Assembly: GCA_963804535.1 (NCBI GenBank)
Contig: CAWDQT010000011.1
Coordinates: 26,011-90,010, forward strand
Length of the DNA stretch: 64,000 bases
Direction of reading: 5' to 3'
From: an uncultured Acidobacteriota bacterium
GTDB lineage: Bacteria; Acidobacteriota; Terriglobia; Acidiferrales; UBA7541
Position numbers and translations under genes: made by a program
Shown: positions 1 through 64,000 of the stretch, piece after piece
Layout of the letters: every line of letters starts with the position of its first letter
Position numbering within the stretch: the first letter of the stretch is position 1
Notes under the pieces: generated by a model
What the model was told of the DNA's origin: nothing
Database searches by the model: none
The model's input: the letters and a program-made list of their open reading frames with translations, nothing else

Positions 1-100
1 GGGCTGCCTTCCCGCAACTTCTCGCGTCATGCCTGCTTCGGCACTGCAGCGCTAATTGATATCGATAACAGCGGGGTCCAAAGCGCCTTTTGTGTACGGA

Positions 101-1042
101 TTAGAGCTGGTGCGCCGCTTGCACTTGTTCGAAGGCGTGGTAGGAAGAGCGAACGAGCGGGCCTGATTCCACGTGACGAAAGCCCATCTCCTGGCCGACC
201 TGCTTGTATTCGGCGAATTCCTGCGGATGGACGAAGCGGACGACTGGCAAATGGTCCCGCGTGGGCTGTAAGTATTGCCCGAGAGTAAGAATATCGGTGC
301 CTTGCGCTGCAAGATCGCTCATCGCTTGCAGCACTTCCTCGCGGACCTCGCCGAGTCCGAGCATCATCCCCGTTTTCACGGGCATATGGGGCGACAGCTT
401 CTTGGCTCGCCGCAGCAGCTCTAACGAGCGCTCGTAAATCGCACCCGGCCGCACGCGCCGATAAAGCCGGGGCACCGTCTCCACATTGTGATTGAGAACG
501 TCGGGACTAGCTGCGACGACGACTTCCAAGGCTGCGCTATCTCCGCGAAAATCCGGAATCAAAACTTCCACTTTGCACTCTGGCACGCGCGCCCTTATCG
601 CCCCGATGGTGCGCGCAAAAATTTTAGCGCCGCCGTCCGGCTGATCGTCGCGGTTCACCGAAGTCACTACTGCATATTTCAGCCTCATCTGCTCGACGGC
701 CTGCGCCACGCGCTCCGGCTCATCTTCGTCGGGAGGACCTGCCGGGCGCCCCGAGGTGACCGCACAAAATCCGCACGCGCGGGTGCAAATGTCTCCGAGG
801 ATCATGAATGTGGCCGTGCGATGTTCCCAGCACTCACCTTGGTTTGGACATCGCGCGCTCTCGCACACCGTGTGCAGGCCGAGGCCGCGCATGATGCGCT
901 TCAGATCCTGATAATTCTCGCCGCCAAAAAAACGTACCTTGAGCCATGCCGGGCGCGGATGGATTTCCGCAGGCGGAACACTTCCGCCGCAACTCGGCGC
1001 GTTCACCGCTCCATCGCCCAGAATGTTGAAATGCGACGCCAT
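101..1042 (-). CDS. lipA: lipoyl synthase
   Basis: 313-aa ORF with Cys motifs 'CESARCPNQGEC' and 'CTRACGFCAV' typical of LipA radical-SAM/auxiliary clusters. Confidence 0.93.
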   Translation of the reverse strand: MASHFNILGDGAVNAPSCGGSVPPAEIHPRPAWLKVRFFGGENYQDLKRIMRGLGLHTVCESARCPNQGECWEHRTATFMILGDICTRACGFCAVTSGRPAGPPDEDEPERVAQAVEQMRLKYAVVTSVNRDDQPDGGAKIFARTIGAIRARVPECKVEVLIPDFRGDSAALEVVVAASPDVLNHNVETVPRLYRRVRPGAIYERSLELLRRAKKLSPHMPVKTGMMLGLGEVREEVLQAMSDLAAQGTDILTLGQYLQPTRDHLPVVRFVHPQEFAEYKQVGQEMGFRHVESGPLVRSSYHAFEQVQAAHQL

Positions 1043-1313
1043 AAACCAATGCGCGCGAACGTCATGGACATCAGGAGCTTCGCGCGCTTCAAGATGATTC
1101 TACGCCGTCGCCTCGGGAGCGCGCAATGCGGCTCCCCGTTGGCCTAAGGCGCGTTCCAGTAGTACTGAGTCCTGTACGCCACAATGAAACAGGCGTTTTG
1201 TTGTATATTTACCACATGGACTTCTAGGCACGACCAATGTTGCTTTCTAAGCACATGAATATAAATAGCTTGCAATCCAACCAAAAGGATAGCTAAATGC
1301 ACCTTAGAACATT

Positions 1314-2213
1314 ATGGCGAGTCAATCGACTATAGAGCGCCCCGTCGAAGCCGAGGGAATTGGTCTTCATACTGCCGTTCGCAGCCGCATCCGCCTGAAT
1401 CCCGCACCACCCGACACGGGCATTGTCTTCCGCCGCGTGGATCTCGACAATTTTGAAATTGAGGCTCACGGCCGCAACGTGGCGCGCGTCAGTTACGCCA
1501 CGAGCCTGATGAAGAAGGGCGTCCTGCTCTCCACTACTGAACATCTTCTTGCGGCTCTTTACGCTTGTGGCATCGATAACGTCTATTGCGATATCGACGC
1601 TATCGAAGTCCCCATTCTCGACGGCTCTTCGCAGCCGTTTATTGATATGTTGCAGGAAGCCGGCATTCGGCATCAGAGACGGCGGCGGCGTTACCTGAAG
1701 GTCTTGCGTCCTCTCGAGATTTGCGATGGCGATCGCTACATCGGTATCTATCCCTCGAACGAATTCAGAGTGCATTGCCTGGTCGACTATTCACATCCGA
1801 TGATTGGCCGCCAGGAGATCGAGATGGTGGTCAACCGCGAATCTTTCAGCCAACGGTTGGCCGGCGCGCGCACTTTTGGCTTTGTCGAGGAACTCGAAAA
1901 ACTTCGCGCTGTCGACCTGATCCGCGGAGGATCGCTCGAGAACGCCATCGTGCTCACCCGCGACGGCATCATGAATGGCGAATTACGCTATTCCGACGAG
2001 TTTGGCCGGCATAAGACTTTGGATTTGATCGGCGATCTCGCGTTGATCGGCCGGCCGCTATTGGCGCTCGTCAAAGCACACAAGGCCGGCCACGCCCTGC
2101 ATACCCAGTTGGTCTCGCGCCTGCTCGCGGATAAATCGCTCTGGACGCACACCACCGTCGCCATGCCACGGCGCGAACCGGTGCCCGCAACTCTGACGGC
2201 CATCCCTGCCTAG
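1314..2213 (+). CDS. lpxC: UDP-3-O-acyl-N-acetylglucosamine deacetylase
   Basis: 299-aa ORF. 'GIGLHTAVRSRIRLNPAPPDTGIVFRRVDL' and 'HKTLDLIGDLAL...KAGHALH' are LpxC hallmarks. Confidence 0.92.
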   Translation: MASQSTIERPVEAEGIGLHTAVRSRIRLNPAPPDTGIVFRRVDLDNFEIEAHGRNVARVSYATSLMKKGVLLSTTEHLLAALYACGIDNVYCDIDAIEVPILDGSSQPFIDMLQEAGIRHQRRRRRYLKVLRPLEICDGDRYIGIYPSNEFRVHCLVDYSHPMIGRQEIEMVVNRESFSQRLAGARTFGFVEELEKLRAVDLIRGGSLENAIVLTRDGIMNGELRYSDEFGRHKTLDLIGDLALIGRPLLALVKAHKAGHALHTQLVSRLLADKSLWTHTTVAMPRREPVPATLTAIPA

Positions 2214-2335
2214 CTCGCCGCCCATTCTGCGTCTGGGTCTCACTTTAAAGAGTAGGCCGTTTATCGTTTTTCCCTCTTTTCTGTCACATTTCTTGCTAAA
2301 GGGAATCCAAAGAACGGAGAATATCGTTACGAACT

Positions 2336-3908
2336 ATGGCTCTGCCTGATTTTGCTGTTGTGATTTTGGCTGCCGGTAAGGGGACGCGCCTGAAGTCCTC
2401 GCTCGCCAAGGTTTTGCATCGCGCAGGCGGGCGCACCCTCATCGAACACGTCGTCCGGGCCTGTCAGCCTCTGAAGCCGCGCGCGATTATTGCCGTCGTC
2501 GGACATCAGTCCGACGATGTTTCGGCGATTCTCGAACCATTTGGTGTACAGGCTATCGTCCAGCAGCCGCAGCGTGGGACGGGCCACGCCATGCTAGTCG
2601 CGCGGCGGGCGCTTGGCAGGCGCACCAAATACGCGATCGTGCTGCCCGGCGACGCGCCTTTGGTCCGGCCAGAAACGCTGTCAGAACTTGCCCGCATCCA
2701 CCGGCAAAGCAGCGCTGCGGCCACAATTCTGTCCGCCCAGATACCGCAACCGGCCGGCTACGGGCGCATTGTTCGCCGGGACGACGGCAGCGTCGACGCC
2801 ATCGTCGAGGATTCCGCGCTCACCGACGATCAGCGCAGCATCAACGAAATCAATTCGAGTATTTACGCCTTCACGCTGGATAAGCTTTGGCCTTGTCTCG
2901 CCCGCCTTCGCCCCGACAATGCGCATCGCGAGCTTTACCTCACCGACGCCATTGCCATGCTGCGCTCGCAGGGCGATGCCGTCCAAGCTGTTGTTGCGGC
3001 GGACGCCGATGAAGTGCTTGGCTGCAATACCCGCGCCGATTTGGCCGCCGTGGACTTGGCTTTCCGCCGCCGCAAGCGCGCCCAACTGATGGCCGCCGGC
3101 GTGAGCATGCTGATGCCGGAATCGATCTTGATCGATCCGGACGTGACTGGTCGGCGCGGACACGCTTCTCGAACCCGGAGTGCAATTGCTCGGCAAATCG
3201 CGCATCGGCGCGAGTTGCACGATCCGCACCGGAAGCCTCCTGAGTGACGTCACCATAGAAGACGGCGTTCTGGTGAAGCCTTATTCCGTGATCTCCTCGA
3301 GCTATCTTTCGGCGGAGACTCAGGTCGGCCCATTCGCCCACCTGCGCGACGATGCGCGCCTGCTCGAAGGTGCCCGCGTGGGGAATTTCGTCGAAGTGAA
3401 GAAGAGTGTGCTTGGAGAGCGCGCCAAGGCCATGCACCTTACCTACCTCGGCGACGCGCGCATCGGCAGCGAAACCAACGTCGGCGCTGGCACCATCACG
3501 TGCAATTACGATGGCGTGAACAAAAATCCCACCACCATCGGCCGTCGCGTTTTCATCGGCAGCGATACGGCGCTGGTAGCTCCCGTAAGAGTCGGAGACG
3601 GCGCCTACATCGGCGCGGGCTCAACGATTACCGAAAATATTCCTGCGGATGCCCTTGCCATCGCCCGCGGCCGCCAGGTCAACAAGCCCGGCTGGGCTGC
3701 GGCGCGCCGACGCAAAATGGCCGCGCCGCGAAGCGCACGCCAAACCGCAAGCCGAAGCGAAAAGCTTCCGCGAAGGCACGCCACCGCTCCCGCGCTCGCT
3801 CGGCGCGCGTTTCCCGCGGCAAAGTCGCCGCCGCGGCCAAGCGCCGAAATAAGGTTTAAACGTAGAGCCGCGGTCTTTAGCGCGGCAGCCTTGGTCTTCG
3901 TATTTTGA
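2336..3908 (+). CDS. glmU: bifunctional GlcNAc-1-P uridyltransferase / GlcN-1-P acetyltransferase, frameshifted as sequenced
   Basis: N-terminal ORF 2336..3247 ('[12 protein letters not shown]') and left-handed beta-helix ORF 3180..3908 ('[13 protein letters not shown]') join if one extra G near 3149 is removed (DPDVT|[15 protein letters not shown]). The C-terminal end is ambiguous (3859 or 3908) because all three frames are open in the basic tail. Confidence 0.85.
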
Positions 3909-4163
3909 TGTGCTTATCTTATCGGCGGAAGAACAGTTAACCGCCGTGCCCGCGCCGACCGCGGCTAACTTTAGTTCTCGCCTATCCGACCGAGTGCTAA
4001 ATCGCCCGGCGATCATGGTCTCTCTGCGTCCGGTGCAGCAGGGAGCAACCTGACTTTTCAACAGGCGGGCCGTCAGTTGTGAAATCGGGTCACAACACCG
4101 CCATCGACTGCATTAAAATACACGGTGCCACTCATGCCAGACTCGGCGAGCCCTCCGGCAACC

Positions 4164-4172
4164 TGCTATAAT
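4164..4172 (+). promoter_or_regulatory. candidate extended -10 promoter element (TGcTATAAT) upstream of purQ
   Basis: 'tgctataat' sits 24 nt upstream of GTG 4196, followed by RBS 'aggaga' at 4184-4189. No good -35 was seen. Confidence 0.35.
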
Positions 4173-4195
4173 TTAGTTTCCCCAGGAGAAGCAGC

Positions 4196-4913
4196 GTGAC
4201 GAAAATTGGTGTCGTCGTATTTCCCGGATCGAACTGCGATCACGATGCCCTGCACGCTATAAACGAAATCCTTCACATACCGGCCGAGTCCATCTGGCAC
4301 CAATCTCAGGACCTCTCCGGTTTCGACGCCGTGATTTTGCCTGGCGGCTTCTCCTATGGCGATTATCTGCGCACCGGCGCGATCGCCCGCTTTTCGCCGG
4401 TAATGAACGCCATCGCGCGATTCGCCCGTTCCGGAGGGCTCGTCCTCGGCATTTGCAATGGCTTTCAGATTCTCTGCGAAGCCGGGCTTCTGCCCGGCGC
4501 TTTAATGCGCAATCAAGGATTGCGCTTCATCTGCCGTCACGTGCACATTCGCGTGGAAACGACGGCCACTCCGTTTACCTCCGCGGCACCACAGGGGCAA
4601 GTGCTTCGCCTTCCGATCGCGCATGCCGAAGGCAGCTACGTCTGCGATCCCGCCACTCTCGCGGAGCTACGAAACAATGACCAGATCGTTTTCCGCTACT
4701 GCGCGCCCGATGGGCGCCTCGACCCAGCGGCGAATCCCAACGGCTCGCTCGACGCCATTGCCGGCATCTGCAATCGCGAGCGCAACGTGATGGGCATGAT
4801 GCCGCATCCCGAGCGCGCCGCTCGAAGCCGCGCTCGGCTCAACCGACGGCTTGGTCGTCCTCCATTCGCTCGTACAATCTCTCGCGCGGCAACCTGCCGT
4901 CGCCGTGAGCTGA
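4196..4913 (+). CDS. purQ: phosphoribosylformylglycinamidine synthase subunit PurQ (glutaminase), frameshifted as sequenced
   Basis: '[12 protein letters not shown]', 'GICNGFQIL' and 'MMPHPERA' are present. After HPERA the native tail '[20 protein letters not shown]...' continues in the +1 frame to TGA 4911-4913 (extra base about 4820-4823). Confidence 0.88.
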
Positions 4914-4943
4914 CGCTTGTCGCACGCGGCCCGCACGCCATCC

Positions 4944-7277
<2,334 letters not shown>

Positions 7278-7281
<4 letters not shown>

Positions 7282-8815
7282 TCCATCTCGACGACGATCG
7301 GTTTCACGACCACTGCGGTGTCGCTGGCGTCTTCGGTCATCTCGAAGCGGCCAAGCTCGCCTATCTGGGTCTGTATGCTCTTCAGCACCGCGGCCAGGAA
7401 TCGGCGGGCATCGTCTCTTCCGATGGCGTCGACTTGCATCTCGAGAAGGGCATGGGCCTCGTTCAGGAAGTCTTCCAACCGCAAATTCTGGCGCGCCTTC
7501 CGGGAACGGCCGCGGTTGGGTCACACGCGCTACTCGACCGCGGGTGACACGTCGCTTACTGAATGCGCAGCCGATCGTCATCGATTGCAATAAAGGCAAG
7601 CTGGCCTTGGCGCACAACGGCAATCTCACCAACGCCGCCAAATTGCGCCGCAACCTCGAGCATCGCGGCTCGATTTTCCAAACGACCAGCGATACCGAAG
7701 TCATCGTGCATCTCGTGGCTCGCAGCTCGGCCCACAATCTGGAAGGCGCTCTCGGCGACGCGCTCAATCAGGTCGAAGGCGCGTATTCGCTGCTCGTGCT
7801 CACGCGCGATGAGCTTTTCGCCATTCGCGATCCCCGCGGTTTTCGCCCGCTCTGCCTCGGCCGCCTCGGCGACTCCTGGCTGGTAGCCTCGGAGACCACC
7901 GCCTTCGACCTCATCGATGCGCAATACATCCGCGAAATCGAGCCCGGCGAACTGGTGCGCATCTCCCGAGCCGGCGTGGAATCGCTGCACTTCGCTCCGC
8001 AAAAGCAGCATCAGTTTTGCGTCTTTGAACACGTTTATTTCTCGCGGCCTGATAGTCTCGTCTTCGGACGCCCCGTCGATCGCAGCCGCGAGATGCTGGG
8101 CCGCTTGTTGGCTCGCGAACAGCCCGCGGACGCCGATCTCGTCGTGCCTGTGCCGGATTCCGGCGTTCCCGCGGCCATCGGCTACGCGCTCGAATCGGGC
8201 TTGCCCTTTCGCATGGGCTTGATTCGAAATCACTATATCGGCCGCACGTTCATCGAGCCCGAGCAGGCCATCCGCGATTTCGGCGTCAAGCTGAAGCTCA
8301 ATCCCGTGCGCGCGTTGCTCGAAGGCAAGCGCGTCGTCCTGGTCGACGACTCCATCGTTCGCGGCACCACCAGCCGCAAGATCGTGCGCATGATGCGCGA
8401 AGCGGGCGCCACGCAGGTGCATATGCGCATCAGTTGTCCGCCCACGATTTCGCCGTGCTATTACGGCGTCGATACGCCCACGCGCGAGGAACTGCTCGCC
8501 GCGGATGCCTCCTGCATTCGCCCGCGGCTGCCCGAAGGAAGCCGCCTCGATCTTTCCGGCGCCGCTCGTACGCTCGAAGAGATTCGCCTCTTCCTGGACG
8601 CCGATTCGGTCGGCTATCTCTCTCTCGAAAGCCTGCGCCGCGCCGTGAGCGACACCACCGGCAGCTTCTGTACTTCCTGTTACACCGGCTCCTACGTGCG
8701 CGAAAACGTGCAGCTCGAAGTCGGCGTGCCCGCTGGTAGTCGCGAACAAGTTACAGTTCTCGAAGCCGAAGGCCCTAACGAAGGCCAAAGAGAAGGCCCT
8801 AAAGTAAGGCCCTGA
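7278..8815 (+). CDS. purF: amidophosphoribosyltransferase, two frameshifts as sequenced
   Basis: N-terminus 'DHCGVAGVFGH...LYALQHRGQESAGI' lies in ORF 7278..7547, 'GHTRYSTAGDTSL' in a second frame, and 'NAQPIVIDCNKGKLALAHNGNL...' in ORF 7217..8815. Extra bases lie about 7518-7520 and 7558. ATGA overlap with the purL stop. Confidence 0.9.
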
Positions 8816-8832
8816 ATAAGCCCTGAATAAGG
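8766..8832. repeat. about 5.5 copies of a 12-nt tandem repeat (gaaggccctaaN) spanning the purF stop and the lepB RBS region
   Basis: The read is 'cgaaggccctaa cgaaggccaaag agaaggccctaa agtaaggccctg aataagccctg aataagg'. It encodes the purF tail 'EGPNEGQREGPKVRP*'. Confidence 0.65.
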
Positions 8833-8840
8833 AAAGTTCC

Positions 8841-9605
8841 GTGAACGATGATTTCACCACTACCGGCCCGATAAGCCCGGACGCGGGAACCAATCTTTCC
8901 GCCGGCCCGCAATTGGCCACCCCCAGCGCTCCGAGTTCGTCGGCCGTTGAGTCCAACACCTTCCGCCAGCGCTTGGTTCGCGAACTGCTCTCCTGGGTTT
9001 GGGTGGCGCTCGCGTTTTTCCTGATTACCGGCACGATGGTGCAGGCCCGCGTGATTCCCTCCGCTTCCATGGAGGGCACGCTGCTTATCGGCGATCATTT
9101 GCTCATGAGCCGGTTCGGCTACGACATCGGGTTGCCTTTCACGCGCTATCACATCCGCCTCTGGCGCGAACCGCGCCGCCAGCAGGTGGTGATCTTCCAT
9201 GCGCCTCTTCCGGACCGCGATGAAGATTTCATCAAGCGCCTGATCGGAATGCCCGGAGACAGCGTACAAATCAGCCAGGGCCGCGTCTTCGTTAACGGCG
9301 AAGCCATCAGCGAGCCGTACCGCCATGATCCGCCGAACCCGGTCGACAACTTCGGCCCGGTTACCGTTCCCACGCGCAGCTACTTCGTTCTTGGCGATAA
9401 TCGCGAAGATTCCTGGGATAGCCGCGACTGGGGCTTTGTGCCCGAGTCCAATATCATCGGCACGCCGGTGGTGATTTACATGTCCGTACAGGCGAGTGAG
9501 GACGCTTGGCAGCCGGGTCAGGTGCGCGAACGATTTTACGCTTATGCCAACGCCTTGCTTCACCCGCGGTTGGTGCGCTGGCGTCGCCTGCTTACGACTT
9601 TTTAG
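8841..9605 (+). CDS. lepB: signal peptidase I
   Basis: 254-aa ORF with 'IPSASMEGTLLIGDHLL', 'FIKRLIGMPGD' and 'GDNREDSWDSRDWGFVP' boxes. Confidence 0.9.
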   Translation: MNDDFTTTGPISPDAGTNLSAGPQLATPSAPSSSAVESNTFRQRLVRELLSWVWVALAFFLITGTMVQARVIPSASMEGTLLIGDHLLMSRFGYDIGLPFTRYHIRLWREPRRQQVVIFHAPLPDRDEDFIKRLIGMPGDSVQISQGRVFVNGEAISEPYRHDPPNPVDNFGPVTVPTRSYFVLGDNREDSWDSRDWGFVPESNIIGTPVVIYMSVQASEDAWQPGQVRERFYAYANALLHPRLVRWRRLLTTF

Positions 9606-9715
9606 CCACGGGTAGGCCCAGTTTTGTACCAGTCTCGTAGCCCAGGGTGCGCTCACGATGGCGCTCGAGCGCCTGTGAATGAAGACGTGAGCGCATCCTG
9701 GGGTTTTGTTTGTAG

Positions 9716-9767
9716 GTCGTGGCTTTAGCCACGACATAAGGACCGTGCCCCGGGGCGTTAGCCCCGG
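9716..9767. repeat. two REP-like GC-rich hairpins in the lepB-purM spacer
   Basis: 'gtcgtggct-tt-agccacgac' (9716-9735) and 'ccggggc-gtta-gccccgg' (9750-9767). A partial copy 'tttagccacg' lies at 9601-9610. Confidence 0.5.
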
Positions 9768-9802
9768 TGTAGACTGTCGCCCGTTTCGAGACTCAAGGCT
9801 CA

Positions 9803-10855
9803 ATGCACATGCGCTATGCCGACGCTGGCGTGGATATCTCTCGCGCCGAACAAGCCAAAGAACGGATTCGCCGCATGGCTTCGCGTACCTTCACCCGCGG
9901 AGTCGTCGGCGGCATCGGAGCCTTCGGCGGGCTGTTTGCTCTCGACGTCAAGCGCTGGCGCGAGCCTGTGCTCGTCTCCAGCACTGACGGCGTCGGCACC
10001 AAGCTGAAAATCGCCGCGGCCACGGGCATTCACTCCAGTGTGGGCGGCGATCTCGTAAACCACTGCGTCAATGACATCCTCACGCTGGGCGCCGAGCCGC
10101 TCTTCTTCCTCGATTATCTGGCCCTCGGCAGCATGGATCCCGACGTCGTCGAGCAACTGGTCGACGGCATCACCCGCGCCTGCCATCAAGCCGATTGCGC
10201 CTTGGTCGGAGGCGAAACGGCCGAACTGCCCGACACCTATGCCCCCGGCGAGTACGATCTTGCCGGCTTCATCGTCGGCGTCGTGGAACGCAGCCGCATC
10301 CCCAAGCCCAGCGCAGTTCACGCCGGCGACGTTCTCCTGGCCTTGCCGTCGCTCGGCCTGCACACGAATGGCTATTCGCTCGCCCGCAAATTGATTTTCC
10401 AGACCGCCGGTTTGGCTACCGACGCCTACGTCGCCGAAGTCGGCAACAAAATCGGCGCCGAGTTGCTGATGCCGCACCGCTGCTATTGGCCCATGCTGAA
10501 AAATATCGTCGCGCAGGGCCTCGTCACCGGCATGGCCCACATCACCGGCGGCGGCATTGCGGGCAACCTGCCGCGCGTTCTGCCGCGCAGTACGCAAGCC
10601 GTCGTCGAGCTCGGCTCCTGGCCTGTGCTGCCCATCTTTTCGTATCTCGCCAAACTCGGGCAGATTGAGCGCGAGGAACTGCTGCGCACGTTCAATCTTG
10701 GTGTCGGCATGATCCTGATCGTTCCGCCCGCCAATCTGCGCGCGGTCGAAACCGAGCTGAAGCGCCGCCGCGAGAAGTACTACCGTATCGGCGAAATCCG
10801 CAACGCCGACTCCCGTAAAGCCCCCATCGTATTCACCGGCTCGCTGCCGATCTGA
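9803..10855 (+). CDS. purM: phosphoribosylformylglycinamidine cyclo-ligase
   Basis: 350-aa ORF with 'YADAGVDI', 'DGVGTKL' and 'GGETAELP'. Confidence 0.92.
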   Translation: MHMRYADAGVDISRAEQAKERIRRMASRTFTRGVVGGIGAFGGLFALDVKRWREPVLVSSTDGVGTKLKIAAATGIHSSVGGDLVNHCVNDILTLGAEPLFFLDYLALGSMDPDVVEQLVDGITRACHQADCALVGGETAELPDTYAPGEYDLAGFIVGVVERSRIPKPSAVHAGDVLLALPSLGLHTNGYSLARKLIFQTAGLATDAYVAEVGNKIGAELLMPHRCYWPMLKNIVAQGLVTGMAHITGGGIAGNLPRVLPRSTQAVVELGSWPVLPIFSYLAKLGQIEREELLRTFNLGVGMILIVPPANLRAVETELKRRREKYYRIGEIRNADSRKAPIVFTGSLPI

Positions 10856-10866
10856 ACTCCGCGCTT

Positions 10867-11349
10867 ATGCTCTCCATCCGCCCCGCCACGATCAAAGACG
10901 CCTCGCTGCTCGCTTCCATGATTCTCGAGCTCGCGCAGTACGAGAAGCTCGATCATGAAGCCGCCGTCACCGCGGAGTCCATCGCCCGCGACGGCTTTGG
11001 CCCGCATCCCAAATTTCGCGCCATCATCGCCGAAGTGGATGGAAAAGCCGCCGGCTATGCCGTGTTCTTCGGGTTCTACTCCACTTTTCAGGGTCGCGCC
11101 GGATTGTTTCTCGAAGATATCTACGTCCGGCCGTCCCTTCGAAAGCAGGGCATCGGCCAGGCTTTGCTCAACTATGTAGCGCGTATCGCCTGGGAGGAAG
11201 ACTACTTCTGCATGCGCTGGGAAGTGCTGGACTGGAATAAGCCCGCCATCGATTTTTATCGCCGCCTCGGCGCCGTCTTCCTCGACGAGTGGAAAGCCGT
11301 CATGCTCATCGGCGACCCCCTCCAAGCCGCCGCCGACTCCGCCAAGTAA
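10867..11349 (+). CDS. GNAT family N-acetyltransferase
   Basis: 160-aa ORF with acetyl-CoA motif 'VRPSLRKQGIGQALL' and 'NKPAIDFYRRLGA'. Confidence 0.8.
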   Translation: MLSIRPATIKDASLLASMILELAQYEKLDHEAAVTAESIARDGFGPHPKFRAIIAEVDGKAAGYAVFFGFYSTFQGRAGLFLEDIYVRPSLRKQGIGQALLNYVARIAWEEDYFCMRWEVLDWNKPAIDFYRRLGAVFLDEWKAVMLIGDPLQAAADSAK

Positions 11350-11397
11350 CTTCGCTTACTTCGCCATCATTGCGCCAGATGGATCTTTAGGGATAAT

Positions 11398-12259
11398 GTG
11401 TATGTGGCGAATATAAGGCGAAATAACAGGATGCCCAGCCCCCTCCAATTCGACGAAATTGGCATCTGGTCCGAGATCAAGCTCGCGATCATACGAGAGT
11501 ACGCAAAAGCCTATTCCACAATCCTTTCAGCACAAACCAACGCGCGCTTCTCTCATGTGTACATCGACGCATTCGCCGGAGCCGGCCAGCACATTTCGAG
11601 ATCCACGCACGAACTCATCCCCGGGAGCCCCCTCAACGCTCTTGCACGTGGAGCCGCGTTTCGATGAGTTCTACCTTATCGACATAAAGCCGGAGAAAAT
11701 CGACAACCTGCGCGAACTAATCGGCGATCGCAAGGACGTCCACCTTCTCCAGGGCGACTGTAACGAGATTCTTTTGCGCGATGTTTTTCCACACGTTCAG
11801 TATGCTGACTATCGTCGCGGCCTGTGTGTACTTGATCCATATGGACTGCATCTCGACTGGAAAGCAATCTCCACGGCAGGGCAAATGAAAACACTGGACG
11901 TTTTCCTCAACTTCCCGGTTCAAGACATGAATCGTAATGTGTTCTGGCGTAACCCTGATCGTGTAGACCAAGCCCAAATCCAGCGAATGAACGCGTTCTG
12001 GGGTGACAAATCCTGGCAGAATATCGCCTACGACACAAAACACAACCTCTTTGGATTTCCTGAAAAGGAACCGAATGAGATCATTGCTGAGGCGTTCCGG
12101 AAGAGATTATCGGAGGTCGCGGCTTTTCGCCACGTTCCTGAGCCGATACCGATGCGAAACTCTACTCGGGCAACTATCTATTACTTATATTTTGCCTCGC
12201 AAAACGAGACCGCCGCAAAAATAGCGCGTCAGATTTTCGCCAAGTATCGGAGTCAATAA
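11398..12259 (+). CDS. tcmP: three-Cys-motif partner protein (TcmP-like, methyltransferase-like fold), frameshifted as sequenced
   Basis: ORFs 11398..11667 and 11459..12259 join near 11625-11650 ('GSPLNAL|HVEPRFDEFYLIDI'). SAM-MTase-like motifs 'YIDAFAGAG' and 'VLDPYG' are present. Alternative start is ATG 11431. The family name is from memory of NCBIfam TIGR04474. Confidence 0.6.
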
Positions 12260-13085
12260 TGTCGGCAGAATCTTCCATTGAATGGACGGACGCCACGTGG
12301 AACCCAGTTCGAGGCTGTACCAAGATCGGCCCCGGCTGCACCCATTGCTATGCAGAAACGTTCGCGGAGCGATTCCGGGGCGTGAAAGGACACCCCTACG
12401 AGCAAGGATTTGACCTTCGCCTCGTCCCCAACAAGCTTTGTGAACCCCTTCGCTGGCGCACGCCCAAAATGATCTTCGCCAATTCAATGAGTGATCTGTT
12501 TCATGAGCAGGTGCCGGAGGACTACATCCTTGCAGTCGCGAGGGTAATGGTGGCGGCCAACTGGCACACTTATCAGGTTTTGACGAAGCGCTCCGAACGC
12601 CTCCGTGAACTTCTTAATACAAAATTGTCATTCGCTGCGAAACAGCCGCATATCTGGTGGGGAGTCAGCGTCGAGAATCGCATGTACGGCTTTCCCCGCC
12701 TGCGGGACTTGCAGCTCGCAGAAGCGTCTACCCGATTCCTCTCGGTCGAACCGCTGCTCGAAGCTCTCGGAAGCCTTGATTTAACCGGCATCGATTGGGT
12801 GATCGTAGGAGGCGAAAGCGGTCCGGGCGCCACGGCCAATGCAAACAGAATGGGTCACTTCCATTCGAGATCAATGCAAGAAGGCGGAGGTTCCGTTTTT
12901 TCTTCAAGCAATGGGGTGGGGTACGAAAGTCGCTCGCCGGCAGAAAGCTTCAAGGACGGACATACGACGAGTTTCCCCGCCGCGTAGAACATCCCGTCGC
13001 CCCAGCCAATAAATGCATGGCTTTAATCTCCCAAATCGAACCCCAGTTCCTAAAGGAGCGGGATCTTCAATCTGCATTTTGCTAG
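12259..13085 (+). CDS. DUF5131 / phage Gp37-Gp68-like three-Cys protein, two frameshifts as sequenced
   Basis: N-terminus 'IEWTDATWNPVRGCTKIGPGCTHCYAE' (C-x7-C-x2-C) and 'VGGESGPGA'. The sequence then reads 'RPMQTEWVTSIRDQCKKAEVPFF' in the +1 frame (extra A at 12842) and 'FKQWGGVRKSLAGRKLQGRTYDEFP' in the next frame (T-run 12896-12901). Its start overlaps the tcmP stop. Confidence 0.65.
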
Positions 13086-13156
13086 AACTAGGTTCGTTCG
13101 AACTCCAAGGTAAATGTTTTCCACTTCGTTCGAATGACTCAGATAGTAAATAGTAA

Positions 13157-13185
13157 TTGACTGCTCAGTACTTACTTGTTATAAT
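13157..13185 (+). promoter_or_regulatory. near-consensus sigma70-type promoter with no obvious downstream gene
   Basis: TTGACT (13157-13162), 17-nt spacer, TATAAT (13180-13185). Confidence 0.45.
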
Positions 13186-13364
13186 CACACATGTTTGCCC
13201 CGAGCCAGACCTCTGCCTCTCGACTGCCCCTTTTATCCAAGCTTGCTCACACGGCGCTGTCCGCCCCTGACCGGCCGCCTGAAGTTTTCTCCTCGCCAAC
13301 GAACAGAGCTACAAATCCGCCGCTTGCGTACGACCGCCAGATCGTCAGACCTAAACCCATTGGA

Positions 13365-13520
13365 ATGAACACTTGCACAAAAAAGGGGGGGGGGGGAGGT
13401 TTCGAGAGTGATTTGGATAGGAACTTCTGTGCCTCCCATAACTCTCTTGGAATCATACTCTTGCACAAAAACAATGAACAACTCCCATGAAATCATACTC
13501 TTTCAAAAAAACCGGGGGGT
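13365..13520. repeat. three degenerate copies of an about 25-nt unit ending in an A-run plus G-run, including a G12 homopolymer
   Basis: 'gaatgaacacttgcacaaaaaagggggggggggg' (13365-13396), 'gaatcatactcttgcacaaaaac' (13450-13472) and 'gaaatcatactctttcaaaaaaaccgggggg' (13489-13519). Confidence 0.55.
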
Positions 13521-13851
13521 GAGGGTGCCCCTGAAGCTCTACTTGAAGTCCTGAGTTTCCGGCTGGCGACGGGGTTGCCAGCATGATTTGCTCGCGAGAA
13601 AAAATGACGTGCTCTCAACCGCCAGCTCCGATTTTGACAACCCGTGCTAGTGGCATCGCGGCACGCGCGGCGACGGTAAGGGCATATGCTCCGCGAGTCT
13701 ATGCAACCCACACGAGCTGAGACGCCGCCGTGAGTTTATCGTGAGCGGAATTTATAAACTTGACACGCCAATCGCAGTGAGTGGATCATACGGCCATAAA
13801 TTCACTCTCTAGGGAAATAACTTGGCAACATCGCAGATGCTGAGAAGGCAT

Positions 13852-14923
13852 ATGAATTTTCTCTCATCCAAGCCGCGGCTGATACGCATCGTGTCGATGC
13901 TGCTTTTCCTGGGAGCGAGTGGGATCAGTGCGGTTTGCCTGCGCGCAGGAAAACCGCGGCCGCCAAGGCGCTGCAAATAGTGCTCGACAAAGTGGAAGCC
14001 CCAACGCGGGCGAGGTCCACATCCTGCCTGTTCAAGGCAATATCAGCATGCTCGTAGGCGCCGGTGGCAACATCACCGTGCAGGCAGGAGATGAGGGAAT
14101 CCTGTTAGTGGATAGTGGCGTGGCCGCGATGAGCGATAAGGTGCTGGAAGCGATCCGGCCTTTATCGAAAAGGCCCCTGGTTTACATCATTAATAGTGAC
14201 GACCGGCTCGATCACATAGGCGGCAACGAAAATCTCGGCAAGGAAGGCCGGCCCGTTCCCACAGACTCGCAGCGATACGCCGTCACAGACCGAGTTGCAG
14301 CCTCGCATGCCTATATCATTTCATTTCAGACCGTTCTGGATAGGATGAGCGCGCCGACCGGCCAAGCTAGTGCCATGCCCCAAGAGGCCTGGCCAAACGA
14401 TACGTACTCAGTGCCTCAGAAGAATCTCTATTTCAACGGCGAAGCTGTGGAGATATTTCACCAGCCGGCGACGACTGATGGCAACAGCATCGTGCTGTTT
14501 CGCCGTTCCGACGTGATCAGCGCGGGCGATATCTTCGATCCCGCGGAATATCCCATCATCGACGTGAAGAACGGCGGAAGCATTCAGGGCGTCCTCGACG
14601 GTTTGAATCGCCTGAAGGAGATGGTCATCCCGGCGGACCACCAGGAAGGCGGCACTCTGATAATCCCCGGTCATGGAAGGCTGAGTGATGCCGCCGATTT
14701 GGCTGTCTATCAGCAAATGGTCACCATCGTTCGAGACCGCCTGAAGGACATGATCAAGCGAGGCATGACGCTCGAGCAGGTGAAGGCGGCTCAACCGACG
14801 CGGGATTACGATCCGATCTATGGCAGCACTACAGGCAGTTGGACAACGGATATGTTTATTGAGGCGGCATACAAGAGCCTCAGCGGCAAACAGCAAACTT
14901 CACAGAGCCATGGAGCGAACTAG
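13852..14923 (+). CDS. secreted MBL-fold metallo-hydrolase, N-terminal frameshift as sequenced
   Basis: The body ORF 13919..14923 has a 'DHIGGNENL' metallo-beta-lactamase His motif. The signal peptide 'MNFLSSKPRLIRIVSMLLFLGASGISAV' starts at ATG 13852 (RBS 'gaagg') in the -1 frame. One extra base lies about 13937. Confidence 0.75.
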
Positions 14924-14989
14924 GAGCCATTCAGCCGGCGATTTTTCAAGGGCCCAGGGATTCTCTGACGCGCGTACCAGGAGAGGGTT

Positions 14990-15382
14990 ATGAAACGCAC
15001 ATTGGCAATCTTGTTGGGAGTTGTGACATTACTGACGGCGGGCAGCAGTCAGCTCCTCGCTCATCATGCTTTTTACTCGGTCTACGACCGCGAAAAAACT
15101 GTAAAGATCGAAGGAACGCTGAAAGAGTTCATCTGGCGCAATCCGCATTCTTTCGTCAGGGTGGAAGCCCCGGACGAAAAGGGAGATGTGCAGAGCTGGG
15201 TGATCGAATGGGCGGCGCCTGCGCAATTGACCGAGAAGGGCGTATCCAGTGCCACGCTTCGCCCTGGCGATAAGATCGTCATTACGGGCCACCCCGGGCG
15301 CGTCGCTGAAAACCATAGGCTCCAACTGATGAAGGTGGAGCGGCCGTCGGACGGCTTTAAGTGGGAAGGTAACATTCAGTAA
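14990..15382 (+). CDS. small secreted protein, DUF6152-like, copy 1 (predicted mature N-terminus His-His)
   Basis: 130 aa. Signal peptide ends 'SQLLA|HHAFYSVYD', with conserved 'W.NPH' ('WRNPHSF'), 'WVIEW' and 'LRPGDKIVITG'. Confidence 0.8.
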   Translation: MKRTLAILLGVVTLLTAGSSQLLAHHAFYSVYDREKTVKIEGTLKEFIWRNPHSFVRVEAPDEKGDVQSWVIEWAAPAQLTEKGVSSATLRPGDKIVITGHPGRVAENHRLQLMKVERPSDGFKWEGNIQ

Positions 15383-15445
15383 GCGGTCATTATTGCCCGA
15401 AAGTTAGAGATAAGAAAATGAAGACACTACTGCCCGAAAGCGCTC

Positions 15446-16320
15446 ATGCGAATTGGCCAGACGTTCCTGTTTGCAGCAGCCTTTGCACTCGTGCTGGCGG
15501 CTCATCTCGGCGCCCAGGATACGGATGCTGCGCCGCAGGTGCTGGGGCTCAAGGCGCAGTGAATCTCCAAATTGGGGCGGCCCGAACCCCGCGGGCAGCT
15601 TCGCCGCAGGATTTGACCGGCTATTGGGAATCGATCGTCACCGAGTATTGGCGCTACCGTATGGTGATTCCGGACAAAAGCGACTACGTCATCGTTCCCC
15701 TCAATGCCGAGGCACGTAAGATCGCGGACGCCTGGGATCCGGCCAAGGATAAGGCCGAAGGCAATGAATGCAAGGGCTACGGTGCCGCCGCGATCATGCA
15801 GGTTCCGGGCCGGCTGCACATTTATTGGCAGGACGACAATACGCTGCGAATCGATGCCGATTCTGGGACCCAGACGCGTCTGTTGCATTTCGGCGGTTCC
15901 GCACCAGCGAATGCCGCGGCTGACTGGCAGGGATATTCGGTAGCCTTGTGGGAGGGATACGAACCCGATAATCAGCGAAACGGCGGTGGCGGGCCAATAC
16001 GGGATCCCAGAGATCTCGCCAAGGTTGTGCCCAGAGAGGTGGGCGGGGTGGTCCCCGGATATCTCAAGGTTCTCACCACCCATATGCGTCCTGGGTATCT
16101 GCGAAAGAATGGCGTTCCTTATGGTGCGAACGCGACAGTCGAAGAATCTTTCGATCGCTTTTCCGATCCCTATTCTCATGAGAATTGGCTGGTAGTTACG
16201 ACCGTCGTAACGGATCCCCAATACCTCATGGAGCCTTACGTCACCCATGCACACTTCAAGAAGATTGCAGATGGGTCTGGATGGGATCCGACGCCATGCC
16301 GGAGCGATGAGCCCCGCTGA
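15446..16320 (+). CDS. secreted lipocalin-like family protein (divergent member), N-terminal frameshift as sequenced
   Basis: Signal peptide 'MRIGQTFLFAAAFALVLAAHLGA' from ATG 15446 is out of frame with body ORF 15418..16320 (indel(s) about 15540-15605). The body has 'DLTGYWES', a Cys pair and 'DPQYLMEPY'. Confidence 0.7.
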
Positions 16321-16375
16321 TTATTCTTTGAGGGTGCCGTTTTAAGGTTCGGTTTTTCGCAGTGAGGATGAGCCA

Positions 16376-17266
16376 ATGAGATTTGCAAACATCAGCAGCA
16401 GGAAAGTGAAGCGCCTCTGGTTCCCTGTGCTGCTGCTCTTGGTCTTACCGAGCCGGTCGCTCTGGGCGCAGGTCGATCTTACTGGTGAGTGGTCCCCGAG
16501 GATCTATAACGACGGCAGAGACATCGGCGACTACACGGGAATTCCACTGAATGAAGCGGGCCGGCTGAGAGCCGAGAGTTTTCACCCGGAACAGTTTGAT
16601 CTTCCGGAAAATATCTGCAGACCACACGCGTTCGATATTGGATTGCGCGTTGCTCCGGCGCAGCTCTATATCTCCACCGAACTGGATAATGCTACACAAC
16701 TGGTCGTTGACTATCACTTCCACGCGTACTGGTCCGATTTCAGGATTTGGATGGATGGCCGTCCGCACCCGCCCGAGTACGCAGCTCACAAGTTCTCGGG
16801 ATTCTCGACCGGGCATTGGGAAGGCAGCACGCTGGTATTCACAACCGACCATCTTAAGGAAGGGTTCATTACCCGCACGGGAGCGCCACTCACGGAAAAA
16901 GCTACCGTGACCACTCGCGTCAATCGCTACGGCAATGTTTTGACGATGGTTTTTATTATCAATGATCCAGCTTACTTGAGTGAGCCCTACATTCGGGAAT
17001 CCAGTTGGTACTACGATCCGAAGCAGGTGATTCCGGCGTTCCCCTGCGAGCCGTCTCCAGAAGGAACACTAATACCGGCGGGCCAAGTGCCCAGTTTTAT
17101 GCCGGGAAAAAACGACATTCTTACCGACTTCGCTAAGGAGTACGGAATACCTCCCGAAGCTGCGCTAGGCGGCGCGGAAACGACGCATCCCGACTACATC
17201 AAGAAAATGAAAGACATGAAGAAGCTGCCGCGCACCAGCACGAAGCATTTCATACGGCAGGGTTAA
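16376..17266 (+). CDS. secreted lipocalin-like family protein (divergent member)
   Basis: 296 aa with a signal peptide, 'VDLTGEW', 'FSGFSTGHWEGSTLVFTTDHL' and 'INDPAYLSEPY'. Confidence 0.8.
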   Translation: MRFANISSRKVKRLWFPVLLLLVLPSRSLWAQVDLTGEWSPRIYNDGRDIGDYTGIPLNEAGRLRAESFHPEQFDLPENICRPHAFDIGLRVAPAQLYISTELDNATQLVVDYHFHAYWSDFRIWMDGRPHPPEYAAHKFSGFSTGHWEGSTLVFTTDHLKEGFITRTGAPLTEKATVTTRVNRYGNVLTMVFIINDPAYLSEPYIRESSWYYDPKQVIPAFPCEPSPEGTLIPAGQVPSFMPGKNDILTDFAKEYGIPPEAALGGAETTHPDYIKKMKDMKKLPRTSTKHFIRQG

Positions 17267-17271
17267 CTCGG

Positions 17272-18294
17272 TTATTTGCCTCCGCGGCTCTTGATTCCCT
17301 GCGCGACCATTTGCACTTTGAAAACGGCTCCGCCGCCCACCACGTAAAGCGTCTTCATATCAGGACCGGCGAACGTGAGATTTTGTGGCCGTCGAGATGT
17401 CGGAATTTTGCCTAAGAGCTGGCCCTGCGGGCTGAAGACTTGAACTGATCCGCCGGCTGCGGCGTAGATGCGGCCCTTGGTATCGACCGTGAAGCCGTCT
17501 CCTCCTCCGCCGACTTTTCCGCCAGTGATCGTAAGGTCTTCGTATTTGCCAAAATTGCGGCGATTGCGCAGCGTTCCGTCTTTTTGCACGTCAAAGGCGA
17601 TGATGTATTCACCGGCGGTATCGTTTACGTAGACAACTTTCTGATCGAGGCTCATCGTAACGCCGTTGGGAAATTCTATTCCGTCCGCGACCTTGATTAC
17701 TTTGCCGCCGCCCGGAGCAATGTAATAGACCGCGGGTGGCATCGGCGGATTCGGGACATTCGCCGGATCGGTGAAGTAGACGCCGCCTTTCTTATCGGCA
17801 AACAGATCGTTGGGCCGCACGAAAGGCTTGCCTTCAAACTTATCGGCAAGCACCGCTTCGCTGCCCTTGGGGTAGATTGCTTGCACTCCCATGTGTCCCG
17901 GCGCGGTGGTTGCTCCAATCAGGCGGCCCTTGGAATCCCAGGCGAGGCCATTCGGACCGTTGGCGATATTCGCGTCCACGAAGACGGACTCTTTGCCGTC
18001 TTTATCGACTTTCGCAACTCGGCCCAAGATCGTTTCGCAAAAGACCATGGTGCCATCGGGCAAAGCGATCGGACCTTCTGTGCCCTGCACTGCGACGCCG
18101 GGAGTTCCGTGGCCGGGAACGGACGCTATGACGACTTGGATCTTCGTTCCGCCGCTGATCACGCCAGGAATATCCTTGGCGACCGTATCGGTAGGCGGAG
18201 CCTCGGCAGGTCGTGGCTGACCTTGTTCCTGCGCGGATGACCTCCCGCAAATTGAAAGAGCCAAGAGTGCGAGAATTATCGCCTTCAGTTTCAT
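17272..18294 (-). CDS. SMP-30/gluconolactonase/LRE-like six-bladed beta-propeller, secreted
   Basis: Start ATG 18294 (RBS 'aagggag') and signal peptide 'MKLKAIILALLALSICG'. Blade motifs 'GPNGLAWDSKGRL', 'FPNGVTMS' and 'GDGFTVDTKGRIY'. Confidence 0.8.
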   Translation of the reverse strand: MKLKAIILALLALSICGRSSAQEQGQPRPAEAPPTDTVAKDIPGVISGGTKIQVVIASVPGHGTPGVAVQGTEGPIALPDGTMVFCETILGRVAKVDKDGKESVFVDANIANGPNGLAWDSKGRLIGATTAPGHMGVQAIYPKGSEAVLADKFEGKPFVRPNDLFADKKGGVYFTDPANVPNPPMPPAVYYIAPGGGKVIKVADGIEFPNGVTMSLDQKVVYVNDTAGEYIIAFDVQKDGTLRNRRNFGKYEDLTITGGKVGGGGDGFTVDTKGRIYAAAGGSVQVFSPQGQLLGKIPTSRRPQNLTFAGPDMKTLYVVGGGAVFKVQMVAQGIKSRGGK

Positions 18295-18479
18295 AAGCAC
18301 TCCCTTTGGACTGCTGACCACGCAAGGCTATACGCCAGCCGCGTTTGGAGTGTCAAGGCCAGTTCTTCGCGGCGCAAATTGGTGGGCGCACGAAAAGTGT
18401 GGCGGCACTGGATTCGTCTGGTGTATAAGCAGCGCCAAGAGCTGAGAATCGAATACTGAGCCATCAGCGGGAGAAGTCG

Positions 18480-19295
18480 ATGAAAAACACGAAATGCTTG
18501 CTTTCAGCGGGTTTTGTCACCGCGCTTGTGTTTGGCGGTTGGATCAACGCGCGGGCCCAGAGTGAGATCACACTCCTGGCACCCACGATTGCGCGCAAGC
18601 CAATCGATACGATCCTCGCGAATTTCCAGGCCAAAGGAAGCTACAAGGTAAAAGTGACTTACGTCAACGGAACGGCTACACGGCAAACGGTTGCGAAAGG
18701 CCAGCCTGGAGATGTGTCGCTCATCATCGGGCCCTTCCCCGGAGCGATTGCTTCGGGGACCATAATCCCGAGCAGCGCGACACCGATTGCGAACTTTGTG
18801 ATAGGCGTCGCCGTGCCGAAGGGCAAACCGAAGCCGGATGTCTCATCGCCCGCCGCGGTCAAAAAAGCGCTACTCGCAGCGAAATCCATTGGATATGAGG
18901 ACCCGGACTTCACGGTTGCAGGTCAATGCCCCTGGGAGGCGCTGAATAAGCTCGGCATCGCCGATCAGGTCGCCACCAAGAGTCAGGTCATGCTCGGCCC
19001 CGGCGGCCAAGGGATAGCCCCGAGCGCCACAGCTAACGCCACCACCACCTACCAACGGCTCGAAAGCGGCAATATTGATATTGGCTTGCTCATGCTGAGC
19101 GACGAGCTTCCCTACAAAGATAAGTTCGACGTTGCAGGCGTTTTGCCGCGGAAACTTTGCACGCCTACTCCACTGGTGGGCTTCATCTCCACTCATGCCA
19201 GCGATCCTGCAGCCGCAAAGGCGCTCCTGCAGTTTCTGACGGCGCCCGAAGCGCAGGCAATATTTAAGGAAGCGGGACTCGAGCCGCACAGTTAA
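18480..19295 (+). CDS. periplasmic substrate-binding protein (ModA/PBP2-like), orphan
   Basis: 271 aa with a signal peptide and a type-2 periplasmic-binding-fold look ('ITLLAP...', 'IDIGLLMLSD'). No permease or ATPase gene is adjacent. Confidence 0.6.
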   Translation: MKNTKCLLSAGFVTALVFGGWINARAQSEITLLAPTIARKPIDTILANFQAKGSYKVKVTYVNGTATRQTVAKGQPGDVSLIIGPFPGAIASGTIIPSSATPIANFVIGVAVPKGKPKPDVSSPAAVKKALLAAKSIGYEDPDFTVAGQCPWEALNKLGIADQVATKSQVMLGPGGQGIAPSATANATTTYQRLESGNIDIGLLMLSDELPYKDKFDVAGVLPRKLCTPTPLVGFISTHASDPAAAKALLQFLTAPEAQAIFKEAGLEPHS

Positions 19296-19323
19296 ACTTG
19301 GCTCGCGCACACCGGAAGGCCTG

Positions 19324-20370
19324 CTACTGCTTGACGTATTTCTTCAAATCCTTTGGGCCAACCTCCGCGCCATAGATTACGCCTTTGGTGTCCGCGGCAA
19401 CTCCCTCTGCTGCGCTGGTCCCGGTGTAGTTAGGATCAGCGTTCGGGTCAGGAATGAATGCTTTGAGGGAGCCATCTTTGGCGCTTCCGACTCTTATGCC
19501 TCTCTTCCAGGCGCCATGATCTTTGGCAACCGAGCCTGACTCCGAATCGGCCACGTAAATCACATCGTTCTTATCAATGAAGAGCCCGCTGGGCCGGCTG
19601 AACTGCTGCCACTGATCGATGAATTTTCCGTTCTGATCGAAGATCTGAATGCGATTGTTGCCGCGGTCCGCCACAAACAATCGCCCTTTGGAGTCAAAGG
19701 CAAGCGCGTGCGGGATGTTGAGTTCGCCGGGCGCCGATCCCTTTTTTCCCCACGTCATGATGAACTTGCCATCTTTCGAGAATTTCACGATGCGCGCGTT
19801 GCTCTCTCCGCCATGTCCATCCGCGATGAAAATGTCGCCGTTCGTCGCAATGGCAACGGCTGACGGCTTGTTGAATGTATCCTCGCTGTTGCCCGCTACT
19901 CCCGCCTTGCCGAGCGTCATCAAAACTTTTCCTGCCGGGCTGAACTTGAAAACCTGATGGCCCTTGCCATCTTTTCCGTCACCATCGGTAACCCATATGT
20001 TGCCGTCCCGGTCCGCGGTAATTCCGTGAGGAAAGACAAACATCTCCGCGCCGAAGCTGGTCAGAAGTTTGCCGGAAGGATCAAACTCCAAAATCGGCGC
20101 TAGTTTAGAGCCTGCGCAGCTATTGGCGCCGCATCGTTCGGCTACCCAGATATTGCCTTTACGGTCGACCGCTACTCCGGCAGTCGATCCCCACGGCCTG
20201 CCCTCGGGAAGCTTTGCCCAATTCTCGATTGTGCGATAAGGGTCGGGCAGAGAATTCGTGGGCTGAATGTCCGCCGCCGCGACATGTATCCTGCCCGCGG
20301 ATATCGTTCCCAGAATGGCGATGATCGCGCCGATTAGGATCAGGTTAAGTCCGCGCGCGCTTGTTTTCAC
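19324..20370 (-). CDS. NHL-repeat six-bladed beta-propeller (peptidyl-alpha-hydroxyglycine lyase-like), secreted
   Basis: 348 aa with 'HQVFKFSPAGKVLMTLG', 'ARIVKFSKDGKFIMTWG' and 'NNRIQIFDQNGKFIDQW'. Confidence 0.8.
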   Translation of the reverse strand: MKTSARGLNLILIGAIIAILGTISAGRIHVAAADIQPTNSLPDPYRTIENWAKLPEGRPWGSTAGVAVDRKGNIWVAERCGANSCAGSKLAPILEFDPSGKLLTSFGAEMFVFPHGITADRDGNIWVTDGDGKDGKGHQVFKFSPAGKVLMTLGKAGVAGNSEDTFNKPSAVAIATNGDIFIADGHGGESNARIVKFSKDGKFIMTWGKKGSAPGELNIPHALAFDSKGRLFVADRGNNRIQIFDQNGKFIDQWQQFSRPSGLFIDKNDVIYVADSESGSVAKDHGAWKRGIRVGSAKDGSLKAFIPDPNADPNYTGTSAAEGVAADTKGVIYGAEVGPKDLKKYVKQ

Positions 20371-20381
20371 AAACTCTCCTT

Positions 20382-21405
20382 TCAGCCGAGAAAATTGCCT
20401 AGTTCAGACAACAGCATTTCCGGTATCTCCTCGGCGATGAAATGGCTGCTCGGAAGCGGTTTACCGGAAGCGTTGGAAGCCCGCTCCTTCCACGTATCGA
20501 GGACGTTGTACTGCCGGTGCATCGCACCTCTTTCGGCCCACAGCGCCAAAACCGGGCAACTGATTTTGCGCTGCAGATCCGCATCATCATGCATCAGGTC
20601 GATGGAAGCGCCCGCGCGGTAGTCCTCGCAAGTCGCGTGAATCATCTCCGGAGTGCGGAAGGATCGGAGATATTCGGCAAAGGCTTCTTTGCTGATCGCG
20701 CCGGGAGGAAGACCATTGAAGCGCGATTTGAGCCAAAACTCGGCGCTATTGCCGATCATCGTTTCCGGGAGCGGCTCCGGTTGGATCAGGAAGAACCAGT
20801 GAAAATTAGATGTGGCGAGTTCCTTGGTGACGGTATGAAAGACCTTGTACGTGGGCACGATATCGAGGACTACGAGCTTTTGCACGCTGTCGGAGTGGTC
20901 GAGAGCCATGCCGATGCGCCACTCGCCCGCCGCGATCATGACCCACCACCAGAAATTTCTGGAATCCGAGGCTGTTCATCACCTCGACCTGGTCTTGAGC
21001 CATGGCCCGTTTTGAATAAGCAGCATGATCTCCGCCACCGGCAGGTTTGCTGCTGTCGCCATACCCGCGAAGATCGGCGGCCACTACGGTGAACTTTTTC
21101 GCAAGTTGTGGCGCAACCTTGCGCCACATGAGGTGCGTTTCCGGATAACCATGCATAAGCAAAAGCGGCGGGCCGCTGCCGGCAGTTACAAAGTTGATGG
21201 TAGCGCCTGAGGTTTGTTTCGTGAGCCGCTTGAAGCCCGGAAAAAAGTCCGCTGTGGCTGCGCTCTGATCCGTTTGTCCCGCCAGCCGATCTGTTTGTTC
21301 CGACAACCGCTCGGTGCGAGCGAGCGCATCCTGAGTCGAAACAATAGCGCCAAGTCCCAATGCAGCTGCTTTCTTGAGAATATCTCGACGGCTGTCATCG
21401 GCCAT
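20382..21405 (-). CDS. Tat-exported alpha/beta hydrolase (haloacetate dehalogenase/epoxide hydrolase-like), frameshifted as sequenced
   Basis: Tat motif '[15 protein letters not shown]' and '[14 protein letters not shown]'. The nucleophile elbow '[13 protein letters not shown]' joins '|[20 protein letters not shown]' if the extra C near 20911 is removed (ORFs 20806..21405 and 20382..20939). Confidence 0.8.
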
Positions 21406-21467
21406 AACTTCGACCCTCCGGAGGTCTCAGTAACTACACGTTCGTTTGCCGGGATGCAAGCCCGGGA

Positions 21468-23354
21468 TTATCGCGAAGACGCGCGGGTCACCGTGTTTTT
21501 CTGGGCCGTGGGCGGCACGATGGCCGGCATGGAATCTTCCCAACGGCTATAGGTGAGCGCGTGCTGGCCGGAACCATCCGCCTTCATGATGAAGATCTGC
21601 GCGAAGGGCTGGAAGGAATTGTCATACAGCGGCGCTTCGTCTTTGAATCCATAGCGCGCGCTGGACCAGAGAATATACTTACCGTCGGGCGACCAGGAAG
21701 AGTGGCTGTCATTCCCCGGCGTGGTGGTCAATCGTTTTACGTCCGTGCCGTCGGGGCGCATGGTGAAGATATCGTAGTCCAGCGTTTTTGCGTCGCGGCG
21801 CGTAAAGGTGAGCAGGTCGCCGCTCGGCGAGTACGCCGGGAAATTATCCAGTTCCGTGGTTAATGTCTTGATCGAGCCGTCGTCAAGATTCAATACACGC
21901 AGGCCGTATTCGCCCGCTCCCCAGACACGGTAGATGATTTTTTTCCCGTCGGGCGACCAGGTCGGGAATCCGCTATTGGGCAGACCCTTGGTGAGATCCT
22001 TGGATTCTTGCGAACCATCGGCCCGCACCATCATCAATTTGGCGGGGGTGGTTTCGCGCGCGCCAAAAAATCCTCCGAATCCGAAAGCGATCCACTGCCC
22101 GTCGGGAGACCATGTGGGCACGAAGGCCGCTCCGTTCTTGTCTGAGAAGACCACTTTCTTGCCGGACCCGTCCGCGTTCATTACAGAGATCGACGCGGTT
22201 GACGTTGTGGCCAGGTTCCTGATGTCGCTGATGGCCAGCTTGCCGTCGCGAGAAAATCTGGGGAAGACGTCGGTGTACTGAATGTCCATATCCGGATCCC
22301 AGCTGTAGAGCGGCTGATTTTGAGGCCGCGCCGTGAAATCCACCTTCTGATAGACCACCTGTTTGCCATCCGGCGACCAGGCCGGATTGCGCACCATCCC
22401 CTTCATTCCCGACTCACCTGAGGTGAAGGCCAGTCCGGCATTCGGCCCGGCCTTGACTAGATATGCGATCTTATCCGCGCTCAAGTATTGCGGTCCTACT
22501 TTCAGACCGGGGCCAGAGGTCTGCTCGACCCTGGCGCCAGTGGCGATATCCACTGAGACAATCTGCGAGGTGACCATCCCCTGCGCGTAAATCCGGGCCG
22601 CGAAGGTATGCGCGGTGGGCACTTCATAAAACACCACGCGCTTGCTATCGGGCGACCACTTTGGCGATCCGGTTGAAACGCCTTCCTTCGTTGTCAATCT
22701 GCGCAAACCCTGGCCGTCCGGATGGATGATGTAGATGCTCAACTCCTGCGGATGCTCCCATCCCGGCTGCGGAAATTCGTGCGGCTTGAAATCAAAATTT
22801 CGGTCCGATGAAAACGCGATCCATTGCCCGTCGGGCGACCAGGCCGGCCGGAAAAAACCGTCCAATTTGCCCGGCCGCGCTTGCAAAGCGGGACCGCCCG
22901 TCAAATTGCGGAGCTTGCGCGTCTTGAGATCCAAAATCCAGATATTGGCGGTATGTGCGCCGCGCGTCGAGACAAAGGCGACCTGATTCCCGTCGGGAGA
23001 AAATGCCGCCTGATCGTCGAGCGTTGGATCGTCAGTGAGGCGCTCGAGTCCCGAGCCATCCACGCGCACGCGATAAAGATCGGCTTGCCCGGAGCCGTTG
23101 CGCTCGGACGTAAACACGATCCATTTACCGTCGGGCGAGAACGATGCGTTGTAGTCGAATCCGGAGGAGGGAAACAGCGGATGTTCGCCGGAGCCATCGG
23201 CATTGGCGATGTAGAGCGTCATCTGGGAGGGCCCCAGACGGTTCATGAGCATGGTTTGCTTGGGCCCGGCATGCAACGATAAGGCGGCCGTGAATGCCAA
23301 GCCGATAGAAAAGGCCACGAACTTCATTTTCATCTTCGTTTTCACTGTTTTCAC
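21468..23354 (-). CDS. TolB-like PD40/WD40 beta-propeller repeat protein, secreted
   Basis: Many 'FSPDGK.I.F.S.R' PD40 repeats. GTG 23354 is 7 nt after GGAGG and gives signal peptide 'KMKMKFVAFSIGLAFTAALSLHA'. Confidence 0.8.
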   Translation of the reverse strand: MKTVKTKMKMKFVAFSIGLAFTAALSLHAGPKQTMLMNRLGPSQMTLYIANADGSGEHPLFPSSGFDYNASFSPDGKWIVFTSERNGSGQADLYRVRVDGSGLERLTDDPTLDDQAAFSPDGNQVAFVSTRGAHTANIWILDLKTRKLRNLTGGPALQARPGKLDGFFRPAWSPDGQWIAFSSDRNFDFKPHEFPQPGWEHPQELSIYIIHPDGQGLRRLTTKEGVSTGSPKWSPDSKRVVFYEVPTAHTFAARIYAQGMVTSQIVSVDIATGARVEQTSGPGLKVGPQYLSADKIAYLVKAGPNAGLAFTSGESGMKGMVRNPAWSPDGKQVVYQKVDFTARPQNQPLYSWDPDMDIQYTDVFPRFSRDGKLAISDIRNLATTSTASISVMNADGSGKKVVFSDKNGAAFVPTWSPDGQWIAFGFGGFFGARETTPAKLMMVRADGSQESKDLTKGLPNSGFPTWSPDGKKIIYRVWGAGEYGLRVLNLDDGSIKTLTTELDNFPAYSPSGDLLTFTRRDAKTLDYDIFTMRPDGTDVKRLTTTPGNDSHSSWSPDGKYILWSSARYGFKDEAPLYDNSFQPFAQIFIMKADGSGQHALTYSRWEDSMPAIVPPTAQKNTVTRASSR

Positions 23355-23514
23355 TTTGGGGCCTCCAGATATGGAGACAGCCTGCACCCGGATGGAATAT
23401 GCGCATTGTACAGCACTCCTTGGCCGTCTGGTGGCAGTGAATCCTGTTCCATTCGCCGACGGCAATGCTGTACACTCTGCCTACTAGAACTCGCCTTGGA
23501 TGGAGGCAATCGCA

Positions 23515-23994
23515 ATGCGAAATCGGCATATTTTGCCAGTGGTTTTGACACTCGGCCTTTTGGTCGCGTCTGCTCCTCTATTCGCACATCACGCGAATGC
23601 CGTTTTTGATACGACGAAAACCGTTACCGTAAAAGGGGCAGTCACAGAATGGTTTTGGGCCAATCCGCATTGCCTTTTGAGGTTCGACGTAACAGACGAC
23701 TCTGGCCAGGTGGCGCATTGGGTCGGGGAGACTCAGGCTCCGATCAATATGATCGGAAACGGCTGGAGACGAGACTCGTTCAAGCCTGGGGATGAAATTA
23801 CCGTCAGTCTCCGGCCACTCCGGAACGGCAGGCCCGGCGGCAGCATTCAATCGGTCGTCCTTGCCGATGGTAAGACACTAAAGGCGGGAGCAGGAACCGA
23901 GTACGTCAAACCGGGCGGGCCGGCGCCCGACGGGGCTCAACCCGATGGAACTCGACCTGAGGGCACCAACCCCGAGGGGAACTCCAAGCCTTAA
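23515..23994 (+). CDS. small secreted protein, DUF6152-like, copy 2
   Basis: Signal peptide ends 'APLFA|HHANAVFD', with 'WANPHCL', 'WVGE' and 'FKPGDEITVS'. The C-terminal tail has four P(D/E)G pentapeptide repeats. Confidence 0.8.
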   Translation: MRNRHILPVVLTLGLLVASAPLFAHHANAVFDTTKTVTVKGAVTEWFWANPHCLLRFDVTDDSGQVAHWVGETQAPINMIGNGWRRDSFKPGDEITVSLRPLRNGRPGGSIQSVVLADGKTLKAGAGTEYVKPGGPAPDGAQPDGTRPEGTNPEGNSKP

Positions 23995-24074
23995 GAGCGC
24001 TCCGCGCGGCAGACTGTGCAAGTGTCGTAGCGTTACCTGAGCGCTTTTGGCGCGCAGCAAGCGAGAAGCGCAAA

Positions 24075-25031
24075 ATGCAAACGGAAAGGCATGTCGCGAT
24101 GTCAACCCGTTTAGGATCTCTCTCAATCACACGTGTGGCGGCATTCGTAATTGCGGCATTGGTCTTCGCGCCTCTCACCCATGCACAGACCGTGGTAATC
24201 CCTTTTACGCGGGAACCAGGAGCGGTCTATGACCCTGACGTTCCGAATGAGAAGCCGGGGCCTGCTCCACGCCGCGATTTGTCCGGCATTTGGGAGCCTG
24301 CCCGCTCGCTGGCGGACGACGTTGGGGCGGATGGGGCGAAAGCAATACCGGCGGATGGAAAGCCGGGCCACGAGCCGCCTTTTACCCCCGAAGGCCAGAA
24401 AGCATACATGGCCACCAAGCCGACCTTCGGCTACAGACAAGTCCCGCCTGTGCAAACAAACGATCCAATGCCTGGATGCGATCCCCAGGGGTTTCCGCGC
24501 GTCGCTCTGCATAACTTCCGAACGAGTTGGATCATCCAGAATCCGAGTAATGTGGTGATTCTGTATGAGTTCAACAAAAAGTGGCGGGTGATCTGGACCG
24601 ACGGGCGCGCGCTCCCCAAGAATGCCGAGGACCCGAGCTGGAGTTATATGCCGGATCTTTCGGAGTCAAGATGGTGGGGATACTCGGTGGGCAAATGGAT
24701 CGATGATTATACGTTTGAAGCCGAGTCGAACGGATTCAACGACAAGACCTGGCTCGATAACGCCGGCCGGCCCCACAGCACCGCTTTGCGCGTGATCGAA
24801 CGCTATCACCGCGTGGACGCAAAACACCTGGAAATGACCATCACAATCGATGACCCGAAGTATTACACGAAGCCCTGGGTCGCTTTGGACCGTTTGTCTT
24901 TGAGATTGCAATCACCCAGCTTCGATTTCTTTGAGCAGGAATGCTCGCCCTCTCAGACCAAGGAATATAACGAATTCTATGGCGAGCCCGCCTCCGAGAA
25001 TTTAGGCAAACCTCCCGACAAAGCCAAGTAG
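24075..25031 (+). CDS. secreted lipocalin-like family protein (short form)
   Basis: 318 aa with 'RRDLSGIWEP', 'FTPEGQ', 'PGCDPQGFP', 'WGYSVGKW', 'GFNDKTWLDNAGRPHSTALRVIERY' and 'DDPKYYTKPW'. Confidence 0.85.
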   Translation: MQTERHVAMSTRLGSLSITRVAAFVIAALVFAPLTHAQTVVIPFTREPGAVYDPDVPNEKPGPAPRRDLSGIWEPARSLADDVGADGAKAIPADGKPGHEPPFTPEGQKAYMATKPTFGYRQVPPVQTNDPMPGCDPQGFPRVALHNFRTSWIIQNPSNVVILYEFNKKWRVIWTDGRALPKNAEDPSWSYMPDLSESRWWGYSVGKWIDDYTFEAESNGFNDKTWLDNAGRPHSTALRVIERYHRVDAKHLEMTITIDDPKYYTKPWVALDRLSLRLQSPSFDFFEQECSPSQTKEYNEFYGEPASENLGKPPDKAK

Positions 25032-25143
25032 GTCTTGGACCCGCTCCCTGTGGATCAGACTGGTCTTAGCGGGTGAGCTTCTCTTGACCTCGACGACGGG
25101 CCGCAGTAGCATCCAGCGAAGCAGCATCCATAAGGTCGATTCA

Positions 25144-25950
25144 ATGCCACGCAAGAATGCGCATGCGTTCGGTTCTTTTCGTGAGCGGACTATCGGATTG
25201 ACCGCGCTCTTGATTGCGCTCGCGTCCGCGGTCTCCATGCGTGCGCAAGCGTCTGCCCCGGCCCAAACCGCAACAACAGAGCCTGCACTGCGCCCGCGCG
25301 ACCTTACAGGTCTATGGTTCGGCGGAGTCGGAGGAGGCTTGCGCGTGAAGGGGACGGTGGCTCCGCTGACGCCGGAGGGCCAGACCAGATTCAATGCCAA
25401 TACCGCGGAACTGAAGAGCGACCGTACCATCAGCGCCGATCCCACCTTTCGCTGCGAGCCGCCCGGCTTGCCGCATATCTACGGGATCGGCGGCTATTCG
25501 ATCGAATTCATGCAGACTCCGGCGCGGATCGTGATCTTCTACGAGTCGATACACACATTTCGCACCATCTGGATGGACGGCCGGAAGCCGCCGCAAGATG
25601 CCGATCCAATGTGGATGGGATTTTCCGTGGGACACTGGGACGGAAACGATCTGGTCGTGGATACAACCGGGTTCAACGACAAAACCTGGCTGAATGGAGC
25701 GGGATATCCACACAGTGAAGCGCTTCACATAATCGAGCGCTTCCATCGCGCCGACGTGAAGCACATGCAACTCGATATCACCATCGACGATCCAAAGTCG
25801 TACACGCAGCCTTGGCATATGGGAATCAATTTCACGCTTCAGCCGACATGGGAGTTTGGGGAATCTTTCTGTATTCCCACGAACCAGGAGAATTTCAAAT
25901 CGGAAATCATTGAGCAAAACGACAAGGACAAACCGGCCCCAAAGAAATAG
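25144..25950 (+). CDS. secreted lipocalin-like family protein (short form)
   Basis: 'RDLTGLW', 'LTPEGQ', 'FRCEPPGLP', 'MGFSVGHWDGNDLVVDTTGFNDKTWLNGAGYPHSEALHIIERF' and 'DDPKSYTQPW'. ATG 25144 is preferred (signal peptide). Confidence 0.85.
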   Translation: MPRKNAHAFGSFRERTIGLTALLIALASAVSMRAQASAPAQTATTEPALRPRDLTGLWFGGVGGGLRVKGTVAPLTPEGQTRFNANTAELKSDRTISADPTFRCEPPGLPHIYGIGGYSIEFMQTPARIVIFYESIHTFRTIWMDGRKPPQDADPMWMGFSVGHWDGNDLVVDTTGFNDKTWLNGAGYPHSEALHIIERFHRADVKHMQLDITIDDPKSYTQPWHMGINFTLQPTWEFGESFCIPTNQENFKSEIIEQNDKDKPAPKK

Positions 25951-25991
25951 TCGCTGGTAATTACTTGTTGCGCGCGAGGAGGTTCCGCGAA

Positions 25992-26420
25992 ATGCACTTC
26001 ACAACGAAGACCAGAGTTCTAGCCTGTTGCGCCGTAGCGGCGCTGGCCGCTATTGGCCCCAGGGCCGTCTTCGCCCATCACGGGTCGGCGGCATACGATA
26101 TGTCCAAATCGCTCACGCTCGATGGCACCGTAACGAGCCTGGACTGGAACAATCCGCATTGCCTGCTTCATTTCGACGCCAAGGATGAGAAAGGCGAAGT
26201 GCAGCACTGGACGATCGAACTTTACAATCCCCTGTGGATGACGCGCGCCGGATGGACACGAACCAGCCTGAAAGCCGGCGACCCGATCAACATCACCTTC
26301 CACGGAACCAAGAGCGGCGCGCCGAATGGCTACATTCGTGACGGCGACGGGAAACTGACCTCGAACGGTAAGGAACTCGCGTTTCATCAGGCCGGAGACG
26401 AGCGAACCACGGAACGCTAG
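25992..26420 (+). CDS. small secreted protein, DUF6152-like, copy 3
   Basis: RBS 'gaggagg'. Signal peptide ends 'PRAVFA|HHGSAAYD', with 'WNNPHCL', 'WTIEL' and 'LKAGDPINITF'. Confidence 0.8.
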   Translation: MHFTTKTRVLACCAVAALAAIGPRAVFAHHGSAAYDMSKSLTLDGTVTSLDWNNPHCLLHFDAKDEKGEVQHWTIELYNPLWMTRAGWTRTSLKAGDPINITFHGTKSGAPNGYIRDGDGKLTSNGKELAFHQAGDERTTER

Positions 26421-26487
26421 CGCCGTCCGCCTCCGTCGCGCTACGGATGGCGGCTAACGATTGAGAAACCTTCGAGGCGAGCGCGTC

Positions 26488-27609
26488 ATGCGCAAATACA
26501 CCGACAAACTGTCTGCCGACCTGCCGAAGCGCGACTCGGATTCTCTCTCGCATTTCCGGACTTCACGGCGGAAGTTTGTCGGGTCCGTTCTCGTCGCCGG
26601 CGCAGGTGCGGTGTTCTCCTCATCCCCGTTTTTGTCGCCATTGAGCGCGCAGAGCACGCCGGCGGTACGCGGTGCAAAGGCGGGACGCATTGATGTCCAC
26701 TATCACCTCACTCCCCCGGCCTTGATTCAGGCGTTTGGGGCAAAGCCGTTCGCAAACGCCGCAAACTCGGCCAACTGGACAATCGAGAACACGCTCATGG
26801 ACATGGAGCGAAACGGAGTGGCTGCGGTCATGTGCTCGATTGCGCCTCAGGCCGATCCCTTCGCGGACGTATCAAAAGCGGTGGGATTGACGCGTGAGTG
26901 CAATGAATACTTCGCTCGGGTTATGACGGATCATCCCGGCCGATTCGGACTATTCGCCTCTGTGCCGCTGCCCAATGTGGATGCCGCGCTCCGCGAGATC
27001 GATTATGCCCTCGGCACGCTCAAGGCCGACGGCATCGCTCTGTTCACCGTCTACGGAGACAAGTGGCTCGGCGATAAGGCGTTCGACCCGATTTTCGAAG
27101 AACTCAACCGCCGCAAGGCGGTTCTCTTCACCCATCCCAACACTGCAAATTGCTGCAGGAATCTTTTGCCCAATATCGCCGAGGGGACGATCGAGTGGGG
27201 CACGGATACTACTCGCGCCATTTCCAATGTGCTGTTCAATGGCACCGCCGCGCGCTGCCCCGACGTTCGTATGATTTTTTCACACGGGGGCGGCACGATG
27301 CCCTATCTGGTCGAGCGCTTCGAGTCGCTGGCTAAGACACCCAAATTTGCCCTGCAATTTCCTGGAGGGTTTGCGCCGGCGGCCGGCAAGTTCTACTACG
27401 ACACGGCGTGGACGACGAATCCCGAAGCGATGTCGGCTCTCAGCAAACTCGTTCCCGTTTCGCAGATCTTGTTCGGAACGGATTTCCCGTATTTAACGGC
27501 CGCGGACCAGATCAGGGATCTGAAAGCGTGTGGCGCATTCAGTGCCGCCGATCTCGAAAAAATCGAGAGCCGGAACGCGCTCCCGCTTTTGCCGCGATTC
27601 AAAGTTTAG
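26488..27609 (+). CDS. Tat-exported amidohydrolase-2 family protein (ACMSD/decarboxylase-like metal hydrolase)
   Basis: Tat motif 'SRRKFVGSVLVAGAGA', 'RIDVHYHL' metal-binding start, 'FSHGGG' and 'GTDFPY'. Confidence 0.78.
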   Translation: MRKYTDKLSADLPKRDSDSLSHFRTSRRKFVGSVLVAGAGAVFSSSPFLSPLSAQSTPAVRGAKAGRIDVHYHLTPPALIQAFGAKPFANAANSANWTIENTLMDMERNGVAAVMCSIAPQADPFADVSKAVGLTRECNEYFARVMTDHPGRFGLFASVPLPNVDAALREIDYALGTLKADGIALFTVYGDKWLGDKAFDPIFEELNRRKAVLFTHPNTANCCRNLLPNIAEGTIEWGTDTTRAISNVLFNGTAARCPDVRMIFSHGGGTMPYLVERFESLAKTPKFALQFPGGFAPAAGKFYYDTAWTTNPEAMSALSKLVPVSQILFGTDFPYLTAADQIRDLKACGAFSAADLEKIESRNALPLLPRFKV

Positions 27610-27627
27610 GTGGAAAGGAAGGTTGCC

Positions 27628-28701
27628 ATGCGTCTAACGCTTCTCTCTTTCGTTGCGATAATCGGCTCGAGTCTGCTTTGCACGCCCGCTTTCAGCCAGG
27701 AGAAAGGTGGGGACGACCGCACCGGTCCCTACGACGCCGTCCAAGGCTGGCCCCACCCATTGCCAGACAAGGGGTACATTTGGGGATCGACCGGTGGCAT
27801 CTTCGCCGAAACGCCCAACAGAATCTTCATTGCTAACCGCGGTGAATTGAAACTGCCGGATAAACTGCCTCGCAATTTCAATGGTTTCTCGGGCTCCCTT
27901 GGGCTGGCGGCCACAGGCCTGGTGCCCGTGTTCAAAAATTGCATCGCCATTGTCGATGCCGACGGCACGCTGATCGAGGCATGGACCCAATGGGATCATC
28001 TTTTCGAGGATGGCCGCGGGCCGCACTCCGTCCTCATCAGTCCTTACGATCCTGAACACAACGTTTGGGTCGTTGACGACATCCATCATCAGGTCTTCAA
28101 ATTCACCAATGATGGCAAGAAGCTGCTCATGACTCTTGGCGTGAGGGACGAACCCGGCAATGACGACAAGCATTTCAAGCGTCCTACCGACATCGCCTGG
28201 CTGCCTGACGGCACATTCTTCATCAGCGATGGTTACGGCAATACGCGCGTCGTAAAATTCGACAAGAACGGAAAGTTTCTGCTGACTTGGGGAACACCGG
28301 GCACGGGGAATAGCCAGTTCAACACGCCGCATTCGATCACCGTCGACCGCAATCGCCGCGTGTACGTCTCCGATCGGGCCAACAACCGCGTTCAGGTCTT
28401 CGATGAGAATGGCAAGTACCTCGACCAGTTTCCCAATATCGCGCAGCCTTACCACATTCGCATTAGCAACGATGGTTACCTGTGGGCCTTTTCGGGTCCG
28501 CTCGATAAATTCTTGAAATACGATCTGCAGGGCCATCTGTTGTATGCCTGGGGCACACACGGCACCGAGCCGGGCCTGTTCTGGGCCGTTCACCAATTTT
28601 CGTCAGACAGCGAGGGCAATCTCTATACCGCCGAAGTTTTCGGAGGGCGGCCACAGAAGTTCCGCCCGCGAGCCCGGAGCCGACCCGTCGCATTTTTTTA
28701 A
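27628..28701 (+). CDS. NHL-repeat six-bladed beta-propeller (PAL-like), secreted, paralogue of 19324..20370
   Basis: 'HQVFKFTNDGKKLLMTLG', 'TRVVKFDKNGKFLLTWG' and 'NNRVQVFDENGKYLDQF'. The stop lies in a T7 run, so the true end might be 28735. Confidence 0.8.
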   Translation: MRLTLLSFVAIIGSSLLCTPAFSQEKGGDDRTGPYDAVQGWPHPLPDKGYIWGSTGGIFAETPNRIFIANRGELKLPDKLPRNFNGFSGSLGLAATGLVPVFKNCIAIVDADGTLIEAWTQWDHLFEDGRGPHSVLISPYDPEHNVWVVDDIHHQVFKFTNDGKKLLMTLGVRDEPGNDDKHFKRPTDIAWLPDGTFFISDGYGNTRVVKFDKNGKFLLTWGTPGTGNSQFNTPHSITVDRNRRVYVSDRANNRVQVFDENGKYLDQFPNIAQPYHIRISNDGYLWAFSGPLDKFLKYDLQGHLLYAWGTHGTEPGLFWAVHQFSSDSEGNLYTAEVFGGRPQKFRPRARSRPVAFF

Positions 28702-28770
28702 GCAAGTGCCGCTCATGCCGAAGAAATCGAGTTGAGCTGCCGGTCGATCGTTGAAGAAGGAGAGAACCAT

Positions 28771-29292
28771 ATGGCTAAGCGAAATCTGCCGTTGCTGCTC
28801 ATCTTTACTCTAGCTCTGCCGGTAATCTCACGCGCCCAGGCAATGCCAAACTTCTCCGGAAACTGGAAACTCGCCCAGATCGAGCCACCCGTCGATCCCC
28901 GAAACGGCCGCCCGCCGTCCGCCGGTGGTGGCCTGGGCGGAGGTGGAGACGCGGACAATGCCTATGGGGCGAGCATCCGCGAAATTTTTGCTCAAGCGCC
29001 GCAGACGATCATGATCACGCAGACAGCGAACCAAATCGCCGTACAAATTGGATCGGAAAAAGAGTCTTATACGCTGGATGACAAGCAAACGGTGACTCCG
29101 GCCGGCGATCCCAACGCCTTGAAGACTTGGGCGCACTGGGACGGAACGAAGCTGCACCTGCACTTCAAAAAAGGAATGAACTGGGGCAGGGACATCCTCA
29201 GCTTGAGCGATGGAAAACTCGTCGTGCTGCGCGATGTTGAATCGGGTGGCGGATCGACGACTTTTAGCATTACGTACTCCAAGACCGAGTGA
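28771..29292 (+). CDS. small secreted lipocalin-like protein (mini version of the expanded family)
   Basis: 173 aa with signal peptide 'LALPVISRAQA'. 'PNFSGNWKL' and 'AHWDGTKLHLHF' echo 'PNFSGIWEA' and 'GHWDGDTLVVDV' of the larger paralogues. Confidence 0.7.
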   Translation: MAKRNLPLLLIFTLALPVISRAQAMPNFSGNWKLAQIEPPVDPRNGRPPSAGGGLGGGGDADNAYGASIREIFAQAPQTIMITQTANQIAVQIGSEKESYTLDDKQTVTPAGDPNALKTWAHWDGTKLHLHFKKGMNWGRDILSLSDGKLVVLRDVESGGGSTTFSITYSKTE

Positions 29293-29352
29293 ATAATTCC
29301 TCGCTCAATATTTCAGAAATCCGCAGAGCGTGTTTCGAGCTAGGTCTCGTAG

Positions 29353-30201
29353 ATGGATAAATCGACCCTTTTATTGGCTGCGATCATACTGGCTGTGTTC
29401 GGGGCTTCTGTCGCAGCCGGTCATCCCCACTGGGGCACGTTCACCGGCATCGCCATCATTCTGCTGGCCGCGGGCCTTGGGGCTGGAACGCTACCGCTTC
29501 GCTCACAGGATTTTGTCGAAGAGCGAACAAGCCCCACCCAGAGAATCTCGAACGGCCTGATTACCTTGAGTTCCGCCGCCATCGTTGCTATCTACGCTGC
29601 GGGCTATCACCGAACGAGTCCTGCGGCGCATCGGTTTGATTCGCAGATACCGCAGCAGAGAACGTCCGCTACGATTGCGATCGCGACACCTCCACCCGCT
29701 GCAAACCCAGGCTCCTCCGCGGCTCCGCCGGTTTCGTCTTCTGCGGCTCCTGCGAGCAAGAAAAATACCAAGAGGCCTTCGACTCCGTCTCGCAAAGCGG
29801 CGCCTAGTAGCGCCAGCGATTCAGCAGGGTCATCCTCCGCACCATCGCCGGCGTCAGCGACTAATCCGCCTATCGAAGCGGCCGCGCCGCCTGCGGGCGC
29901 AGCAAAGAGCGCGTACAAAGACGGCGTCTACTTGGGATGGGGCAGTTGCCGTCACGGTGATATCGAAGCATCCGTTACGATTCAGGACGGCAAGATCGCT
30001 CTCGTCGCGATTTCGCAATGCCTGACGCGCTACTCCTGCGGTTGGATCGCGCCAAAAATTCCGGGCGCCGGATTGCCCGACTTACCCTCACAGGTGGTCG
30101 AAAGGCAGGGCCCGAAGGTCGATTACGTCTCAGGAGCCACTGAGAGCAGCTATGCATTCGCTGATGCAGTCGTCGCAGCACTATCCAAAGCCACAGAGTA
30201 A
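29353..30201 (+). CDS. membrane-anchored FMN-binding domain protein (RnfG/NqrC-like) with flavinylation motif
   Basis: Three N-terminal TM helices, a P/S/A-rich linker, then an FMN_bind-like domain ending 'KVDYVSGATESSYAF'. The S-G-A-T motif is at nt 30130-30141. Confidence 0.8.
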   Translation: MDKSTLLLAAIILAVFGASVAAGHPHWGTFTGIAIILLAAGLGAGTLPLRSQDFVEERTSPTQRISNGLITLSSAAIVAIYAAGYHRTSPAAHRFDSQIPQQRTSATIAIATPPPAANPGSSAAPPVSSSAAPASKKNTKRPSTPSRKAAPSSASDSAGSSSAPSPASATNPPIEAAAPPAGAAKSAYKDGVYLGWGSCRHGDIEASVTIQDGKIALVAISQCLTRYSCGWIAPKIPGAGLPDLPSQVVERQGPKVDYVSGATESSYAFADAVVAALSKATE

Positions 30202-31136
30202 CGAGGTCGTCCGCACCGTCGCCCTGATGGGTACCTTTGTGACGATCCACGTCGTGGGCCATGTAGTGGGAGACATGGCCGGTCACAAAGGGGAGACGGA
30301 GAGGACTGAGCGCGAGCGAGCGGTCGACCGCGCGCTTGATTGGTTTTACAAAATTGAGGAATGTTGCACGCGATTCGAGTCCAGCAGCGAAGTGATGCGG
30401 CTCGCGACCCAGGTGGGCGTGCCCGTTCCAGTCAGCACGATCCTTTTCGAAGCGGTGCAATTCGCGTTGGCCGTAGCGGAAGCAACTGAAGGCGCGTTCG
30501 ATCCGACGGTCGGCTACGCCATGGAATCGCTCGGTTTCAATCGCGAATACCGCACCGGTCAAACGATCCGAACTCCTCTCGATTCCAATTTCCCTGTCAG
30601 CTACCGGGATGTTCGCCTCGACGCGGAAGGCCAGACGATCACCTTGCATCGTCCGCTGATTCTTGATCTTGGCGCCGTCGCGAAGGGGTTGGCGGTTGAT
30701 CTCGCCGCACGCGAGCTTCAATCGTTCAAAAATTTTGCGATCAACGCGGGTGGCGATCTCTATCTCGGAGGATGCAATCCCAGTGGCGAGCCATGGTCCG
30801 ATCGGAATCCGCCATCCGCGAAACGATGGGGAATTGATTGATTCGATCCGAGTCTCAAACCGCGCCGTCTGCACCTCAGGCGACTACGAAAAACGGGCGA
30901 ACGACGAGCAAGGCCATCATATTCTCGATCCGCGCACAGGATCGTCAGCCAACGCCGTGGCCAGCGTGACGGTTATCGCACTTACAGCGATGCTGGCCGA
31001 TGCGCTCGCAACGGCCGCTTTCGTTCTGGGTCCGTCTGATGGGATTCAACTATTCCATCGTTTGGGCGTGGATGGGCTGATCATTTCCCCGACCCTGGAA
31101 CTATATGCAACTCGAGGGTTCCGTGAGTACCACTAG
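30152..31136 (+). CDS. apbE: FAD:protein FMN transferase (ApbE), frameshifted as sequenced
   Basis: 'VALMGTFVTI', 'AFDPTVG' and 'LDLGAVAKGLAVD' in ORF 30152..30841. 'IGIRHPR...AVCTSGDYE...HILDPRTG' lies in ORF 30663..31136. They join at 'GEPWS|IGIRHP' if the extra C near 30799 is removed. Confidence 0.82.
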
Positions 31137-31944
31137 CTCTGCGATTTGGCGATTCTTTCAGACGCCCAAGGGTCTTCTCATCATCGTGCTGGTGATTCTG
31201 GTTGCGGTAGCCGCCCCGCACGAGGGGATCGCATTAGTAGCGCCCGGTCTCGCAACTGCGGTTTTGGTCGCTAGTGCGATCGACGTGCTGATTCTCCGAA
31301 AAATTCGAGGCGCCTGGGAATTTCCCAGTGGCGCAGTTCTCACGGGTCTGATTGTTGCAATGATATTGACTCCACAGGAGCCTTGGTACGTCACCGCTTG
31401 CACCTCGGCCATAGCGATTGCGAGTAAGTACGTCGCCCGGACTCGCTCGGCCAACATCTTTAATCCGGCCGCACTGGCTCTGGTTGCTACCTTTTACATT
31501 TTCAATACGGGACAGAGTTGGTGGGGCGCCTTGCCTGAAATTTCACCCTACGCTCTGATCGTGCTTGTGGCGACCGGCGCGTTCATCGCGGATCGCGTCA
31601 ACAAGATTCCCTTGGTTCTCGTTTTCCTGTTTACCTACTTTGGGCTATTTACGCTCACGAGCTTCGCCGGCGATCCGGGAAAGGTCGCCGAAATGTTTCG
31701 CGCGCCCGATCTCCACGCCGTGCTCTTCTTTGCGTTCTTCATCTTGACCGATCCGCCAACTTCGCCCGTGAGGTATCCCGATCAGATTGTGTGCGGAGTG
31801 CTTGTCGCCTTGGCCAGTTACGCGACCTTTGAGTGGGTGGGTGCGGCCCATTATCTTCTTGCGGGCGTTCTCGTCGGCAACATCTGGGAAGCTTGGCACC
31901 GCTCGCAATTTTTGCGCCGGCGCGTGCCGTCGCCGGCCACATAG
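31105..31944 (+). CDS. RnfD/NqrB-like polytopic membrane protein (short, without its own SGAT site)
   Basis: 279 aa with 'SGAVLTGLIVAMILTP', 'NIFNPAALALV' and 'FFILTDPPTSP', which resemble conserved RnfD/NqrB blocks. Confidence 0.65.
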   Translation: MQLEGSVSTTSSAIWRFFQTPKGLLIIVLVILVAVAAPHEGIALVAPGLATAVLVASAIDVLILRKIRGAWEFPSGAVLTGLIVAMILTPQEPWYVTACTSAIAIASKYVARTRSANIFNPAALALVATFYIFNTGQSWWGALPEISPYALIVLVATGAFIADRVNKIPLVLVFLFTYFGLFTLTSFAGDPGKVAEMFRAPDLHAVLFFAFFILTDPPTSPVRYPDQIVCGVLVALASYATFEWVGAAHYLLAGVLVGNIWEAWHRSQFLRRRVPSPAT

Positions 31945-31978
31945 CGGCAAAGCACGAAGCAGGGAAGCAAAGCGTTCC

Positions 31979-32455
31979 CTACGAAAATCCGATCCAGCGC
32001 CCGCCGATTCCTACACCCGCCCACAGCAAGACCGAAACCACTGCCACTACTTTGCTCCAAACGGGGCTCACTCGAGTCTCGTCGGTCATGGTCACTTTGC
32101 GTTGGATTGTAAAAGTGAAGACGATCGCCAGAAACAGACACGACATCTTGAACCAAAAGGCGTCATGGTAATAACACTTGATCGCTTCGGAGAGGAAGAG
32201 CAGGCCACCCGTGATGATCATTAATACGAGGCTGCCGACGAGCCAGGGCTGCGCGTTGCGAGTGAGCTCTGCGGCGGACTGCCGCTTCAATCCAAGACCT
32301 AAGAGACGCATGTCCACAACCAACACCGCTCCCCCGATCACTCCCAGGCCAAGGAGGTGAATTGCCTCGATCACCGGAAATAACCAGGATGACTTTCGGA
32401 TCGTTTCGCCGATTCCCGAAGCTTCGCACCACTGAAAGAAGGCCAGCAGCGACAT
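31979..32455 (-). CDS. 4-TM membrane protein, function unknown (DUF6644/CopD-like?)
   Basis: ATG 32455 overlaps the upstream stop (TAATG). 'WLFPVIEAIHLLGLGVIGGAVLVVDMRLLG' is paralogous to the upstream gene. Confidence 0.7.
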   Translation of the reverse strand: MSLLAFFQWCEASGIGETIRKSSWLFPVIEAIHLLGLGVIGGAVLVVDMRLLGLGLKRQSAAELTRNAQPWLVGSLVLMIITGGLLFLSEAIKCYYHDAFWFKMSCLFLAIVFTFTIQRKVTMTDETRVSPVWSKVVAVVSVLLWAGVGIGGRWIGFS

Positions 32456-33120
32456 TAGTGTTCCGCCTGGGTTGGCACGCAACTGGTGAGGAAATTAACG
32501 ATCGCCGGTTGCGGCTGCCTATCGCAGTCGAACCAGTTATACGCGATCATTCTTCCCGAAAGAACGATGCAGACCCATAGCACCAGCGAAAGCGCGCCGG
32601 CAACTCTGGCTGCCTTGGGCGTTACATTATCCACATCCCACGTTGTCACCCGGCGATAAACGCCCGAATGAAAGATCCACACGTTCAGGCCCGCCAGCAA
32701 CAGCATGATCATTTTGGCGCGGAAGAAAATATTCTGATAGGAGCGCAGCGGTATGGCCGAAAACAGGAGCGTTCCACTGATGACCATGACGACGAATCCA
32801 ACTGCGGTCCAAGGCAGCAGGCGCCGGGCAACTTCGGATACGGGCACGCTCTTCATCGTCCAGCCGAGGAGGCGGAAATCGAACATCACGGCCAAGCCGA
32901 AGAATAGGCACAGCGCCCATACATGGACCGATTCGATCAGGTCGTAAGCATAGCGGGATTCGTGCAGGCCGGTGCTCCACGATGAATCGCCCATCCGTTG
33001 GAAGAAATCGAGAAGGGTCCCTCCGATCCCGCCGCCTCCTTCATTACTTTCGTTGGCAGCCGACTGCAATGATGCTGCGTCGAATGGGCCGCTCGCGAAA
33101 AATTGGCCAGGCGCGCCCAT
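32455..33120 (-). CDS. 4-TM membrane protein, paralogue of 31979..32455, function unknown
   Basis: 'YAYDLIESVHVWALCLFFGLAVMFDFRLLG'. It may extend to ATG 33272 (signal-like 'MKRVLIGLFCILTLALC') if an indel lies near 33120. Confidence 0.65.
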   Translation of the reverse strand: MGAPGQFFASGPFDAASLQSAANESNEGGGGIGGTLLDFFQRMGDSSWSTGLHESRYAYDLIESVHVWALCLFFGLAVMFDFRLLGWTMKSVPVSEVARRLLPWTAVGFVVMVISGTLLFSAIPLRSYQNIFFRAKMIMLLLAGLNVWIFHSGVYRRVTTWDVDNVTPKAARVAGALSLVLWVCIVLSGRMIAYNWFDCDRQPQPAIVNFLTSCVPTQAEH

Positions 33121-33403
33121 TTTTCGGAGCCAGGGTCCGGCGGAATCAAGTGGATGTGAACTGCCGCTTCACTCGACCTCTGTACTCTGTAGGCGGCTTG
33201 AGTAGGCGAGGTCACCAAATAGCAGAGAGCCAACGTCAAAATACAGAAGAGCCCGATCAGAACGCGCTTCATTTGGAAATTCGTTCTTATCCGATTTCAA
33301 GCATTGGGGATCCACTCATGCGCAATCCCGAGCGTAAACAAGGAAAAGGCTGCGCGGATCGGGTACGATCCGCGCGCCAATGCAAACGCGGGCGCCGCGT
33401 CCG

Positions 33404-33856
33404 TTATTTCTTGCTCTCCGGCGACAACTCGTATGGCGCGCCGGTTCCGGACGAGCCGAGGAACAGTTTTCGCCCATCAGGGAACGTAAGATCCCTGCCG
33501 TTGGCTCGGTGCGACCCGTCTTTCGCCTGGTATCCATCGACCACCACTTCGGTGCCGGGCAGCAGGGATTCCTTGGTGAACCCGCGCCGGAAAAGGACGT
33601 TCGGCGTGCCCGCTTCGACGGCCCAGTTCTCAACCGTGCCATCGGGCTTCTTCACGTCGACGTGCATCCAGGTGTGGGGATTTACCCATTCCATTTTCGT
33701 GATGGTCCCCTTGAAACTCACCGGTTTATTCGCGTCGAACTCCGCCGCAAACGCGTGGTGCGCCGAGACTGACGCCGCACCTCCCAGGATTGCGAAACCC
33801 ACGACGGCGACTACCGTTGCAATTTTCGTTCGCATCGACTTCAGCCTCCTCCGCAT
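33404..33856 (-). CDS. small secreted protein, DUF6152-like, copy 4
   Basis: Signal peptide ends 'AASVSA|HHAFAAEFD', with 'WVNPHTW', 'WAVEA' and 'LLPGTEVVVDG'. Confidence 0.8.
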   Translation of the reverse strand: MRRRLKSMRTKIATVVAVVGFAILGGAASVSAHHAFAAEFDANKPVSFKGTITKMEWVNPHTWMHVDVKKPDGTVENWAVEAGTPNVLFRRGFTKESLLPGTEVVVDGYQAKDGSHRANGRDLTFPDGRKLFLGSSGTGAPYELSPESKK

Positions 33857-33924
33857 GTAGAACCAAAATGAACCGGGCCCGCGGCGGCTCGACTATCCCG
33901 AATCAGGATAAGCGGCGTCCGCCC

Positions 33925-34911
33925 CTATTGCTTACCGCCGTACCACTCATAGAACTTATCACCGGACGGCACCTTGCGGGTGATATCGACCGCCATGGTT
34001 TCGCCTTCCCAGTGCTTCACCAACTGCTGCTTGCGAAGACCTCCGTACATGAACTCTTCGACGAATTCATTGCAGCGAAACTCGAGAAGCTGCATGTTCG
34101 GTTCCACGCGGCGATAGAGCGGCATGGCGATCCGCCAGGGCCGCGTAAAAACCTTCGGGTCTTCGATCGTCACTTCGTAACGAATGATATCAGGCGACAT
34201 CAGCGTGAAGCGCTCGGTAAGGTGCAGCGCGTCGCTATGGAAATTGCCGGCGCGGTCAAACCAGCTGCGGTCGTTGAAATTTGTGACGTCGACGACGAGC
34301 GTGTCTCCATCCCAATGTCCGACGGAGTGGCCCATCCAGGTGTCATCGGGCGGCCCTGCGACCTTGTCCAAATGGATCGTGCGCGCCGTATTCGAGAATT
34401 CGTAGGCCATGTGAATCTTGTTCGTGCCTTGCGTGATCTGGAAGGGATAAGGCATGTACATCGCGCGCGGAATGCCCGGCAGGTAACACTTCAGTTCCGG
34501 GTCGCGGTCAATCCAATGTTCCGCGTTGTCTTTCTTCATCAGCAAAGCTTCCGGCTTGTAGGGGATTTGCCCGTCGCCCTGCACCACGCCGAGCGATCCG
34601 GGTACCGCGCCCGCGGCGCCCAGCGCGAGAACCGGAGCTGCGGGCACTCGCGCGTAGTCGTAAGGATAAACGCCCGGCTGCGTGACTGCGGCGGGAAGCG
34701 CCGCATGCGCCTGCAAATCCCAGTTGGCCTCGTTATTGGCTTCCCAGATGCCGCTGAAGTTAGGCTTGCCGCCGACGCGGGCTGGCCGCGCCGCGGGAGC
34801 GGCCGGAGCCTGAGCCGACGTGCGCGTGATGGACACGGAGACGATCGCGCCGACTGCAGCCGCGGCAATGGCGACCGTTATCATCGAACCTGAGAATCGG
34901 CCGCGCATCAT
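33925..34911 (-). CDS. secreted lipocalin-like family protein (short form)
   Basis: 328 aa with 'KPNFSGIWEA', 'LKCYLPGIPR', 'MGHSVGHWDGDTLVVDVTNFNDRSWFDRAGNFHSDALHLTERF' and 'EDPKVFTRPW'. Confidence 0.88.
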   Translation of the reverse strand: MMRGRFSGSMITVAIAAAAVGAIVSVSITRTSAQAPAAPAARPARVGGKPNFSGIWEANNEANWDLQAHAALPAAVTQPGVYPYDYARVPAAPVLALGAAGAVPGSLGVVQGDGQIPYKPEALLMKKDNAEHWIDRDPELKCYLPGIPRAMYMPYPFQITQGTNKIHMAYEFSNTARTIHLDKVAGPPDDTWMGHSVGHWDGDTLVVDVTNFNDRSWFDRAGNFHSDALHLTERFTLMSPDIIRYEVTIEDPKVFTRPWRIAMPLYRRVEPNMQLLEFRCNEFVEEFMYGGLRKQQLVKHWEGETMAVDITRKVPSGDKFYEWYGGKQ

Positions 34912-34935
34912 GTCCTCCTCTTGCTCCTGTCGTCG

Positions 34936-36171
34936 CTACTGCAACGGATCGTCTTCGACGCCCACAAAATCCGTGGCGTTGTCGCTTATTCCCGGGTCGG
35001 GACCTTGTCCCTCCGCAAAGGCGGCCTCTGCCATGCGCTGTCCGCGCATCAAGCCCGGGGAAGCATAGTTTCCTTCGATGCAGCGAGGCTCGTAATAAAT
35101 TCGGTTCTCCTGCTCGCTCTGCCTGGTGAACTCCTGCTTGACGGTCCATGGCCGCGTCCACACGGTCGGATCTTCGATCGTGACCACGTATTCGAGCGTG
35201 TTCGGCCCGGTGCGCGTCCAGCGCTCCACCAGGTGCAGGTTTTCCCGCGAACCCTGGTAATCGGTCTTTGGACTGAAGTTCGTCACGTCGATGACCAGCG
35301 TGTTGCCTTCCCAGTGACCGCGCGAATCGCCATACCACTGGCGGATATTGGCCGGCAAGTGCGGGCTTCCGTTCATAACGATATTTCGCTGCCAGCCTTG
35401 TCCCTGACCGACGTCGTAGAACATCGAGATGCCGCCGGGCGTCTGCACAATGCGGCGGAAGCTGCCGGTCGCGCCTCCGAATTCGGGCAGCCCGCCGGTC
35501 AGGCAGCGGTCCGGCAACGCGCCATCCTCCGGATTATCACGGCGATTCATGCGCGCCGTGTTGTAGCGGGGAGGAGGCTCGGCAAATCGCGGCGAGGGCG
35601 TCGGATCGTATTTCCCGCCGGCACATGCCACCGACTTGTTCTTGCAAGTCTGCGTCGCTTGCAGCAGTGCGAGACGAAATTCCCGCTCGGCGGCGGCCAT
35701 CTTCTGTGCCTCCGGCGTGAGCGGCGGGATTCGGCCGTTGGGCGGATCCACAATCAGCGACGTCCGCGCACCGGTGTGCTTGACGGACATAAACTGCGCG
35801 TTATAGGCGCCGGCGACGTCGAGCTCGGTGCCGCGCTCCACACGCCTGTCCCGGCCGAGCAGCGCCGCTCGTTCTTTGTCCAATTCGGCCCGCTGCGCTT
35901 CGGTGAAAAATTCCTGGTTCGCATACTTGGGAGAGCGCTGCAACGGCGTGTCCGATTCGTCGGTCCAGATGCCTTGCAGATCCGGTTCACCCCACGGCGT
36001 TTTCAGCGCTGGAGCTGTCGCCGACGACTTCGCTGAAGCAGTGTGCGCCGTTGCGGAAGCCGTTTGAGTCTGCGCCGACGTACGCGTGATGGATACGGAA
36101 ATGATCGCGCCGGCCGCAGCCGCGGCAATGGCGAGAGTTATCATGGAGCGTGAAAACCGGTCGCGCATCAT
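34936..36171 (-). CDS. secreted lipocalin-like family protein (long form), tandem copy 2
   Basis: Start ATGATG 36171 after 'aggagg'. 'LKTPWGEPDLQGIW', 'YGDSRGHWEGNTLVIDVTNFSPKTDYQGSRENLHLVERW' and 'EDPTVWTRPW'. It ends 'SDNATDFVGVEDDPLQ'. Confidence 0.88.
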   Translation of the reverse strand: MMRDRFSRSMITLAIAAAAAGAIISVSITRTSAQTQTASATAHTASAKSSATAPALKTPWGEPDLQGIWTDESDTPLQRSPKYANQEFFTEAQRAELDKERAALLGRDRRVERGTELDVAGAYNAQFMSVKHTGARTSLIVDPPNGRIPPLTPEAQKMAAAEREFRLALLQATQTCKNKSVACAGGKYDPTPSPRFAEPPPRYNTARMNRRDNPEDGALPDRCLTGGLPEFGGATGSFRRIVQTPGGISMFYDVGQGQGWQRNIVMNGSPHLPANIRQWYGDSRGHWEGNTLVIDVTNFSPKTDYQGSRENLHLVERWTRTGPNTLEYVVTIEDPTVWTRPWTVKQEFTRQSEQENRIYYEPRCIEGNYASPGLMRGQRMAEAAFAEGQGPDPGISDNATDFVGVEDDPLQ

Positions 36172-36196
36172 CTCCTCCTGAATCTTCCGCGATGCC

Positions 36197-37402
36197 TCAC
36201 TGCAACGGATCGTCTTCAACGCCGACAAAGTCCGTGGCATTGTCACTTAACGCCGGATCAGGACCTTTCCCCTGCGCAAAGGCGCGGTCTGCCATACGCG
36301 CTGACAGCATCAGCGAGGGGAGAGCATAGTTTCCTTCGACGCAGCGCGGCTCGTAATAAATTTTGTTTTCCTGCTCGCTCTGCTTGGTGAACTCTTGCTT
36401 GACGGTCCACGGCCGCGTCCACACGGTCGGATCTTCGACGGTGACCACGTATTCGAGCGTGGTTGGCCCCTTTCGCGTCCAGCGTTCGACCAGATGCAGG
36501 TTCTCGCGCGAGCCCCGAAAGTCCGTTTTCGGGCTGAAGTTCGAAACGTCGATCACGAGCGTATTGCCTTCCCAATGGCCGCGCGAATCGCCAAACCACT
36601 GGCGGATGCTCGGCGGCAAGTGCGGGCTTCCATTCATGACGATGTTTCGCTGCCAGCCTTGCCCCTGGCCGACATCGTAGAACATCGCGATGCCGCCCGG
36701 CGTCTGCACGATTCGGCGGAAGCTCCCACCGTAGGCTGTTCCAAATTCGGGCAACCCGCCGGTCAGGCAACGGTCCGGCAACGCTCCGTCCTCCGGCCCA
36801 TCGTGGCGATTCATGCGTGCCGTGTTGTAGCGAGCGGGAAGCTCGGCGCGGCGCGTCGAAGGCGTGGGATCGTATTTGCCGCCTTCACAGGCCACCGACT
36901 TGTTCTTGCAGGTTTCGGTAGATTGCAGCAAGGCGAGACGTAACGCCCGGTCCGCAGCGGCAATCTTCTGCGCCTCCGGCGTCAGCGGCGGAATCCGGCC
37001 GTTCGGCGGATCGACAATCAGCGACGTGCGCACGCCCGTGCGCTTGATGGACATAAACGCCGCATTATACGCGCCGGCGACGTCGAGCTCTGTGCCGCGC
37101 TCCACGCGCTTATCGCGCCCGAGCAGCGCCGCTCGCTCTTTATCCAATTCGGCCCGTTGCGCCTCGGTGAAAAATTCCTGGTTCGCATACTTGGCGGGAC
37201 GCTGTAAGGGAGTGTCGGATTCGTCCATCCAAATGCCCTGCAGATCCGGTTCGCCCCACGGCGTTTTCAGCGTTGGGGCTGCCGCCGTCGCGGAAGCCGT
37301 CGGACCCTCTTGCGCGACCGTCACCTGCGCCGGTTTCAAAAACACGAGTGCCGACATGATCGCGGCCAGCGCCACGATGGACTTTAAGAGCCGAGTGCGC
37401 AT
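36197..37402 (-). CDS. secreted lipocalin-like family protein (long form), tandem copy 1
   Basis: 401 aa, roughly 85% identical by eye to 34936..36171, with the same C-terminus 'SDNATDFVGVEDDPLQ'. Confidence 0.88.
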   Translation of the reverse strand: MRTRLLKSIVALAAIMSALVFLKPAQVTVAQEGPTASATAAAPTLKTPWGEPDLQGIWMDESDTPLQRPAKYANQEFFTEAQRAELDKERAALLGRDKRVERGTELDVAGAYNAAFMSIKRTGVRTSLIVDPPNGRIPPLTPEAQKIAAADRALRLALLQSTETCKNKSVACEGGKYDPTPSTRRAELPARYNTARMNRHDGPEDGALPDRCLTGGLPEFGTAYGGSFRRIVQTPGGIAMFYDVGQGQGWQRNIVMNGSPHLPPSIRQWFGDSRGHWEGNTLVIDVSNFSPKTDFRGSRENLHLVERWTRKGPTTLEYVVTVEDPTVWTRPWTVKQEFTKQSEQENKIYYEPRCVEGNYALPSLMLSARMADRAFAQGKGPDPALSDNATDFVGVEDDPLQ

Positions 37403-37586
37403 TTGAGACCTCCCGCTAAACCCAAACGGAGGGGTATTCGAAGACCAGTGCGGTTCGAAACCGCCAGATGTGCGCCATTATCTTCAAGGATCGCGTCACT
37501 GTCCAGAAGATTGAGCGCGCGTGGTTGACGCGACGCTCTTACCTCGCTAACTTATGCGCCGATTACCACAGCAGGAGACCCCGAAT

Positions 37587-38561
37587 ATGCGAATCGGATT
37601 TAACCGCCCGACTGCTTTGATTGCCAGCGCCGCGATTGCCGCCGTGTTTTCTTTGGCTGCCATCCGAATGACCGGCCAGGCGGCCCGCACGACTCAGGCG
37701 ACTCGGCCAGCGCAGGCGACGCGCGCGGCGCGGACTCCTGACGGCCATCCCAACTTGAACGGCATCTGGCAGGCGACTACGACGGCGAATTGGGACCTGC
37801 TGGCTCATACGATGCGTCCGGCCGTCGCGCAGCCCGGTGTATATCCCGATGTGCCCGTGCTGGCCGCTCCAGTTCTGGCGCTCGGCGCGGACGGCGGCGT
37901 TCCGCCCGGCCCCGGCGTCGTGGAAGGCAACGAGATCCCGTACAAGCCCGAAGCCGCGGCGAAAAAGAAAGACAACGCCGAACACTGGCTGGATCGCGAT
38001 CCTGAAGTCCGCTGCTATACGCCCGGAATTCCCCGGGCCATGTACATGCCCTATCCGTTCCGGATCACGCAGGGCACGAACAAAATCGAAATGTCATTCG
38101 AGTTTGCAGGCGCCAGCCGCACCATTCACCTCGATCCTGTTGATCCGCCGCCCGCCGATACCTGGATGGGCCATTCGGTTGGCCACTGGGAAGGCAACAC
38201 GCTGGTCGTCGATGTGAGCCACTTCAACGATCGCACCTGGTTTTCGCGCTCCGGCGATTTCCATAGCGACGCGCTGCACGTCGTCGAGCGCTTTACGCCA
38301 ATTACCCCCGACGCGCTGCGCTACGAGGTCACGATTGAGGATCCGAACGTCTTTACCCGCCCGTGGAAGATGAGCATGGTCCTCTACCGTCAGCTCGAAG
38401 CCAACGCGCAGTTGATGGAATACAAATGCGTTGAGCTGGCGGAGGAAACCTTCCTGGGTCATCTGCGCAAGAAGCAACTCGTGAAGCACTGGGAGGGCGA
38501 CACCATCGTGATCGACGTCACCCGCAAAATCCCGCCGGGCGACAAACTTTACGAACGTTGA
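37587..38561 (+). CDS. secreted lipocalin-like family protein (short form), close paralogue of 33925..34911
   Basis: RBS 'aggaga' before ATG 37587. 'HPNLNGIWQA', 'MGHSVGHWEGNTLVVDVSHFNDRTWFSRSGDFHSDALHVVERF' and 'EDPNVFTRPW'. Confidence 0.88.
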   Translation: MRIGFNRPTALIASAAIAAVFSLAAIRMTGQAARTTQATRPAQATRAARTPDGHPNLNGIWQATTTANWDLLAHTMRPAVAQPGVYPDVPVLAAPVLALGADGGVPPGPGVVEGNEIPYKPEAAAKKKDNAEHWLDRDPEVRCYTPGIPRAMYMPYPFRITQGTNKIEMSFEFAGASRTIHLDPVDPPPADTWMGHSVGHWEGNTLVVDVSHFNDRTWFSRSGDFHSDALHVVERFTPITPDALRYEVTIEDPNVFTRPWKMSMVLYRQLEANAQLMEYKCVELAEETFLGHLRKKQLVKHWEGDTIVIDVTRKIPPGDKLYER

Positions 38562-38651
38562 GAATCGGGAATTTAACACAGAGCGCACAGAGGAACTGAG
38601 TTCACCGAGAAAACGCGGATCAGGGACGCAGGGCAATGGCAAAAAAATGAG

Positions 38652-39866
38652 CTATTGGTCGCCACCGCCGCCGGTCGCATTATCTTCCAGCGCGGGATCA
38701 GGCCCCTCGCCCTCGGCAAACGCCTTCTCCGCCGCTCGCGTGTTGGCGAGCATCCCAAGCAGCCCGTAATTGCCCTCGTGGCACCCGCCTTCGTACACCA
38801 TATTCGGTTTGTCGGCGTTCTTCCGCAGCTCCTGCACAAACGTGAAAGGCTTGACCCAAGTCGTCGGGTCCTCAGCGGTTGTAGTGATCTGCAGCGTTTT
38901 GGCATCGATGCGCTTGTAGCGCTCGGTCAAGTGGAGGTTTTCGCGCGAGCCGCGGAACTCGGTCTCCTGGCTGAAATTCGTGACGTCAACCACCAGCGTA
39001 TCGCCTTCCCATCGCCCGATCGAATCGCCCCAGTATTGGTGAATGTTCTTGGGCAGATGCTGCCGGCCCGTGATGGGGATTGGGCGATTGAAGCCCGTGC
39101 CCTGCCCGATGTCGTAATAGATGTCGACGGAATCAGGGCTCTCGACGATGCGCAACACGCCGCCGAAATTGCCGTAGGGCCGGCCATCCGGCGTCAAAAT
39201 TCCTGCCGGGAGAATCACAGGAAGTCCATTGAGCAGACAGCGCTCGACGCTGCTGCGGTCCTCAGGACCATCCGAGCGATTCATGCGCTCGAGGTTGTAG
39301 TCAGGCGGAGGCGCGTTTCGCAGCGGAGAAATCGGTCCAGGCTTGCCACCCGACGTGCCTTGCAGGAGCGCCTCGAGGTACTCACGCCTCTTGGTGATTC
39401 GCGCCTGCGCTTCCGGAGTGTAGGCAGGCATTTTGCCATCGGGCGGATCGATAATCATCGACGTGCGGCGGCCTACTTCCGTCGGCTTATCGCCGAACCA
39501 GTGCTCGTTGTAAGCGCGCGCGACGTCCTTTTCCGTGCCGCGAATGTCCTTGCCGTTGCTTTCGCGGCTGTCTCGGCCCGGGAGCGCGTCGCGCCTGAGC
39601 AGTTCATCTTCGGCTTTCTGATGCTCGGCCTCGGTCATGAACTCCCGATTGCCAAACTGTGCCGGGCGCTGGAATGGGACGACCGTCGTATTACTCCACG
39701 TGCCTTGCAGGTCCGGAGCGCCCCACGGGGTTTTTAAAGTGGCTGCAGCCGATGAAGTATTCGAAGCCGTTTGGCCGATAACTTTCGTGCTCGTCAAGCC
39801 AACGGCAATTAGTATCGCGGCGCTCAGTGCGATTGCCAACAAATGCGAACGAGCTCGAATTCTCAC
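38652..39866 (-). CDS. secreted lipocalin-like family protein (long form), divergent copy
   Basis: 404 aa with 'LKTPWGAPDLQGTW', 'WGDSIGRWEGDTLVVDVTNFSQETEFRGSRENLHLTERY' and 'EDPTTWVKPF'. Confidence 0.85.
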   Translation of the reverse strand: MRIRARSHLLAIALSAAILIAVGLTSTKVIGQTASNTSSAAATLKTPWGAPDLQGTWSNTTVVPFQRPAQFGNREFMTEAEHQKAEDELLRRDALPGRDSRESNGKDIRGTEKDVARAYNEHWFGDKPTEVGRRTSMIIDPPDGKMPAYTPEAQARITKRREYLEALLQGTSGGKPGPISPLRNAPPPDYNLERMNRSDGPEDRSSVERCLLNGLPVILPAGILTPDGRPYGNFGGVLRIVESPDSVDIYYDIGQGTGFNRPIPITGRQHLPKNIHQYWGDSIGRWEGDTLVVDVTNFSQETEFRGSRENLHLTERYKRIDAKTLQITTTAEDPTTWVKPFTFVQELRKNADKPNMVYEGGCHEGNYGLLGMLANTRAAEKAFAEGEGPDPALEDNATGGGGDQ

Positions 39867-39950
39867 GGCGGCCTCCTACACGAAGTAGGCCGATGGTAGC
39901 ACTGGTTTATCGCGTCGCGCCACCTGAGGCGATTTGAACTTGATCGTTGT

Positions 39951-41204
39951 TTGAGTCCCAACCTGGCCTTGAGCCCCAACCTGGCGAACTTACTTGCCGT
40001 AGCTTCCCGGCATCTAAAAACTGCGGTTGTCCTGGTGCTGAATTTGCCGGAGTCGCTTGATAAGGGTACGAATTTGGCTGAGACGCGACAAAGATCGCAA
40101 GTTGCTAAAAAGCGCTGGGGAAAATCTCCGTGGACGATCGATTTTCATCCGTCATCGGCTGCTCTTTCCGAGGAAGTCGATTTCGCCGTAATCGGCGGCG
40201 GATTTACAGGCCTCGCAGCCGCGGCCTGGCTGCGTCATTTGGCGCCGGATAAAACCGTAAGCGTATTCGAAGCGGAGCAAATCGGGGCCGGCGCCAGCGG
40301 GAATACAGGCGCTATGGTCTTGGCGGAAACCTCGGCAGGTGATCTTCCGGGGCTGGGCGACGTTTTGGGCGGCTTTGGTCAGACGATCGCAGAACTCGGA
40401 GTGAAGTGCGATTTCGACCTTCGTGGGGCGTGGGAAATTGGGCGACGCGGTGCGCGCCCAGACTCGCCGATTTCCTGGTCCGATTCCGGCGCGCTGCGCG
40501 TCGTTGCTGAGGTTGCGGGAGGAACGGTTGACGCAGGCAAGCTCATTAGCCAACTGGCGCGCACGGCCGATCGTCTGGGCGCGCAGATTCATGAAGACAC
40601 GCGGGTCGACGAGATCGCTTTTCAAAATCGGCTATGCCTGACGGTGGGCACGAAGCAGATTTACGCCGAAAACGCCCTGATCGCCACGAATGCGCTGTCG
40701 CTCGAACTGAATGTGCTCGTTGGCCGTGCTGAGCCGAAGTTCACGCTGGCGGTCGCAACCGAGCCTCTAACGCGGGCGCAGCTCAAAGATATTGGACTGG
40801 GTTCGGGAAGGTCATTCTATACCGTGGATCTTCCCTATCTTTGGGGACGAACGTTGCCGACCGGCGGAATCATTTTTGGAGGCGGTCTGATCGGCGTGGA
40901 GAATTGGCGCGAACTCTACGAGATCGACATCGACTCGGGCGAGGCGGCCGAACTCATCGCCCGGCTTGAGCGGCGAGTGCGCGGATTGCATCCGGCTCTG
41001 AAATCAGTTGGATTCACAAACCGTTGGGGCGGCCCGATCTTGATCGCCGAAGACTGGAGCCCGGTGTTCACGCACCATCCGCAGAGTGATCGCGCGATTG
41101 TCCTGGGCGCATATGCAGGTCAAGGCGTGGCGCTATCGGTTTATCTGGGCCGATGGGCCGCGGAAGCCATGCTTGGTCTCCGCGAATTGCCGAATTGGGG
41201 ATGA
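39951..41204 (+). CDS. FAD-dependent oxidoreductase (DAO family)
   Basis: Rossmann motif 'DFAVIGGGFTGLAAAAWL'. The start codon is uncertain (non-ATG; no in-frame ATG before the GxGxxG). Confidence 0.65.
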   Translation: MSPNLALSPNLANLLAVASRHLKTAVVLVLNLPESLDKGTNLAETRQRSQVAKKRWGKSPWTIDFHPSSAALSEEVDFAVIGGGFTGLAAAAWLRHLAPDKTVSVFEAEQIGAGASGNTGAMVLAETSAGDLPGLGDVLGGFGQTIAELGVKCDFDLRGAWEIGRRGARPDSPISWSDSGALRVVAEVAGGTVDAGKLISQLARTADRLGAQIHEDTRVDEIAFQNRLCLTVGTKQIYAENALIATNALSLELNVLVGRAEPKFTLAVATEPLTRAQLKDIGLGSGRSFYTVDLPYLWGRTLPTGGIIFGGGLIGVENWRELYEIDIDSGEAAELIARLERRVRGLHPALKSVGFTNRWGGPILIAEDWSPVFTHHPQSDRAIVLGAYAGQGVALSVYLGRWAAEAMLGLRELPNWG

Positions 41205-41299
41205 CGTGCTCGGAAGAGTTAGAATCTAGTTCGGCCTGACAATGCCCATCGCAGAAAGCTCCAGCCATCACTTGCCCCTCGAAATCAGCGCATAAATAA

Positions 41300-43978
41300 A
41301 TGACCCGCGAAGATCAAAGGCTCGAGGACGTGCGACTGGGCAAAGCGCAATGGAGGCATTGGGGGCCCTATCTAAGCGAGCGCCAATGGGGGACGGTTCG
41401 CGAGGATTACAGCTCCAATGGCACGGCTTGGGAATATTTTCCGCACGACCACGCCCGTTCCCGCGCCTATCGCTGGGGCGAAGACGGCATCGCGGGAATC
41501 TGCGATAGCCATCAGCATATCTGCTTCGCGCCGGCATTCTGGAACCGGCGCGATCCGATCCTCAAGGAACGGCTGTTTGGCCTGACCGGTCACGAAGGCA
41601 ATCACGGCGAAGACGTAAAGGAATGCTATTTCTACCTCGACGCCACACCAACGCACTCCTACTTGAAGATGCTCTACAAGTATCCCCAGTCCGAATTCCC
41701 CTACGCGCGGCTGGTCTCCGAGAACGGCCGCCGGACGAAAGCCGATCCCGAATTCGAGCTGCTCGATACCGGTGTGTTCGATGGCAATCGCTATTTCGAT
41801 ATCTTCGTGGAGTACGCAAAGGCGACGGCGGGAGACATCTTAATTCGCGTCACAGCATGGAATCGCGGAAGCGATTCCGCTCCCCTTGACCTGCTCCCGA
41901 CGATTTGGTTTCGCAATACGTGGTCCTGGCGCGACGAAACGCAGCGGCCCAAGCTCTGGCGAGTGCGTGACCAGCTCGGCTACGAATGTATTCGCCTTCA
42001 GGCTGCGGACGATGTACAGCATTGGCTTATTGCGGAAGGCGCACCTAAATTGCTATTCACCGACAATGAGACCAACTTTAAGCGCCTGTTTGGAGTTGAG
42101 AACCGTGCCACATACCTGAAAGACGCCTTTCACGATTACCTGATCGCCGAGAATGAATCCGCGGTGAATCCTGACGAAACAGGCACCAAGGCCGCGGCAC
42201 TCTATCGCTTCGAAATACCGGCAGGCGGCTCCGCAACGGTTCAGTTACGCCTCACAGATCAGAACCCCGATGTTGCTTTTAGTCAGCCGCCCTTCGGCCA
42301 GGCGCCCTTCAGCGAAGTGTTCGATGAGGTGTTCCGCGCGCGCATCGCGGAAGCCGACGAGTTCTACGCCCAGTATGCCTCCCGCAAAATGACGGATGAT
42401 GCCCGGCAGGTACAAAGGCAGGCTTTCGCCGGCCTGCTGTGGTCGCAGCAGTCTTACCACTACGACGTGGACGCTTGGCTGCACGGCGATCCGGCCTTTC
42501 CTGGGTGTCCGGCAGAACGCAAAAAGGGACGTAATTATCGATGGAAGCACTTTCACGCCGCCGATGTACTGTCCATGCCCGATAAATGGGAATATCCCTG
42601 GTTTGCGTCCTGGGATTCCGCCTTTCATTGCGTGGCGCTAGCCGTAATCGATCCGGAATTCGCCAAGGAACAGCTCATTCTTCTGCTGCGCGAATGGTAT
42701 ATGCATCCGAATGGACAATTGCCGGCCTATGAGTGGGCGTTTGACGACGTTAATCCGCCTGTGCACGCCTGGGCGGCATGGCGCGTATATAAAATCGAAA
42801 AACGCGTGCGTGGCCGCGCCGATCGCGCCTTCCTGGAACGCGTTTTTCAAAAGCTGCTGATCAATTTCACATGGTGGGTGAATCGCAAGGATCCTGACGG
42901 TCTGAACGTATTTGAGGGCGGATTTCTGGGGCTGGATAACGTCGGGGTCTTTGACCGTTCAGCGCCTTTGCCCACGGGCGGTCATTTGGAGCAAGCGGAC
43001 GGCACAAGTTGGATGGGTACGTATTGCTTGAACATGCTGGCGATGGCCCTGGAGCTGTCGCGAGAAGATCGGGTTTACGGAAGCGTTGCCAGCAAGTTTT
43101 TCGAACACTTCATCTATATAACCCAGGCGATGAACGATCTTGGCGGCGAAGGCATCGCGCTCTGGGATGAGGAAGACGGTTTCTACTACGACGTCTTGCA
43201 TCTGCCGGACGGCTCACAGAGCTTCCTGAAAGTTCGTTCCATGGTCGGGCTGGCTCCGCTTTTTGCCGTGGAGACGCTGGAGCCCGAAATGCTCGTGAAC
43301 TTGCCTCATTTCCGCGAACGCGTGCAGTGGTTCCTGGAAAACGTGCCCGCTGCCTCTCGTCACCTTGATATGAGCCAGAAATCGCCTAACGGCCACCGAC
43401 AGCTGCTTTCTCTCGTGAATCGCGAACGCCTGCTGCGCGTCCTGAGTTACATGCTGGACGAGAAGGAGTTTCTCTCGCCGTACGGCATCCGCTCGCTTTC
43501 CCGCTTTCATCTGGACCATCCTTACACTTTGAGCATGATGGGAAACGAATATCGGGTTGGCTACGAACCGGCCGAGTCTCGCACCGGCACATTCGGCGGA
43601 AACTCGAATTGGAGAGGGCCGATATGGTTCCCCATGAATTTTCTGATCATCGAATCCCTGCAAAGATTCCACTACTATTATGGCGATGAGTTGCAGGTTG
43701 ATTTTCCAACGGGTTCGGGGCGCAAGCTGACGCTCTGGCAAATTGCGGCGGAGCTCTCCATGTCGCTGAGCAGCATCTTTTTGCGCGACAAGAATGGGCG
43801 CCGCGCGGTATGCGGCTCGATCGAGCAACTTCAGTCTGATCCTTACTGGCGCAATCTTGTGCTCTTCTTCGAATATTTTCACGGCGAGACAGGTGCTGGG
43901 TTGGGCGCTTCGCACCAAACGGGATGGACCGCATTGGTGGCCAAGCTACTCGAACAAAGCGGGGCACACGCAAGCTAG
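41300..43978 (+). CDS. GH63-like glucosidase (MGH1-like glycoside hydrolase)
   Basis: 892-aa intact ORF. The (alpha/alpha)6-barrel region has '[14 protein letters not shown]' and '[15 protein letters not shown]', typical of bacterial GH63-like enzymes. Confidence 0.7.
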
Positions 43979-44025
43979 AGCGAAACAGAAAACGAAAAGA
44001 AGAAGAGGAGGCATCTAATTCTTCA

Positions 44026-44751
44026 ATGACGCCAGAACTTCGCTTTAAAGATAAAGTCGCGCTGATCGCCGGTGGCACCGGCGCGTTGGGTCGCGCAGTA
44101 GCGACAGCTTTCGCGCGTGAAGGCGCGCGAGTCATCGTGACGTACCGGCACCAGCAGGAATTCGACGCATTCATTTCTCAATCGAAGACCGACGGCTACG
44201 AGGCAACAGGCGTAATGGTCGATGCGACCGATCCTGTCAGCGTCGCGCGGATGGTCGAGGACATTCTTGCGAAACGCGGCGCGCTCGACATTCTGGTGAA
44301 CACCATCGGCGCCTACCACGGCGGCAAGCGAATCTGGGAAGAGGAACCCTCAGCCTACGAGCAGATGATGTCCCTCAATCTGAAAGCTGGATTTGCGCTC
44401 GCTCGCGCCGTGATCCCGGCGATGATCCGGCAGAACCGCGGCTGGATCGTCAACGTGGCATCGCGGGCAGCTTACGGCAACTCTCCCGGCGCCGCTCTAT
44501 ATGCCGCATCAAAGGCCGGGGCGCTCGCGCTGTTCGATTCGCTCGCCGAGGAAGTCAAACCTTATCCCATCTCCGTCAATTCTGTCGTACCCAGCATCTT
44601 TGACACTCCCGCAAATCGACAGGCCATGCCTAAAGCGGATTATGCGAACTGGCCCAAGCCGGAAGAGATTGCCGACGTAATTCTGTTCCTGTGCTCACCG
44701 CAGGCCCGCATCGTTCACGGCGCCGCCATTCCCGTCTATGGCAGGACGTAA
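44026..44751 (+). CDS. SDR family oxidoreductase
   Basis: 'ALIAGGTGALGRAV' (TGxxxGxG) and 'YAASKAG' (YxxxK). ATG 44026 is preferred. Confidence 0.85.
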   Translation: MTPELRFKDKVALIAGGTGALGRAVATAFAREGARVIVTYRHQQEFDAFISQSKTDGYEATGVMVDATDPVSVARMVEDILAKRGALDILVNTIGAYHGGKRIWEEEPSAYEQMMSLNLKAGFALARAVIPAMIRQNRGWIVNVASRAAYGNSPGAALYAASKAGALALFDSLAEEVKPYPISVNSVVPSIFDTPANRQAMPKADYANWPKPEEIADVILFLCSPQARIVHGAAIPVYGRT

Positions 44752-44754
44752 GGC

Positions 44755-46781
44755 TTGAGCGCGCCGATCGTCGTCAAATTTGGCTCGGAAATTTGCGGCT
44801 CACTCGATGTCGGGAACGAACGCGAGTGGCTGGCGACGAATGGGCTGGGCGGGTTTGCTTCCGGCACGGTCACTGGCGTACTGACGCGGCGCTACCACGG
44901 CCTATTGATTGCTGCCGTTCCTGAGTTGGGCCGAGTTCTCCTGATCCCAAAAGCCGAAGAAATCCTCCGCTATGCAGGCCGCGATTACGCCCTGGGGGCT
45001 AATCGTTGGTCGAGCGGCAGCGTCGAGCCGCAGGGATTTCGACTCATCGAGCAATTTCGTCTTGCGGGATCGGTGCCTGTGTGGAGATTCGCCTGCGCCG
45101 ACGCGATATTCGAAAAGCGCGTATGGATGCAGGACGGCGCGAACACAACTTTCATCCGCTACGAACTTGTCTATGCCTCCGAACCCGCGGAATTGGAAAT
45201 CAAAATTCTCGTGAACTATCGCGATATTCACGCCACGACGCAGGCAGGCGACTGGAAGACATCTGTGACGCCGGTTCCAGGCGGTCTGTGCGTTGTCGCT
45301 CGCGAGGGAGCCATTCCCGTTTACTTGCTCAGCGATGTCGCAGCAGGGAGAGGCTCGCAGCGAATGGTATCGAAATTACGATCTGGCTGTGGAACGCGAG
45401 CGCGGGCTGGACCATCGCGAGGACCACTTGCTCGCGGCAGTTTTCAAGACGCGCCTCGCGCCTGGCGGCTCGGTGACGTTTGCGTTCAGCACCGATCCCA
45501 AACCGCAGCTCGAGAATCGCGCGGCGCTCACCGCGCGCGAGGACTTGGACCAGAAGCTGCTCGAATGCTGGATCGCTGCGCATCCGCGAGCGGCCCTCGA
45601 AGCTCCGCACTGGATTTGGCAACTGGTATTGGCGGCAGCTCAATTTCCAGCACGCCGTCGCACTTCAGATGGACGCGAGAGATGGTCGATTGTGGCCGGT
45701 TACCCCTGGTTCGGCGAATGGGGCCGGGACGCGATGATTGCGCTCCCCGGTTTGGCGTTGGAGACCGGCCGGCCCGAGATAGCACGATCCGTGCTGCACG
45801 AATTTCCGAGCTTCGCGCAACAGGGCCTGCTTCCCAACACGTTTTCGGAGAAAGGCGAACCCGCGGCCTATAACACCGTGGATTCGATGCTTTGGTACTT
45901 TCAGGCTCTGCGGGAATACGTGGCCCAGACCTCAGACCTGAGCATCGTTCGAGAGGTTTTCGAGGTACTCGCCGCCGCCGTCGATTGGTACGTGCGCGGG
46001 ACGCGATATGGCATTCACGTGGATCCTGCCGACGGTTTGCTTTGCGCAGGAGAGCCCGGAAGCCAAATTACGTGGATGGATGCAAAAGTTGGCGATCGCC
46101 CGATTACCCCGCGCATAGGCAAGCCCGTGGAGATCAACGCGCTTTGGTTCAACGCCCTTCATACGATGGCGCGGTTCGCCCCGGAACTGGGAAAGCGGGC
46201 AGACGAATATAAAGGCCTCGCCGAGCGCGTGAAGAAAAGTTTCGCGCGCTATTGGAACGAGGAGCGCCAATGCTGCTTTGATGTAATCGACGGCCCGCAG
46301 GGAAATGATAGTTCGCTGCGCCCAAATCAAATTTTTGCGGTCTCGCTACCCGAGAGCCCACTGAACGCGGATCAGAGAAAACAGGTCTTAGATTGCCTGC
46401 GCGCTACATCTGCTAACGCCACACGGATTGCGCAGCCTGGACGCTGCCGATCCGAGTTATTGCGGCCGTTATGAAGGCCCGCAGTCGGAGCGCGACGCCG
46501 CTTACCACCAGGGGACCGTGTGGTCCTGGCTGCTCGGCCCTTTTGTCCTGGCCCACCTGCGCGTTTACCAGAATCCGCAGCAAGCCTTCGCGTTCCTCGA
46601 ACCCATGGCCCACCATCTTTCGGCAGCCGGGCTGGGCACCATCAGCGAGATCTTCGATGGCGACGCGCCTTACCTCCCGCGCGGTGCGTTTGCGCAGGCC
46701 TGGAGCGTGGCGGAAATCTTGCGCGCGTGGCGCGCCTGTCACGACGCCGGCCTCAAAGAGAAGAACGTGCTGAAGCCCTGA
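44755..46781 (+). CDS. glycogen debranching enzyme (GDE N-terminal domain plus amylo-alpha-1,6-glucosidase), two frameshifts as sequenced
   Basis: ORFs 44755.., 45293..46474 and 46428..46781 join at 'DVAAG|[11 protein letters not shown]' (extra A about 45349) and 'LRA|[16 protein letters not shown]' (about 46406). '[14 protein letters not shown]' and '[15 protein letters not shown]' are present. Confidence 0.82.
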
Positions 46782-47398
46782 AGCATCATGCTCACGCGCT
46801 TCTTTGCCTTCTTCGGAGATTCCACCAGCTCGATTAAAAGCTTGCGATTGTCTGCGATGGGCACGAGAAAGAAGTTCACTCGCGTTTGGTTCGCGCCCGC
46901 GCGAATCTGGGGATAAATCGGCTGAACTTGGAAGCGCTGTTGCAGGATTTCCGTAGCGCGCGAGGCGTCACGCACATCGCATTCGACCTGCTGGATGCCT
47001 TCGCCAAAGCGCGCGAGAAATTTCGCGATGGCACCCTCTCCTGTCGCCGTGCGCGGCGTAATCACATCCAGCCGCACGCCATGAGCAAAGCTCAATTCAA
47101 ATTCGAGCACGTCCTGATCCGCGGGAACTTCCGCGAGTGGCGGCTGCCCGAAACGCGCACGAATCGCTTCGAAGGTCGGCGGCTGAACCGCCAGGCCCAC
47201 CGTGAGCAGGACACCTCCGCGAGGAACCAGCGCGCGGAACTCCGGATCGGCGAACCATTTTTTCAGCACCGGTTCAGCGCTGGCGCAGCCTAGCCGAAAT
47301 AGCGCATAAGCGGCCGCTTCTCGCTCTTTGGCATCAGCTCCTGCCAATTTCGCAATATTGGCGGCGATACTTTCAGGAGATGGAGATGCGGAACTCAT
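46739..47398 (-). CDS. hypothetical protein, possible VOC/glyoxalase-like domain
   Basis: 219-aa ORF with codon usage like its neighbours. Only a weak resemblance to the VOC fold ('GIQQVECDV','LIELVE'). Confidence 0.45.
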
Positions 47399-47467
47399 GC
47401 TGGAAGGCTTCAGTGTACCGCCAATGTCTTAGAGGGATTGCGCGAACGAGGGAGAAGGAGTTTTAGA

Positions 47468-48334
47468 TCACTGCGCGTTTTGCTCTGAAGTTTCGACTGC
47501 GTTCAAATTCGAGAGTTCAACACGAGCCGTTTTTGCCGGCGGGACGGATATAGCGACATCCCACTGGAGGCGGAGATCGCCGGCCAAAGCGGGAATATCG
47601 AGATTGGTAATCCAGTACTCTCCGGCAGGGACGTTGTCAAAAGCCGCGTGACCGCTGAGATTGCTGACCGCCGTCGCCACCAGATAACGTGTTTGCGCGA
47701 GTTGCATGACTCGCTTTTCGAGATGGCGCTGCTGTTCACCTTGAACCTTGGCCCAGCGTGGATACGGATTTACATCCCTGAGCTCGGCGTCGATTCCCTC
47801 TATGGAATCTACGTTCGCCTGAATATAACGGCGAAGCGCCTGCCGATATTGCTCGCGGTCCTCCTTATATTTTTCCGGATTCTTCTGCTCTTCGCCCTTC
47901 TTGTACTTGGGTTCCGGAATAACGGCGTGCAAGGCCGCGCCATTCTGGCTCGTATAGGCGGTCAGAAATTCGGGCACCTTGACAACGTCATCCGGACTAA
48001 CTTCCTTCGTGAAATCTGTGCCGGCGAGATCGACGCGCCGATGTTTTGATATCCAATCCTTCAATTCCGCGGAGACGTCAAGCTGGGCGACGAAATGATC
48101 GAGATCCACCATGCTGTCGGCTGTTGCGACTTCCTTGCGTATATCGGAAAGGCTTCTCGATAAGAGATAGAAGGTCATTCCGCGCACCGGTTCCGGCTGC
48201 GCTTGGGATGCTCTTACATAAGCATTCAATTCGACACTGCCCGTCGCGCTGGCTTGTGCGGCCGCGGTTTGGGCAGCCGGAATTAACAAGGCGCTAAGGG
48301 CACAGGCAAAAGCAAGTGGGCGTAGATTTCGCAC
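47468..48334 (-). CDS. secreted hypothetical protein
   Basis: 288 aa with signal peptide 'LAFACALSALLIPAAQTAAA'. No family was recognised. Confidence 0.6.
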   Translation of the reverse strand: MRNLRPLAFACALSALLIPAAQTAAAQASATGSVELNAYVRASQAQPEPVRGMTFYLLSRSLSDIRKEVATADSMVDLDHFVAQLDVSAELKDWISKHRRVDLAGTDFTKEVSPDDVVKVPEFLTAYTSQNGAALHAVIPEPKYKKGEEQKNPEKYKEDREQYRQALRRYIQANVDSIEGIDAELRDVNPYPRWAKVQGEQQRHLEKRVMQLAQTRYLVATAVSNLSGHAAFDNVPAGEYWITNLDIPALAGDLRLQWDVAISVPPAKTARVELSNLNAVETSEQNAQ

Positions 48335-48435
48335 GCCGAAATGCTAACAGATCAAATCGGAATGAAACCGAGATCAAAGAACAAGGGTGCGCGTAAAGGT
48401 ACTGGCGCCTGTTTTGGTGAGAACTGCTCTATTGG

Positions 48436-49639
48436 TTAGAGGAGACGGAAATTGACTTCGATCGGCGTAATCGTCGCTACCGGCGTGCCATTGGGACCGA
48501 TTGCCGGCTTGAAGCGCCAGGTACGCACGGCTTCGATTGCCTTCTCGTCCAGTCCGAGACCCGCGCCCTTCACCACCTGGATGTTGGTCGCATGGCCGTC
48601 CGGCTGGATGATCACCTGCAGGACCACAATTCCCTGGAACTTGGCTTTGCGCGCGTCTTCCGAATACTGCGGCTCGGGGCAATACAGGCAGGCCGGGTAA
48701 CCGACTCCACCCGTTCCCGGACGAAAAGCGCCGCCGCCGGTGCCGCCGCCGGAGCCCGGGCCTAACCCACCGCCGCTTCCGCTGCCGATTCCGCCACCAT
48801 CACCCGTGCCCATTCCTCCGCCGCCACCGGCACCCGCGGAGACGCTCATCATGGCTGCCAGCGGATCGCCGAAGTTCGGATCGTTCGGACTTGGAATCTT
48901 CAGCTCCGGCGGACCCAGGAGAGTTGGCTCAGAAGCCAGCTGCGGATTGGGATGTGGAGTCACCAGAGGCGGAGTAATCCGCGTCATGCTCCACTTTGGC
49001 AGTTTGCCCTGCGTATCGGGTAGCTGCTTGTGTTCGCCTCCTCCGCCTCCGCCGCCCGCTCTTTCTTTTCCAGGAGGCAGCTTGGAAAGGTAAGGCGAAA
49101 TATCAATCACCTCCGTGCTGGCCTGCACGGGCGGCTGCACCATATGGTGAAAGAGGGGCACGAGGATCAATATGGCAATCACGGCATGCACGCCGATCGA
49201 GATCATCTGCGCCGTGCTGTATTCGCGCCGCTTGACCCAGAGCGGCCTCACCGGCACGGGCTTGCTGGTGAGCTTCAGCGGCGGCAACTTGGGCGGCGAA
49301 ATCAGATCGTGCAAGTTGCGCCAAAACACGCGGTACGTGGGCTCGAGGTCCACGATCATGCCCGACGCGGCCGCGCCCGTAACCTTTGGCGAGGGACGGA
49401 AAAACGACTTCAGGCTTTCGGAAAAGCTGCTGTCCACACCTTCGGTATAAAAAACTTGCTGCCGCGCGTTGCGCGGAATACGGATGGATCGTCTCCGTTA
49501 GAAAGTCCTTAAGGTTGGTCCAGAAGCTGGATGACTGGAGCTGCCGGCTCGGGGCAAACGAAGGCGTCGGGCCGCTACCGAGATTCAAGTGCGCGGTCTG
49601 CGGATCGCGTGTCGTGGGGTTCAGGTTCAGTCGTTGCAT
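48436..49639 (-). CDS. tonB: energy transducer TonB, probable N-terminal frameshift as sequenced
   Basis: C-terminal TonB domain 'FQGIVVLQVIIQPDGHATNIQVVKGAGLGLDEKAIEAVRTWRFKPA' and a Gly-rich linker. Upstream ORF 49103..49639 ('SSFWTNLKDFLTE') joins 'RRSIRIPRNARQQVFYTEGVDSSFSE' with one base removed about 49490. Confidence 0.75.
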
Positions 49640-49866
49640 ACGTGACTCTGCCTAGGCTCCACCAAAGGAGTTAGATTCATCGGCGGCCAAAAGGATGTCC
49701 TGGTCACGAGGCTGACTTGGCCAAAAATAAATTGTACCATATGACTTTTCACCTTGTGCACCGCCGTTTGGTATGTTGAGTACTTAGAATTACCCGACCT
49801 AAAAGAGCCAGCCGCTCGGGTCGTAATGGCCCCGAACTGCCGCGGAAGTACGGAGTTCTCTGACAG

Positions 49867-52740
49867 ATGTCTAAACCCGTCAACCTGAAAACTACGCTGA
49901 ATCTCCCGCGGACGGATTTCCCCATGAAGGCGAACCTTCCGCAAAACGAACCGCGGATTCTCGCGCAATGGGAGGAGGGCAAGCTTTACGAGCGGATTCA
50001 GGAGGCGCGAAAACAGGCGCCGGCCTACGTTCTGCATGACGGTCCGCCTTATCCTACGGGCACGATCCATCTCGGGACCGCCCTGAACAAAATTCTCAAG
50101 GACATGGTGGTGAAGTCGAAAACCATGGCCGGTTTTCGAGCGCCTTACGTTCCGGGCTGGGATTGCCACGGCTTGCCCATTGAAACGCAAGTCGAGAAAG
50201 AACTCGGCGGCAAAAAGGGCCGCGTCACTCCCGTGGAGTTTCGGCGTATCTGCCGCGAATTCGCCTTGCGCTACGTCGATCAGCATCGTCGCGATTTCAA
50301 ACGCTTGGGTGTTTTGGGCCGTTGGGATGATCCATATCTTACGATGTCCAAAAGCTACGAAGCGTGCATCGCGGACGCATTTTTAACGTTTTTAGAGAAG
50401 GGATACGTCTTTCGCGGGCTGAAGCCGGTCTACTGGTGCATCTATGACCGTACCGCCTTGGCCGAAGCCGAAGTGGAGTACGAAAACCATTCCAGCCCTT
50501 CGATTTGGGTGCGTTATCGAGTAGTGGAATCCCCGGAGAAGCCCCGAACTTCAGATGGGGGCTTTTACGCTCTGGTCTGGACTACCACCCCATGGACGCT
50601 GCCCGCTAGCATGGCGCTGGCTTTCAATCCTCAACTTAAATATGTACTGGCTTCGGATGACCGGGGTGATACCTACATCATTGCTGAAGAGATGGTTAGC
50701 AGCGTCGAGAAGGAGACAGGGATGCGCTTTGGGGCCCGTGCCGGCCCATTTCCGGGCAGTATTTTTGCTCAAGCCAAGTTCCAGCATCCCTTCCTCGATC
50801 GCGTCGTTCCCGGAGTACTCGGCGAACACGTCACGCTGGAACAAGGCAGCGGCATCGTGCATACCGCTCCGGGTCATGGCGCCGAAGACTTTGCCGTGGG
50901 CCAGCAATATGGCCTCGAAACTTACGCGCCACTCGACGATCAGGGCCGTTTCACCGAAGGCCTGCCCGAATATAAGGGCAAGACCGTATTCGAGGCCAAT
51001 CCGGCCATTATCGAACTGCTGAAGTCGCGCGGGGCACTGGTCGCCGAAAGCAAACTTCACCATAGCTACCCGCACTGCTGGCGCTGCCACAATCCGGTGA
51101 TCTTTCGGGCCACCGAGCAGTGGTTTATACAACTCGATAACGGAAGTGCATCGGTTCCGGCTCCCAAAGCTCCGCCTTTACGCAAGCTGGCGCTCGACGA
51201 AATTCCCAAGGTGAAATGGACGCCCGAATGGGGCCGGGAACGCATTCACGAGATGATTGCGCATCGTCCCGACTGGTGTATTTCGCGGCAACGCGTATGG
51301 GGCGTGCCTCTGGTGATTTTCTATTGCGATAAATGCGGCCAGAGGCTCGAAGACTTTGCCGCGCTTCGCCGCGTCATTGACTGGTTTGAGCGCGAAGGCG
51401 CGGACGCCTGGTACACGCATTCCGCCGAGGAACTGCTTCCCAAAGGGACGGCTTGCGCGTGCGGTTCCGCAAAATGGCGCAAGGAAACAGATATTCTCGA
51501 CGTCTGGTTCGACTCCGGATCGTCGCATCTCGCCGTGCTCGACCCTCCGGGCAAACCAAACGCCGAATTGCCTTGGCCTGCGGACATGTATCTGGAAGGC
51601 CCGGATCAATATCGCGGCTGGTTCCATAGCTCTTTGCTGATCAGCGTCGGGATTCGCGAGCGCGCTCCCTATCGCCAGGTGCTCACGCATGGCTGGACGC
51701 TCGATGAGCAGGGCCGGCCCATGTCCAAATCGCTGGGCAATGTGATCTTGCCTACGGAAATCTGCGACAAATGGGGAGCCGACCTGCTGAGGCTGTGGGT
51801 AGCTTCGCAGGATTATCACAGCGACGTTCGTATGTCCCAGAACGTGATGACGCAGCTCTCCGAGGCTTATTTCAAGATTCGCAATACCTTCCGATTCGCT
51901 CTCGGTAATCTTTCTGACTTCGATCCCTCGCGTGATTCGGTCGCGGAAGACTCGCTGGAAGAATTGGACCGCTGGATGTTGGGAAGGACCAATCAGCTGG
52001 TCGCCAAGTGTCTGGAATTCTATGAAAGCTTCGATTTTCATCGCGTCTATCACGCTCTGTACAACTTCTGCGTTGTAGACCTGAGCGCCTTTTATTTCGA
52101 TATTCTCAAGGACCGGCTTTACACGTTTGCGGCGAAAGGCTCTGCCCGGCGCTCCGCGCAGACTGCCATCTACCGCATTGCCAGCGCTCTGGCGCGACTA
52201 CTGGCTCCGATTCTGGTCTATACAACGGATGAGCTCTGGAAATATCTGCCGCGCGAAGCGGGCGCGCCGGCCGAAGTTCATCTGTCGCTGTTTCCGCGTC
52301 CGGATGAATGCCTCCGGCGCCCCGACGAAGCACTGGAGGCCCGCTGGTCGAATTTGCTCGAAGTCCGTAATGCCGTGCTGAAATCTCTGGAGCGGGCGCG
52401 CAGTGCCAAGGAAATCAATAGCGGTCTCGAAGCTCGCGTCGAGCTTTCCGCCGATAGCAAATTGGCGCCGCTGCTTAGGGATTACGCAGCCTGGTTGCCG
52501 GCGTTGTTTATTGTTTCTCAAGTGGAGCTGACAAACGGAAACTCTCCAGCCGGTGGCTCGGGAACGCCGCCTGGCCTCGGCGTGACCATTCATCGCGCGC
52601 AGGGCAAGAAATGCGAGCGCTGCTGGAACTATTCGGTCAGAGTCGGTGAGAGCGCGGATTACCCTACCATCTGCGAGCGCTGCGTTGCGGCTCTTAAGGA
52701 AATCGATGGCGCCGATGGAACCGCCGGCGCGAAGTCCTGA
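49867..52740 (+). CDS. ileS: isoleucine--tRNA ligase
   Basis: 957-aa intact ORF with 'PPYPTGTIHLGT' (HIGH) and 'KMSKSLGN' (KMSKS). The C-terminal Zn motif is 'CERCWNY...CERC'. Confidence 0.95.
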   Translation: MSKPVNLKTTLNLPRTDFPMKANLPQNEPRILAQWEEGKLYERIQEARKQAPAYVLHDGPPYPTGTIHLGTALNKILKDMVVKSKTMAGFRAPYVPGWDCHGLPIETQVEKELGGKKGRVTPVEFRRICREFALRYVDQHRRDFKRLGVLGRWDDPYLTMSKSYEACIADAFLTFLEKGYVFRGLKPVYWCIYDRTALAEAEVEYENHSSPSIWVRYRVVESPEKPRTSDGGFYALVWTTTPWTLPASMALAFNPQLKYVLASDDRGDTYIIAEEMVSSVEKETGMRFGARAGPFPGSIFAQAKFQHPFLDRVVPGVLGEHVTLEQGSGIVHTAPGHGAEDFAVGQQYGLETYAPLDDQGRFTEGLPEYKGKTVFEANPAIIELLKSRGALVAESKLHHSYPHCWRCHNPVIFRATEQWFIQLDNGSASVPAPKAPPLRKLALDEIPKVKWTPEWGRERIHEMIAHRPDWCISRQRVWGVPLVIFYCDKCGQRLEDFAALRRVIDWFEREGADAWYTHSAEELLPKGTACACGSAKWRKETDILDVWFDSGSSHLAVLDPPGKPNAELPWPADMYLEGPDQYRGWFHSSLLISVGIRERAPYRQVLTHGWTLDEQGRPMSKSLGNVILPTEICDKWGADLLRLWVASQDYHSDVRMSQNVMTQLSEAYFKIRNTFRFALGNLSDFDPSRDSVAEDSLEELDRWMLGRTNQLVAKCLEFYESFDFHRVYHALYNFCVVDLSAFYFDILKDRLYTFAAKGSARRSAQTAIYRIASALARLLAPILVYTTDELWKYLPREAGAPAEVHLSLFPRPDECLRRPDEALEARWSNLLEVRNAVLKSLERARSAKEINSGLEARVELSADSKLAPLLRDYAAWLPALFIVSQVELTNGNSPAGGSGTPPGLGVTIHRAQGKKCERCWNYSVRVGESADYPTICERCVAALKEIDGADGTAGAKS

Positions 52741-53237
52741 TGGCCGCCCCGAGCGCGCGCTGGCTCTGGCTGGCAATGGCGGTCGTGGCAGCCGATCGCG
52801 CCACTAAATATGCCGTCGAAAGGCTCACGACCGAGGGCTTCCGGCGGCCGCTCGTCCCCAATTTCGCGGATCTCGTTCACAGCCAGAATTCAGGAATCGC
52901 TTTCGGCCTGTTTTCGGAATTGGCTTCCAAGTGGATCTCTTTCCTGCTGGTATTGAGTTCTGCAGCCGTAATTATTCTGCTCGTCTGGTTGCTGCTTGCG
53001 GGGCACGTGGGAAGGACAGAGAGCCAGGCCGGCATCGCCTTGATCGCGGGAGGAGCGGCGGGAAACCTGCTCGACCGGCTCCTGCACGGCGGCGTCACGG
53101 ATTTTCTCGAATTGCGCGCCGGCAATTTTCGCTGGCCCGCCTTCAATCTTGCCGATTCAGCCATTACCATCGGAGCGGCTCTGATTATTTTTGAAGTTTT
53201 GGCCGGCGAGAAGCATGCAACCAGAGCCCGATCGTAG
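52740..53237 (+). CDS. lspA: signal peptidase II
   Basis: 165 aa with 'NSGIAFGL', 'AGNLLDRL' and 'WPAFNLADS'. TGATG overlap with ileS. Confidence 0.9.
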   Translation: MAAPSARWLWLAMAVVAADRATKYAVERLTTEGFRRPLVPNFADLVHSQNSGIAFGLFSELASKWISFLLVLSSAAVIILLVWLLLAGHVGRTESQAGIALIAGGAAGNLLDRLLHGGVTDFLELRAGNFRWPAFNLADSAITIGAALIIFEVLAGEKHATRARS

Positions 53238-54249
53238 TCCGTCTGAAAGAGCTCCCGCACAGGACGTTGTGTTGCGCCGGTTTATCGCGTCAGCGGAGGA
53301 TGCCGGCCGCCGTCTCGACCTCTACCTCGCTTCGCGCCTTCCGGACCTCAGCCGCACTCGCATTCAGGAATTGATCGACCAGGGCCGTGTTCGTGTCAGC
53401 GAACGCCTGGCACGCCGGGCGCAGCTGGTGATGGCAGGCGACACCATAGAAATTGAAGTTTTGCCCCGCCCGCCATTGCGGGCTGCGCCCGAAGAGATAC
53501 CAATTGACGTGCTCTACGAGGACGAAGACGTCATCGCGGTGAATAAGCCTGCGGGAATGGTCGTTCACGCCGGAGCCGGGGCGACGCGAGGCACGCTCGT
53601 CAACGCTTTGCTCCATCACTTCGGAACGCTATCAACGGTTGGCGGAAATCTTCGTCCGGGAATCGTGCACCGGCTGGACCGCGGCACCTCCGGAGCCATG
53701 ATCGTAGCGCGCAATGATGTCGCCCATCGCGTTCTCGGCGAGCAGTTCCGCTCGCGCGCAGTCAAAAAGACATATATTGCCTTGCTTCATGGCCGGCTGG
53801 CCCGGGATGCCGGAACAATCGAGCGCCCGATCACGCGCGATCCGCAACGCCGAACGCGCATGACCGCACACCTCGCGCATGGCCGCGCGGCCCAGACGGA
53901 TTGGCGCGTGCTGCTGCGCCTGGGAAATTTCACGCTGGTCGAAGCCCAGCCGCGCACCGGGCGCACGCACCAGATTCGCGCGCATTTTGTTGCGATAGGA
54001 CATCCGTTGGTGGGGGACACGCTATATGGCGCACCACGCCAGGTTCGCGCCGGCGGAGCTTCTCTCAAACCACTGGGGCGCGTGTTCCTACATGCGGCGC
54101 GCCTGAGCTTCGCTCATCCGCGTACAGGCGCATCCATCGAAATCCGGGCGCCGCTCGACGCCGGATTGCGTAATTATCTGAACGAGTTAGCCCTGGGCAC
54201 GGATATCGACACACGAAAGGTTGACGCCGCTTTACGCCGGTACCTATAA
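53215..54249 (+). CDS. rluD: RluA-family 23S rRNA pseudouridine synthase (RluD-like)
   Basis: S4 domain 'RLDLYLA' and catalytic 'HRLDRGTSGAMIVA', with 'GRTHQIRAHF'. Confidence 0.88.
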   Translation: MQPEPDRSPSERAPAQDVVLRRFIASAEDAGRRLDLYLASRLPDLSRTRIQELIDQGRVRVSERLARRAQLVMAGDTIEIEVLPRPPLRAAPEEIPIDVLYEDEDVIAVNKPAGMVVHAGAGATRGTLVNALLHHFGTLSTVGGNLRPGIVHRLDRGTSGAMIVARNDVAHRVLGEQFRSRAVKKTYIALLHGRLARDAGTIERPITRDPQRRTRMTAHLAHGRAAQTDWRVLLRLGNFTLVEAQPRTGRTHQIRAHFVAIGHPLVGDTLYGAPRQVRAGGASLKPLGRVFLHAARLSFAHPRTGASIEIRAPLDAGLRNYLNELALGTDIDTRKVDAALRRYL

Positions 54250-54257
54250 TTTCACCA

Positions 54258-55300
54258 ATGCGTCTTCGTATTACCTCCGCAGTTCTGGCCGTAGCGATAG
54301 TGTGTTGCGCAAACCTGTATGCCCAGCAGCCGTCACAGCCGGTACGCCTCCGCCGGCGCCGCCTGAACCTCCGTTAAATGCAAAGCAGTCCATCCGCCAG
54401 AACGTAAATCTCGTTGATGTTTTGTTCACGGTCCTCAATAAGCAGAACAAGATCGTGGGGGACCTGAACCGGGACAATTTCACGGTCTTCGATGACGGTG
54501 CGCAGCAGGATATACGGTTTTTCAACCGGCAGACGGACATGCCTTTGCGCGTCGGGTTGCTCATGGACACTTCCAATAGTATTCGCGACCGGCTTAAGTT
54601 TGAGCAGCAGGCGGCCATTGATTTTCTTTACAACGTGATCCGGCGCGATAAGGACAAGGCGTTTCTGATGACCGTCGATGATGAGCCGGAGATGGTCCAA
54701 GGATTTACCGGTGACCTCGACGCCATTCGCGAGGTCATCCTGAAGCAGCGGGCCGGAGGCGGAACAGCGCTTTATGACGCGATCTATCAGGCCTGCCAGC
54801 AACTGCTCAAGCTGCCGCCAATAGTCGGCGATCCAGACAAGGACGTTCGCCCTGTTCTGGTTGTCATCAGCGATGGCGACGATAATCTAAGCCGCCATTC
54901 GCGCGGTGAGGCGCTGGAGATTGCCACGCGAGCCGGCATCGTCATTTACACCATCAGCACAAGCACGAACTGGATCCTCACCGATCAGGAAGTTGGCCAC
55001 GGCGATCCTTCCAATCGGAAATATATGAAGGACGAGGGCGACAAAGTTCTGCAGCAGTTTTCTGACGATAGCGGCGGCCGCGCCTTCTTCCCCTATCGCG
55101 TTGACGACCTGGCCCAGTCGTTTGCCTATATCGGAGATGAACTCCGCAGCCAGTATTCCCTAGCATACGTCCCCATGCGCCCCGCCGACGGCAAGTTCCA
55201 CAAGATTCGCGTTGAAGTGAATGCTAAAAACCTTCAGGTGCGCGCGCGCAAAGGCTACTACGCGGCCCCAATTGAAGCGTCTGCCGCTACGGCCCGCTGA
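54258..55300 (+). CDS. secreted VWA domain protein (acidobacterial VWFA-related type), N-terminal frameshift as sequenced
   Basis: Signal peptide 'MRLRITSAVLAVAIVCCANLYAQQ' from ATG 54258 is out of frame with body ORF 54221..55300 (indel about 54325-54345). 'VGLLMDTSNSI' MIDAS and 'YSLAYVP' are present. Confidence 0.8.
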
Positions 55301-55308
55301 ATCAGATC

Positions 55309-56271
55309 TTAATTTTTGGGGGCGTAATATCCACGTCGCGCGAGAACATCCAGGTCTTTGCGCGTCGTGTCCACTTTGATCTTGCGGTAGCTTCCGTCCC
55401 GTGCTGTGTTGGTTGAATAGTAGCCTACCGTGTACTGGCTGCGCAGTTCTTGGCTGATCTGATCGAAGGCTTGCTCCAGATTCTTTTCGTTCCGAACGAC
55501 AATCGTCCGGCCGCCGGTTTCGTCGGTCAGTTTCTTGGCGACACTTTCGTTGCCGCCGCCGTAGTGAGGATCGGCAACGAGCAGGATGTGCACGACGGTA
55601 TCGGTCCGCTGTGCAGCCTCGATGGCGTCCTGCAGTTTCAGCGTGCTGCCTTCGTCCTGAGCGTCCGTGAGGACTACGATAGCCTTGCGCCCGGCTTCTT
55701 CCGCGAGCCGGTCATGACAGGCGGCGTAAACGGCGTCGTAAAAAACGGTCCCTGGTATTGACTGCGCCAGCGGCCCTTGAGCGCCTGGCGAGTTGATGCG
55801 CGTGCGATTGATGGCGCGATCGAGCCTGCTCTGATCGTCGGTAAGATCGGCCAGCAGGTCCGAATCGGTGTCAAAGCTGACCACCATTGCCAGGTCGCCC
55901 TTGCGCAAGACGCGAGAAAGGAAGCGCACCGCAGCTTCCTGTTCGGCGCCCAGAGTGTTCGTTTCGCTCCCGCTGGTGTCAATCAAAAGGCCGAGCGTGA
56001 TCGGCAGGGTCGATTCTTTGGAAAAAAAGGAAATCTTCTGCTCGGCGCCGTCTTCGGTGACCTTGAAATCGCCCTGCTCGAGATTGGAAACGATCTGCTT
56101 GGTTTTCTTGTCACGCACGGTCGCGAACAGGTTGACCAGATTGACCTGCACGCGAATGCCGCCCTGCTGCAGTGGGTCCGAATTCTGCGCCGCCGGCACG
56201 CTGAGACCCGGGAGGAGGAGCGCCGCCAGTGCTCCGACTAAAACTTTGAGGCTGAGACGTTCCGACCTCAT
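55309..56271 (-). CDS. secreted VWA domain protein (acidobacterial VWFA-related type)
   Basis: 320 aa with 'LGLLIDTSGSE' and 'YTVGYYS...KIKVDT...LARRGYYA'. Confidence 0.85.
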   Translation of the reverse strand: MRSERLSLKVLVGALAALLLPGLSVPAAQNSDPLQQGGIRVQVNLVNLFATVRDKKTKQIVSNLEQGDFKVTEDGAEQKISFFSKESTLPITLGLLIDTSGSETNTLGAEQEAAVRFLSRVLRKGDLAMVVSFDTDSDLLADLTDDQSRLDRAINRTRINSPGAQGPLAQSIPGTVFYDAVYAACHDRLAEEAGRKAIVVLTDAQDEGSTLKLQDAIEAAQRTDTVVHILLVADPHYGGGNESVAKKLTDETGGRTIVVRNEKNLEQAFDQISQELRSQYTVGYYSTNTARDGSYRKIKVDTTRKDLDVLARRGYYAPKN

Positions 56272-56306
56272 CGTATAATCTCCATTGGAATTGACTTGCC
56301 CTTACG

Positions 56307-57449
56307 ATGCGCCATCGCCTCATGAAGGATGCGCGCCAGATTTCGTCCTCGTCTCGAAGACTGAGATCACCTTGGAATTGTCGGCCTGTGAGTCGCCTGC
56401 GTCAACCCGCGCTCTCGGCTTTAGTCATCGCTCTTGCGGTGTTCCTGGCGAAGGCCGCCCAAATTAGCCCTGCTGCGCCGCCAGCGCCCCAGGCGCAAGA
56501 GTCACCACAAAAACAGACGTCCGACCCGCGCGCCAGAATTCGCACTACCGTTGAGTTGGTCGTCGTGCCGGTGACAGTAAAAGACTCGAAAGGCAATCTT
56601 GTCGCTGATCTTGGGAAAAATGACTTCCGCGTCCTCGAAGATGGCGTCGAGCAACAGGTCTCGGTCTTTGCGACCGATGCCGTTCCGCTTTCCGCCGTGG
56701 TCCTGCTCGATGACGACCTCAAGCCCAAAGCCGCCGACCAGTTGCACAAGAGCCTGCTTGCCATCGCCGGCGCCTTCAGCGAATCCGACGAAGTAGGCCT
56801 GGCCAAATTCGCATCATTCTTCACGCCCGTTATGGACTTCACCAAAGACAATGATCAGCTGATGGCTGAGCTGAAGCGGATCATTTCAGGCGAAGACAGC
56901 TTACCCGACCCGGAATCGAACGCACCGCACCCCACAGCCGGCGACCATCCCATTCCCGGGTTCCCCACCGGCCCGCAGCAAGCAACAGTCGACAAGAGTA
57001 CGAAGCACATTGACGACGCCGTTCACGCCGCCGCCGAAGCTTTGCGCGTCCGTGATCGCGAACGGCGCAAGGTCATCATCCTGGTCTCCGACGGAGTGAA
57101 CGCCAAAACCAACACCTATAACTACGATCAGACACTGGCGCTGCTGCTCTCGTCCGATGTATCGGTCTATGCCATTGGCACCGATGCCGCACTGTTGCGC
57201 CGCGGCGCCAGCCCCCTTTCGCGTTATGCGCGCGCCACCGGCGGCGACACGTACTTCGTGAGCAATCAGGCCGCGCTTTCGCGTGCCTATTCCCAAGTTG
57301 CCGAACAAGCGCGCCACCAATACACGATTAGCTACGCGCCAATGGGGACCGATCGCACCCAGAATTATCACTCCATCGAAGTGCGCGTGGAGCGGCCCGG
57401 GCTCGAAGTGTTTTCACGCGACGGCTACTACCTCGCTCGCCTCCCTTGA
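56307..57449 (+). CDS. secreted VWA domain protein (acidobacterial VWFA-related type)
   Basis: 'VELVVVPVTVKDSKGN', 'YTISYAP' and 'SRDGYYLA'. Alternative start GTG 56388 gives a cleaner signal peptide. Confidence 0.8.
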   Translation: MRHRLMKDARQISSSSRRLRSPWNCRPVSRLRQPALSALVIALAVFLAKAAQISPAAPPAPQAQESPQKQTSDPRARIRTTVELVVVPVTVKDSKGNLVADLGKNDFRVLEDGVEQQVSVFATDAVPLSAVVLLDDDLKPKAADQLHKSLLAIAGAFSESDEVGLAKFASFFTPVMDFTKDNDQLMAELKRIISGEDSLPDPESNAPHPTAGDHPIPGFPTGPQQATVDKSTKHIDDAVHAAAEALRVRDRERRKVIILVSDGVNAKTNTYNYDQTLALLLSSDVSVYAIGTDAALLRRGASPLSRYARATGGDTYFVSNQAALSRAYSQVAEQARHQYTISYAPMGTDRTQNYHSIEVRVERPGLEVFSRDGYYLARLP

Positions 57450-57575
57450 TGTTGGCACGGCGCCGCACTTAGCACAGCGTTTCCTCCAGAGCCCGCTTGT
57501 CCTGAGCTTCGAAGGGTGCGGTCTGCGCCACAACTTTCGCTTGACATAAAAAGCCGTGGACCTTAGAAAGTATGG

Positions 57576-57741
57576 CAGCGCGTTTCGAACGAAACTTTTC
57601 GCGAAACGCGCGAGGATCCCGAAGGGGAGAAGCCTCTCAACGAGAGGCAATGCGCGGCAAGGCGGAAGAGACGGACCCGGAGCAGCCAACTTTCTCTTCC
57701 TGATATTTCAAAGCGGGGCGCTACGGGGCGTCCCGCTTTTT
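57576..57741 (+). ncRNA. candidate structured small RNA (or structured 3' UTR)
   Basis: TTGACA (57541-57546), 17 nt, TAGAAA (57564-57569). Three hairpins follow (57578-57611, 57632-57648, and 57664-57671 paired with 57693-57700), then an intrinsic terminator. No credible ORF. Confidence 0.3.
57710..57741. terminator. bidirectional intrinsic terminator between convergent VWA and helicase genes
   Basis: 9-bp GC-rich stem 'gcggggcgc/gcgtcccgc' with a 6-nt loop, flanked by AAA on the 5' side and TTTTT on the 3' side. It lies 22 nt past the helicase stop. Confidence 0.7.
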
Positions 57742-57762
57742 CGATTCTCACCAATTCCTGCT

Positions 57763-60700
57763 TTAATTTTGTTTCAGGGACGAACGAACGGCTTCTTGTT
57801 CTGCAGGCTTGCCGCTTTCGATTTGCACTGACCGCGATTCCTGCGCGGGGCACAAAAATCGATATTCGCAATATTTGCAGATGAAGCCCGGGCGCGCGGG
57901 AAATTCGCGCGCGCGAATATCGAACGCGACTTCCTGAATCGTCCCGTGCAGCTCTTGAAGCTGCTTCTCTTCGCGCGAAGCGAAAACGCACGTATTGTCT
58001 TGCAGGTTGTAATAAATCAGCCGGACCGGCTTTACATCGAGCACTTCGCGAGCCGCCAGTGCATAGACGCTCAGTTGCAAATCCTTCTGAGCGTGCGTCT
58101 CTGATTTCGGCTTTCCCGTCTTGTAATCGATAATTTCCACTTCGCCGGGAGCGACGCGATTGATCTGATCCATGCGGCCGATCAATTCAATCCCGTTCTC
58201 GCATTTGATGGTGAAGCGCTTTTCCTGCGCGGTCACGTGAGCCGGGGTGTCGAGCGCGGTCGTATGAAAGGCCCGCAGTTGCTCGATTCCATCATTGAGG
58301 TAAAGCTCTTCCTGGTGGCGGTCTTCGAAACCCGCCGAAGTCCACTCGCGCCTGAAAATCGCCACCACCTCTTCGAAGCTGAGCCGCAGGCCCTTGCGCA
58401 ACGCGGCGATGAATTGGCGGATCGTGTTGTGCATTACGCTGCCGAAAGTAGTTGCCGCGGCCGGACCGCCCCCGATGCCCCAGACTTTGCTGAAAAGATA
58501 TTTCTGCGGACATTTCTGATACGTCTCGATTCCCGAGGCGCTCAATTGCAATGGTTCGAAAACCGGCGGGCGGTAGCGCTCCGCCCATCGCGCGATCAAC
58601 GAATAGATCCGCGGCTCTGCGTCCGAAAAAAGCAGCGGCTCGGCAACTGCGGGCATGCGTGCCGCTTTCGCCGCAGGCGCAACCGGCGCGGCTTGCTCCA
58701 CATTTTGCTTCGCAACATGAGGCGCGCTCAAAATGTCTTCAAGGAAAACGGAAGGCCGCGAGCGCTTATGCACCACCGTCGTCAAAGTCAGCCGCTCGCG
58801 CGCTCTGGTGATGGCCACGTAAAACAGACGGCGCTCCTCCTGAATGTGGAAGTCGCCGCGCGGCAATTCCTCTTTCATCAGCGCTTCCGGAAACTCGAGC
58901 ACCGGGGCGCGCGGCGCCATGGGAAATCCGCGATGAGTCAGCCGCAAAACAAACACATGCTCGAATTCCAGCCCCTTCGCCGCATGCACGGTCATCAGTT
59001 GAACCGCGTCGCGCGAATCTTGCTCCAGATTGATTTGCCCGCCGGCCTGCATGAAGTAATCGAGATATTCGACAAATTCCGGCAGGCGCGAAGTTTCGCC
59101 CTTGGATTGCCATTCGCGAACAAATTGCGCGAGCCGCCGAATGTAGGGCCGATCGGCGGAACGAATGCTGAGCGGAAGTTCCAGCCATTTTTCCAGCGCT
59201 TCGAACAAATCCGTCGCATCGATCGCGCCGCTTCGCAGGCGCAGCTCGTTCAGTCCGGCGATTAAGTCATTCGTCGCAGGCGCGCGTCCGCTGAAAGACA
59301 GTTCGCCTTGCGGCGCTTGCAGCTCATCCCACAGCGAACGCCTGGCCTTGGCGGCGCGCTCGCACGTCCGTACCAGGTCCGCAGGATCGAGTCCCCACGC
59401 CGGCGCGGCCAGCACGCGCGCGCAGGCAATATTGTCGGCGGGATTTACGATCAGGCGCAGATAAGCCAGCAGATCGCGCACCAGCGGATGATCGAGAATC
59501 GAGAGATTGCGGATCACAAAGGGAATGCCGCGTTCTTCGAGCGCGCTGACCAGTTCCGCGCGATGTCCATGAATGCGATAGAGTGCGGCGAATTTCCGCC
59601 AGTTCAAGCCGGCCGCATGCAGGCGATCGATTTCCGCCGCGATCCACCGGGCTTCTTCCTGCGCGGACCCGAATTCCACGATGCGCACTTTTTCGCCGTC
59701 GGGTTTGTGCGGCACGAGCTCTTTCTTGGGCACGAGCGGCGAATGATCGATGAAAGAGACCACCTGGCCAGCCGTGCGCAGAATGCGCGCCGTGGACCGG
59801 TAGTTATCCACGAGCGGCTGAACAAATCGCGAGGCCCCGGCAGTATCGTTGCGAGGCACGCCGGCAAAACGCTCGAGGAAAATCGTGAAGCTCCCGAATG
59901 AGGCGCCGCGAAAACGGTAAATCGCCTGCGCGTTGTCCCCCACAGCGACGACGTTGCGATGATCCGCCGCGAGCTGCCAGAGCAATTCGATTTGGGCGAT
60001 GTTGGTGTCCTGGAATTCGTCCACCAGGATGTAGCGATAGCGCGCGCGCAGCGCCGCGGCAAAGTCGGAATCGCTGCGAAGCAAATGGACGGCGTCGAGC
60101 AACTGCATGCCGAACGTGAGCAGGTTGCGTTCGCGCAGCAGGCGGTCGCTGGCTCGATAAGCCCGGGCGATCTCGCGCTGTTCCGCGATCCCCTCTTCGC
60201 GCAGCCGCTGTTCGTCTTCAAGAAGTGTGTGTTTCTCTCTCGCATACTTGTCAGCCAACGATTCGACATACCGCTCGTAATCGTCCGGCGTAACCAATTC
60301 ATCCTGGCACCGTGAAAAGAACTTCACGAAGTCGCCCAGGAATTGGCCCGGTTCCGCCAGCCGCCGATAGCGTTCCAGCGCCAGCACCGAAAGATTTCGG
60401 CGCAGCAGAATCCAGTGATCGACGTCGTCGAGCGTCTGCAGCTTGGGATTGCGTTCCAGCAGCAGGGCATTGCAGAAGGCGTGAAAGGTTCCCACAAAAA
60501 CGCCTTGGCCACGCTCGCCCGCGGTACGAATCACGCGATGCTTCATCTCGCCCGCGGCCCTGTCCGTGAACGTTAACGCGAGAATAGATTCGCCCGGCAG
60601 CTTCGGATCGGTTTCCAGCAGGTGGCGGATTCGTTCCGTAATGACGCGCGTCTTGCCGGTGCCCGCGCCGGCAACCACCAGCAGCGGCCCTCCGCCGTGG

Positions 60701-60798
60701 TGCACAGCGGCGCGCTGTTGGCTGTTGAGGTCCTCGCCGAGTTTGGCCGCTGGCGAAGCTAAATCGAAGAGATTACCCACGCCGCCATCGTAGCCCAT
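57763..60798 (-). CDS. UvrD/PcrA-type helicase fused to a C-terminal PD-(D/E)XK (Cas4/AddB-like, Fe-S) nuclease
   Basis: 1011 aa with Walker A 'AGAGTGKT' and 'DEFQDTN'. C-terminus has 'IIDYKTGK' plus Cys set 'YQKCPQKY ... CKYCEYRFLC'. Confidence 0.85.
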   Translation of the reverse strand: MGYDGGVGNLFDLASPAAKLGEDLNSQQRAAVHHGGGPLLVVAGAGTGKTRVITERIRHLLETDPKLPGESILALTFTDRAAGEMKHRVIRTAGERGQGVFVGTFHAFCNALLLERNPKLQTLDDVDHWILLRRNLSVLALERYRRLAEPGQFLGDFVKFFSRCQDELVTPDDYERYVESLADKYAREKHTLLEDEQRLREEGIAEQREIARAYRASDRLLRERNLLTFGMQLLDAVHLLRSDSDFAAALRARYRYILVDEFQDTNIAQIELLWQLAADHRNVVAVGDNAQAIYRFRGASFGSFTIFLERFAGVPRNDTAGASRFVQPLVDNYRSTARILRTAGQVVSFIDHSPLVPKKELVPHKPDGEKVRIVEFGSAQEEARWIAAEIDRLHAAGLNWRKFAALYRIHGHRAELVSALEERGIPFVIRNLSILDHPLVRDLLAYLRLIVNPADNIACARVLAAPAWGLDPADLVRTCERAAKARRSLWDELQAPQGELSFSGRAPATNDLIAGLNELRLRSGAIDATDLFEALEKWLELPLSIRSADRPYIRRLAQFVREWQSKGETSRLPEFVEYLDYFMQAGGQINLEQDSRDAVQLMTVHAAKGLEFEHVFVLRLTHRGFPMAPRAPVLEFPEALMKEELPRGDFHIQEERRLFYVAITRARERLTLTTVVHKRSRPSVFLEDILSAPHVAKQNVEQAAPVAPAAKAARMPAVAEPLLFSDAEPRIYSLIARWAERYRPPVFEPLQLSASGIETYQKCPQKYLFSKVWGIGGGPAAATTFGSVMHNTIRQFIAALRKGLRLSFEEVVAIFRREWTSAGFEDRHQEELYLNDGIEQLRAFHTTALDTPAHVTAQEKRFTIKCENGIELIGRMDQINRVAPGEVEIIDYKTGKPKSETHAQKDLQLSVYALAAREVLDVKPVRLIYYNLQDNTCVFASREEKQLQELHGTIQEVAFDIRAREFPARPGFICKYCEYRFLCPAQESRSVQIESGKPAEQEAVRSSLKQN

Positions 60799-60994
60799 TT
60801 GCGCCCACCGCGCACGAAAGTCTGTCCTGCCAACGGGTCAGTTTTCCTCAAGCCGGCTGATTTGAAGTGAAAAAGATTAGCTAAATCTGCCTTAAACCGC
60901 TTTCGTTGCATCAGTTATTGGGTGATTTTGGTTATCCTCAGCTCCGACGAGGCGTTCTGCCGTTTATGGGAGGCTTACGAATGGTAAAGCGGAC

Positions 60995-62230
60995 GTGAAA
61001 ATTGGGATAAACCTCCTCGGGCTGCTGCCGGACGTCATCGGCGGCGGCGAGACCTACATCCGCGGCCTGCTGTACGGCCTGAATCGGCTTGATACCGACG
61101 ACGAATACGTCCTCTTTACCAACCGCGACAATCATCCGACATTCGCTGATGTCGGTCCGCGCTTCAGGCGCGTGCTGTACGATTTCTCCGCTCAATGGAA
61201 CGTGCCTGCTCTCGCGATGACCCGCGTAATCGGTGAGCAGTTCTATCTGCCGTGGCGGGCCGCCCTCGACCGGCTGGACGTGATCCATTCGACTCTCGAC
61301 ACGGTGCCGCTGTTCGCGCGCTGTCCGTCAGTAATGACCCTGCACGACGTCAACTTCGCCGCGATGCCCGAGGCCACCAACCCGGCTGAGAACCTCATCG
61401 CCCGCACTCTGGTAAAGACCTCGGCGCGACGCGCCCGCGCGATTCTGACGGTAAGCGAATTCAGCCGCCGCGACATAGCGACAACTCTCAACGTCGACCC
61501 CGCACGCATTTTCGCCGTGCACAATGGCGGGTTGAGGGACGTTCAGCGTTCGGTCCAACGGCCGCAGGTTGCAACCGGAGTCGATATCCAAAAGCCCTAC
61601 GTATTGGCCTTCAGTAGTGTCAATCCGCACAAAAATATCGGCAATTTGCTTCGAGCGTTCGCACGCGTACGACTGCCACCACAAGTGCAACTGGTGGTGA
61701 TAGGGAGAATGCCCCTGGGCGGAGAATCGCTTGCCGCGCTCGCGCGCACGCTTGGAATCGAGAAAAAAGTTTCATTCACCGGCTACCTGAAGGAAGAAGA
61801 GAAGTTGCAGGTGTTGCAGCATGCCCGAATGCTTGCGTTCCCATCTCTGTACGAGGGCTTTGGCCTGCCCGTGATCGAGGCGATGAGCTACGACGTCCCT
61901 GTGGCGTGCTCGAATGTCGCGGCATTGCCCGAAGTGGCTGGCGATGCGGCTCGGCTGTTCGACCCGCGGAACGTAAACGAAATCACCGCGGCCATCGAGG
62001 AAGTTTTCTCGGATGAAGCTCTGCGCGCGCGGCTGATCGCTGCCGGTCGCATCAACGCGCGGCGGTTTTGCTGGGAACGGACCGCGCGGCTGACCTCGCA
62101 GGTCTATCGCTACGCAGCAGGCGCCGAGTTCACGGAACACTTGCCTGCGGAACAATTGCCTGCCGAACCGTTGCCTGCGGGGCCGCCTTCCGAATGGGAG
62201 GAAGCAACTACCCCGGCAGCGGAAGGGTAG
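60995..62230 (+). CDS. glycosyltransferase family 4
   Basis: 411 aa with 'FPSLYEGFGLPVIEAM' (the E-x7-E region of GT4/GT-B enzymes). Confidence 0.82.
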   Translation: MKIGINLLGLLPDVIGGGETYIRGLLYGLNRLDTDDEYVLFTNRDNHPTFADVGPRFRRVLYDFSAQWNVPALAMTRVIGEQFYLPWRAALDRLDVIHSTLDTVPLFARCPSVMTLHDVNFAAMPEATNPAENLIARTLVKTSARRARAILTVSEFSRRDIATTLNVDPARIFAVHNGGLRDVQRSVQRPQVATGVDIQKPYVLAFSSVNPHKNIGNLLRAFARVRLPPQVQLVVIGRMPLGGESLAALARTLGIEKKVSFTGYLKEEEKLQVLQHARMLAFPSLYEGFGLPVIEAMSYDVPVACSNVAALPEVAGDAARLFDPRNVNEITAAIEEVFSDEALRARLIAAGRINARRFCWERTARLTSQVYRYAAGAEFTEHLPAEQLPAEPLPAGPPSEWEEATTPAAEG

Positions 62231-62244
62231 TAAGAAGCTAACTC

Positions 62245-63237
62245 GTGGGTAAACTCGGGCTGACAATGCGACGTTTCAATGGCGCCTTCGGCTGGCTCTC
62301 CCGGCTTTCTGCCAACACAGGCGCGCGCACCAAAACGTTGTTGGCATACCTCGCTGCGGGCGCGATCATTTGGTTTGTCAGCCGGGGGATTTCGCTCGCC
62401 GCAATGACGAACGCCATCAGCCATGCTCATCTGGCGCTGTTTCTATGCACTAGCGCAGGAGCACTAGCCGTCTGGCTGCTTGGGGAGACGCTGCTTTTTT
62501 CCCGCCTCTTCACCTACTTCCATCGGCGCACCGGCTTTCGTGAGGTCTTGATTCCCAACGCTACGCAGTATTTTCTGCAGATCGTCAATCTGGCCGTGGC
62601 CCACAGCGCGATGATCCTCTTGCTCAGCCGGCGCAAAGGCGTGCCGTTGCTTACCGCCGGCTGCACCATGCTGTTTCAGGGCTTCGTCGATTTCCAGGTG
62701 TTGGTGTTGATGGCGCTGGCCGGGCTGGCTCTCACGCCTTCATTTCCCGTGCGAGGGACAGCCTGGTATTTGATCGCCGTCCTTGCCGCGCTGTGCCTGG
62801 CAAGCTGGTTCTGGATGCGGGGCCGTCCCGCCTCGAGCTTGGCGCGTTATGTCTACGATTTGCCCGCCATGAGCGCTTTTCGCCGCGCGCAGCCGTGGCA
62901 TTACGTACGGCTGGTGGCGTTGCGCGCGCCGATCTTCGCGCTGCAAGGCCTGGTCCTGTATTTGCAGATGCTCGCTTTCCACATTCACGTTCCGATCGGT
63001 CTCGTAGTTGCGCTCACGCCGCTGATCATGCTCGTCACCAGCATTCCACTCACGCCCGTCGGGCTTGGTTCCGAGCAGGCCGCAATTCTCCTGTGCTTCC
63101 ACTCCTTTGGAACCCGCGCCGACTTGCTGGCCTTGTCCCTTGCCGTGAGTCTGACGAATTTGATATTCCGCATGGCGCTCGGCGTTGGTCTGGTCAAACC
63201 GCTGATCAACTCCATGCACGAAGCAACCGCTGGCTGA
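62245..63237 (+). CDS. flippase-like / lysylphosphatidylglycerol-synthase TM-domain membrane protein
   Basis: 330-aa polytopic membrane ORF directly after the GT4 gene. The family call is from overall look only. Confidence 0.5.
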   Translation: MGKLGLTMRRFNGAFGWLSRLSANTGARTKTLLAYLAAGAIIWFVSRGISLAAMTNAISHAHLALFLCTSAGALAVWLLGETLLFSRLFTYFHRRTGFREVLIPNATQYFLQIVNLAVAHSAMILLLSRRKGVPLLTAGCTMLFQGFVDFQVLVLMALAGLALTPSFPVRGTAWYLIAVLAALCLASWFWMRGRPASSLARYVYDLPAMSAFRRAQPWHYVRLVALRAPIFALQGLVLYLQMLAFHIHVPIGLVVALTPLIMLVTSIPLTPVGLGSEQAAILLCFHSFGTRADLLALSLAVSLTNLIFRMALGVGLVKPLINSMHEATAG

Positions 63238-63312
63238 GATCCTGCGTTGCGCCGCGTTATACTGATCGCTGAGCCCACGCAATTCGATGCGATTGCCCCT
63301 AGGAGTTGATTT

Positions 63313-64000
63313 ATGCAGCAGCAAAATCTCCGCCAGCCTGTGATCTTGAGCGCCGTGCGCACTCCAGTAGGGAAATTTCAGGGCGCGCTCTCTCGTTTTC
63401 CGCCACTGAACTTGGCGCTCGCGTGGTCGCCGAAGGTCACGCACCGGGCGCCGCAATCGAGTCCGACACGGTAGACGAAGTCATTATGGGCAACGTCGTT
63501 CAGGCGGGACTCGGCCAGAATCCGGCACGCCAGGCGGCAATTCGTGGAGGCGTAACTCCGCGGGCCGCGGCCATGACGATTAATAAAGTCTGCGGATCGG
63601 GGCTCAAGTCCGTTGCGCTTGCCGCTCAGAGCGTGATGCTCGGCGAAAGCGACATCATCGTCGCGGGCGGAATGGAATCGATGTCCAACTGCCCTTATTT
63701 GCTGCCGGGCGCACGCACTGGCTACCGGATTGGCGACGGCAAAATCATAGATTCCATGGTTCACGACGGGCTTTGGGATGTTTACGAAGATTTTCACATG
63801 GGCATGACCGCGGAGCTCGTGGCCGAGAAATACAAAATCTCGCGCGAAGAGCAGGATAGATTTGCCCTCGAAAGCCATCGGCGAGCCCTGCAGGCGATGA
63901 ACTCCTGCTTCATCGAATCGCAAATCTTGCCCATCGACATCCCGCAGAAAAAAGGGCGAGCCCATCGTATTGAAGCGCGATGAATCGCCGCGTGCCGACG
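63313..64000 (+). CDS. acetyl-CoA C-acetyltransferase (thiolase), 3'-partial and frameshifted as sequenced
   Basis: RBS 'aggag' and 'VILSAVRTPVGKFQGALS'. 'INKVCGSGLKSV' (active-site Cys) lies in ORF 63306..63983. Indels lie at T-run 63396-63399 and G-run about 63955. The gene runs off the window. Confidence 0.85.

What the first reader, a model, noticed from the sequence alone, without database searches (positions are those of the whole stretch)
11398..13085. TcmP-like methyltransferase-fold protein plus three-Cys DUF5131 (Gp37/Gp68-like) pair in a lower-GC islet
- **Arrangement:** two overlapping genes sit between the pur/GNAT core and a repeat-rich gap. GC is visibly lower than in the flanks.
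- **Gene 1:** it has SAM-MTase-like 'YIDAFAGAG' and a DPPY-like 'VLDPYG'.
- **Gene 2:** it has 'GCTKIGPGCTHCYAE' (C-x7-C-x2-C, a likely Fe-S or Zn site), 'VGGESGPGARP' and 'PFFFKQWGG'.
- **Prior knowledge:** the pairing is known only as a conserved co-occurrence (three-Cys-motif protein and partner). To my knowledge it has no demonstrated biochemistry.
- **Context:** the phage origin of the family and the islet context suggest a nucleic-acid modification or anti-phage/anti-restriction role.
- **Caveat:** both genes are broken by single-base insertions here, which may be sequence errors.
Basis: partly seen in the sequence, partly recalled or inferred. Interest (0 to 1): 0.62.

Follow-up and report, generated by a model that had tools for sequence, protein, structure and literature searches.

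The report
SOS-boxed TcmP / DUF5131 radical-SAM gene pair
Two coupled genes, a methyltransferase-shaped protein and a small iron-sulfur "radical SAM"-type enzyme, form a known but never-tested pair; here they sit behind this lineage's DNA-damage (LexA) operator, and their apparent breaks are probably assembly errors.

Summary
Window 11431-12259 encodes a TcmP protein (TIGR04474). Window 12259-13085 encodes a DUF5131 / Gp37-Gp68 three-Cys protein (PF07505). The stop and start overlap by 1 nt, and GC is 53.2% against 57.8% for the genome.

- **Frameshifts:** three single-base insertions break the frames at about 11646, 12833 and 12895. They are probably assembly errors.
  - The same kind of window-specific insertion breaks glmU, purQ and purL nearby.
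  - Five related sequences lack all three insertions, including three short-read contigs that are 93-97% identical.
  - With the three bases skipped, both genes read intact, and dN/dS is 0.08-0.14, like purM.
- **Status of the pair:** PADLOC lists it as the untested defence candidate PDC-M41. I found no biochemistry in the literature.
- **Folds:** TcmP resembles the rRNA m6A methyltransferase RlmJ. DUF5131 weakly resembles spore photoproduct lyase and other radical SAM enzymes.
- **Main addition:** an exact TTCGCC-N5-TTCGCC repeat lies 8 nt before the TcmP start.
  - The same motif sits between -35 and -10 of lexA in 20 of 20 related genomes.
  - It also precedes imuA-like, ku and SplB-like genes.
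  - It travels with the cassette in six genomic contexts.

The pair is most likely a DNA-damage-induced, nucleic-acid-acting module. It is a new member of a known, uncharacterised kind.

The parts
11406..11422 (-). Candidate LexA (SOS) operator. It reads TTCGCCTTATATTCGCC on the minus strand and ends 8 nt before the TcmP ATG.
   Evidence: - There are 8 exact TTCGCC-N5-TTCGCC sites in the 3.13 Mb genome, against about 0.6 expected.
- The same motif lies between -35 and -10 of lexA in 20 of 20 relatives.
- It is conserved at the same position in front of TcmP in G004, G011, G008, L121/122 and L124-126.
11360..11376 (+). Second, degenerate copy of the repeat (TTCGCCATCATTGCGCC, 1 mismatch), just after the GNAT stop.
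   Evidence: The equivalent site was found in the orthologous contigs L038-L040. Its function is not assessed.
11431..12259 (+). TcmP gene (three-Cys-motif partner protein, class I methyltransferase fold). It encodes 275 codons once one extra base is skipped.
   Evidence: - TIGR04474 is hit in two frames, and PADLOC PDC-M41A is hit.
- The intact 275-aa orthologue P0001 is 99% identical.
- The AF2 model has pLDDT 93.5, and its best PDB match is RlmJ.
- Conserved residues include D46-x-F48-x-G-x-G52, D109, N111 and D135-P136.
11644..11646 (+). Site of a single extra base that breaks TcmP. The window reads CTTGCACGTG.
   Evidence: - G004 reads CTTGC-CGTG (Ala). L038, L039 and L040 read CTT-CACGTG (His).
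- The window string looks like a blend of these two alleles.
12259..13085 (+). DUF5131 / Gp37-Gp68 three-Cys protein (radical-SAM-type). It encodes 274 codons once two extra bases are skipped.
   Evidence: - PF07505 scores 248.9 bits, and PADLOC PDC-M41B is hit.
- Invariant residues include C20, C27, C30 and G184-x-E186-S-G188.
- The AF2 model has pLDDT 93.2. Its best meaningful PDB matches are spore photoproduct lyase, MiaB and viperin.
- SFLD and RadicalSAM.org list DUF5131 as a radical SAM subgroup (PMC9477430).
12833..12833 (+). Extra C that breaks DUF5131 (GCCA[C]GGCC).
   Evidence: It is absent from G004, G003, L038 and L039.
12895..12895 (+). Extra G that breaks DUF5131 (TTCC[G]TTTTTT).
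   Evidence: It is absent from G004, G003, L038 and L039.

Best explanation
**What it is**
- This is a translationally coupled two-gene cassette. The host is an Acidobacteriota MAG, judging by the source names of close homologues, which place them in Acidoferrales.
- DUF5131 is the conserved catalytic part. It is a small radical-SAM-type enzyme with a C-x6-C-x2-C site, presumed to hold a [4Fe-4S] cluster, and a GGESG motif, presumed to bind SAM.
- TcmP is a fast-diverging, exchangeable partner with an RlmJ-like amino-methyltransferase fold. It keeps the SAM-pocket residues (D-x-F-x-G-x-G, D-x-N, D-P-Y-G).

**How it probably works**
- The cassette appears to be repressed by LexA through a TTCGCC-N5-TTCGCC operator that overlaps its start region, so it would be switched on by DNA damage.
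- The two proteins then most likely act together on nucleic acid, probably DNA. TcmP would select and present, or methylate, a base. DUF5131 would carry out radical chemistry on it, either repairing or processing a lesion or modifying DNA.

**State of the genes**
- The genes are functional in nature. The three frameshifts in this assembly are most likely consensus errors.

**Shown versus inferred**
- Shown: family membership, gene coupling, predicted-structure (fold) similarity, purifying selection, operator identity with the lexA promoters, and errors of the same kind in essential genes.
- Inferred: Fe-S and SAM chemistry, DNA as the substrate, LexA binding, and induction by damage.
For: - **Family and catalogue:** HMM hits. 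PADLOC PDC-M41A/B.
- **Coupling:** a 1-nt stop/start overlap. TcmP directly abuts DUF5131 in every intact locus examined, and in 23 of 80 viral-contig loci.
- **Folds:** the best PDB match for TcmP is RlmJ, with E 3e-7 and TM 0.53-0.56. There is a weak collinear Pfam hit to RlmJ family PF04378, E 0.063. DUF5131 matches spore photoproduct lyase with probability 0.99-1.0 and TM 0.44-0.50, plus MiaB, viperin and AprD4. DUF5131 is listed as a radical SAM subgroup in the same megacluster as spore photoproduct lyase (PMC9477430).
- **Conservation:** DUF5131 has 43 invariant columns. TcmP has 1.
- **Divergence and swapping:** across paired loci DUF5131 stays 52-78% identical. TcmP drops to 23-30%, with discordant pairs that suggest partner swapping.
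- **Operator, genome-wide:** there are 8 exact sites in the genome against about 0.6 expected. They lie at lexA, TcmP, ku, an SplB-like radical SAM gene, dnaB and an RNase_H_2 exonuclease. A 1-mismatch site lies before an imuA-like gene.
- **Operator, across relatives:** 20 of 20 lexA promoters of relatives carry the motif between -35 and -10. It is retained just upstream of TcmP in six different genomic contexts.
- **Operator period:** its 11-bp period matches the GTTC-N7-GTTC LexA box of Alphaproteobacteria (PMC3091678). The title of Mazon 2006 (reference in PMC3323433) ties the Acidobacterium capsulatum LexA box to an alphaproteobacterial lexA gene.
- **Frameshifts, same error elsewhere:** the same window-specific single-base insertions split glmU (3150), purQ (4821) and purL (5754). 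The purL AIRS_C domain is split at profile 2-55 | 59-154.
- **Frameshifts, absent from relatives:** G004, G003 and three short-read contigs lack all three insertions.
- **Frameshifts, genes otherwise intact:** skipping the three bases gives full-length proteins with no other lesion. dN/dS is 0.08-0.14, against 0.12 for purM and 0.17 for GNAT.
Against: - No experiment exists for any member of the pair, in either direction.
- The fold match of DUF5131 to radical SAM enzymes is weak (best E 4e-3). Generic TIM barrels score similarly. Pfam Radical_SAM (PF04055) does not hit.
- The operator is reversed relative to the gene, compared with lexA. No clear -35/-10 was called in front of TcmP.
- Cassettes in G005, G015, G027, G028 and L127 lack the motif at up to 2 mismatches.
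- Three insertions in 1.65 kb is several times denser than the rest of the window. My count is at least 6 in the first 13 kb. An earlier by-eye count was about 19 in 61 kb. Real lesions therefore cannot be excluded without reads.
- Related genomes do show genuine decay of this locus. TcmP is deleted in G003, G012 and G020. DUF5131 carries stop codons in G012 and G020. TcmP is split or truncated in G006, G017 and G021.
Confidence: 0.5

Rival explanations
1. The pair is an anti-phage defence system, PADLOC candidate PDC-M41. TcmP would mark or recognise nucleic acid, and DUF5131 would damage or modify invader DNA or RNA. SOS control would be incidental, or a way to fire when prophages induce.
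For: - PADLOC-DB models PDC-M41A/B and PDC-M30B hit strongly.
- Distribution is patchy: 19 of 41 relatives carry DUF5131 and 16 of 41 carry TcmP, with up to three pairs per genome in G004.
- GC is lower than the genome average.
- DUF5131 is very common on IMG/VR contigs, with at least 595 stretches.
- Gene order is variable, and partners appear to swap as specificity subunits do.
- In S. meliloti, TcmP SMa2243 is listed next to the Hna defence gene SMa2245 (PMC12445080).
Against: - No phage-challenge result was found in the library.
- The neighbours here are purM, a GNAT gene and a 334-aa ORF that I did not annotate. They are not defence genes. Other contexts are likewise housekeeping.
- G003 keeps an intact DUF5131 after deletion of TcmP. 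This speaks against a toxin-plus-protective-methylase logic.
- The cassette shares its operator with lexA, imuA-like, ku and SplB-like repair genes.
Confidence: 0.25
2. The genes are truly dead here. Three real frameshift mutations have turned the cassette into pseudogenes, as part of ongoing loss of this locus in the genus.
For: - Three frameshifts fall in 1.65 kb. None falls in the adjacent lepB, purM and GNAT genes, relative to the 97%-identical contig L038.
- The same locus has decayed in relatives. TcmP is deleted in G003, G012 and G020. DUF5131 carries stop codons in G012 and G020. TcmP is split or truncated in G006, G017 and G021.
Against: - Identical-type, window-specific insertions break the essential genes glmU and purL, and also purQ, in the same window.
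- There are no other lesions, and all invariant residues are kept.
- dN/dS is as low as in housekeeping neighbours.
- The string at 11644-11646 looks like a blend of two natural alleles.
- The genome is a 41-contig MAG that also carries homopolymer deletions relative to short-read contigs.
Confidence: 0.15
3. The pair is a housekeeping RNA-modification pair. TcmP would be an RlmJ-like rRNA or tRNA m6A methyltransferase, working with a radical SAM RNA-modifying enzyme in the manner of RlmN/Cfr or MiaB.
For: - The best structural match of TcmP is the 23S rRNA methyltransferase RlmJ.
- MiaB appears among the DUF5131 fold matches.
- A SpoU methylase lies next to one distant pair, L127.
Against: - Presence is patchy and multi-copy, losses are frequent, and the pair occurs on viral contigs.
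- The TcmP sequence is far too variable for a conserved RNA target.
- An SOS-type operator lies upstream.
- The best radical SAM fold match is a DNA-repair enzyme.
Confidence: 0.07

Closest known systems
TcmP / three-Cys-motif protein pair (NCBIfam TIGR04474 with Pfam PF07505, DUF5131, 'phage Gp37/Gp68'); PADLOC-DB candidates PDC-M41 and PDC-M30
   Same: - Both HMMs are hit above their cut-offs.
- The genes are adjacent and coupled.
- The three Cys are invariant.
- This is a straightforward member.
   Different: - There is nothing structural.
- This copy is chromosomal and syntenic within a genus.
- It carries the lineage's LexA-type operator.
- In this assembly it reads as frameshifted.
Spore photoproduct lyase (SplB) and SplB-like radical SAM 'DNA repair photolyases'
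   Same: - The predicted partial TIM-barrel fold is similar (probability 0.99-1.0, TM 0.44-0.50).
- Both lie in the same RadicalSAM.org megacluster (5-2 versus 5-3).
- Both have an N-terminal Cys triad and a GGE-like motif.
- In this genome an SplB-like gene carries the same operator.
   Different: - The Cys spacing is C-x6-C-x2-C, not C-x3-C-x2-C.
- DUF5131 is about 70 residues shorter.
- There is no Pfam Radical_SAM hit.
- Sequence identity is 11-13%.
- It needs, or at least keeps, a methyltransferase-fold partner.
- The substrate is unknown.
E. coli RlmJ (23S rRNA A2030 N6-methyltransferase, Pfam PF04378)
   Same: - The whole-length fold of TcmP matches (E 3e-7, TM 0.53-0.56).
- Motif I (FxGxG type) comes before a D-P-x-Y-type motif IV.
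- There is a weak collinear HMM hit.
   Different: - Identity is 13-14%, and the Pfam score is 13 bits against a 27-bit cut-off, so TcmP is not a member.
- TcmP reads D-P-Y-G, one residue shorter than the classical (D/N)PP(Y/F).
- Its distribution is patchy and mobile rather than a housekeeping single copy.
Radical SAM mobile pair protein A (NCBIfam TIGR04471)
   Same: - The N-terminal 190 residues of DUF5131 give a weak hit (53.6 bits).
- The concept is the same: a small radical SAM protein travelling with a fixed partner.
   Different: The score is far below the 355-bit cut-off, so DUF5131 is not a member.
M. tuberculosis Rv2734 / Rv2735c, downstream of recA-recX
   Same: - Earlier notes of this scan say these are a TcmP/DUF5131 pair.
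- Published data show that Rv2735c is co-transcribed with recA-recX (PMC3062782).
- Rv2734, Rv2735c, recX and recA form one mitomycin-C-responsive cluster (PMC5057432).
- This parallels the SOS operator found here.
   Different: - I could not check here that Rv2734 and Rv2735c belong to these families. This is a lead, not a test.
- Regulation there is through operon position. Here it is through the cassette's own operator.

Membership tests
NCBIfam TIGR04474 (TcmP) | HMM score above the curated cut-off of 53 bits | tested here: met
   The two frames of the broken gene score 59.4 and 125.5 bits, covering profile 2-64 and 66-262. The genome search gave 130.8 bits.
NCBIfam TIGR04474 (TcmP) | Encoded next to a three-Cys-motif (DUF5131) gene | tested here: met
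   There is a 1-nt stop/start overlap at 12257-12261. The same adjacency holds in orthologues and distant loci.
Pfam PF07505 (DUF5131, Gp37/Gp68) | HMM score above the gathering threshold of 28.9 bits | tested here: met
   The first frame alone scores 248.9 bits. The intact orthologue scores 328.8 bits over profile 1-243.
Pfam PF07505 (DUF5131, Gp37/Gp68) | Invariant three-Cys motif near the N-terminus | tested here: met
   C20, C27 and C30 are invariant in 69 sequences. They are present in the window as GCTKIGPGCTHCY.
Radical SAM superfamily | Canonical C-x3-C-x2-C motif and a Pfam PF04055 match | tested here: not met
   The spacing is C-x6-C-x2-C. Only PF07505 is reported, even at E up to 10.
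Radical SAM superfamily | Partial TIM-barrel fold similar to solved radical SAM enzymes, plus a GGE-type SAM motif | tested here: inconclusive
   - Spore photoproduct lyase, MiaB, viperin and AprD4 are among the matches, but the best E is 4e-3 and ordinary TIM barrels are interleaved.
- G184, E186, S187 and G188 are invariant.
- SFLD and RadicalSAM.org list DUF5131 as a subgroup.
Radical SAM superfamily | [4Fe-4S] cluster and reductive cleavage of SAM | not testable with these tools
   This needs anaerobic reconstitution, spectroscopy and a 5'-deoxyadenosine assay.
PADLOC candidate system PDC-M41 | Both component HMMs (M41A, M41B) hit adjacent genes | tested here: met
   PDLC04638 hits at E 1.4e-53 and PDLC04639 at E 1.3e-75.
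PADLOC candidate system PDC-M41 | Protection against phage | not testable with these tools
   No published test was found.
RlmJ family (Pfam PF04378) | HMM score above 27 bits | tested here: not met
   The score is 13 bits, E 0.063. Only the fold is similar.
LexA (SOS) regulon of this lineage | Operator of the same form as in the lexA promoter, placed at the gene's start region | tested here: met
   - An exact TTCGCC-N5-TTCGCC lies at 11406-11422, 8 nt before the ATG.
- 20 of 20 lexA promoters carry it.
- It is conserved before TcmP in six contexts.
LexA (SOS) regulon of this lineage | LexA binding and induction by DNA damage | not testable with these tools
No expression data are available for this organism.
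Pseudogene | Frame-breaking lesions specific to these genes, with relaxed selection | tested here: not met
   - The lesions exist, but the same kind breaks glmU, purQ and purL.
- dN/dS is 0.08-0.14.
- No further lesions are present.
- Reads are still needed for a final answer.

The most novel reading that the evidence does not exclude
TcmP-DUF5131 would be a widespread, LexA-controlled DNA-damage enzyme system of a kind not yet described.
- A near-invariant, spore-photoproduct-lyase-like radical SAM enzyme would perform oxygen-independent radical chemistry on a damaged or modified DNA base.
- That base would be selected by an exchangeable, RlmJ-like methyltransferase-fold subunit.
- The 'defence candidate' label would then reflect its mobility, not its function.
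Probability: 0.3. Interest if true: 0.8.

Novelty: new member of a known kind. Interest (0 to 1): 0.38.

Why it matters
- The pair is common in bacteria, archaea and phages. TcmP has more than 3,200 cluster representatives at 50% identity, and DUF5131 has at least 595 viral-contig stretches. Nobody knows what it does.
- This instance adds nothing structurally new. It does supply a clean regulatory clue: the cassette carries the operator that marks lexA, imuA-like, ku and SplB-like genes across a whole order.
- That clue turns "unknown function" into a specific, cheap experiment. One can test damage induction and damage survival, then run radical SAM assays on DNA. It also argues that defence catalogues may be mislabelling a repair or damage-processing module.
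- There is a practical warning too. In this MAG, frameshifts are not evidence of gene death.

Tried and rejected
- **Polarising indels by ORF span, open frames or GC3 phase**: this was too noisy at 58% GC and was abandoned. I used Pfam-split domains, a third genome and short-read contigs instead.
- **tblastn frame-change census against G004**: it shows about 30 relative frameshifts in 58 kb, but it cannot say which MAG is wrong.
- **Classical LexA boxes:** GTTC-N7-GTTC has no match in the window, and GAAC-N4-GTTC has one match, at chance level. The lineage's own motif had to be read from its lexA promoter.
- **Sequence search of the PDB:** nothing was found for either protein.
- **Rfam on 10500-15000:** nothing was found.
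- **Other scans:** The single-protein TcmP scan of viral contigs found nothing.
- **Programmed frameshifting or recoding:** rejected. There are three unrelated sites, no slippery motif, and all relatives lack the extra bases.
- **A conserved third gene:** none. The downstream genes differ in every context.
Full report
**What is there**

ORF listing and sequence show two adjacent plus-strand genes. [quoted passage not shown] Frame 11398-11664 covers profile 2-64 at 59.4 bits. Frame 11648-12256 covers profile 66-262 at 125.5 bits. Pfam PF07505 (DUF5131, formerly phage Gp37/Gp68) matches three frames. Frame 12259-12831 covers profile 1-188 at 248.9 bits, and two short pieces cover profile 191-210 and 209-243.

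Gene 1 therefore has one frameshift and gene 2 has two. Comparison with orthologues puts the true TcmP start at ATG 11431, giving 275 aa. The DUF5131 stop is at 13083-13085, giving 274 aa. The TcmP stop and the DUF5131 start overlap by one base (TAATG at 12257-12261).

The pair is 53.2% GC against 57.8% for the genome, which is the 2.5th percentile for windows of that size. No tRNA is present in the window, and no integrase or other mobility gene was seen beside the pair.

**Are the frameshifts real?**

The window belongs to a 41-contig MAG of 3.13 Mb, 78% complete. A same-genus genome, G004, is collinear with the window over 58 kb at about 91% identity. It carries both genes intact. G003 carries the same locus with TcmP deleted and DUF5131 intact.

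Alignment pins three single-base insertions in the window:
- GC[A]CG at 11646
- CCA[C]GG at 12833
- TCC[G]TTT at 12895

An intact 275-aa TcmP that is 99% identical (P0001) lies on three short-read metagenome contigs. These contigs show the same lepB-purM-GNAT-TcmP-DUF5131 order. They are 93-97% identical to the window and lack all three insertions. At the first site the window string CTTGCACGTG looks like a blend of two natural alleles, CTTGCCGTG (G004) and CTTCACGTG (short-read contigs).

The same window also contains window-specific single-base insertions that break housekeeping genes:
- glmU at 3150: the nucleotidyl-transferase and hexapeptide domains lie in different frames.
- purQ at 4821.
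- purL at 5754: the AIRS_C domain is split at profile 2-55 | 59-154.

These rest. An earlier first-reader note on this genome independently listed about 19 such indels.

With the three bases skipped for codon alignment only, both genes read through with every invariant residue in place. dN/dS against relatives is 0.08-0.14. That matches purM (0.12) and GNAT (0.17).

I conclude, at about 80%, that the frameshifts are consensus errors. Three in 1.65 kb is denser than the window average. Relatives also show true decay of this locus. TcmP is deleted in G003, G012 and G020. DUF5131 carries stop codons in G012 and G020. TcmP is split or truncated in G006, G017 and G021.

**What is known about the pair**

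PADLOC-DB v2 models PDC-M41A/B, and PDC-M30B, hit both genes strongly. "PDC" marks untested phage-defence candidates. Full-text searches found no biochemistry:
- DUF5131 appears once, as a radical SAM subgroup in SFLD and RadicalSAM.org. It is placed in Megacluster-5-2, beside spore photoproduct lyase in 5-3.
- TcmP appears only in gene tables. One lists it next to the Hna defence gene SMa2245 in S. meliloti.
- PDC-M30 appears only in surveys.
- Neither protein has a sequence relative in the PDB.

**Structure-based inference**

With an alignment of 102 diverse TcmP sequences, AlphaFold2 gave pLDDT 93.5. The best PDB matches are all E. coli RlmJ, the 23S rRNA A2030 N6-methyltransferase, over the full length (E 3e-7, TM 0.53-0.56). 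A sub-threshold collinear Pfam hit to the RlmJ family agrees.

Nearly invariant TcmP residues are those of a SAM pocket and an amino-methyltransferase motif IV: D46-x-F48-x-G-x-G52, D109-x-N111 and D135-P136-Y-G. TcmP probably still binds SAM.

The DUF5131 model, built on the intact orthologue with 69 sequences, has pLDDT 93.2. It is a beta/alpha barrel. Its best meaningful matches are spore photoproduct lyase (probability 0.99-1.0, TM 0.44-0.50), then MiaB, viperin and AprD4. E-values are weak and generic TIM barrels are interleaved. Invariant residues include the three Cys, G184-x-E186-S187-G188, K110-R111, E139, E164 and K216-Q217.

**Distribution and evolution**

In 41 related genomes, 19 carry DUF5131 and 16 carry TcmP. 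The two are almost always abutting, and G004 has three pairs. Contexts differ completely between lineages and are housekeeping, with no conserved third gene.

DUF5131 is abundant on IMG/VR contigs, with at least 595 stretches. In the best 80 loci, 23 have an abutting TcmP-like gene. The order is DUF5131-TcmP in 18, TcmP-DUF5131 in 4 and convergent in 1.

Across paired loci DUF5131 stays 52-78% identical to the local protein. TcmP falls to 23-30%. Discordant pairs occur, such as L043 (26% against 70%) and L071 (58% against 52%), so partners appear to be exchanged. This fits a conserved catalytic engine with a variable recognition subunit.

**The regulatory clue**

Earlier notes of this scan suggested SOS boxes before this pair in other phyla, so I tested this independently here. 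Classical boxes are absent.

The genome's own lexA promoter reads TTGACG-C-TTCGCCTTTAATTCGCC-TATACT. The region 8 nt before the TcmP ATG holds TTCGCCTTATATTCGCC on the opposite strand, at 11406-11422.

Exact TTCGCC-N5-TTCGCC occurs 8 times in the 3.13 Mb genome, against about 0.6 expected from base composition. The sites are:
- lexA
- TcmP
- ku (double site)
- an SplB-like radical SAM gene (double site)
- dnaB
- an RNase_H_2-type exonuclease
- one site inside a gene, probably chance

A one-mismatch copy precedes an imuA-like RecA-fold gene.

All 20 lexA promoters recovered from genus, family and order relatives carry the motif between -35 and -10. The 11-bp period equals that of the alphaproteobacterial GTTC-N7-GTTC box. 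Mazon et al. 2006 link the Acidobacterium capsulatum LexA box to an alphaproteobacterial lexA gene (reference seen).

The motif is retained at the same place before TcmP in G004, G011, G008, L121/122 and L124-126, which are different chromosomal contexts. It therefore belongs to the cassette. Cassettes of other subtypes (G005, G015, G027, G028, L127) lack it.

Published M. tuberculosis data show Rv2734, Rv2735c, recX and recA as one mitomycin-C-responsive cluster, and Rv2735c co-transcribed with recA-recX. Earlier notes say these two genes are the same pair, but I could not verify that here.

**Verdict**

This is an ordinary, probably intact member of the known but uncharacterised TcmP/DUF5131 pair (PADLOC PDC-M41). 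It is vertically shared within a genus rather than freshly inserted.

Its most likely mode of action is a LexA-repressed, damage-induced two-protein enzyme acting on DNA. DUF5131 would supply radical SAM chemistry, and TcmP would supply SAM-dependent base recognition or methylation.

My rough odds are:
- about 45-50% for a damage-response role
- about 25% for anti-phage defence
- about 7% for an RNA-modification pair

Separately, I put about 15% on the genes being truly dead in this organism.

Novelty is low for the object and moderate for the regulatory lead.

Noticed in passing
window 3150, 4821, 5754, 7521/7559, 20910 and others: Window-specific single-base insertions split glmU, purQ, purL, the gene at 7193-8812 and an alpha/beta hydrolase. 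Relative to G004 there are about 30 frame-changing indels in 58 kb, spread over both MAGs. Gene calls in this assembly need frameshift-aware handling.
   Followed up: partly
G000 C11:105486-105502 (lexA), C2:33884, C7:76013, C8:68323, C9:45880-45907, C19:82294-82340: The candidate LexA operator of this order is TTCGCC-N5-TTCGCC. It lies between -35 and -10 of lexA in 20 of 20 relatives. It also marks an imuA-like gene, ku, an SplB-like radical SAM gene, dnaB and an RNase_H_2 exonuclease.
   Followed up: partly
window 13157-13185 and 13086-13400: A near-consensus sigma-70-type promoter (TTGACT, 17 nt, TATAAT, with TG) lies just after DUF5131. It heads a roughly 300-nt stretch that is as conserved in G003 and G004 as the coding DNA. 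There is no Rfam match and no convincing ORF. It may be a small RNA or a leader.
   Followed up: no
window 13361-13395 (related copies at 13440-13472 and 13480-13512): A dispersed element of about 35 nt (GGAATGAACACTTGCACAAAAAA followed by a G run) has at least 16 copies in this genome and many in every genome of the genus. It resembles, but does not fit, a sigma-54 -24/-12 spacing.
   Followed up: partly
G004:C11:716066-717573, C11:768380-769946, C1:218806-220429; G006:C4:606195-608223; G017:C2:478934-481095: One relative carries three TcmP/DUF5131 pairs in both gene orders. In two others the TcmP profile match is split into two pieces about 1.2-1.4 kb apart. In G003, G012 and G020 TcmP is deleted while DUF5131 remains, intact in G003.
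   Followed up: partly
window about 13393: Synteny with G003 ends at about 13393, inside the repeat-rich gap. G004 stays collinear to 58 kb. The gap is a rearrangement breakpoint in the genus.
   Followed up: no
window 33974-38554: Cross-matching blocks of about 1.2 kb (34808-36042 and 36053-37290, roughly 80% identical to each other's G004 counterparts), plus inverted matches, indicate a tandemly duplicated gene family.
   Followed up: no

Follow-up and report, generated by a model that had tools for sequence, protein, structure and literature searches.

DUF6152 in soil Acidobacteria: a candidate N-terminal-histidine metal centre on a predicted OB-fold, with conserved partner genes

DUF6152 genes and their partners in the window

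The window, a stretch of 64,000 nucleotides from an uncultured Acidobacteriota bacterium, contains exactly four copies of DUF6152 as detected by tblastn, called D1 to D4. Their mutual identity is 30-40% and they are therefore old paralogues. All of them match the Pfam profile PF19649 at 84.6-113 bits (E 5e-24 to 7e-33), the gathering score being 27 bits. The assignment to this uncharacterised family, which a sequence-only reading of the same DNA had proposed, is thus correct: DUF6152 is the sole database match, with none to a family of known unrelated function. Beyond it, database and literature searches found no NCBIfam family, no PDB relative or solved structure and no paper. The family comprises 16,780 clusters at 50% identity.

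D1 (14990..15382, plus strand, 130 aa, E 5.2e-24) has a leader of residues 1-24 (…SSQLLA) followed by His25-His26 (codons 15062-15067), and an Asn-Pro-His (NPH) motif at 15140-15148; an orthologue with 98% identity is present in an Acidobacteriota MAG (locus L001). D2 (23515..23994, plus strand, 159 aa, E 3e-27) carries a leader of residues 1-24 (…APLFA) before His25-His26, NPHC at residues 50-53 and a Pro/Gly-rich C-terminal tail. In D3 (25992..26420, plus strand, 142 aa, E 2.8e-27) the leader spans residues 1-28 (…RAVFA), followed by His29-His30, and NPHC occupies residues 54-57. The leader of D4 (33404..33856, 150 aa as drawn, E 7.3e-33) ends in …ASVSA, with His33-His34, numbered as drawn, encoded by 33755-33760 and NPH by 33674-33682. 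The four open reading frames exist and translate as first quoted, but D4 is on the minus strand; a plus-strand reading of 33404-33856 gives nonsense. Translation of D4 probably begins further in, at ATG 33835 (MRTKIATVV...; product of 143 aa), because the nearest homologues have 142-145 aa and the family alignment starts there. The quoted junctions (LLA/HHAF, LFA/HHAN, VFA/HHGS and VSA/HHAF) and the quoted core pattern agree with the translations and with the D1-D4 alignment, respectively. The invariant columns of this alignment include A-H-H, D, K, G, W.NPH, G.V..W..E, P, G and G and their number is far above chance.

The window also holds nine copies (X1-X9) of a second family, here called family X. 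X1 (15446..16320, plus strand) lies directly 3' of D1 and is frameshifted: its signal peptide MRIGQTFLFAAAFALVLAAHLGAQD sits in another frame owing to a 1-nt deletion near 15538. X2 (16376..17266, plus strand, 296 aa) is the second barrel of the D1 module, and tandem fusions of X2-type and X1-type are known from other loci (P0426, P0427). X3 (24075..25031, plus strand, 318 aa) is directly 3' of D2, and X4 (25084..25950, plus strand, 288 aa) is located between X3 and D3. An operon-like cluster on the minus strand, with the gene order X7-X6-X5-D4-DUF6644-DUF6644, begins with the long forms X7 (36197..37402, 401 aa) and X6 (34936..36246, 436 aa as drawn, 79-86% identity to X7), followed by X5 (33925..34911, 328 aa), directly upstream of D4. 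X8 (37554..38561, plus strand, 335 aa, 65% identity to X5) is divergent from X7, an arrangement also seen in L083, L085 and L087, and X9 (38652..39866, minus strand, 404 aa) is another long form.

In sequence searches of Pfam, NCBIfam and PDB, family X matched no entry, and X5 has at least 7,993 homologues, with a Pfam domain in none. Conserved in the family are a Cys pair, Arg/Glu residues and, at the N-terminal end, the calycin motif G-x-W (as DLxGxW), whereas none of its His, Met or free Cys positions is invariant. The AF2 model of the mature part of X4 (from 25252) has a pLDDT of 93.5 and a pTM of 0.88, and its best Foldseek matches, CRBP, FABP and CRABP, are borderline (E 3.7e-4; TM 0.4 on the query and 0.63 on the target). 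With this borderline support, family X is predicted to be a secreted FABP-like calycin barrel. It resembles FABP, CRBP and CRABP in its beta-barrel with a helical insert and its N-terminal G-x-W motif, but differs from them in being secreted, in its roughly doubled length (230-400 aa), in the Cys pair and in its occurrence in pairs or tandem fusions.

The two DUF6644 genes encode membrane proteins with four TM helices each. The first (32455..33120, minus strand; PF20349, E 1.2e-12) is directly 3' of D4, and the second occupies 31979..32482 (minus strand; Pfam E 3.7e-28). Where TM1 reaches the periplasm, they carry a His (…IESVH… in the first, …IEAIH… in the second) that is invariant (37/37). 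In some lineages the first protein bears a His-rich, DUF2231-like extension (sub-threshold match).

These conserved partner genes, missed in the sequence-only reading, recur in other loci. Of 96 DUF6152 genes elsewhere, 60 have a same-strand family X gene directly downstream and 83 have one anywhere in the fetched locus; conversely, DUF6152 turns up in loci that were retrieved through family X members. D1-type is paired with X1/X2-type in 54/55 cases. DUF6644 genes are near DUF6152 in 14/80 other loci, four of these 14 being devoid of any family X gene. A module orthologous to the minus-strand cluster is present in L083-L087 and the position of DUF6644 after D4 is kept in L083-L088. The D4 module (family X genes, then DUF6152, then two DUF6644 genes) is maintained in different flanking contexts. 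Family X aside, no neighbour type recurs in more than 17/80 DUF6152 loci. As judged by gene order, DUF6152 is the common element of conserved modules with family X and/or the DUF6644 pair, not a stand-alone gene.

Mature N-terminus and predicted fold of DUF6152

In 150 diverse relatives the leader has a median of 24 aa, with a K/R n-region in 98%, a hydrophobic core in 99%, Ala (139/150) or Gly (8/150) at position -1 and Leu/Ala/Val at position -3. His-His always follows immediately after this leader of 22-27 residues. DUF6152 is predicted to be Sec-exported, with a mature part of about 100-125 residues which almost certainly starts with His1-His2, since the leader carries a canonical SPase I site. 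Conservation amounts to 151/152 for His1 and for His2, 145/152 for Asp9, 152/154 for Asn27, 154/154 for Pro28, 153/154 for His29, 151/153 for Trp46 and 146/153 for Glu49, a range of 94-100% across 154 diverse relatives that applies to the best-scoring 150 of 16,780 clusters. Both the predicted cleavage before HH and the invariance of H1, H2 and NPH, first proposed from the four window copies, are therefore supported. In a 110-sequence alignment the only strictly invariant columns are H1, H2, N27, P28 and H29, and among 18 incidentally sampled copies the full motif is found in 17 and SPH in one. The family alignment contains no conserved Met or Cys.

Tandem DUF6152-DUF6152 proteins (n=8) bear on the role of the N-terminus. 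Domain 1 possesses the leader, HH and NPH in 8/8, and the internal domain 2 has the complete HH and NPH set in 0/8: in four cases HH is kept but the NPH His is lost, and in four HH is lost. The site thus appears to degenerate where no free N-terminus is possible, which is extra support for the sequence-only interpretation. The retention of HH in 4/8 internal domains indicates that HH may have some value without a free amine.

The AF2 model of the mature part of D4 (pLDDT 83.4, core above 90) shows the topology b1-b2-b3-helix-b4-b5 of a five-stranded OB-fold barrel, in which Asn27-Pro28-His29 are in the strand 1-2 loop and Glu49 is at the end of strand 3. Residues 1-10 have a mean pLDDT of 75, lower than the core. 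Foldseek returned OB-folds only, the nearest being SSB, PriB and tRNA-synthetase anticodon-binding OB-folds, with weak matches (best E 3e-3, TM about 0.5) that reflect fold only. DUF6152 is therefore modelled as an OB-fold, not as the beta-sandwich of LPMOs or CopC. Going by simple OB-fold topology, strand 1 would begin at one end of the barrel and the loop between strands 1 and 2 would lie at the other, so the first seven residues would have to fold back, a point that counts against a convergent site.

A candidate metal centre and its known counterparts

With moderate confidence, DUF6152 is proposed to carry a candidate metal centre at its N-terminal His, on the predicted OB-fold, and to serve family X and DUF6644 partners with it, and it is likely to represent a new kind of metal-binding protein in soil Acidobacteria. 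This reading is to be taken as a promising lead for experiments and not as a result. The conserved residues would form a mononuclear N/O-donor site needing the free N-terminus, either as a histidine-brace-type chelate (His1 NH2 and imidazole, completed by His29) or as an NH2-His-His chelate. A leader-cleaved N-terminal His chelates metals whatever the fold (PMC12537917; PMC10952591). On chemical grounds Cu(II) would be the most plausible choice for the putative metal, but Ni(II), Zn(II) or Fe(II) are candidates too; a soft CusF-kind Cu(I) site is unlikely, because Met and Cys are not conserved in DUF6152. Synteny suggests that DUF6152 would not act alone but in periplasmic modules with one to four family X barrels and/or the DUF6644 pair, whose invariant His would face the periplasm. 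As the metal-bearing partner, DUF6152 would, most likely and by analogy with CopC and CopD or YcnI and YcnJ, capture a metal ion and either hand it over to the cognate barrel or membrane pair or hold it at the interface with them.

Bacterial histidine-brace proteins are usually located in metal-homeostasis gene clusters (PMC10952591). The surroundings of the DUF6152 genes contain neither genes for the homeostasis of copper or other metals nor metal-regulator boxes or riboswitches. This absence is a point against a metal centre and against the copper suggested by the sequence-only reading, copper being one candidate metal only. A metallochaperone would also not normally be expected as four genes within 19 kb, each matched to a different partner subtype, and this likewise counts against the proposed reading.

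Histidine-brace proteins (LPMOs AA9-AA17, CopC/PcoC, PmoF1, YcnI and X325/Bim1) are, as is predicted for DUF6152, secreted with a leader cut directly before His; residue 1 offers NH2 and imidazole, to which further invariant His and Asp/Glu may be added as ligands. Among the small bacterial members, CopC and YcnI work with the membrane partners CopD and YcnJ. However, their fold is an Ig-like/cupredoxin-like beta-sandwich and that predicted for DUF6152 an OB-fold barrel, in DUF6152 positions 1 and 2 are both an invariant His, copper-transport genes are absent from its neighbourhood, and copper is only putative. Database and Foldseek searches detected no sequence or structural similarity between them. 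The LPMO/CopC likeness initially put forward thus stands for the N-terminal-His logic and fails for the fold. The "signal strapping" families, such as DUF4198, which prefers Ni, DUF6702 and the anglerases Ang-1/Ang-2 on HupE/UreJ permeases, are also bacterial and exported, and were recognised in the same way, by a His that follows the leader; their folds vary, their metal is not necessarily copper and a coupling to small permeases of the membrane exists for some of them (PMC12537917). They have beta-sandwich or other folds, whereas DUF6152 would have an OB-fold, a membrane partner (DUF6644) encoded by a separate gene and an extra calycin partner. DUF6152 is mentioned neither in PMC12537917 nor in its supplements. 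Overall, the initial interpretation is partly supported, and the refutation tests run in silico, on cleavage, His conservation and family matches, were all favourable to it.

Alternative explanations

An unlikely alternative is that the N-terminal-His site would be the active site of a putative periplasmic oxidoreductase or oxygenase, with three His and a carboxylate as in the cupin 3-His-1-Glu site or the histidine brace. Family X barrels would take up the substrate, a small hydrophobic or aromatic molecule, and present it. Electrons would come from cytochrome c, from PQQ dehydrogenases or from the DUF6644 proteins, which would together make up a b-type cytochrome of the membrane to which each subunit contributes one His. 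A family X-monoheme cytochrome c fusion (P0419, P0420), which has DUF6152 as the second gene downstream and two PQQ dehydrogenases in its neighbourhood, is consistent with this, as are the PQQ dehydrogenases of 10/80 loci, the cytochrome c of 14/80, and the PQQ dehydrogenase and cytochrome bc complex beside the D4 orthologue in L081/L082. Nevertheless, these redox genes are minority associations, because only family X recurs in more than 17/80 loci. The multi-copy, subtype-specific modules resemble catabolic enzyme sets more than metal homeostasis, the neighbours include periplasmic Amidohydro_2, SGL, MBL, alpha/beta-hydrolase and tannase-kind hydrolases, and the His-rich extension of the first DUF6644 protein would also fit; but an OB-fold of about 100 residues in which no pocket is apparent would rather suggest a binder or chaperone. 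A histidine-brace review reports no convincing redox activity for CopC, YcnI and X325, except for weak ascorbate oxidation by some CopC mutants (PMC10952591).

Slightly less probable still is a non-metal role, in which the exposed His-His N-terminus would be a plug or ligand inserted into a partner protein and the NPH loop part of the protein-protein interface. DUF6152 could then resemble the OB-fold N-terminal domain of TIMPs, eukaryotic protease inhibitors whose residue 1, a Cys, is inserted into the active site of the target and, through its free alpha-amine, engages the metal site there. TIMPs are a precedent for an OB-fold with an essential residue 1, and the likeness is limited to this; they are outside the top 50 Foldseek matches. 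Alternatively, the His could be axial ligands to a tetrapyrrole or other putative cofactor in the calycin barrel. DUF6152 subtypes strictly co-diversify with family X subtypes, which points to specific protein-protein recognition; family X itself is devoid of invariant His, Met and free Cys, and the model is less certain for the first 10 residues than for the core. However, His, His, Asp, His and Glu are a classic metal-ligand set, and modules of DUF6152 and DUF6644 occur without a family X gene.

It is very improbable that DUF6152 simply binds oligosaccharide, nucleic acid or peptidoglycan through its OB-fold, in the manner of the BOF/YgiW proteins of the periplasm or of OB-folds of the nuclease type, with conserved His for pH-dependent binding or acid-base catalysis instead of metal coordination. 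The protein is exported and its nearest structural matches are SSB, PriB and anticodon-binding OB-folds, but these are weak, fold-level matches. Such a binder leaves unexplained the calycin and DUF6644 partners as well as the +1/+2 invariance and the motif loss in internal domains, which point to a role for the free N-terminus.

A periplasmic Cu(I)/Ag(I) chaperone for an efflux pump is the remotest case and largely refuted: CusF and SilF, which are OB-fold proteins (PMC10656224), share the small size, cellular location and fold class, but they are known to bind metal, which is putative for DUF6152, through an internal His-Met-Met site capped by Trp that is absent here, where the proposed site is N-terminal, the conserved ligands are hard N/O donors without conserved Met or Cys, no sequence relationship to any solved structure (CusF and SilF included) was detected, and the genes have no efflux-pump context, cus or sil genes not being adjacent.

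DUF6152: family membership, N-terminus and predicted fold

The four open reading frames picked out in the sequence-only reading are present in the window with the translations quoted there, namely D1 (14990..15382, + strand), D2 (23515..23994, + strand), D3 (25992..26420, + strand) and D4 (33404..33856, - strand). The fourth, 33404-33856, is encoded on the minus strand, and its plus-strand translation is nonsense. D4 probably starts at the ATG at 33835, since its closest homologues are 142-145 aa long and the family alignment begins there. The assignment to DUF6152 was correct, since all four proteins match Pfam PF19649 far above threshold (84.6-113 bits; gathering threshold 27 bits), in alignments that span model positions 3-7 to 94-96 of 98. 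DUF6152 is their sole significant Pfam match, and they do not belong to DUF4198 (PF10670) or DUF6702. A search of NCBIfam gave no match, and neither DUF6152 nor PF19649 is mentioned in the literature searched. D1-D4 are members of a catalogued yet wholly uncharacterised Pfam family.

This family comprises at least 8,000 homologues in a 90%-clustered database and 16,780 clusters at 50% identity (E <= 1e-3), and is concentrated in Acidobacteriota. A tblastn search of the window (G+C content of 58.7%) detected exactly four copies, with mutual identities of 30-40%; they are old paralogues, not recent duplicates. D1 has a 98% identical counterpart in L001, a locus of an uncultured Acidobacteriota MAG, and none of the recorded contigs contains an exact sequence match of D2 or D4.

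DUF6152 leaders were compared in 150 sequences, the 146 best-scoring motif-bearing representatives plus the four window proteins. Their median length is 24 residues; K/R is present in the n-region of 98% of them and a hydrophobic core in 99%, and charged residues are almost absent from the last 14 positions. Position -1 is occupied by Ala (139/150) or Gly (8/150), and the commonest residues at position -3 are Leu (48), Ala (46) and Val (39). Tat or lipoprotein export was rejected: a twin-arginine-like (RR-type) motif is found in only 7 of the 150 leaders, and no lipobox was seen in the four window leaders or in other DUF6152 sequences inspected. Judged from these sequences, the leader is a standard Sec/SPase I signal, predicted to expose a histidine as residue 1. 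The earlier proposal that the mature chain begins with His is supported by the -3/-1 rule, by the leader architecture of the 150 sequences and by the alignment.

Residues are numbered here according to mature D4. In the alignment of the best 150 of 16,780 clusters, ranked by a profile that itself includes these residues, His1 and His2 are each conserved in 151 of 152 sequences, Asn27 in 152/154, Pro28 in 154/154 and His29 in 153/154, so that the claimed invariance of HH (His1-His2) and NPH (Asn27-Pro28-His29) holds at 99-100% in aligned relatives; Asp9 (145/152), Trp46 (151/153) and Glu49 (146/153) follow closely. The only strictly invariant columns of a 110-sequence alignment are H1, H2, N27, P28 and H29. 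Since the ranking profile contains the residues scored, 18 incidental copies lying in the flanks of fetched loci were also inspected. A leader ending in Ala directly before HH, followed by NPH, was present in 17 of them, and the remaining one carries HH and SPH. D2 (23662-23673) and D3 (26151-26162) have a single Cys right after the NPH histidine (NPHC). This Cys also occurs in 32/154 family representatives (about a fifth), and may serve as an additional ligand in this subfamily.

Eight tandem DUF6152-DUF6152 proteins were found among the family representatives. The first domain has the leader, HH and NPH in all eight, while the internal second domain, which cannot carry a free alpha-amine, has the full HH and NPH set in none: four retain HH, with the His of NPH replaced (NPR, KPR and others), and four are devoid of HH. 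Since no internal domain retains the whole set, selection for the complete motif is relaxed where the domain is not N-terminal, as would be expected if the free N-terminus belongs to the functional site.

An AlphaFold2 model of mature D4, obtained with 110 aligned sequences (pLDDT 83.4, pTM 0.75, core >90), has the topology strand 1-2-3, helix, strand 4-5, and DUF6152 is accordingly modelled as an OB-fold. The matches listed by Foldseek against the PDB were generic OB-folds only (SSB, PriB, Rim1 and the LysRS anticodon-binding domain), the best with E 3e-3 and TM ~0.5, and no LPMO, CopC or cupredoxin was among the top 50. In the model, the loop between strands 1 and 2 carries NPH and strand 3 ends with Glu49, both at the same end of the OB barrel, and Asp9 is at the opening of strand 1; the mean pLDDT falls to 75 over residues 1-10.

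The suggested likeness to LPMOs and CopC was not borne out at the fold level, since these have an Ig-like, FnIII-like or cupredoxin-like beta-sandwich whereas DUF6152 is a predicted OB-fold, for which PDB sequence and profile searches returned nothing significant. Histidine-brace sites show T-shaped N3 coordination by the NH2 and N-delta of His1 and by a second His. By prediction from leader statistics and alignment, DUF6152 shares the mature chain that starts with His, to which it adds the invariant His2 and His29. CopC, PmoF1 and YcnI sit with copper-transport genes (copD, copA/B, ycnJ/K, pmo); in contrast, neither these nor other copper-homeostasis genes are found among the window neighbours of DUF6152 or its ten most recurrent annotated neighbour clusters. 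DUF6152 shares the fold class of the periplasmic OB-fold proteins CusF and SilF, whose Cu(I)/Ag(I) site is made up of His-Met-Met(-Trp), but it has no sequence match to PDB entries; a CusF-type Cu(I) chaperone was rejected because DUF6152 has no conserved Met or Cys. A 2025 "signal-strapping" paper hunted leader-plus-His proteins and dealt with DUF4198, DUF6702 and two "anglerase" classes, and DUF6152 is not mentioned in its text or supplements (PMC12537917).

Calycin-like barrels and membrane proteins encoded with DUF6152

The four DUF6152 genes lie in a block of ~26 kb (13.9-39.9 kb) rich in exported proteins and flanked by housekeeping genes, with lipA, lpxC and purLQFM on one side and ileS, rluD and an addA-type helicase on the other. 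Three modules can be distinguished. The first (+ strand) has the order D1-X1-X2, the second (+ strand) is D2-X3-X4-D3, followed by Amidohydro_2 and an NHL propeller, and the third (- strand) is X7-X6-X5-D4-DUF6644-DUF6644, with X8 divergent and X9 beyond X8. X1-X9 (288-436 aa; window 15418-39866) are nine paralogues of family X, secreted proteins that are predicted to be FABP-like calycin barrels and adjoin the DUF6152 genes.

DUF6152 is coupled by conserved synteny to calycin barrels and/or to a four-TM, His-bearing membrane pair. The synteny set consisted of 80 loci from reference genomes, nearly all of Acidobacteriota (Bryobacterales, Terriglobia, Vicinamibacterales and "gp2"). In this set, which is biased towards D1-type genes, 60 of the 96 DUF6152 genes are followed immediately, on the same strand, by a family X gene, and 83 have one anywhere in the fetched locus; D1-type genes are paired with X1/X2-type barrels in 54 of 55 cases. 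The reciprocal search, started from family X, found DUF6152 in both loci, directly downstream in L090 and one gene beyond in L089. None of the 510 fetched proteins combines DUF6152 and family X domains. A single ORF of locus L025 (7899-9203) that joins the two was rejected as a true fusion, since its second half retains its own signal peptide; it corresponds to two adjacent in-frame genes with merely no stop between them. Each of the other neighbours of DUF6152 is found in at most 17 of the 80 loci, and the informative ones among the ten annotated recurrent clusters are cytochrome c (14 loci), PQQ dehydrogenases (10) and TonB-type outer-membrane barrels (10).

Searches of Pfam, NCBIfam and the PDB with family X yielded nothing, even with the E-value raised to 10. 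Its homologues number at least 7,993; every one is annotated as "hypothetical protein" and lacks a Pfam domain. The AlphaFold2 model of mature X4 (pLDDT 93.5, pTM 0.88) is nearest to FABP/CRBP/CRABP calycin barrels according to Foldseek, with borderline values (E 3.7e-4, TM 0.63 on the target), and, as in calycins, its antiparallel beta-barrel is closed and has a helical insert, and a G-x-W motif is present at the N-terminal end. The latter motif corresponds to an almost invariant DLxGxW near the N-terminus of the family, in which G20 is invariant and W22 nearly so. A Cys pair (C68, C207) and the polar residues Q88, E98, R104, S125, E162-R163, D180 and E204 are also conserved, and there is no conserved His or Met. 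Tandem family X fusions occur, of X2-type with X1-type and in other combinations, which suggests that the barrels may work as pairs. In addition, a monoheme cytochrome c (CQLCH) is fused ahead of two family X members.

Two local features of these genes deserve mention. X1 is frameshifted (window 15446-15560), its signal peptide MRIGQTFLFAAAFALVLAAHLGAQD (ATG 15446) being out of frame with the mature domain; comparison with the near-identical loci L001 and L002 shows a single-base deletion in a G-run near 15538, which is either an assembly indel or the mark of a pseudogene. X6 and X7 (34936-37402, - strand) are tandem duplicates that are 79-86% identical, and the duplication is recent, as the orthologous modules L083-L087 hold only one gene of this type.

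The two DUF6644 (PF20349) proteins encoded downstream of D4 (32455..33120 and 31979..32482, both - strand) score 48.6 and 99.1 bits (threshold 27 bits). Members of this family have four TM helices. A single His, located where TM1 begins, is invariant (37/37), and by the positive-inside rule it would face the periplasm. The D4-type module (family X genes, DUF6152 and two DUF6644 genes) is kept in contigs with different outer flanks. Among the 80 D1-biased loci, DUF6644 genes are near DUF6152 in 14, ten of which carry the same-strand pair immediately downstream, and family X is absent from four of the 14 fetched loci (L017, L028, L029 and L070). In some lineages, the first DUF6644 copy has an additional N-terminal membrane domain bearing His-rich motifs. 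This extra domain has sub-threshold DUF2231 matches only, and the DUF6644 core has sub-threshold DUF2214 matches. PDB searches with DUF6644 found no solved relative, the literature searched does not mention it, and that on DUF2214 and DUF2231 is uninformative.

The divergent X7/X8 intergenic region (window 37403-37553) is strongly conserved in orthologous loci. It contains a likely -35 (TGGACA) and -10 (CATAAT), the latter overlapped by the near-palindrome ATGGCGCCAT, into which the window copy has one extra base inserted. The 5'-UTR has a small hairpin with the sequence GCGGTT-GCGA-AACCGC, or GCGGTT-CG-AACCGC in the window copy. This conserved promoter of the D4 operon holds no recognisable Fur, Zur, CueR or CsoR box, and the window has no Rfam match, riboswitches included.

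A possible periplasmic metallo-system

Judged from the alignments and the model, DUF6152 is an exported protein with a predicted His-His N-terminus, a near-invariant classic ligand set (three His, Asp and Glu) and an OB-fold. His1, His2, His29, Asp9 and Glu49 would form a mononuclear metal site using the free N-terminus, and DUF6152 would be the metal-bearing partner of its neighbours. The metal site, its metal and geometry, and the function of DUF6152 are what we infer here, from the published premise that 3d metals are chelated by an N-terminal His on any fold (PMC12537917, PMC10952591). An NH2-His-His/His set would most naturally be taken to bind Cu(II), but the metal preferred by DUF4198 is Ni (PMC12537917), and the genomic context offers no pointer to copper.

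The main rival explanation gives the DUF6152 modules a catalytic or redox role, which fits better than homeostasis with the presence of four DUF6152 and nine family X genes in 26 kb, with the pairing of DUF6152 and family X by subtype, with the fusions to cytochrome c and with PQQ dehydrogenases as neighbours. It is also possible that His-His plays a non-metal role, as an "N-terminal plug". With respect to a metal site, the closest functional analogy to DUF6152 with DUF6644 is that of CopC/CopD and YcnI/YcnJ, in which a small periplasmic brace protein has a membrane partner. In its fullest form, which we consider unlikely, the metal reading would make DUF6152, the FABP-like barrels and the DUF6644 pair an unrecognised and very widespread periplasmic metallo-system centred on Acidobacteriota. 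The OB-fold would carry a Cu or Ni centre of brace type, formed at the His-His N-terminus, for redox/oxygenase chemistry on hydrophobic/aromatic small molecules presented by the barrels; cytochrome c, PQQ dehydrogenases or the membrane pair would supply the electrons. If true, this three-family system would be a new class of soil-carbon-processing enzyme.

Few soil bacteria are as abundant and as poorly understood as the Acidobacteriota, and N-terminal-histidine metal sites (LPMOs, CopC, pMMO CuB) have reshaped views of biomass oxidation and copper trafficking. New N-terminal-His families are still published as discoveries (Nat Commun 2025, PMC12537917). Neither an OB-fold N-terminal-His site nor the three-family module is described in the literature searched, where "histidine brace" combined with "OB-fold" returned nothing. 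In DUF6152, the predicted His-His N-terminus is exceptionally clean and sits on a fold for which no site of this kind is known, and both partner families are equally uncharacterised, one of them with thousands of members and no Pfam model. The metal hypothesis is sharp and cheap to test, and concerns a very abundant family of soil bacteria. Should metal binding be confirmed, the histidine-brace repertoire would gain a new scaffold, and a three-component periplasmic system would become open to study; even without it, the conserved module would be an unexplained and abundant feature of soil genomes.

Other genes of the block

Between 13919 and 28701, the DUF6152 and family X genes are found amid many exported genes of hydrolase type, which encode an MBL-fold protein, two SGL/NHL propellers, a 665-aa PD40 propeller, Amidohydro_2 and a further NHL propeller. 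Loci related to the window also carry PQQ dehydrogenases, tannase and TonB-type outer-membrane barrels. An alpha/beta-hydrolase gene (20382-21405, - strand) is apparently split into two overlapping ORFs in different frames, probably by another indel; of the Abhydrolase_1 domain, only the N-terminal third is matched by ORF 20806-21405, and ORF 20382-20939 has no Pfam match. The region between the D3 and D4 clusters (28732-31944) contains a 186-aa ORF without a Pfam match, an FMN_bind protein (29353-30201) and an RnfD/NqrB-like membrane protein (31105-31944), which may be parts of an extracytoplasmic flavin-based electron-transfer system.

Follow-up and report, generated by a model that had tools for sequence, protein, structure and literature searches.

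ZinT is a periplasmic, calycin-like metal binder with a His-rich N-terminus, and calycin-fold metalloprotease inhibitors reach the catalytic zinc with their N-terminus. The periplasmic OB-fold BOF/YgiW family and CusF are small and exported, CusF being a metallochaperone, while the CuH site of PHM, the copper hydroxylase half of peptidylglycine alpha-amidating monooxygenase, consists of a His-His pair and a third His. In LPMOs, CopC, PmoF and YcnI, a conserved His is the first residue of the mature protein and serves as a metal ligand (PMC8424229).

We analysed a 64,000-nucleotide stretch of a soil-bacterium genome (the window), in which nine paralogues of one family of secreted proteins, with 25–86% identity, lie in three clusters at 15.4–39.9 kb together with DUF6152 genes. 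Although very large, the family has no name, and its pair with DUF6152 occurs in many environmental bacteria and is sometimes fused. The conserved pair points to an unstudied two-protein machine of the cell envelope, probably one that depends on metal.

Nine paralogues in three clusters

The family members, the DUF6152 genes (d1–d4) and the adjoining membrane protein genes are as follows.

14990..15382, + strand: DUF6152 d1, signal peptide then His-His (Pfam PF19649, E 5.2e-24)
15446..16320, + strand: family member A, most divergent copy, frameshifted (BLASTP 8e-13 to B, 6.5e-7 to D)
16376..17266, + strand: family member B, short form with a tail at its C-terminus (BLASTP E ≤ 2e-3 to every other member; alignment)
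23500..23994, + strand: DUF6152 d2 (Pfam PF19649, E 3.2e-27)
24075..25031, + strand: family member C, directly 3' of d2 (BLASTP 1.6e-42 to D)
25144..25950, + strand: family member D, modelled copy, predicted calycin-type barrel (AlphaFold2 pLDDT 88.9), 947 database relatives
25965..26420, + strand: DUF6152 d3, starting 14 bp past member D (Pfam PF19649, E 3.3e-27)
31979..33120, − strand: tandem pair of DUF6644 membrane proteins, downstream of d4 and co-oriented with it (Pfam PF20349)
33404..33856, − strand: DUF6152 d4, modelled copy, predicted OB fold (Pfam PF19649, E 7.3e-33; AlphaFold2 pLDDT 80.5)
33925..34911, − strand: family member E, directly upstream of d4, 65–67% identity to H
34936..36171, − strand: family member F, long form with inserts in the alignment, 79–86% identity to G, likely start MMRDRF
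36197..37402, − strand: family member G, long form (alignment and BLASTP)
37587..38561, + strand: family member H (alignment and BLASTP)
38652..39866, − strand: family member I, long form, 45–47% identity to F and G

An earlier note on this DNA had proposed nine members, and the count stands. In an all-versus-all BLASTP of the nine, C to I matched one another at E ≤ 4e-9 and B matched each of C to I at E ≤ 2e-3, with A joining through B and D; a nine-member profile searched against all 718 six-frame ORFs of the window at E ≤ 10 found no further copy. Judged by their identity, F/G and E/H are recent duplicates. The motifs quoted in that note recur in the alignment, namely D-L-S/T-G-x-W, C-x-P-x-G-x-P, W-x-G-x-S-x-G-x-W-E-G-x-T-L-V-V-D, E-R, D-P-x-x-Y-T-x-P-W and a C-terminal Cys. 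So do its long forms: F, G and I carry an insert containing IVDPPNGRIPPLTPEAQ in F and G and IIDPPDGKMPAYTPEAQ in I, and have a second insert, within which F and G hold a C-x6-C pair. Member A is frameshifted, its signal peptide MRIGQTFLFAAAFALVLAAHLGAQ lying in an ORF that runs from 15446 to a stop at 15560, and its barrel in the frame of 15418.

Four genes encoding His-His proteins match Pfam PF19649, with at least one in each of the three clusters, as had been proposed. The stronger wording, that the family always lies next to such a gene, is wrong: only A, C, D and E abut a DUF6152 gene, and the other five of the nine (B, F, G, H and I) merely share a cluster with one.

A very large family with a predicted calycin-type barrel

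Profile-HMM searches bore out the description of the family as uncharacterised. Even with a cut-off of E ≤ 1, the nine members gave no match in Pfam or NCBIfam, no weak Pfam match recurred among 69 diverse family members, and profiles built from 9 or from 101 family sequences matched no PDB sequence. At E ≤ 1e-10, the family takes in 13,603 representatives of 50%-identity clusters, and the source-given name of its relatives is 'hypothetical protein' in every case.

The term 'lipocalin-like' proved apt at the level of the fold only. The AlphaFold2 model of member D (pLDDT 88.9) is a calycin-type up-and-down barrel, and its best Foldseek matches in the PDB are calycins (CRBP1/FABP, SAHS, streptavidin and nitrophorins); since each match is weak (E ≥ 1.4e-3; TM 0.33 normalised to the length of the query, 0.60 to that of the target), the assignment rests on the predicted model. 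Besides the N-terminal strand with its G-x-W, the barrel would contain a helical insert, eight more strands and a helix at the C-terminus, and it would have a single conserved disulfide. With the calycin superfamily (CRBP1/FABP, lipocalins, avidins and nitrophorins) it shares the antiparallel up-and-down beta-barrel, here predicted, and the conserved G-x-W on the first strand; its helices inserted after the first strand pair resemble FABPs and its C-terminal helix resembles lipocalins. In contrast to calycins, with which sequence-profile similarity is undetectable and structural similarity weak (query-normalised TM 0.33), the family proteins are about twice as large, carry a conserved disulfide as well as a group of conserved Asp, Glu and Arg residues, have an obligate genomic partner and are occasionally fused to an OB domain.

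Conserved family-wide are the C104–C243 pair and the polar residues D53, E134, R140, D145, S161, D184, E198, R199, D216 and E240. The conservation analysis found no family-wide His, Met or free Cys in the barrel, which is therefore not itself a classical copper protein.

Genetic coupling of the barrel to DUF6152

Co-localisation was assessed beyond the window in 80 related loci with 147 family domains and 119 DUF6152 domains. DUF6152 was present in 68 of these loci. It lay within 300 bp of 104 of the 147 family domains, always on the same strand and as the upstream gene in 80 of these adjacent pairs; reciprocally, 101 of the 119 DUF6152 domains had a family domain within 300 bp. Up to 1 kb from a family domain, DUF6152 occurred at 472 per Mb, compared with 9–17 per Mb in the more distant parts of these loci, a local enrichment of about 30–50-fold over the DNA beyond 1 kb. 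No adjacent DUF6152 was found for 43 of the 147 family domains (about 29%) or in 12 of the 80 loci. Among the 104 adjacent pairs, in which both partners had diverged to about 61%, the two distance matrices were correlated (Mantel r = 0.81; maximum of 2000 permutations, 0.12), a co-diversification that follows from the shared inheritance of adjacent genes and is no proof of contact.

Three natural fusions were found. In P0326, encoded identically on contigs of two independent metagenomes, DUF6152 precedes a barrel that has no signal peptide of its own; the L070 fusion (3982-5148) has the same order, while P0342 has the reverse, barrel then DUF6152. The pair also recurs outside the phylum in cultured Sphingomonadales: the gene order in Croceibacterium atlanticum is DUF6152-DUF6152-family-TonB receptor, and in Novosphingobium humi a family-DUF6152 pair adjoins two DUF6644 genes. 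A functional partnership between barrel and DUF6152, which the earlier note had suggested, is strongly supported by same-strand adjacency, enrichment, co-diversification, fusion and recurrence in another phylum.

A candidate metal site in DUF6152

DUF6152 was the sole Pfam family reported for d1–d4 at E ≤ 0.01. The d4 model predicts an OB fold; among solved folds, SSB, PriB and the N-terminal domain of LysRS come nearest, each of them scoring weakly. Despite an overall divergence of about 61%, H-H and N-P-H are invariant in all 119 copies at a fixed spacing of 25–26 residues, and Glu81 is kept in 113. A hydrophobic h-region is present in 118 copies and Ala occupies position −1 in 112; from these sequences, the mature N-terminus should be the invariant His-His.

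The fusions fit the idea that the N-terminus must be free. In both DUF6152-first fusions, the His-His still directly follows the signal peptide, whereas P0342, in which the DUF6152 domain is internal, lacks the His-His and reads N-P-Y in place of N-P-H. As P0342 has lost these histidines, the OB domain can also do its part in their absence.

Like the histidine-brace copper proteins (CopC with CopD, YcnI (DUF1775) with YcnJ, and LPMOs), DUF6152 is small and exported, has a His as residue 1 after cleavage with further conserved His, Glu and Trp nearby, and is encoded beside a membrane protein gene (PMC8424229). It differs in its two consecutive N-terminal histidines, which would belong to a candidate metal site, in a predicted OB fold in place of an Ig-like or cupredoxin fold, and in its membrane neighbour, as DUF6644 shows no detectable similarity to CopD. 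To our knowledge, every known histidine-brace fold is unlike the OB fold. BOF/YgiW proteins and CusF are likewise small exported OB folds, although the Pfam search of d1–d4 at E ≤ 0.01 gave no match to them and their conserved residues differ. The His-His plus third His of the PHM CuH site also resembles the candidate site, but the PHM fold is absent from both DUF6152 and the barrel.

It is possible, though we consider it unlikely, that the barrels bind nutrients without catalysis. Like FABPs, they would carry hydrophobic or aromatic compounds, passing them between TonB-dependent receptors, hydrolases of the periplasm and transporters of the inner membrane, with DUF6152 as a docking or lid subunit only. 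The calycin-fold model with its FABP-like helical insert, the expansion and sequence diversity expected for many ligands, the hydrolases, MFS transporters and receptors among the neighbours, and the histidine-free OB domain of P0342 agree with such a role. However, the three invariant histidines and fixed cleavage-site geometry of DUF6152 are hard to explain in an adaptor, and the many conserved D, E and R of the barrel are unlike typical lipid-binding calycins.

Neighbouring genes

DUF6644, which recurs beside DUF6152 in 9 loci as well as in N. humi, is a probable accessory component of the pair. Exported proteins of the window include MBL-fold, SGL, NHL, amidohydrolase_2 and PD40 proteins; of 81 loci, 28 contain NHL propellers, 16 amidohydrolase_2 and 16 TonB-type receptors.

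These neighbours bear on a second alternative, to which we give only a minor share of our confidence: metal acquisition or trafficking. Here DUF6152 would act in the periplasm as a metallochaperone, in the manner of CopC or YcnI; the ligand of the barrel would be a metal or metallophore, as for ZinT and siderocalin, and import across the inner and outer membranes would fall to DUF6644 and the TonB-dependent receptor, respectively. The invariant His-His and N-P-H, the receptors (directly downstream in Croceibacterium), the tandem DUF6644 genes and the ZinT precedent all point this way. Against it, the DUF6644 profile has no detectable similarity to E. coli CopD (YebZ; hhalign probability 0.3%), DUF6644 and the receptor each occur in a minority of loci, no His, Cys or Met ligand is conserved in the barrel, and nine barrel genes in 25 kb, with several further loci per genome, exceed the need. 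ZinT/YodA, which handles metal through a calycin-like domain with a His-rich N-terminal segment, also differs from the pair: its histidines and barrel are in one chain rather than in separate, rarely fused proteins, it has no sequence similarity to the family, and it is not expanded into paralogues.

The metal-dependent hydrolases nearby (MBL, amidohydrolase_2, PAL-like NHL and an M16 peptidase) raise the further idea of an inhibitor or immunity-type pair, combining a calycin-type inhibitor, like the Serralysin or Inh metalloprotease inhibitors, with an OB protein; the histidines at the N-terminus of the latter would plug the metal in the active site of such exported enzymes. Calycin-fold metalloprotease inhibitors provide a precedent. 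Yet no hydrolase family is consistently adjacent among the loci (median gap to the nearest pair >1 kb; few on the same strand), and the barrel's only tight partner is DUF6152 itself, which makes this idea highly improbable.

One neighbour (27610-28701) resembles the NHL-propeller lyase PAL, the other half of peptidylglycine alpha-amidating monooxygenase, aligning contiguously with rat PAL (3FVZ, E 4e-29) and keeping its RG, PH and SDGY motifs. NHL neighbours do not usually abut the pair, and only about a third have PAL-like motifs.

A proposed two-subunit module

The reading we favour, tentatively and at somewhat less than even confidence, is a two-subunit periplasmic module of a metal-binding OB subunit and a diversifying ligand-binding barrel. 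The nine genes would encode exported calycin-type barrels of about 220–370 mature residues, each the partner subunit of a DUF6152. Signal-peptide cleavage of the small OB-fold protein would leave His-His as residues 1–2. Together with the N-P-H histidine and the conserved strand-3 Glu, these two would make up a metal site similar to the histidine-brace copper sites that CopC, YcnI and LPMOs form with their N-terminal histidine. The OB subunit would thereby supply an invariant metal centre, and the barrel a pocket and surface that vary between paralogues. The analysis establishes which proteins belong to the family, the fold predictions, the linkage of the two genes, their fusions and the invariant residues. 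We infer a physical complex and metal binding; the identity of the putative metal, and a catalytic as opposed to a ligand-binding-only role, are conditional in the same way. The pair may bind small organic molecules in the periplasm or convert them chemically, in the company of the hydrolases and beta-propellers exported from neighbouring genes and of TonB-dependent receptors in the outer membrane, and duplication of whole pairs could generate new specificities.

A separate 173-aa family

The earlier note had counted a 173-aa protein (28771-29292) as a 'mini version' and tenth member. We rejected this assignment, as the nine-member profile gives no match to it, and hhalign pairs only its signal peptide and a (N/D)(F/L)SGxW strand with the family. 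The protein has 257 relatives in the database, those among the matches listed all being about 160–183 aa long; together they make up a distinct family.

A nine-fold expansion of a secreted barrel family

ORF listing and alignment identified nine homologous genes between 15.4 and 39.9 kb of the window (members A to I), the expansion that the earlier note had counted, and every motif it quoted was found in the alignment. Using all-versus-all BLASTP, we found that members C to I match one another at E≤4e-9 and that member B matches each of these at E≤2e-3, with member A joined via B (8e-13) and D (6.5e-7). The recent tandem duplicates F and G are 79-86% identical; E and H share 65-67% identity, and I shares 45-47% with F and G. 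These three, F, G and I, are the long forms described earlier and carry two inserts each. No tenth member was detected when a nine-sequence profile was searched against all 718 six-frame window ORFs of at least 50 aa.

In gene A, the signal peptide starts at 15446 and its frame meets a stop at 15560, with the barrel in the frame of 15418, and the gene thus appears to be frameshifted. Three genes have this look: A (15446-15562), an alpha/beta hydrolase split into 20382-20939 and 20806-21405, which is intact in a close relative (locus L002, 5247-6269), and ApbE, split into 30152-30841 and 30663-31136. As the closest relatives are long-read metagenome-assembled genomes (MAGs), indel errors are as likely an explanation as pseudogenes.

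The family is indeed uncharacterised, none of its nine members having a Pfam, NCBIfam or PDB sequence match. Pfam and NCBIfam scans returned nothing for these nine, even at E≤1, or for a 173-aa 'mini' protein that had been grouped with them. Likewise, 69 diverse family members gave no recurrent weak match to Pfam at E≤5, and family profiles of 9 and 101 sequences matched no PDB sequence. A word-indexed search retrieved 947 relatives, all unnamed or 'hypothetical protein', and when 1.84 billion representatives of 50%-identity clusters were searched in full with HMMER, 21,907 matched at E≤1e-3, of which 13,603 reached E≤1e-10 and 3,440 reached E≤1e-30. The best 80 loci from a species-representative genome collection are almost all from Acidobacteriota MAGs (Terriglobia, Acidiferrales, Bryobacterales), several genomes supplying five or six separate loci each. 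The family is also found on replicons of cultured Sphingomonadales (Novosphingobium, Sphingobium, Croceibacterium), where it is still labelled 'hypothetical protein'; two Novosphingobium megaplasmid records carry no annotation under the match, and their ORF calls are disturbed by high-GC shadow ORFs. The family, which spans over 13,000 such clusters at E≤1e-10, has no Pfam, NCBIfam or PDB entry, and defining it would close a sizeable annotation gap for soil Acidobacteriota. Two family domains in tandem are seen in many database entries of some 450-530 aa (P0057, P0096, P0241-P0244, P0247), which are either genuine two-barrel proteins or neighbouring paralogues merged by gene calling.

The family is predicted to adopt a calycin-type fold

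We used AlphaFold2 to model member D (pLDDT 88.9, pTM 0.79, from a 69-sequence alignment). The model runs from the signal peptide through a short first strand with the invariant G-x-W, a helical insert and eight long strands to a C-terminal helix; DSSP assigned ten strands, two short and eight long, in an antiparallel up-and-down barrel within the 8-10 strands of calycins. Foldseek searches of the PDB returned calycins only (CRBP1 and other FABP-type proteins, tardigrade SAHS, streptavidin and nitrophorins), and all matches were weak (best E 1.4e-3; TM 0.33 by query, 0.60 by target). The G-x-W of the first strand, another calycin feature, is present in all nine window copies, and among 101 diverse members G56 is invariant and W58 is kept in >90%. 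No curated lipocalin/FABP profile was matched in the Pfam and NCBIfam scans. The earlier term 'lipocalin-like' is accordingly right for the fold, as calycins were the only structural matches, albeit weak ones, and wrong for the family: the barrel proteins are a new, very large sequence family inside a known fold class.

Across 155 divergent representatives, the conserved positions are D53, G56, W58, C104, E134, R140, D145, G159, S161, G163, W165, G167, D184, G187, E198, R199, D216-P217, P223-W224, E240 and C243. Many of the conserved residues are charged and one disulfide is probable, and the same representatives have no conserved His, Met or free Cys. Judging from strand topology, the conserved loops D145/R147, F-N-D...P-H-S and D-P...P-W should share one end of the barrel.

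The mini protein, which the earlier note had taken for a reduced copy, falls outside the family.

28771-29292, +, mini: signal peptide, N-F-S-G-x-W-K strand, Gly-rich loop

The family HMM did not match it at E≤10, and we rejected a truncated family member since hhalign covers only the signal peptide and the (N/D)(F/L)SGxW strand. The mini has 257 database relatives, those listed being proteins of about 160-183 aa, nearly all of them 165-183 aa, with 64-99% identity, and an invariant block, H-L-H-F-K-K-G-M-N-W-G-R-D. By sequence, it belongs to a separate conserved family of its own, of about 173 aa, which has no Pfam match.

Barrel genes are coupled to DUF6152 genes

The four His-His genes of the window (d1-d4) are bona fide DUF6152 (PF19649) members, scoring 84.6-113 bits against a cut-off of 27. 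That barrel genes always lie beside them holds for A, C, D and E, which directly abut DUF6152, and fails for the other five. We next scanned 80 loci with HMMs built from the window sequences and found at least one DUF6152 in 68. A DUF6152 domain lies ≤300 bp from 104 of 147 family domains, in every case on the same strand and in 80 cases upstream; conversely, 101 of 119 DUF6152 domains lie ≤300 bp from a family domain. With the same loci as an internal control, we obtained a DUF6152 density of 472 per Mb up to 1 kb from a family domain, as against 17, 13 and 9 per Mb at distances of 1-3, 3-6 and 6-11 kb. Distance matrices of the 104 adjacent pairs were correlated (r=0.81; highest of 2000 permutations, 0.12), and both partners diverge by about 61%; the pairs have therefore been inherited and duplicated as units.

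Three DUF6152-barrel fusions were also found. P0326 (378 aa) consists of DUF6152 then barrel behind one signal peptide, and contigs from two independent metagenomes carry it in identical form; the fusion at locus L070 (3982-5148) has the same order, and P0342 has the reverse, barrel first. Among cultured bacteria, Croceibacterium atlanticum has the gene order DUF6152-DUF6152-hypothetical (family)-TonB-dependent receptor, and Novosphingobium humi has GH39-like-family-DUF6152-TetR, divergent from two DUF6644 genes. Both are thus tractable, pair-carrying hosts. Co-localisation clearly extends beyond the window, because pairing recurs across loci, in fusions and in cultured bacteria. Adjacency, density, matrix correlation, fusions and this recurrence support the functional partnership that had been suggested, and a real, widespread two-gene module is well supported. 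We found no paper on DUF6152, PF19649, DUF6644, a histidine brace with an OB fold, a calycin with an OB fold or bacterial PAL-like proteins, and the literature yielded no characterised counterpart of the module.

We tentatively favour, as a reading about as likely to fail as to hold, a two-subunit periplasmic module in which an invariant, probably metal-binding OB subunit (DUF6152) and a diversifying calycin barrel would work jointly, perhaps as a physical complex, to bind or process small organic molecules; the pair may be catalytic or only bind its ligands. Duplication of whole pairs could then give rise to new specificities. If correct, such a module would represent an unnoticed route of periplasmic organic-matter processing by dominant soil bacteria. 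Coupled genes could also encode an inhibitor-type pair, a reading to which we give hardly any weight.

DUF6152 has an invariant His-His at its predicted mature N terminus and a predicted OB fold

The AlphaFold2 model of d4 is an OB fold (pLDDT 80.5). Among solved structures it comes closest to PriB, SSB and the LysRS N-terminal domain, in each case with a weak score, and the DUF6152 profile matched no PDB sequence. H-H and N-P-H are invariant in all 119 DUF6152 copies from the loci, spaced 25-26 residues apart, and Glu81 and Asp41 are kept in 113 and 103 copies, respectively. The His-His lies directly behind the signal peptide in 119/119 copies, with Ala at position -1 in 112, V/A/L/I/T at -3 and a hydrophobic h-region in 118. 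Mature DUF6152 should therefore begin with His-His, given a cleavage site read from the invariant His-His, the Ala at -1 and the h-region. The fusions fit this assignment: in the DUF6152-first proteins the His-His is still directly behind the signal peptide, and in the DUF6152-second protein it is absent and N-P-H is changed to N-P-Y.

A conserved His as residue 1 is the hallmark of the histidine-brace copper sites of LPMOs, CopC, PmoF and YcnI (PMC8424229). DUF6152 shares this feature with CopC, YcnI and LPMOs at its predicted mature N terminus, but these proteins have an Ig-like/cupredoxin-type beta-sandwich, whereas DUF6152 is predicted to have an OB fold. To our knowledge, the OB fold occurs in no histidine-brace protein. 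In a histidine brace, Cu(II) is held by the N-terminal amine, the imidazole of the same residue and a second ligand; for DUF6152, His2, the N-P-H histidine and Glu81 are candidate ligands. With the tight pairing, DUF6152 gains a functional hypothesis that can be tested, the first for this family: a metal site at the N-terminal His-His of an OB-fold protein. The barrels might instead be non-catalytic ligand carriers for which DUF6152 acts as an adaptor; we consider this unlikely, as the invariant DUF6152 histidines speak against it.

The four window paralogues are only about 30% identical to one another. One of them, d4 (33404-33856, -), is unusually conserved, the best 120 database clusters being 78-100% identical to it. 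This suggests that d4, along with member E and the DUF6644 pair, represents a conserved core version of the module.

An island of exported proteins surrounds the pairs

The region at 14-41 kb is an island of exported proteins between housekeeping genes (purine synthesis, IleRS, AddA-like helicase).

Features of the island
19324-20370, -, exported NHL beta-propeller
20806-21405, -, part of the alpha/beta hydrolase, with the twin-arginine-type motif S-R-R-D-I-L-K
26461-27609, +, amidohydrolase_2, with the twin-arginine-type motif S-R-R-K-F
27610-28701, +, NHL beta-propeller
29353-31944, FMN_bind, ApbE and NqrB/RnfD-like genes, on the same strand as the d2-C-D-d3, amidohydrolase, NHL and mini genes that they follow
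31979-33120, -, two DUF6644 membrane proteins adjoining DUF6152
Elsewhere in the island: MBL-fold protein, SGL lactonase-like propeller, PD40 protein, SBP_bac_11 binding protein, DAO oxidoreductase

Several gene types recur as neighbours in other loci, all less tightly coupled than DUF6152 (median gaps to the nearest pair, 1-3.5 kb).

Recurrent neighbours among 81 loci
NHL propellers, 28
amidohydrolase_2, 16
TonB-type receptors (CarboxypepD_reg and OMP_b-brl_4), 16
Vgb_lyase/SGL-type propellers, 12
unknown propeller-like protein, 10
DUF6644, 9

DUF6644 proteins, with about 4 TM helices each, are frequently encoded in tandem immediately next to DUF6152 (in the window; L083, 5020-5995; L031, L015, L064 and L080), and in some loci the order is DUF6152-DUF6644-DUF6152, with no barrel gene between. 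In twelve DUF6644 copies, the first TM helix carries one His that never varies; K112 and W154 are likewise invariant, and D57 and R59 nearly so. Pfam gave only weak hints (DUF2214, E 0.0015; NnrS, E 0.13). Were DUF6644 a CopD relative, the arrangement would parallel CopC/CopD, and we compared a 12-sequence DUF6644 profile with E. coli YebZ; the hhalign probability was 0.3%, and we rejected a CopD relationship, in a comparison of limited sensitivity because it used one CopD sequence only. A system for metal acquisition or trafficking is unlikely: besides this failed comparison, the number of paralogues and a barrel without metal ligands speak against it.

In the FMN_bind protein, a membrane segment at the N terminus and a linker rich in Ala, Pro and Ser accompany the flavinylation motif D-Y-V-S-G-A-T; with the ApbE and RnfD-like genes, this protein looks like an extracytosolic flavinylated electron-transfer module, by analogy with the ApbE-dependent flavinylated proteins known as extracytosolic electron carriers (PMC8238504). 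We saw this module only in syntenic relatives, not generally beside pairs.

The NHL protein at 27610-28701 aligned contiguously with the catalytic core of rat peptidyl-alpha-hydroxyglycine alpha-amidating lyase, PAL (3FVZ), over 210 residues (phmmer, E 4e-29; N-terminal half alone, E 2.2e-22). It keeps RG, PH, SDGY and DR-N-R motifs, the first three of which align with PAL and may correspond to its Arg, His and Tyr motifs. The second NHL propeller, at 19324-20370, matched 3FVZ at E 2.2e-29. We rejected a PAL-like propeller as an obligatory third partner: although found in 28 of 81 loci, NHL neighbours seldom directly adjoin a pair, and of those elsewhere only about one in three has PAL-like motifs, leaving a lead only. 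Within an island of periplasmic hydrolases, a PAL-like enzyme of bacterial origin may merit a study of its own.

A bolder reading, to which we assign little probability, is that the DUF6152-barrel pair acts as a periplasmic metallo-oxygenase of a new class, which would combine two small non-enzyme folds and probably depend on copper. The OB subunit would provide a three-histidine centre and the N-terminal amine, and substrate presentation would fall to the calycin barrel. Envelope carriers would supply the electrons: the tandem DUF6644 proteins with one invariant His each and, in this window, also the flavinylated FMN_bind, ApbE and RnfD-like module. Products would be handed to neighbouring PAL-like lyases, amidohydrolases and peptidases. 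In function, such a system would be a bacterial counterpart to PHM-PAL amidation, diversified to act on many peptide or small-molecule substrates.

By GC content, the island (0.55-0.62) does not clearly stand out as foreign from the DNA around it (0.53-0.64), and Rfam and tRNA scans found no regulatory RNAs. Promoter and terminator consensus scans define no operons, as counts were no higher than in shuffled sequence. The twin-arginine-type motifs suggest that the amidohydrolase_2 and the alpha/beta hydrolase may be exported already folded, possibly with bound metal or cofactor. The flanks (1-13000 and 41000-64000) encode purine biosynthesis proteins (AIR-synthase-related proteins and an amidophosphoribosyltransferase-like protein), DUF5131, a GH63/MGH1-like glycosidase, GDE_N, isoleucyl-tRNA synthetase, an AddA-type helicase-nuclease and a GT4 glycosyltransferase.

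Follow-up and report, generated by a model that had tools for sequence, protein, structure and literature searches.

The flavinylated systems closest to the locus described here belong to the 'NQR/RNF-like' class published by Méheust 2021 in eLife (PMC8238504) and Huang 2024 in mSystems (PMC11334425), whose hosts are mostly Actinobacteria and members of the candidate phyla radiation. The membrane subunit of this class is devoid of the flavinylation Thr, and an intimate docking of the NqrC-like subunit is predicted (PMC11334425); the defining feature of the class is a C-terminal FAD/NAD-binding domain (PF00175). In the Na+-NQR, the output branch leads from the FMN of NqrC to the FMN and then to the riboflavin of NqrB, and finally to ubiquinone. 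This riboflavin, whose ligands are T162, N200, N203 and D346 in a pocket on the cytoplasmic side, fills the centre of NqrB, which therefore offers no through-channel (PMC9325719). Flavinylation gene clusters are frequently located next to metal-handling genes (PMC8238504), and in Klebsiella pneumoniae a cytoplasmic ApbE serves a soluble fumarate reductase (PMC12052999). The three-gene module analysed here is a stripped-down relative of the published NQR/RNF-like system.

Results

The window, by which we mean the whole stretch of 64,000 nucleotides from an uncultured Acidobacteriota bacterium, carries ten co-directional ORFs on the + strand, and our ORF check finds all of them at the positions given by a first-pass annotation. 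One detail has to be amended: apbE is not a single ORF, as it is distributed over two frames. The spacing is short, with ORF-to-ORF gaps of 0-80 nt or overlaps of 50 and 32 nt. The FMN_bind gene is preceded by a gap of 60 nt.

The conserved unit is only the trio composed of the FMN_bind protein, ApbE and the RnfD/NqrB-like protein of 279 residues, which hundreds of soil Acidobacteria possess. In a pattern-limited scan, 306 species genomes yielded relatives of the RnfD-like protein, and 80 species-level loci, almost all from Acidobacteriota, were fetched for the analysis of their neighbourhood. ApbE lies directly 5' of the RnfD-like gene in the 80 fetched loci, and the FMN_bind ORF directly 5' of ApbE in 78; this order of the three genes is thus repeated in nearly all of the 80 loci, far more often than chance would allow. 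In two loci (L004 and L005) the three genes have only divergent or convergent neighbours, and the clustering of neighbouring ORFs over the fetched loci reveals no gene family that adjoins it in more than 16. None of the defining key genes of Rnf, Nqr, NapH-like, MsrQ-like, PepSY or DsbD systems is present within five genes on either side, which bears out the annotated absence of RnfA/B/C/E and Nqr partners and the description of the three genes as a minimal module devoid of other Rnf/Nqr subunits. The window and 79 of the 80 loci encode no FNR-like domain, and no gene for an electron donor is present nearby.

The first gene of the trio (29353..30201, + strand) encodes a membrane-anchored protein of 282 residues, recognized by Pfam PF04205 with 29 bits (cut-off 22). 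In the host lineage this protein consists of three N-terminal TM helices, a Pro/Ala/Ser linker and the C-terminal FMN_bind domain; the third helix is the sole one kept family-wide, the distant homologues being single-TM proteins. The ApbE flavinylation motif DYVSGATES spans nt 30121-30147 (+), its SGAT letters falling at nt 30130-30141 exactly as annotated, and the predicted FMN acceptor is Thr263 (codon nt 30139-30141), to which the FMN would be covalently bound. The motif D..[ST]GA[ST] is conserved in 66 of the 78 FMN_bind ORFs, with the variants DxVGGAT and DYVSRAT. In the alignment of 78 sequences, a Cys pair inside the FMN_bind domain (QCLTRYSC, C-x5-C; 30016..30039, +) is nearly invariant; it is preceded by a conserved RHGD (nt 29950-29961), stands where the solved FMN_bind domain 8p2a has a loop, and is missing from the distant variant L088. 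The charges flanking the anchor weakly favour an N-in orientation (34 versus 19 loci; net +1.85 versus +0.97), a signal that is clearer in L087, whose N-terminal tail holds 6 Lys/Arg; positive residues (Y.RT[RK]) are also found after the anchor helix in most homologues. The anchor looks like the N-in/C-out signal anchor of NqrC, and the FMN_bind domain would apparently face the periplasm.

The apbE gene, which codes for the FAD:protein FMN transferase, extends over 30152..31136 (+) and is interrupted by a +1 frameshift, the match to Pfam PF02424 being split into two pieces (positions 1-171 in the frame 30152-30841 and 173-262 in the frame 30663-31136). The gene is split by a single extra base at 30799..30800 (+), where the window reads TGGTCCGATCGG and the relatives TGGTCC-ATCGG; the DNA alignment and the blastn indel list show that it is absent from L001, L006 and L007. 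Its removal restores an ApbE of 327 residues, the intact proteins of the relatives having 318-354. Since a second isolated 1-nt insertion is found at 28671, at the 3' end of the NHL gene, an assembly indel is as likely as a true pseudogene. The catalytic His is kept (GHHILDP, equivalent to V. cholerae H257). A signal peptide is found in ApbE at none of the ~80 loci examined, so that the proposed extracytoplasmic flavinylation finds no support, and in several of them the conserved 'MGT' is preceded by at most 8 possible codons, which leaves no room for an export signal. The distance between the FMN_bind stop codon and this 'MGT' is 17-53 nt in 71 loci, which fits a translational coupling. The combination of a signal-less ApbE with an NqrC-like N-in/C-out anchor therefore leaves the flavinylation step topologically unexplained.

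The third gene (31105..31944, +) encodes a short membrane protein that matches Pfam PF03116 (NQR2_RnfD_RnfE) with 54.3 bits (cut-off 27.7) and stays below the cut-offs of NCBIfam NqrB (20.5 bits for 792) and TIGR01946 rnfD (35.8 bits for 207). Its AF2 model (pLDDT 94.6) shows the RnfD/NqrB fold, the best Foldseek matches in the PDB being RnfD and NqrB with TM-scores of 0.62-0.70, and the lesser ones urea transporters and Amt/Rh proteins with TM-scores of 0.43-0.51. By comparison with 8ahx_D, ~67 residues (RnfD 146-212) including the covalent-FMN loop are deleted, and this periplasmic loop is replaced by GQSWWGALP (nt 31510-31536), a periplasmic-side motif which is the most conserved of the protein. 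The residues T80, N117, N120 and D216 align with the four riboflavin ligands of NqrB and are invariant among 12 aligned close homologues. Related RnfD-like proteins bear an extra TM helix and an exported domain.

The seven co-directional genes for exported proteins that precede the trio (23500..29292, +) form a lineage-specific neighbour block outside the conserved flavin module. They encode successively a DUF6152 protein (23500-23994), a paralogous pair of 318 and 288 residues, a second DUF6152 protein (25965-26420), a Tat-signal Amidohydro_2 protein (26461-27609; twin-arginine motif TSRRKFVGS), an NHL propeller (27610-28701) and a protein of 186 residues; the domains are those assigned by Pfam, with 94.9 bits for each DUF6152 copy. 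All seven products possess Sec or Tat signals, and both DUF6152 proteins read FAHH... downstream of the signal sequence. The proteins of 318, 288 and 186 residues had been labelled 'lipocalin-like', a label to be taken as putative, since none of the three matches any Pfam or NCBIfam family; the 318-residue protein and the first DUF6152 protein, the two that were compared with PDB sequences, have no significant match there. The association of the block with the trio is limited to L001, L006, L007, L008, L013 and L080, whose RnfD-like proteins are at least 82% identical to that of the window; in L010 (86%) and L011 (80%), the trio and the genes downstream of it are retained, but the DNA upstream is different. 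About 70 other species possess the trio without the genes of this block, and the genes that lie upstream in 59 more remote loci fall into 87 Pfam families, none of which is present in more than 4 loci. The comparison of the loci recovers the trio in essentially all 80, but the ten-gene linkage only in close relatives.

Discussion

The trio shares with the NQR/RNF-like class the two-subunit core made of a membrane-anchored NqrC/RnfG-like FMN_bind protein and an NqrB/RnfD-like membrane protein, the presence of apbE in the same cluster, the absence of the other Nqr/Rnf subunits, and a membrane subunit without the flavinylated Thr of NqrB/RnfD. A protein of the fused type, P0195 (FAD_binding_6 + NAD_binding_1), is 41% identical to the RnfD-like protein of the window. 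The differences lie in the signal-less ApbE, in the Acidobacteriota hosts and in the 279-residue protein, which lacks the C-terminal PF00175 domain; the trio is therefore a variant of the class and not a member, and NAD(P)H is excluded as the direct donor, since no domain of this type is found on the protein or nearby. The earlier statement that the combination is not a described system does not hold, its closest type having been published (PMC8238504, PMC11334425). Two findings named in advance as adverse to the first reading are encountered in part: the ten-gene synteny does not extend beyond close relatives, and the trio falls near an already described type, but outside it for lack of PF00175. 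With the Na+-NQR, the trio has in common the NqrB fold, the riboflavin-ligating residues and an NqrC-like partner with its SGAT site, but it lacks NqrA, D, E and F and the covalent-FMN loop of NqrB. Among solved structures, those of RnfD come closest to the RnfD-like protein (8rbq_D, 9eri_D and 8ahx_D; TM-score 0.67-0.70) and RnfG is also a TM-anchored FMN_bind protein, but the trio has no RnfA, B, C or E and lacks the RnfD segment with the FMN-bearing loop. Like the ApbE of Klebsiella pneumoniae, that of the trio has no signal peptide and is encoded with its presumed target, which is a soluble cytoplasmic enzyme in the former case and a membrane-anchored NqrC-like protein with an RnfD-like subunit in the latter.

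The model we propose is that nt 29353-31944 probably constitute a self-standing three-gene operon for a minimal Nqr/Rnf-like flavoprotein membrane complex. ApbE would put FMN on Thr263 of the membrane-anchored NqrC/RnfG-type protein, which would then dock on the short NqrB/RnfD-type subunit; the latter is devoid of a covalent-FMN loop of its own and retains the central riboflavin pocket on the cytoplasmic side. Electrons would be exchanged by the tethered FMN and the flavin of the pocket, as they are in the Na+-NQR on the way from the FMN of NqrC to the riboflavin of NqrB. Since the trio lacks the NAD(P)H-binding domain found in the published type, their contact on the inner side would be either the quinone pool or a protein whose gene lies elsewhere. 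We infer in this way the formation of the complex, the direction of the electron flow, the quinone link and the side of the membrane faced by the FMN_bind domain. As part of the same probable explanation, the seven exported-protein genes would be neighbours acquired in one Acidobacteriota lineage and no obligatory component of the system.

The same three proteins could also form a module facing the cytoplasm, in which the FMN_bind anchor would be N-out/C-in and flavinylated inside by the signal-less ApbE, and in which its FMN would enter the riboflavin pocket of the RnfD-like protein; the complex would join the quinone pool to a donor in the cytoplasm, without trans-membrane electron transfer. 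This arrangement agrees with an ApbE that cannot carry a signal peptide, with the cytoplasmic targets of the Klebsiella cytoplasmic ApbEs (PMC12052999), with the cytoplasmic-side pocket of NqrB (PMC9325719) and with the positive residues after the anchor; we nevertheless consider it doubtful, because the flank charges and the L087 tail favour N-in, the architecture of the FMN_bind protein is that of the periplasmic NqrC and RnfG, and the GQSWWGALP motif takes the place of a periplasmic loop, while the exported domain of related RnfD-like proteins, the Cys pair and the long Pro/Ala/Ser tether also point to the outside. A non-redox role, where the RnfD-like protein would have the Amt/urea-transporter-type fold and be a channel or a flavin-trafficking component and the ApbE-like protein an FAD pyrophosphatase and no transferase, appears very improbable: the lesser Foldseek matches and the FAD pyrophosphatases known among ApbE-family proteins (PMC4436053) are outweighed by the conserved flavinylation motif on the adjacent FMN_bind protein, by the catalytic His of the transferase and by the four riboflavin ligands, all kept, of a fold whose centre is filled in NqrB (PMC9325719).

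The first-pass annotation had taken the upstream exported proteins as the redox clients, all ten genes forming one unit in which the trio would supply the DUF6152, amidohydrolase and NHL proteins with electrons by trans-membrane transfer. The common direction and tight spacing of the genes, the 60-nt gap that still allows co-transcription in the host lineage, the export signals on all seven products, the order kept in six relatives and the metal-handling neighbours of published flavinylation clusters (PMC8238504) are in favour of such a unit. We regard it as unlikely and, as a general rule, the client role as not supported: the link stops at ~82% identity of the RnfD-like protein, it is already broken in L010 and L011, it is absent from the ~70 other species, no upstream family is shared by more than 4 of the distant loci, and the upstream proteins have, as far as a redox or metal role is concerned, Pfam/NCBIfam support only for domains of unknown function and, for the two compared, no PDB match. 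In favour of the ten-gene unit, the trio is embedded in an island of ~25 kb where DUF6152 genes number at least 4 and paralogues of the 288-436 aa family at least 8, but with families so rich in paralogues some adjacency to the trio is to be expected. On its other side, a convergent block on the - strand (31979..36246), which encodes two DUF6644 membrane proteins, a third DUF6152 protein (Pfam) and paralogues of 328 and 436 residues, adjoins the trio in L006-L011, L013 and L080, including relatives without the upstream block.

Results

The ten plus-strand reading frames reported by the first-pass annotation were all recovered between 23500 and 31944 by ORF reading and Pfam searches; that observation was largely right, with two corrections (apbE is split, and its product has no signal peptide), and its interpretation held in part only. 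Two DUF6152 genes (23500-23994 and 25965-26420, +; PF19649, 94.9 bits each against a cut-off of 27) encode proteins whose signal sequence ends in '...FAHH', and a third match to this family reaches 113 bits against the same cut-off of 27. They are accompanied by an Amidohydro_2 gene (26461-27609, +), whose product carries the twin-arginine signal 'TSRRKFVGS', and an NHL propeller gene (27610-28701, +), both recognized by Pfam. The last three genes form the trio considered here: an FMN_bind gene (29353-30201, +; PF04205, 29 bits), which in the Pfam search adjoins the PF02424 gene apbE (30152-31136, +), and the gene of a 279-residue NQR2_RnfD_RnfE protein (31105-31944, +; PF03116, 54.3 bits against a cut-off of 27.7), hereafter the RnfD-like protein. 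The 318-, 288- and 186-residue proteins matched no Pfam or NCBIfam family, and the first of them, the only one compared with PDB sequences, had no match there; their designation as lipocalin-like is therefore still a guess. The Rfam search of the whole window gave no match, and hence no FMN riboswitch, and the promoter-like (1 seen, 4.3 expected) and terminator-like sites (14 seen, 11.4 expected) between 23000 and 33500 were uninformative on operon limits.

In the window, apbE is split across two frames, with PF02424 in two pieces (106 and 96 bits), by an extra base at nt 30799/30800 that causes a +1 frameshift and is absent from three relatives at about 91% DNA identity; the gene is intact in relatives, and removal of the base restores an ApbE of 327 residues. 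Relative to the related loci L001, L006 and L007, the NHL gene also has an isolated one-base insertion at its 3' end, at 28671 (CGCG[A]GCC), which alters the last residues of its product. The two insertions suggest that indel errors are present in the window's assembly, so that a real apbE pseudogene is no more likely than such an error. In the long-read genome of locus L008 (8225-10000), FMN_bind and apbE are both broken, leaving two ApbE pieces and an open frame without SGAT, which looks like the indel noise of such assemblies.

Close homologues of the RnfD-like protein number in the thousands among metagenomes. A library of 1.84 billion proteins contains 159 cluster representatives at E < 1e-30, and a pattern-limited scan in which each species was represented by one genome found relatives in 306 species. 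The 80 best loci, which were compared, come almost entirely from Acidobacteriota (group 2, Terriglobia, Bryobacterales, Vicinamibacterales and Acidiferrales). There, apbE lies directly 5' of the RnfD-like gene in essentially all loci and is itself directly preceded by an FMN_bind ORF in 78 of the 80; the canonical D..[ST]GA[ST] motif occurs in 66 of these 78 ORFs, and 17-53 nt separate the FMN_bind stop from the 'MGT' of ApbE in 71 loci. Gene order, motif and spacing thus define the trio as a tight, conserved operon, and the minimal flavinylation module proposed in the first pass is both real and widespread. In loci L004 and L005 the trio stands alone, flanked by divergent and convergent genes, and the same gene order, with the RnfD-like gene 3' of apbE, recurs in two distant variant trios, L087 and L088. 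In the latter two (2132-3589 and 2917-4356, respectively) a short anchored ORF precedes apbE, and Pfam FMN_bind is recorded for L088 only.

The synteny search gave no support, beyond one narrow lineage, to a functional tie between the trio and the exported proteins encoded upstream. The upstream block of seven genes (23500-29292, +) is found beside the trio only in L001, L006, L007, L008, L013 and L080, all of which encode an RnfD-like protein with 82% or higher identity to that of the window. In L010 (86%) and L011 (80%) the trio and the minus-strand block downstream of it (31979-36246) are retained with different upstream DNA, the gene preceding the trio in L010 being divergent. All-against-all clustering of the neighbouring ORFs yielded no family beside the trio in more than 16 loci, and the top families (paralogues of 288-436 residues, DUF6152, NHL and TonB-type barrels) are paralogue-rich. 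Across 59 loci at greater distance, the gene upstream of the trio is spread over 87 Pfam families, each present in at most 4 loci.

An AlphaFold2 model of the RnfD-like protein based on 12 sequences at least 74% identical was unusable (pLDDT 51); the rerun with 72 diverse sequences gave a pLDDT of 94.6 and a pTM of 0.91. Its best matches among PDB structures are RnfD (8rbq_D, 9eri_D, 8ahx_D) and NqrB (7xk6_B and others), with TM-scores of 0.62-0.70; urea transporters and Amt/Rh proteins rank well below them. Residues 58-144 and 142-256 correspond to residues 57-145 and 213-329 of Azotobacter vinelandii RnfD, so that about 67 residues, matching RnfD 146-212, are missing; they constitute the covalent-FMN loop of RnfD and NqrB. 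The flavinylated Thr of these proteins is deleted with the loop, no [ST]GA[ST] motif was found when the sequence was read directly, and the place of the periplasmic loop is taken by GQSWWGALP, the most conserved motif of the protein. In Vibrio cholerae NqrB, a central riboflavin on the cytoplasmic side is held by T162, N200, N203 and D346 (PMC9325719). These residues align with T80, N117, N120 and D216 of the window's protein, all four of which are invariant among close homologues. N-terminal extensions rich in Arg/Lys point to a cytoplasmic N-terminus, and a C-terminal zinc-ribbon in the homologue P0154 together with an NAD-binding fusion in the homologue P0195 suggests the same of the C-terminus.

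Several homologues carry additions of their own. The C-terminal tail of P0154 is a Cys-rich zinc-ribbon of the CxxC type ('CTVCKDRGGCPHCGGSG...CRICRGQGWCPVCHK'). In P0126, P0171, P0123, P0212 and P0245, the first two being the RnfD-like proteins of L087 and L088, an extra C-terminal transmembrane helix is followed by a Thr/Ser-rich exported domain without Pfam match. P0222, an apparent fusion of ApbE and RnfD-like domains, was set aside as evidence, its ApbE sequence being garbled. P0095, 76% identical to the window's protein, bears the JGI name 'enediyne biosynthesis protein E5', which suggests that the nearest KEGG orthologue group of the short RnfD-like proteins is that of the enediyne E5 membrane protein.

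The first-pass case for extracytoplasmic flavinylation was borne out as to the motif and not as to the location. 'DYVSGATES' is present, with SGAT at exactly nt 30130-30141; DYVSGAT covers residues 257-263 of the FMN_bind protein, and Thr263 is the predicted FMN acceptor. The catalytic residue of V. cholerae ApbE, H257, is also conserved, 'GHHILDP' aligning with 'YSHIIDP' of 6nxi. ApbE itself is signal-less: the classical periplasmic lipoprotein or Sec signal is absent, as is any signal in the distant trios L087 and L088. It cannot carry an export signal, because in several loci at most 8 codons separate the upstream in-frame stop from 'MGT' and no hydrophobic N-terminus occurs in any locus examined.

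The target looks periplasmic. The FMN_bind protein has uncleaved N-terminal transmembrane helices, comprising one conserved anchor and, in the window's lineage, two further helices ahead of it; such helices may or may not be classed as a signal by a predictor. The charges flanking the anchor weakly favour a predicted NqrC-like N-in/C-out orientation (net +1.85 versus +0.97; 34 versus 19 loci), which in L087 is clearly favoured, six Lys/Arg residues being present in the N-tail. An exported FMN_bind domain would also fit the long Pro/Ala/Ser tether and a C-x5-C pair that hardly varies across the 78 aligned sequences. A cytoplasmic transferase thus appears to be paired with a periplasmic-looking target. 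Two ways around this puzzle were discarded. Export of ApbE as a fusion to FMN_bind, made by frameshifting or by reading through the stop, is ruled out because all three frame relations occur (41, 25 and 5 loci) and the overlap is variable; as to Tat export of a pre-flavinylated FMN_bind protein, the anchor is preceded by KK, RK, QR or RR, with no conserved twin arginine. In the region encoded by nt 29947-30039 (residues 199-229), 'RHGD' and the Cys pair 'C.TRY.C' are nearly invariant in the subfamily and stand where the solved FMN_bind domain 8p2a has a loop; the pair is absent from the variant L088. It could form a disulfide or a redox-active dithiol near the flavin.

In the NQR/RNF-like type of Méheust 2021, an NqrC/RnfG-like FMN_bind protein and ApbE accompany an NqrB/RnfD-like domain fused to an NqrF-type PF00175 domain (PMC8238504), and the type was found in 127 genomes, mainly of Actinobacteria and the candidate phyla radiation. 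The trio agrees with this type in the clustering of ApbE and FMN_bind and in the PF03116 membrane domain, but its membrane protein ends at residue 279 with PF03116 only and has no C-terminal PF00175. It also shares the lack of a flavinylated Thr in the membrane subunit described by Huang 2024 (PMC11334425), and is clearly related to the NQR/RNF-like type through P0195, an RnfD-like/FAD/NAD-binding fusion 41% identical to the window's protein.

It differs from the Rnf complex in the absence of RnfA/B/C/E within five genes on either side and from Na+-NQR in the absence of NqrA/D/E/F from the flanking genes, and the NCBIfam scores lie well under the RnfD (TIGR01946, 35.8 versus 207; NF041838, 32.3 versus 400) and NqrB (NF002181, 20.5 versus 792) equivalog cut-offs. 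With the fusion missing, and the key genes of all nine other Méheust systems absent from the five genes on either side of the trio, that scheme leaves the cluster unassigned. The claim of an undescribed system must therefore be narrowed: the trio is a variant of a described type, of which the missing PF00175 fusion keeps it from being a member. Our literature search found no paper on a stand-alone short RnfD-like protein with ApbE, and the term 'RnfD-like' only in Huang 2024. A separately encoded FNR-like NAD-binding partner was considered and rejected, tblastn with the C-terminal domain of P0195 giving no match in the window and a single distant one among the 80 loci, the other 79 having none. 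On the 8-kb contig of L086, the P0195 gene (4347-6637) directly follows a Zip metal transporter and a Dioxygenase_C gene, and no ApbE or FMN_bind is flagged.

Discussion

The model we propose, which we hold to be rather probable as a whole, is that of a two-subunit flavoprotein complex encoded with its own maturation enzyme. Electrons would be exchanged between FMN bound to Thr263 of the tethered NqrC-like domain and a flavin bound non-covalently in the RnfD-like pocket, a step equivalent to that between the FMN of NqrC and the riboflavin of NqrB in Na+-NQR. For the NQR/RNF-like type, the FMN of the NqrC-like subunit has been predicted to reach the flavin site of the membrane subunit (PMC11334425). 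Since the NAD(P)H module is missing, the inner partner would probably be the quinone pool, or else a protein whose gene lies outside the cluster.

Other readings have to be weighed against the same observations. A fully cytoplasm-facing donor:quinone module, which would place the target on the side of the signal-less ApbE, is unlikely; it has to be set beside the anchor charges, the Cys pair and the tether. Slightly less credit is due to the first-pass model, in which the ten co-directional genes form one unit and the exported upstream proteins are the redox clients of the trio: the genes are all there, and the block accompanies the trio in a single narrow lineage. The idea that the trio powers the neighbouring DUF6152 proteins is tempting, and it should be treated with caution, as it is based on synteny in that lineage. 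A non-redox trafficking role is very improbable.

A bolder possibility starts from the apparent translational coupling of apbE on both sides in every locus. The signal-less ApbE would then be more than a maturation enzyme: it would belong permanently, on the cytoplasmic side, to a complex of three proteins, in place of the NAD(P)H-binding domain of the fused type. There it would supply flavin or electrons to the cytoplasm-side riboflavin pocket of the RnfD-like protein, or else flavinylate the NqrC-like domain through that protein. We regard this as a long shot; if true, the trio would be a complete, previously unrecognised minimal transmembrane flavin wire, widespread in soil Acidobacteriota.

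The trio operon is found in hundreds of species genomes of Acidobacteriota, which rank among the most abundant bacteria in soil. As a pared-down Nqr/Rnf core, reduced to NqrC-like and NqrB-like parts, it could serve as a simple system for the flavin-to-flavin step common to Na+-NQR and Rnf. Where do the electrons come from and go to without an NAD(P)H domain, and how does an ApbE devoid of export signal modify a periplasmic-looking domain?

In the window's lineage, the trio is embedded in an island of DUF6152 genes and genes of the 288-436-residue family, a position that may reflect local recruitment and is not a general property of the module. This island of about 25 kb (14981-39875) contains at least four DUF6152 genes, starting at 14981, 23500, 25965 and 33407, and on both strands at least eight paralogues of the unannotated exported family of 288-436 residues (16475, 24075, 25084, 33928, 34939, 36329, 37686 and 38673). 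DUF6152 is mentioned in no paper found in our literature search, and its pairing with DUF6644 as a CopC/CopD-like copper system was dropped, there being no such Pfam match even at E up to 10. Two tandem DUF6644 membrane-protein genes (31979-33120, -) are convergent to the trio and are followed by a DUF6152 gene and two of the paralogues; the DUF6644 products could act as membrane partner to the DUF6152 modules.
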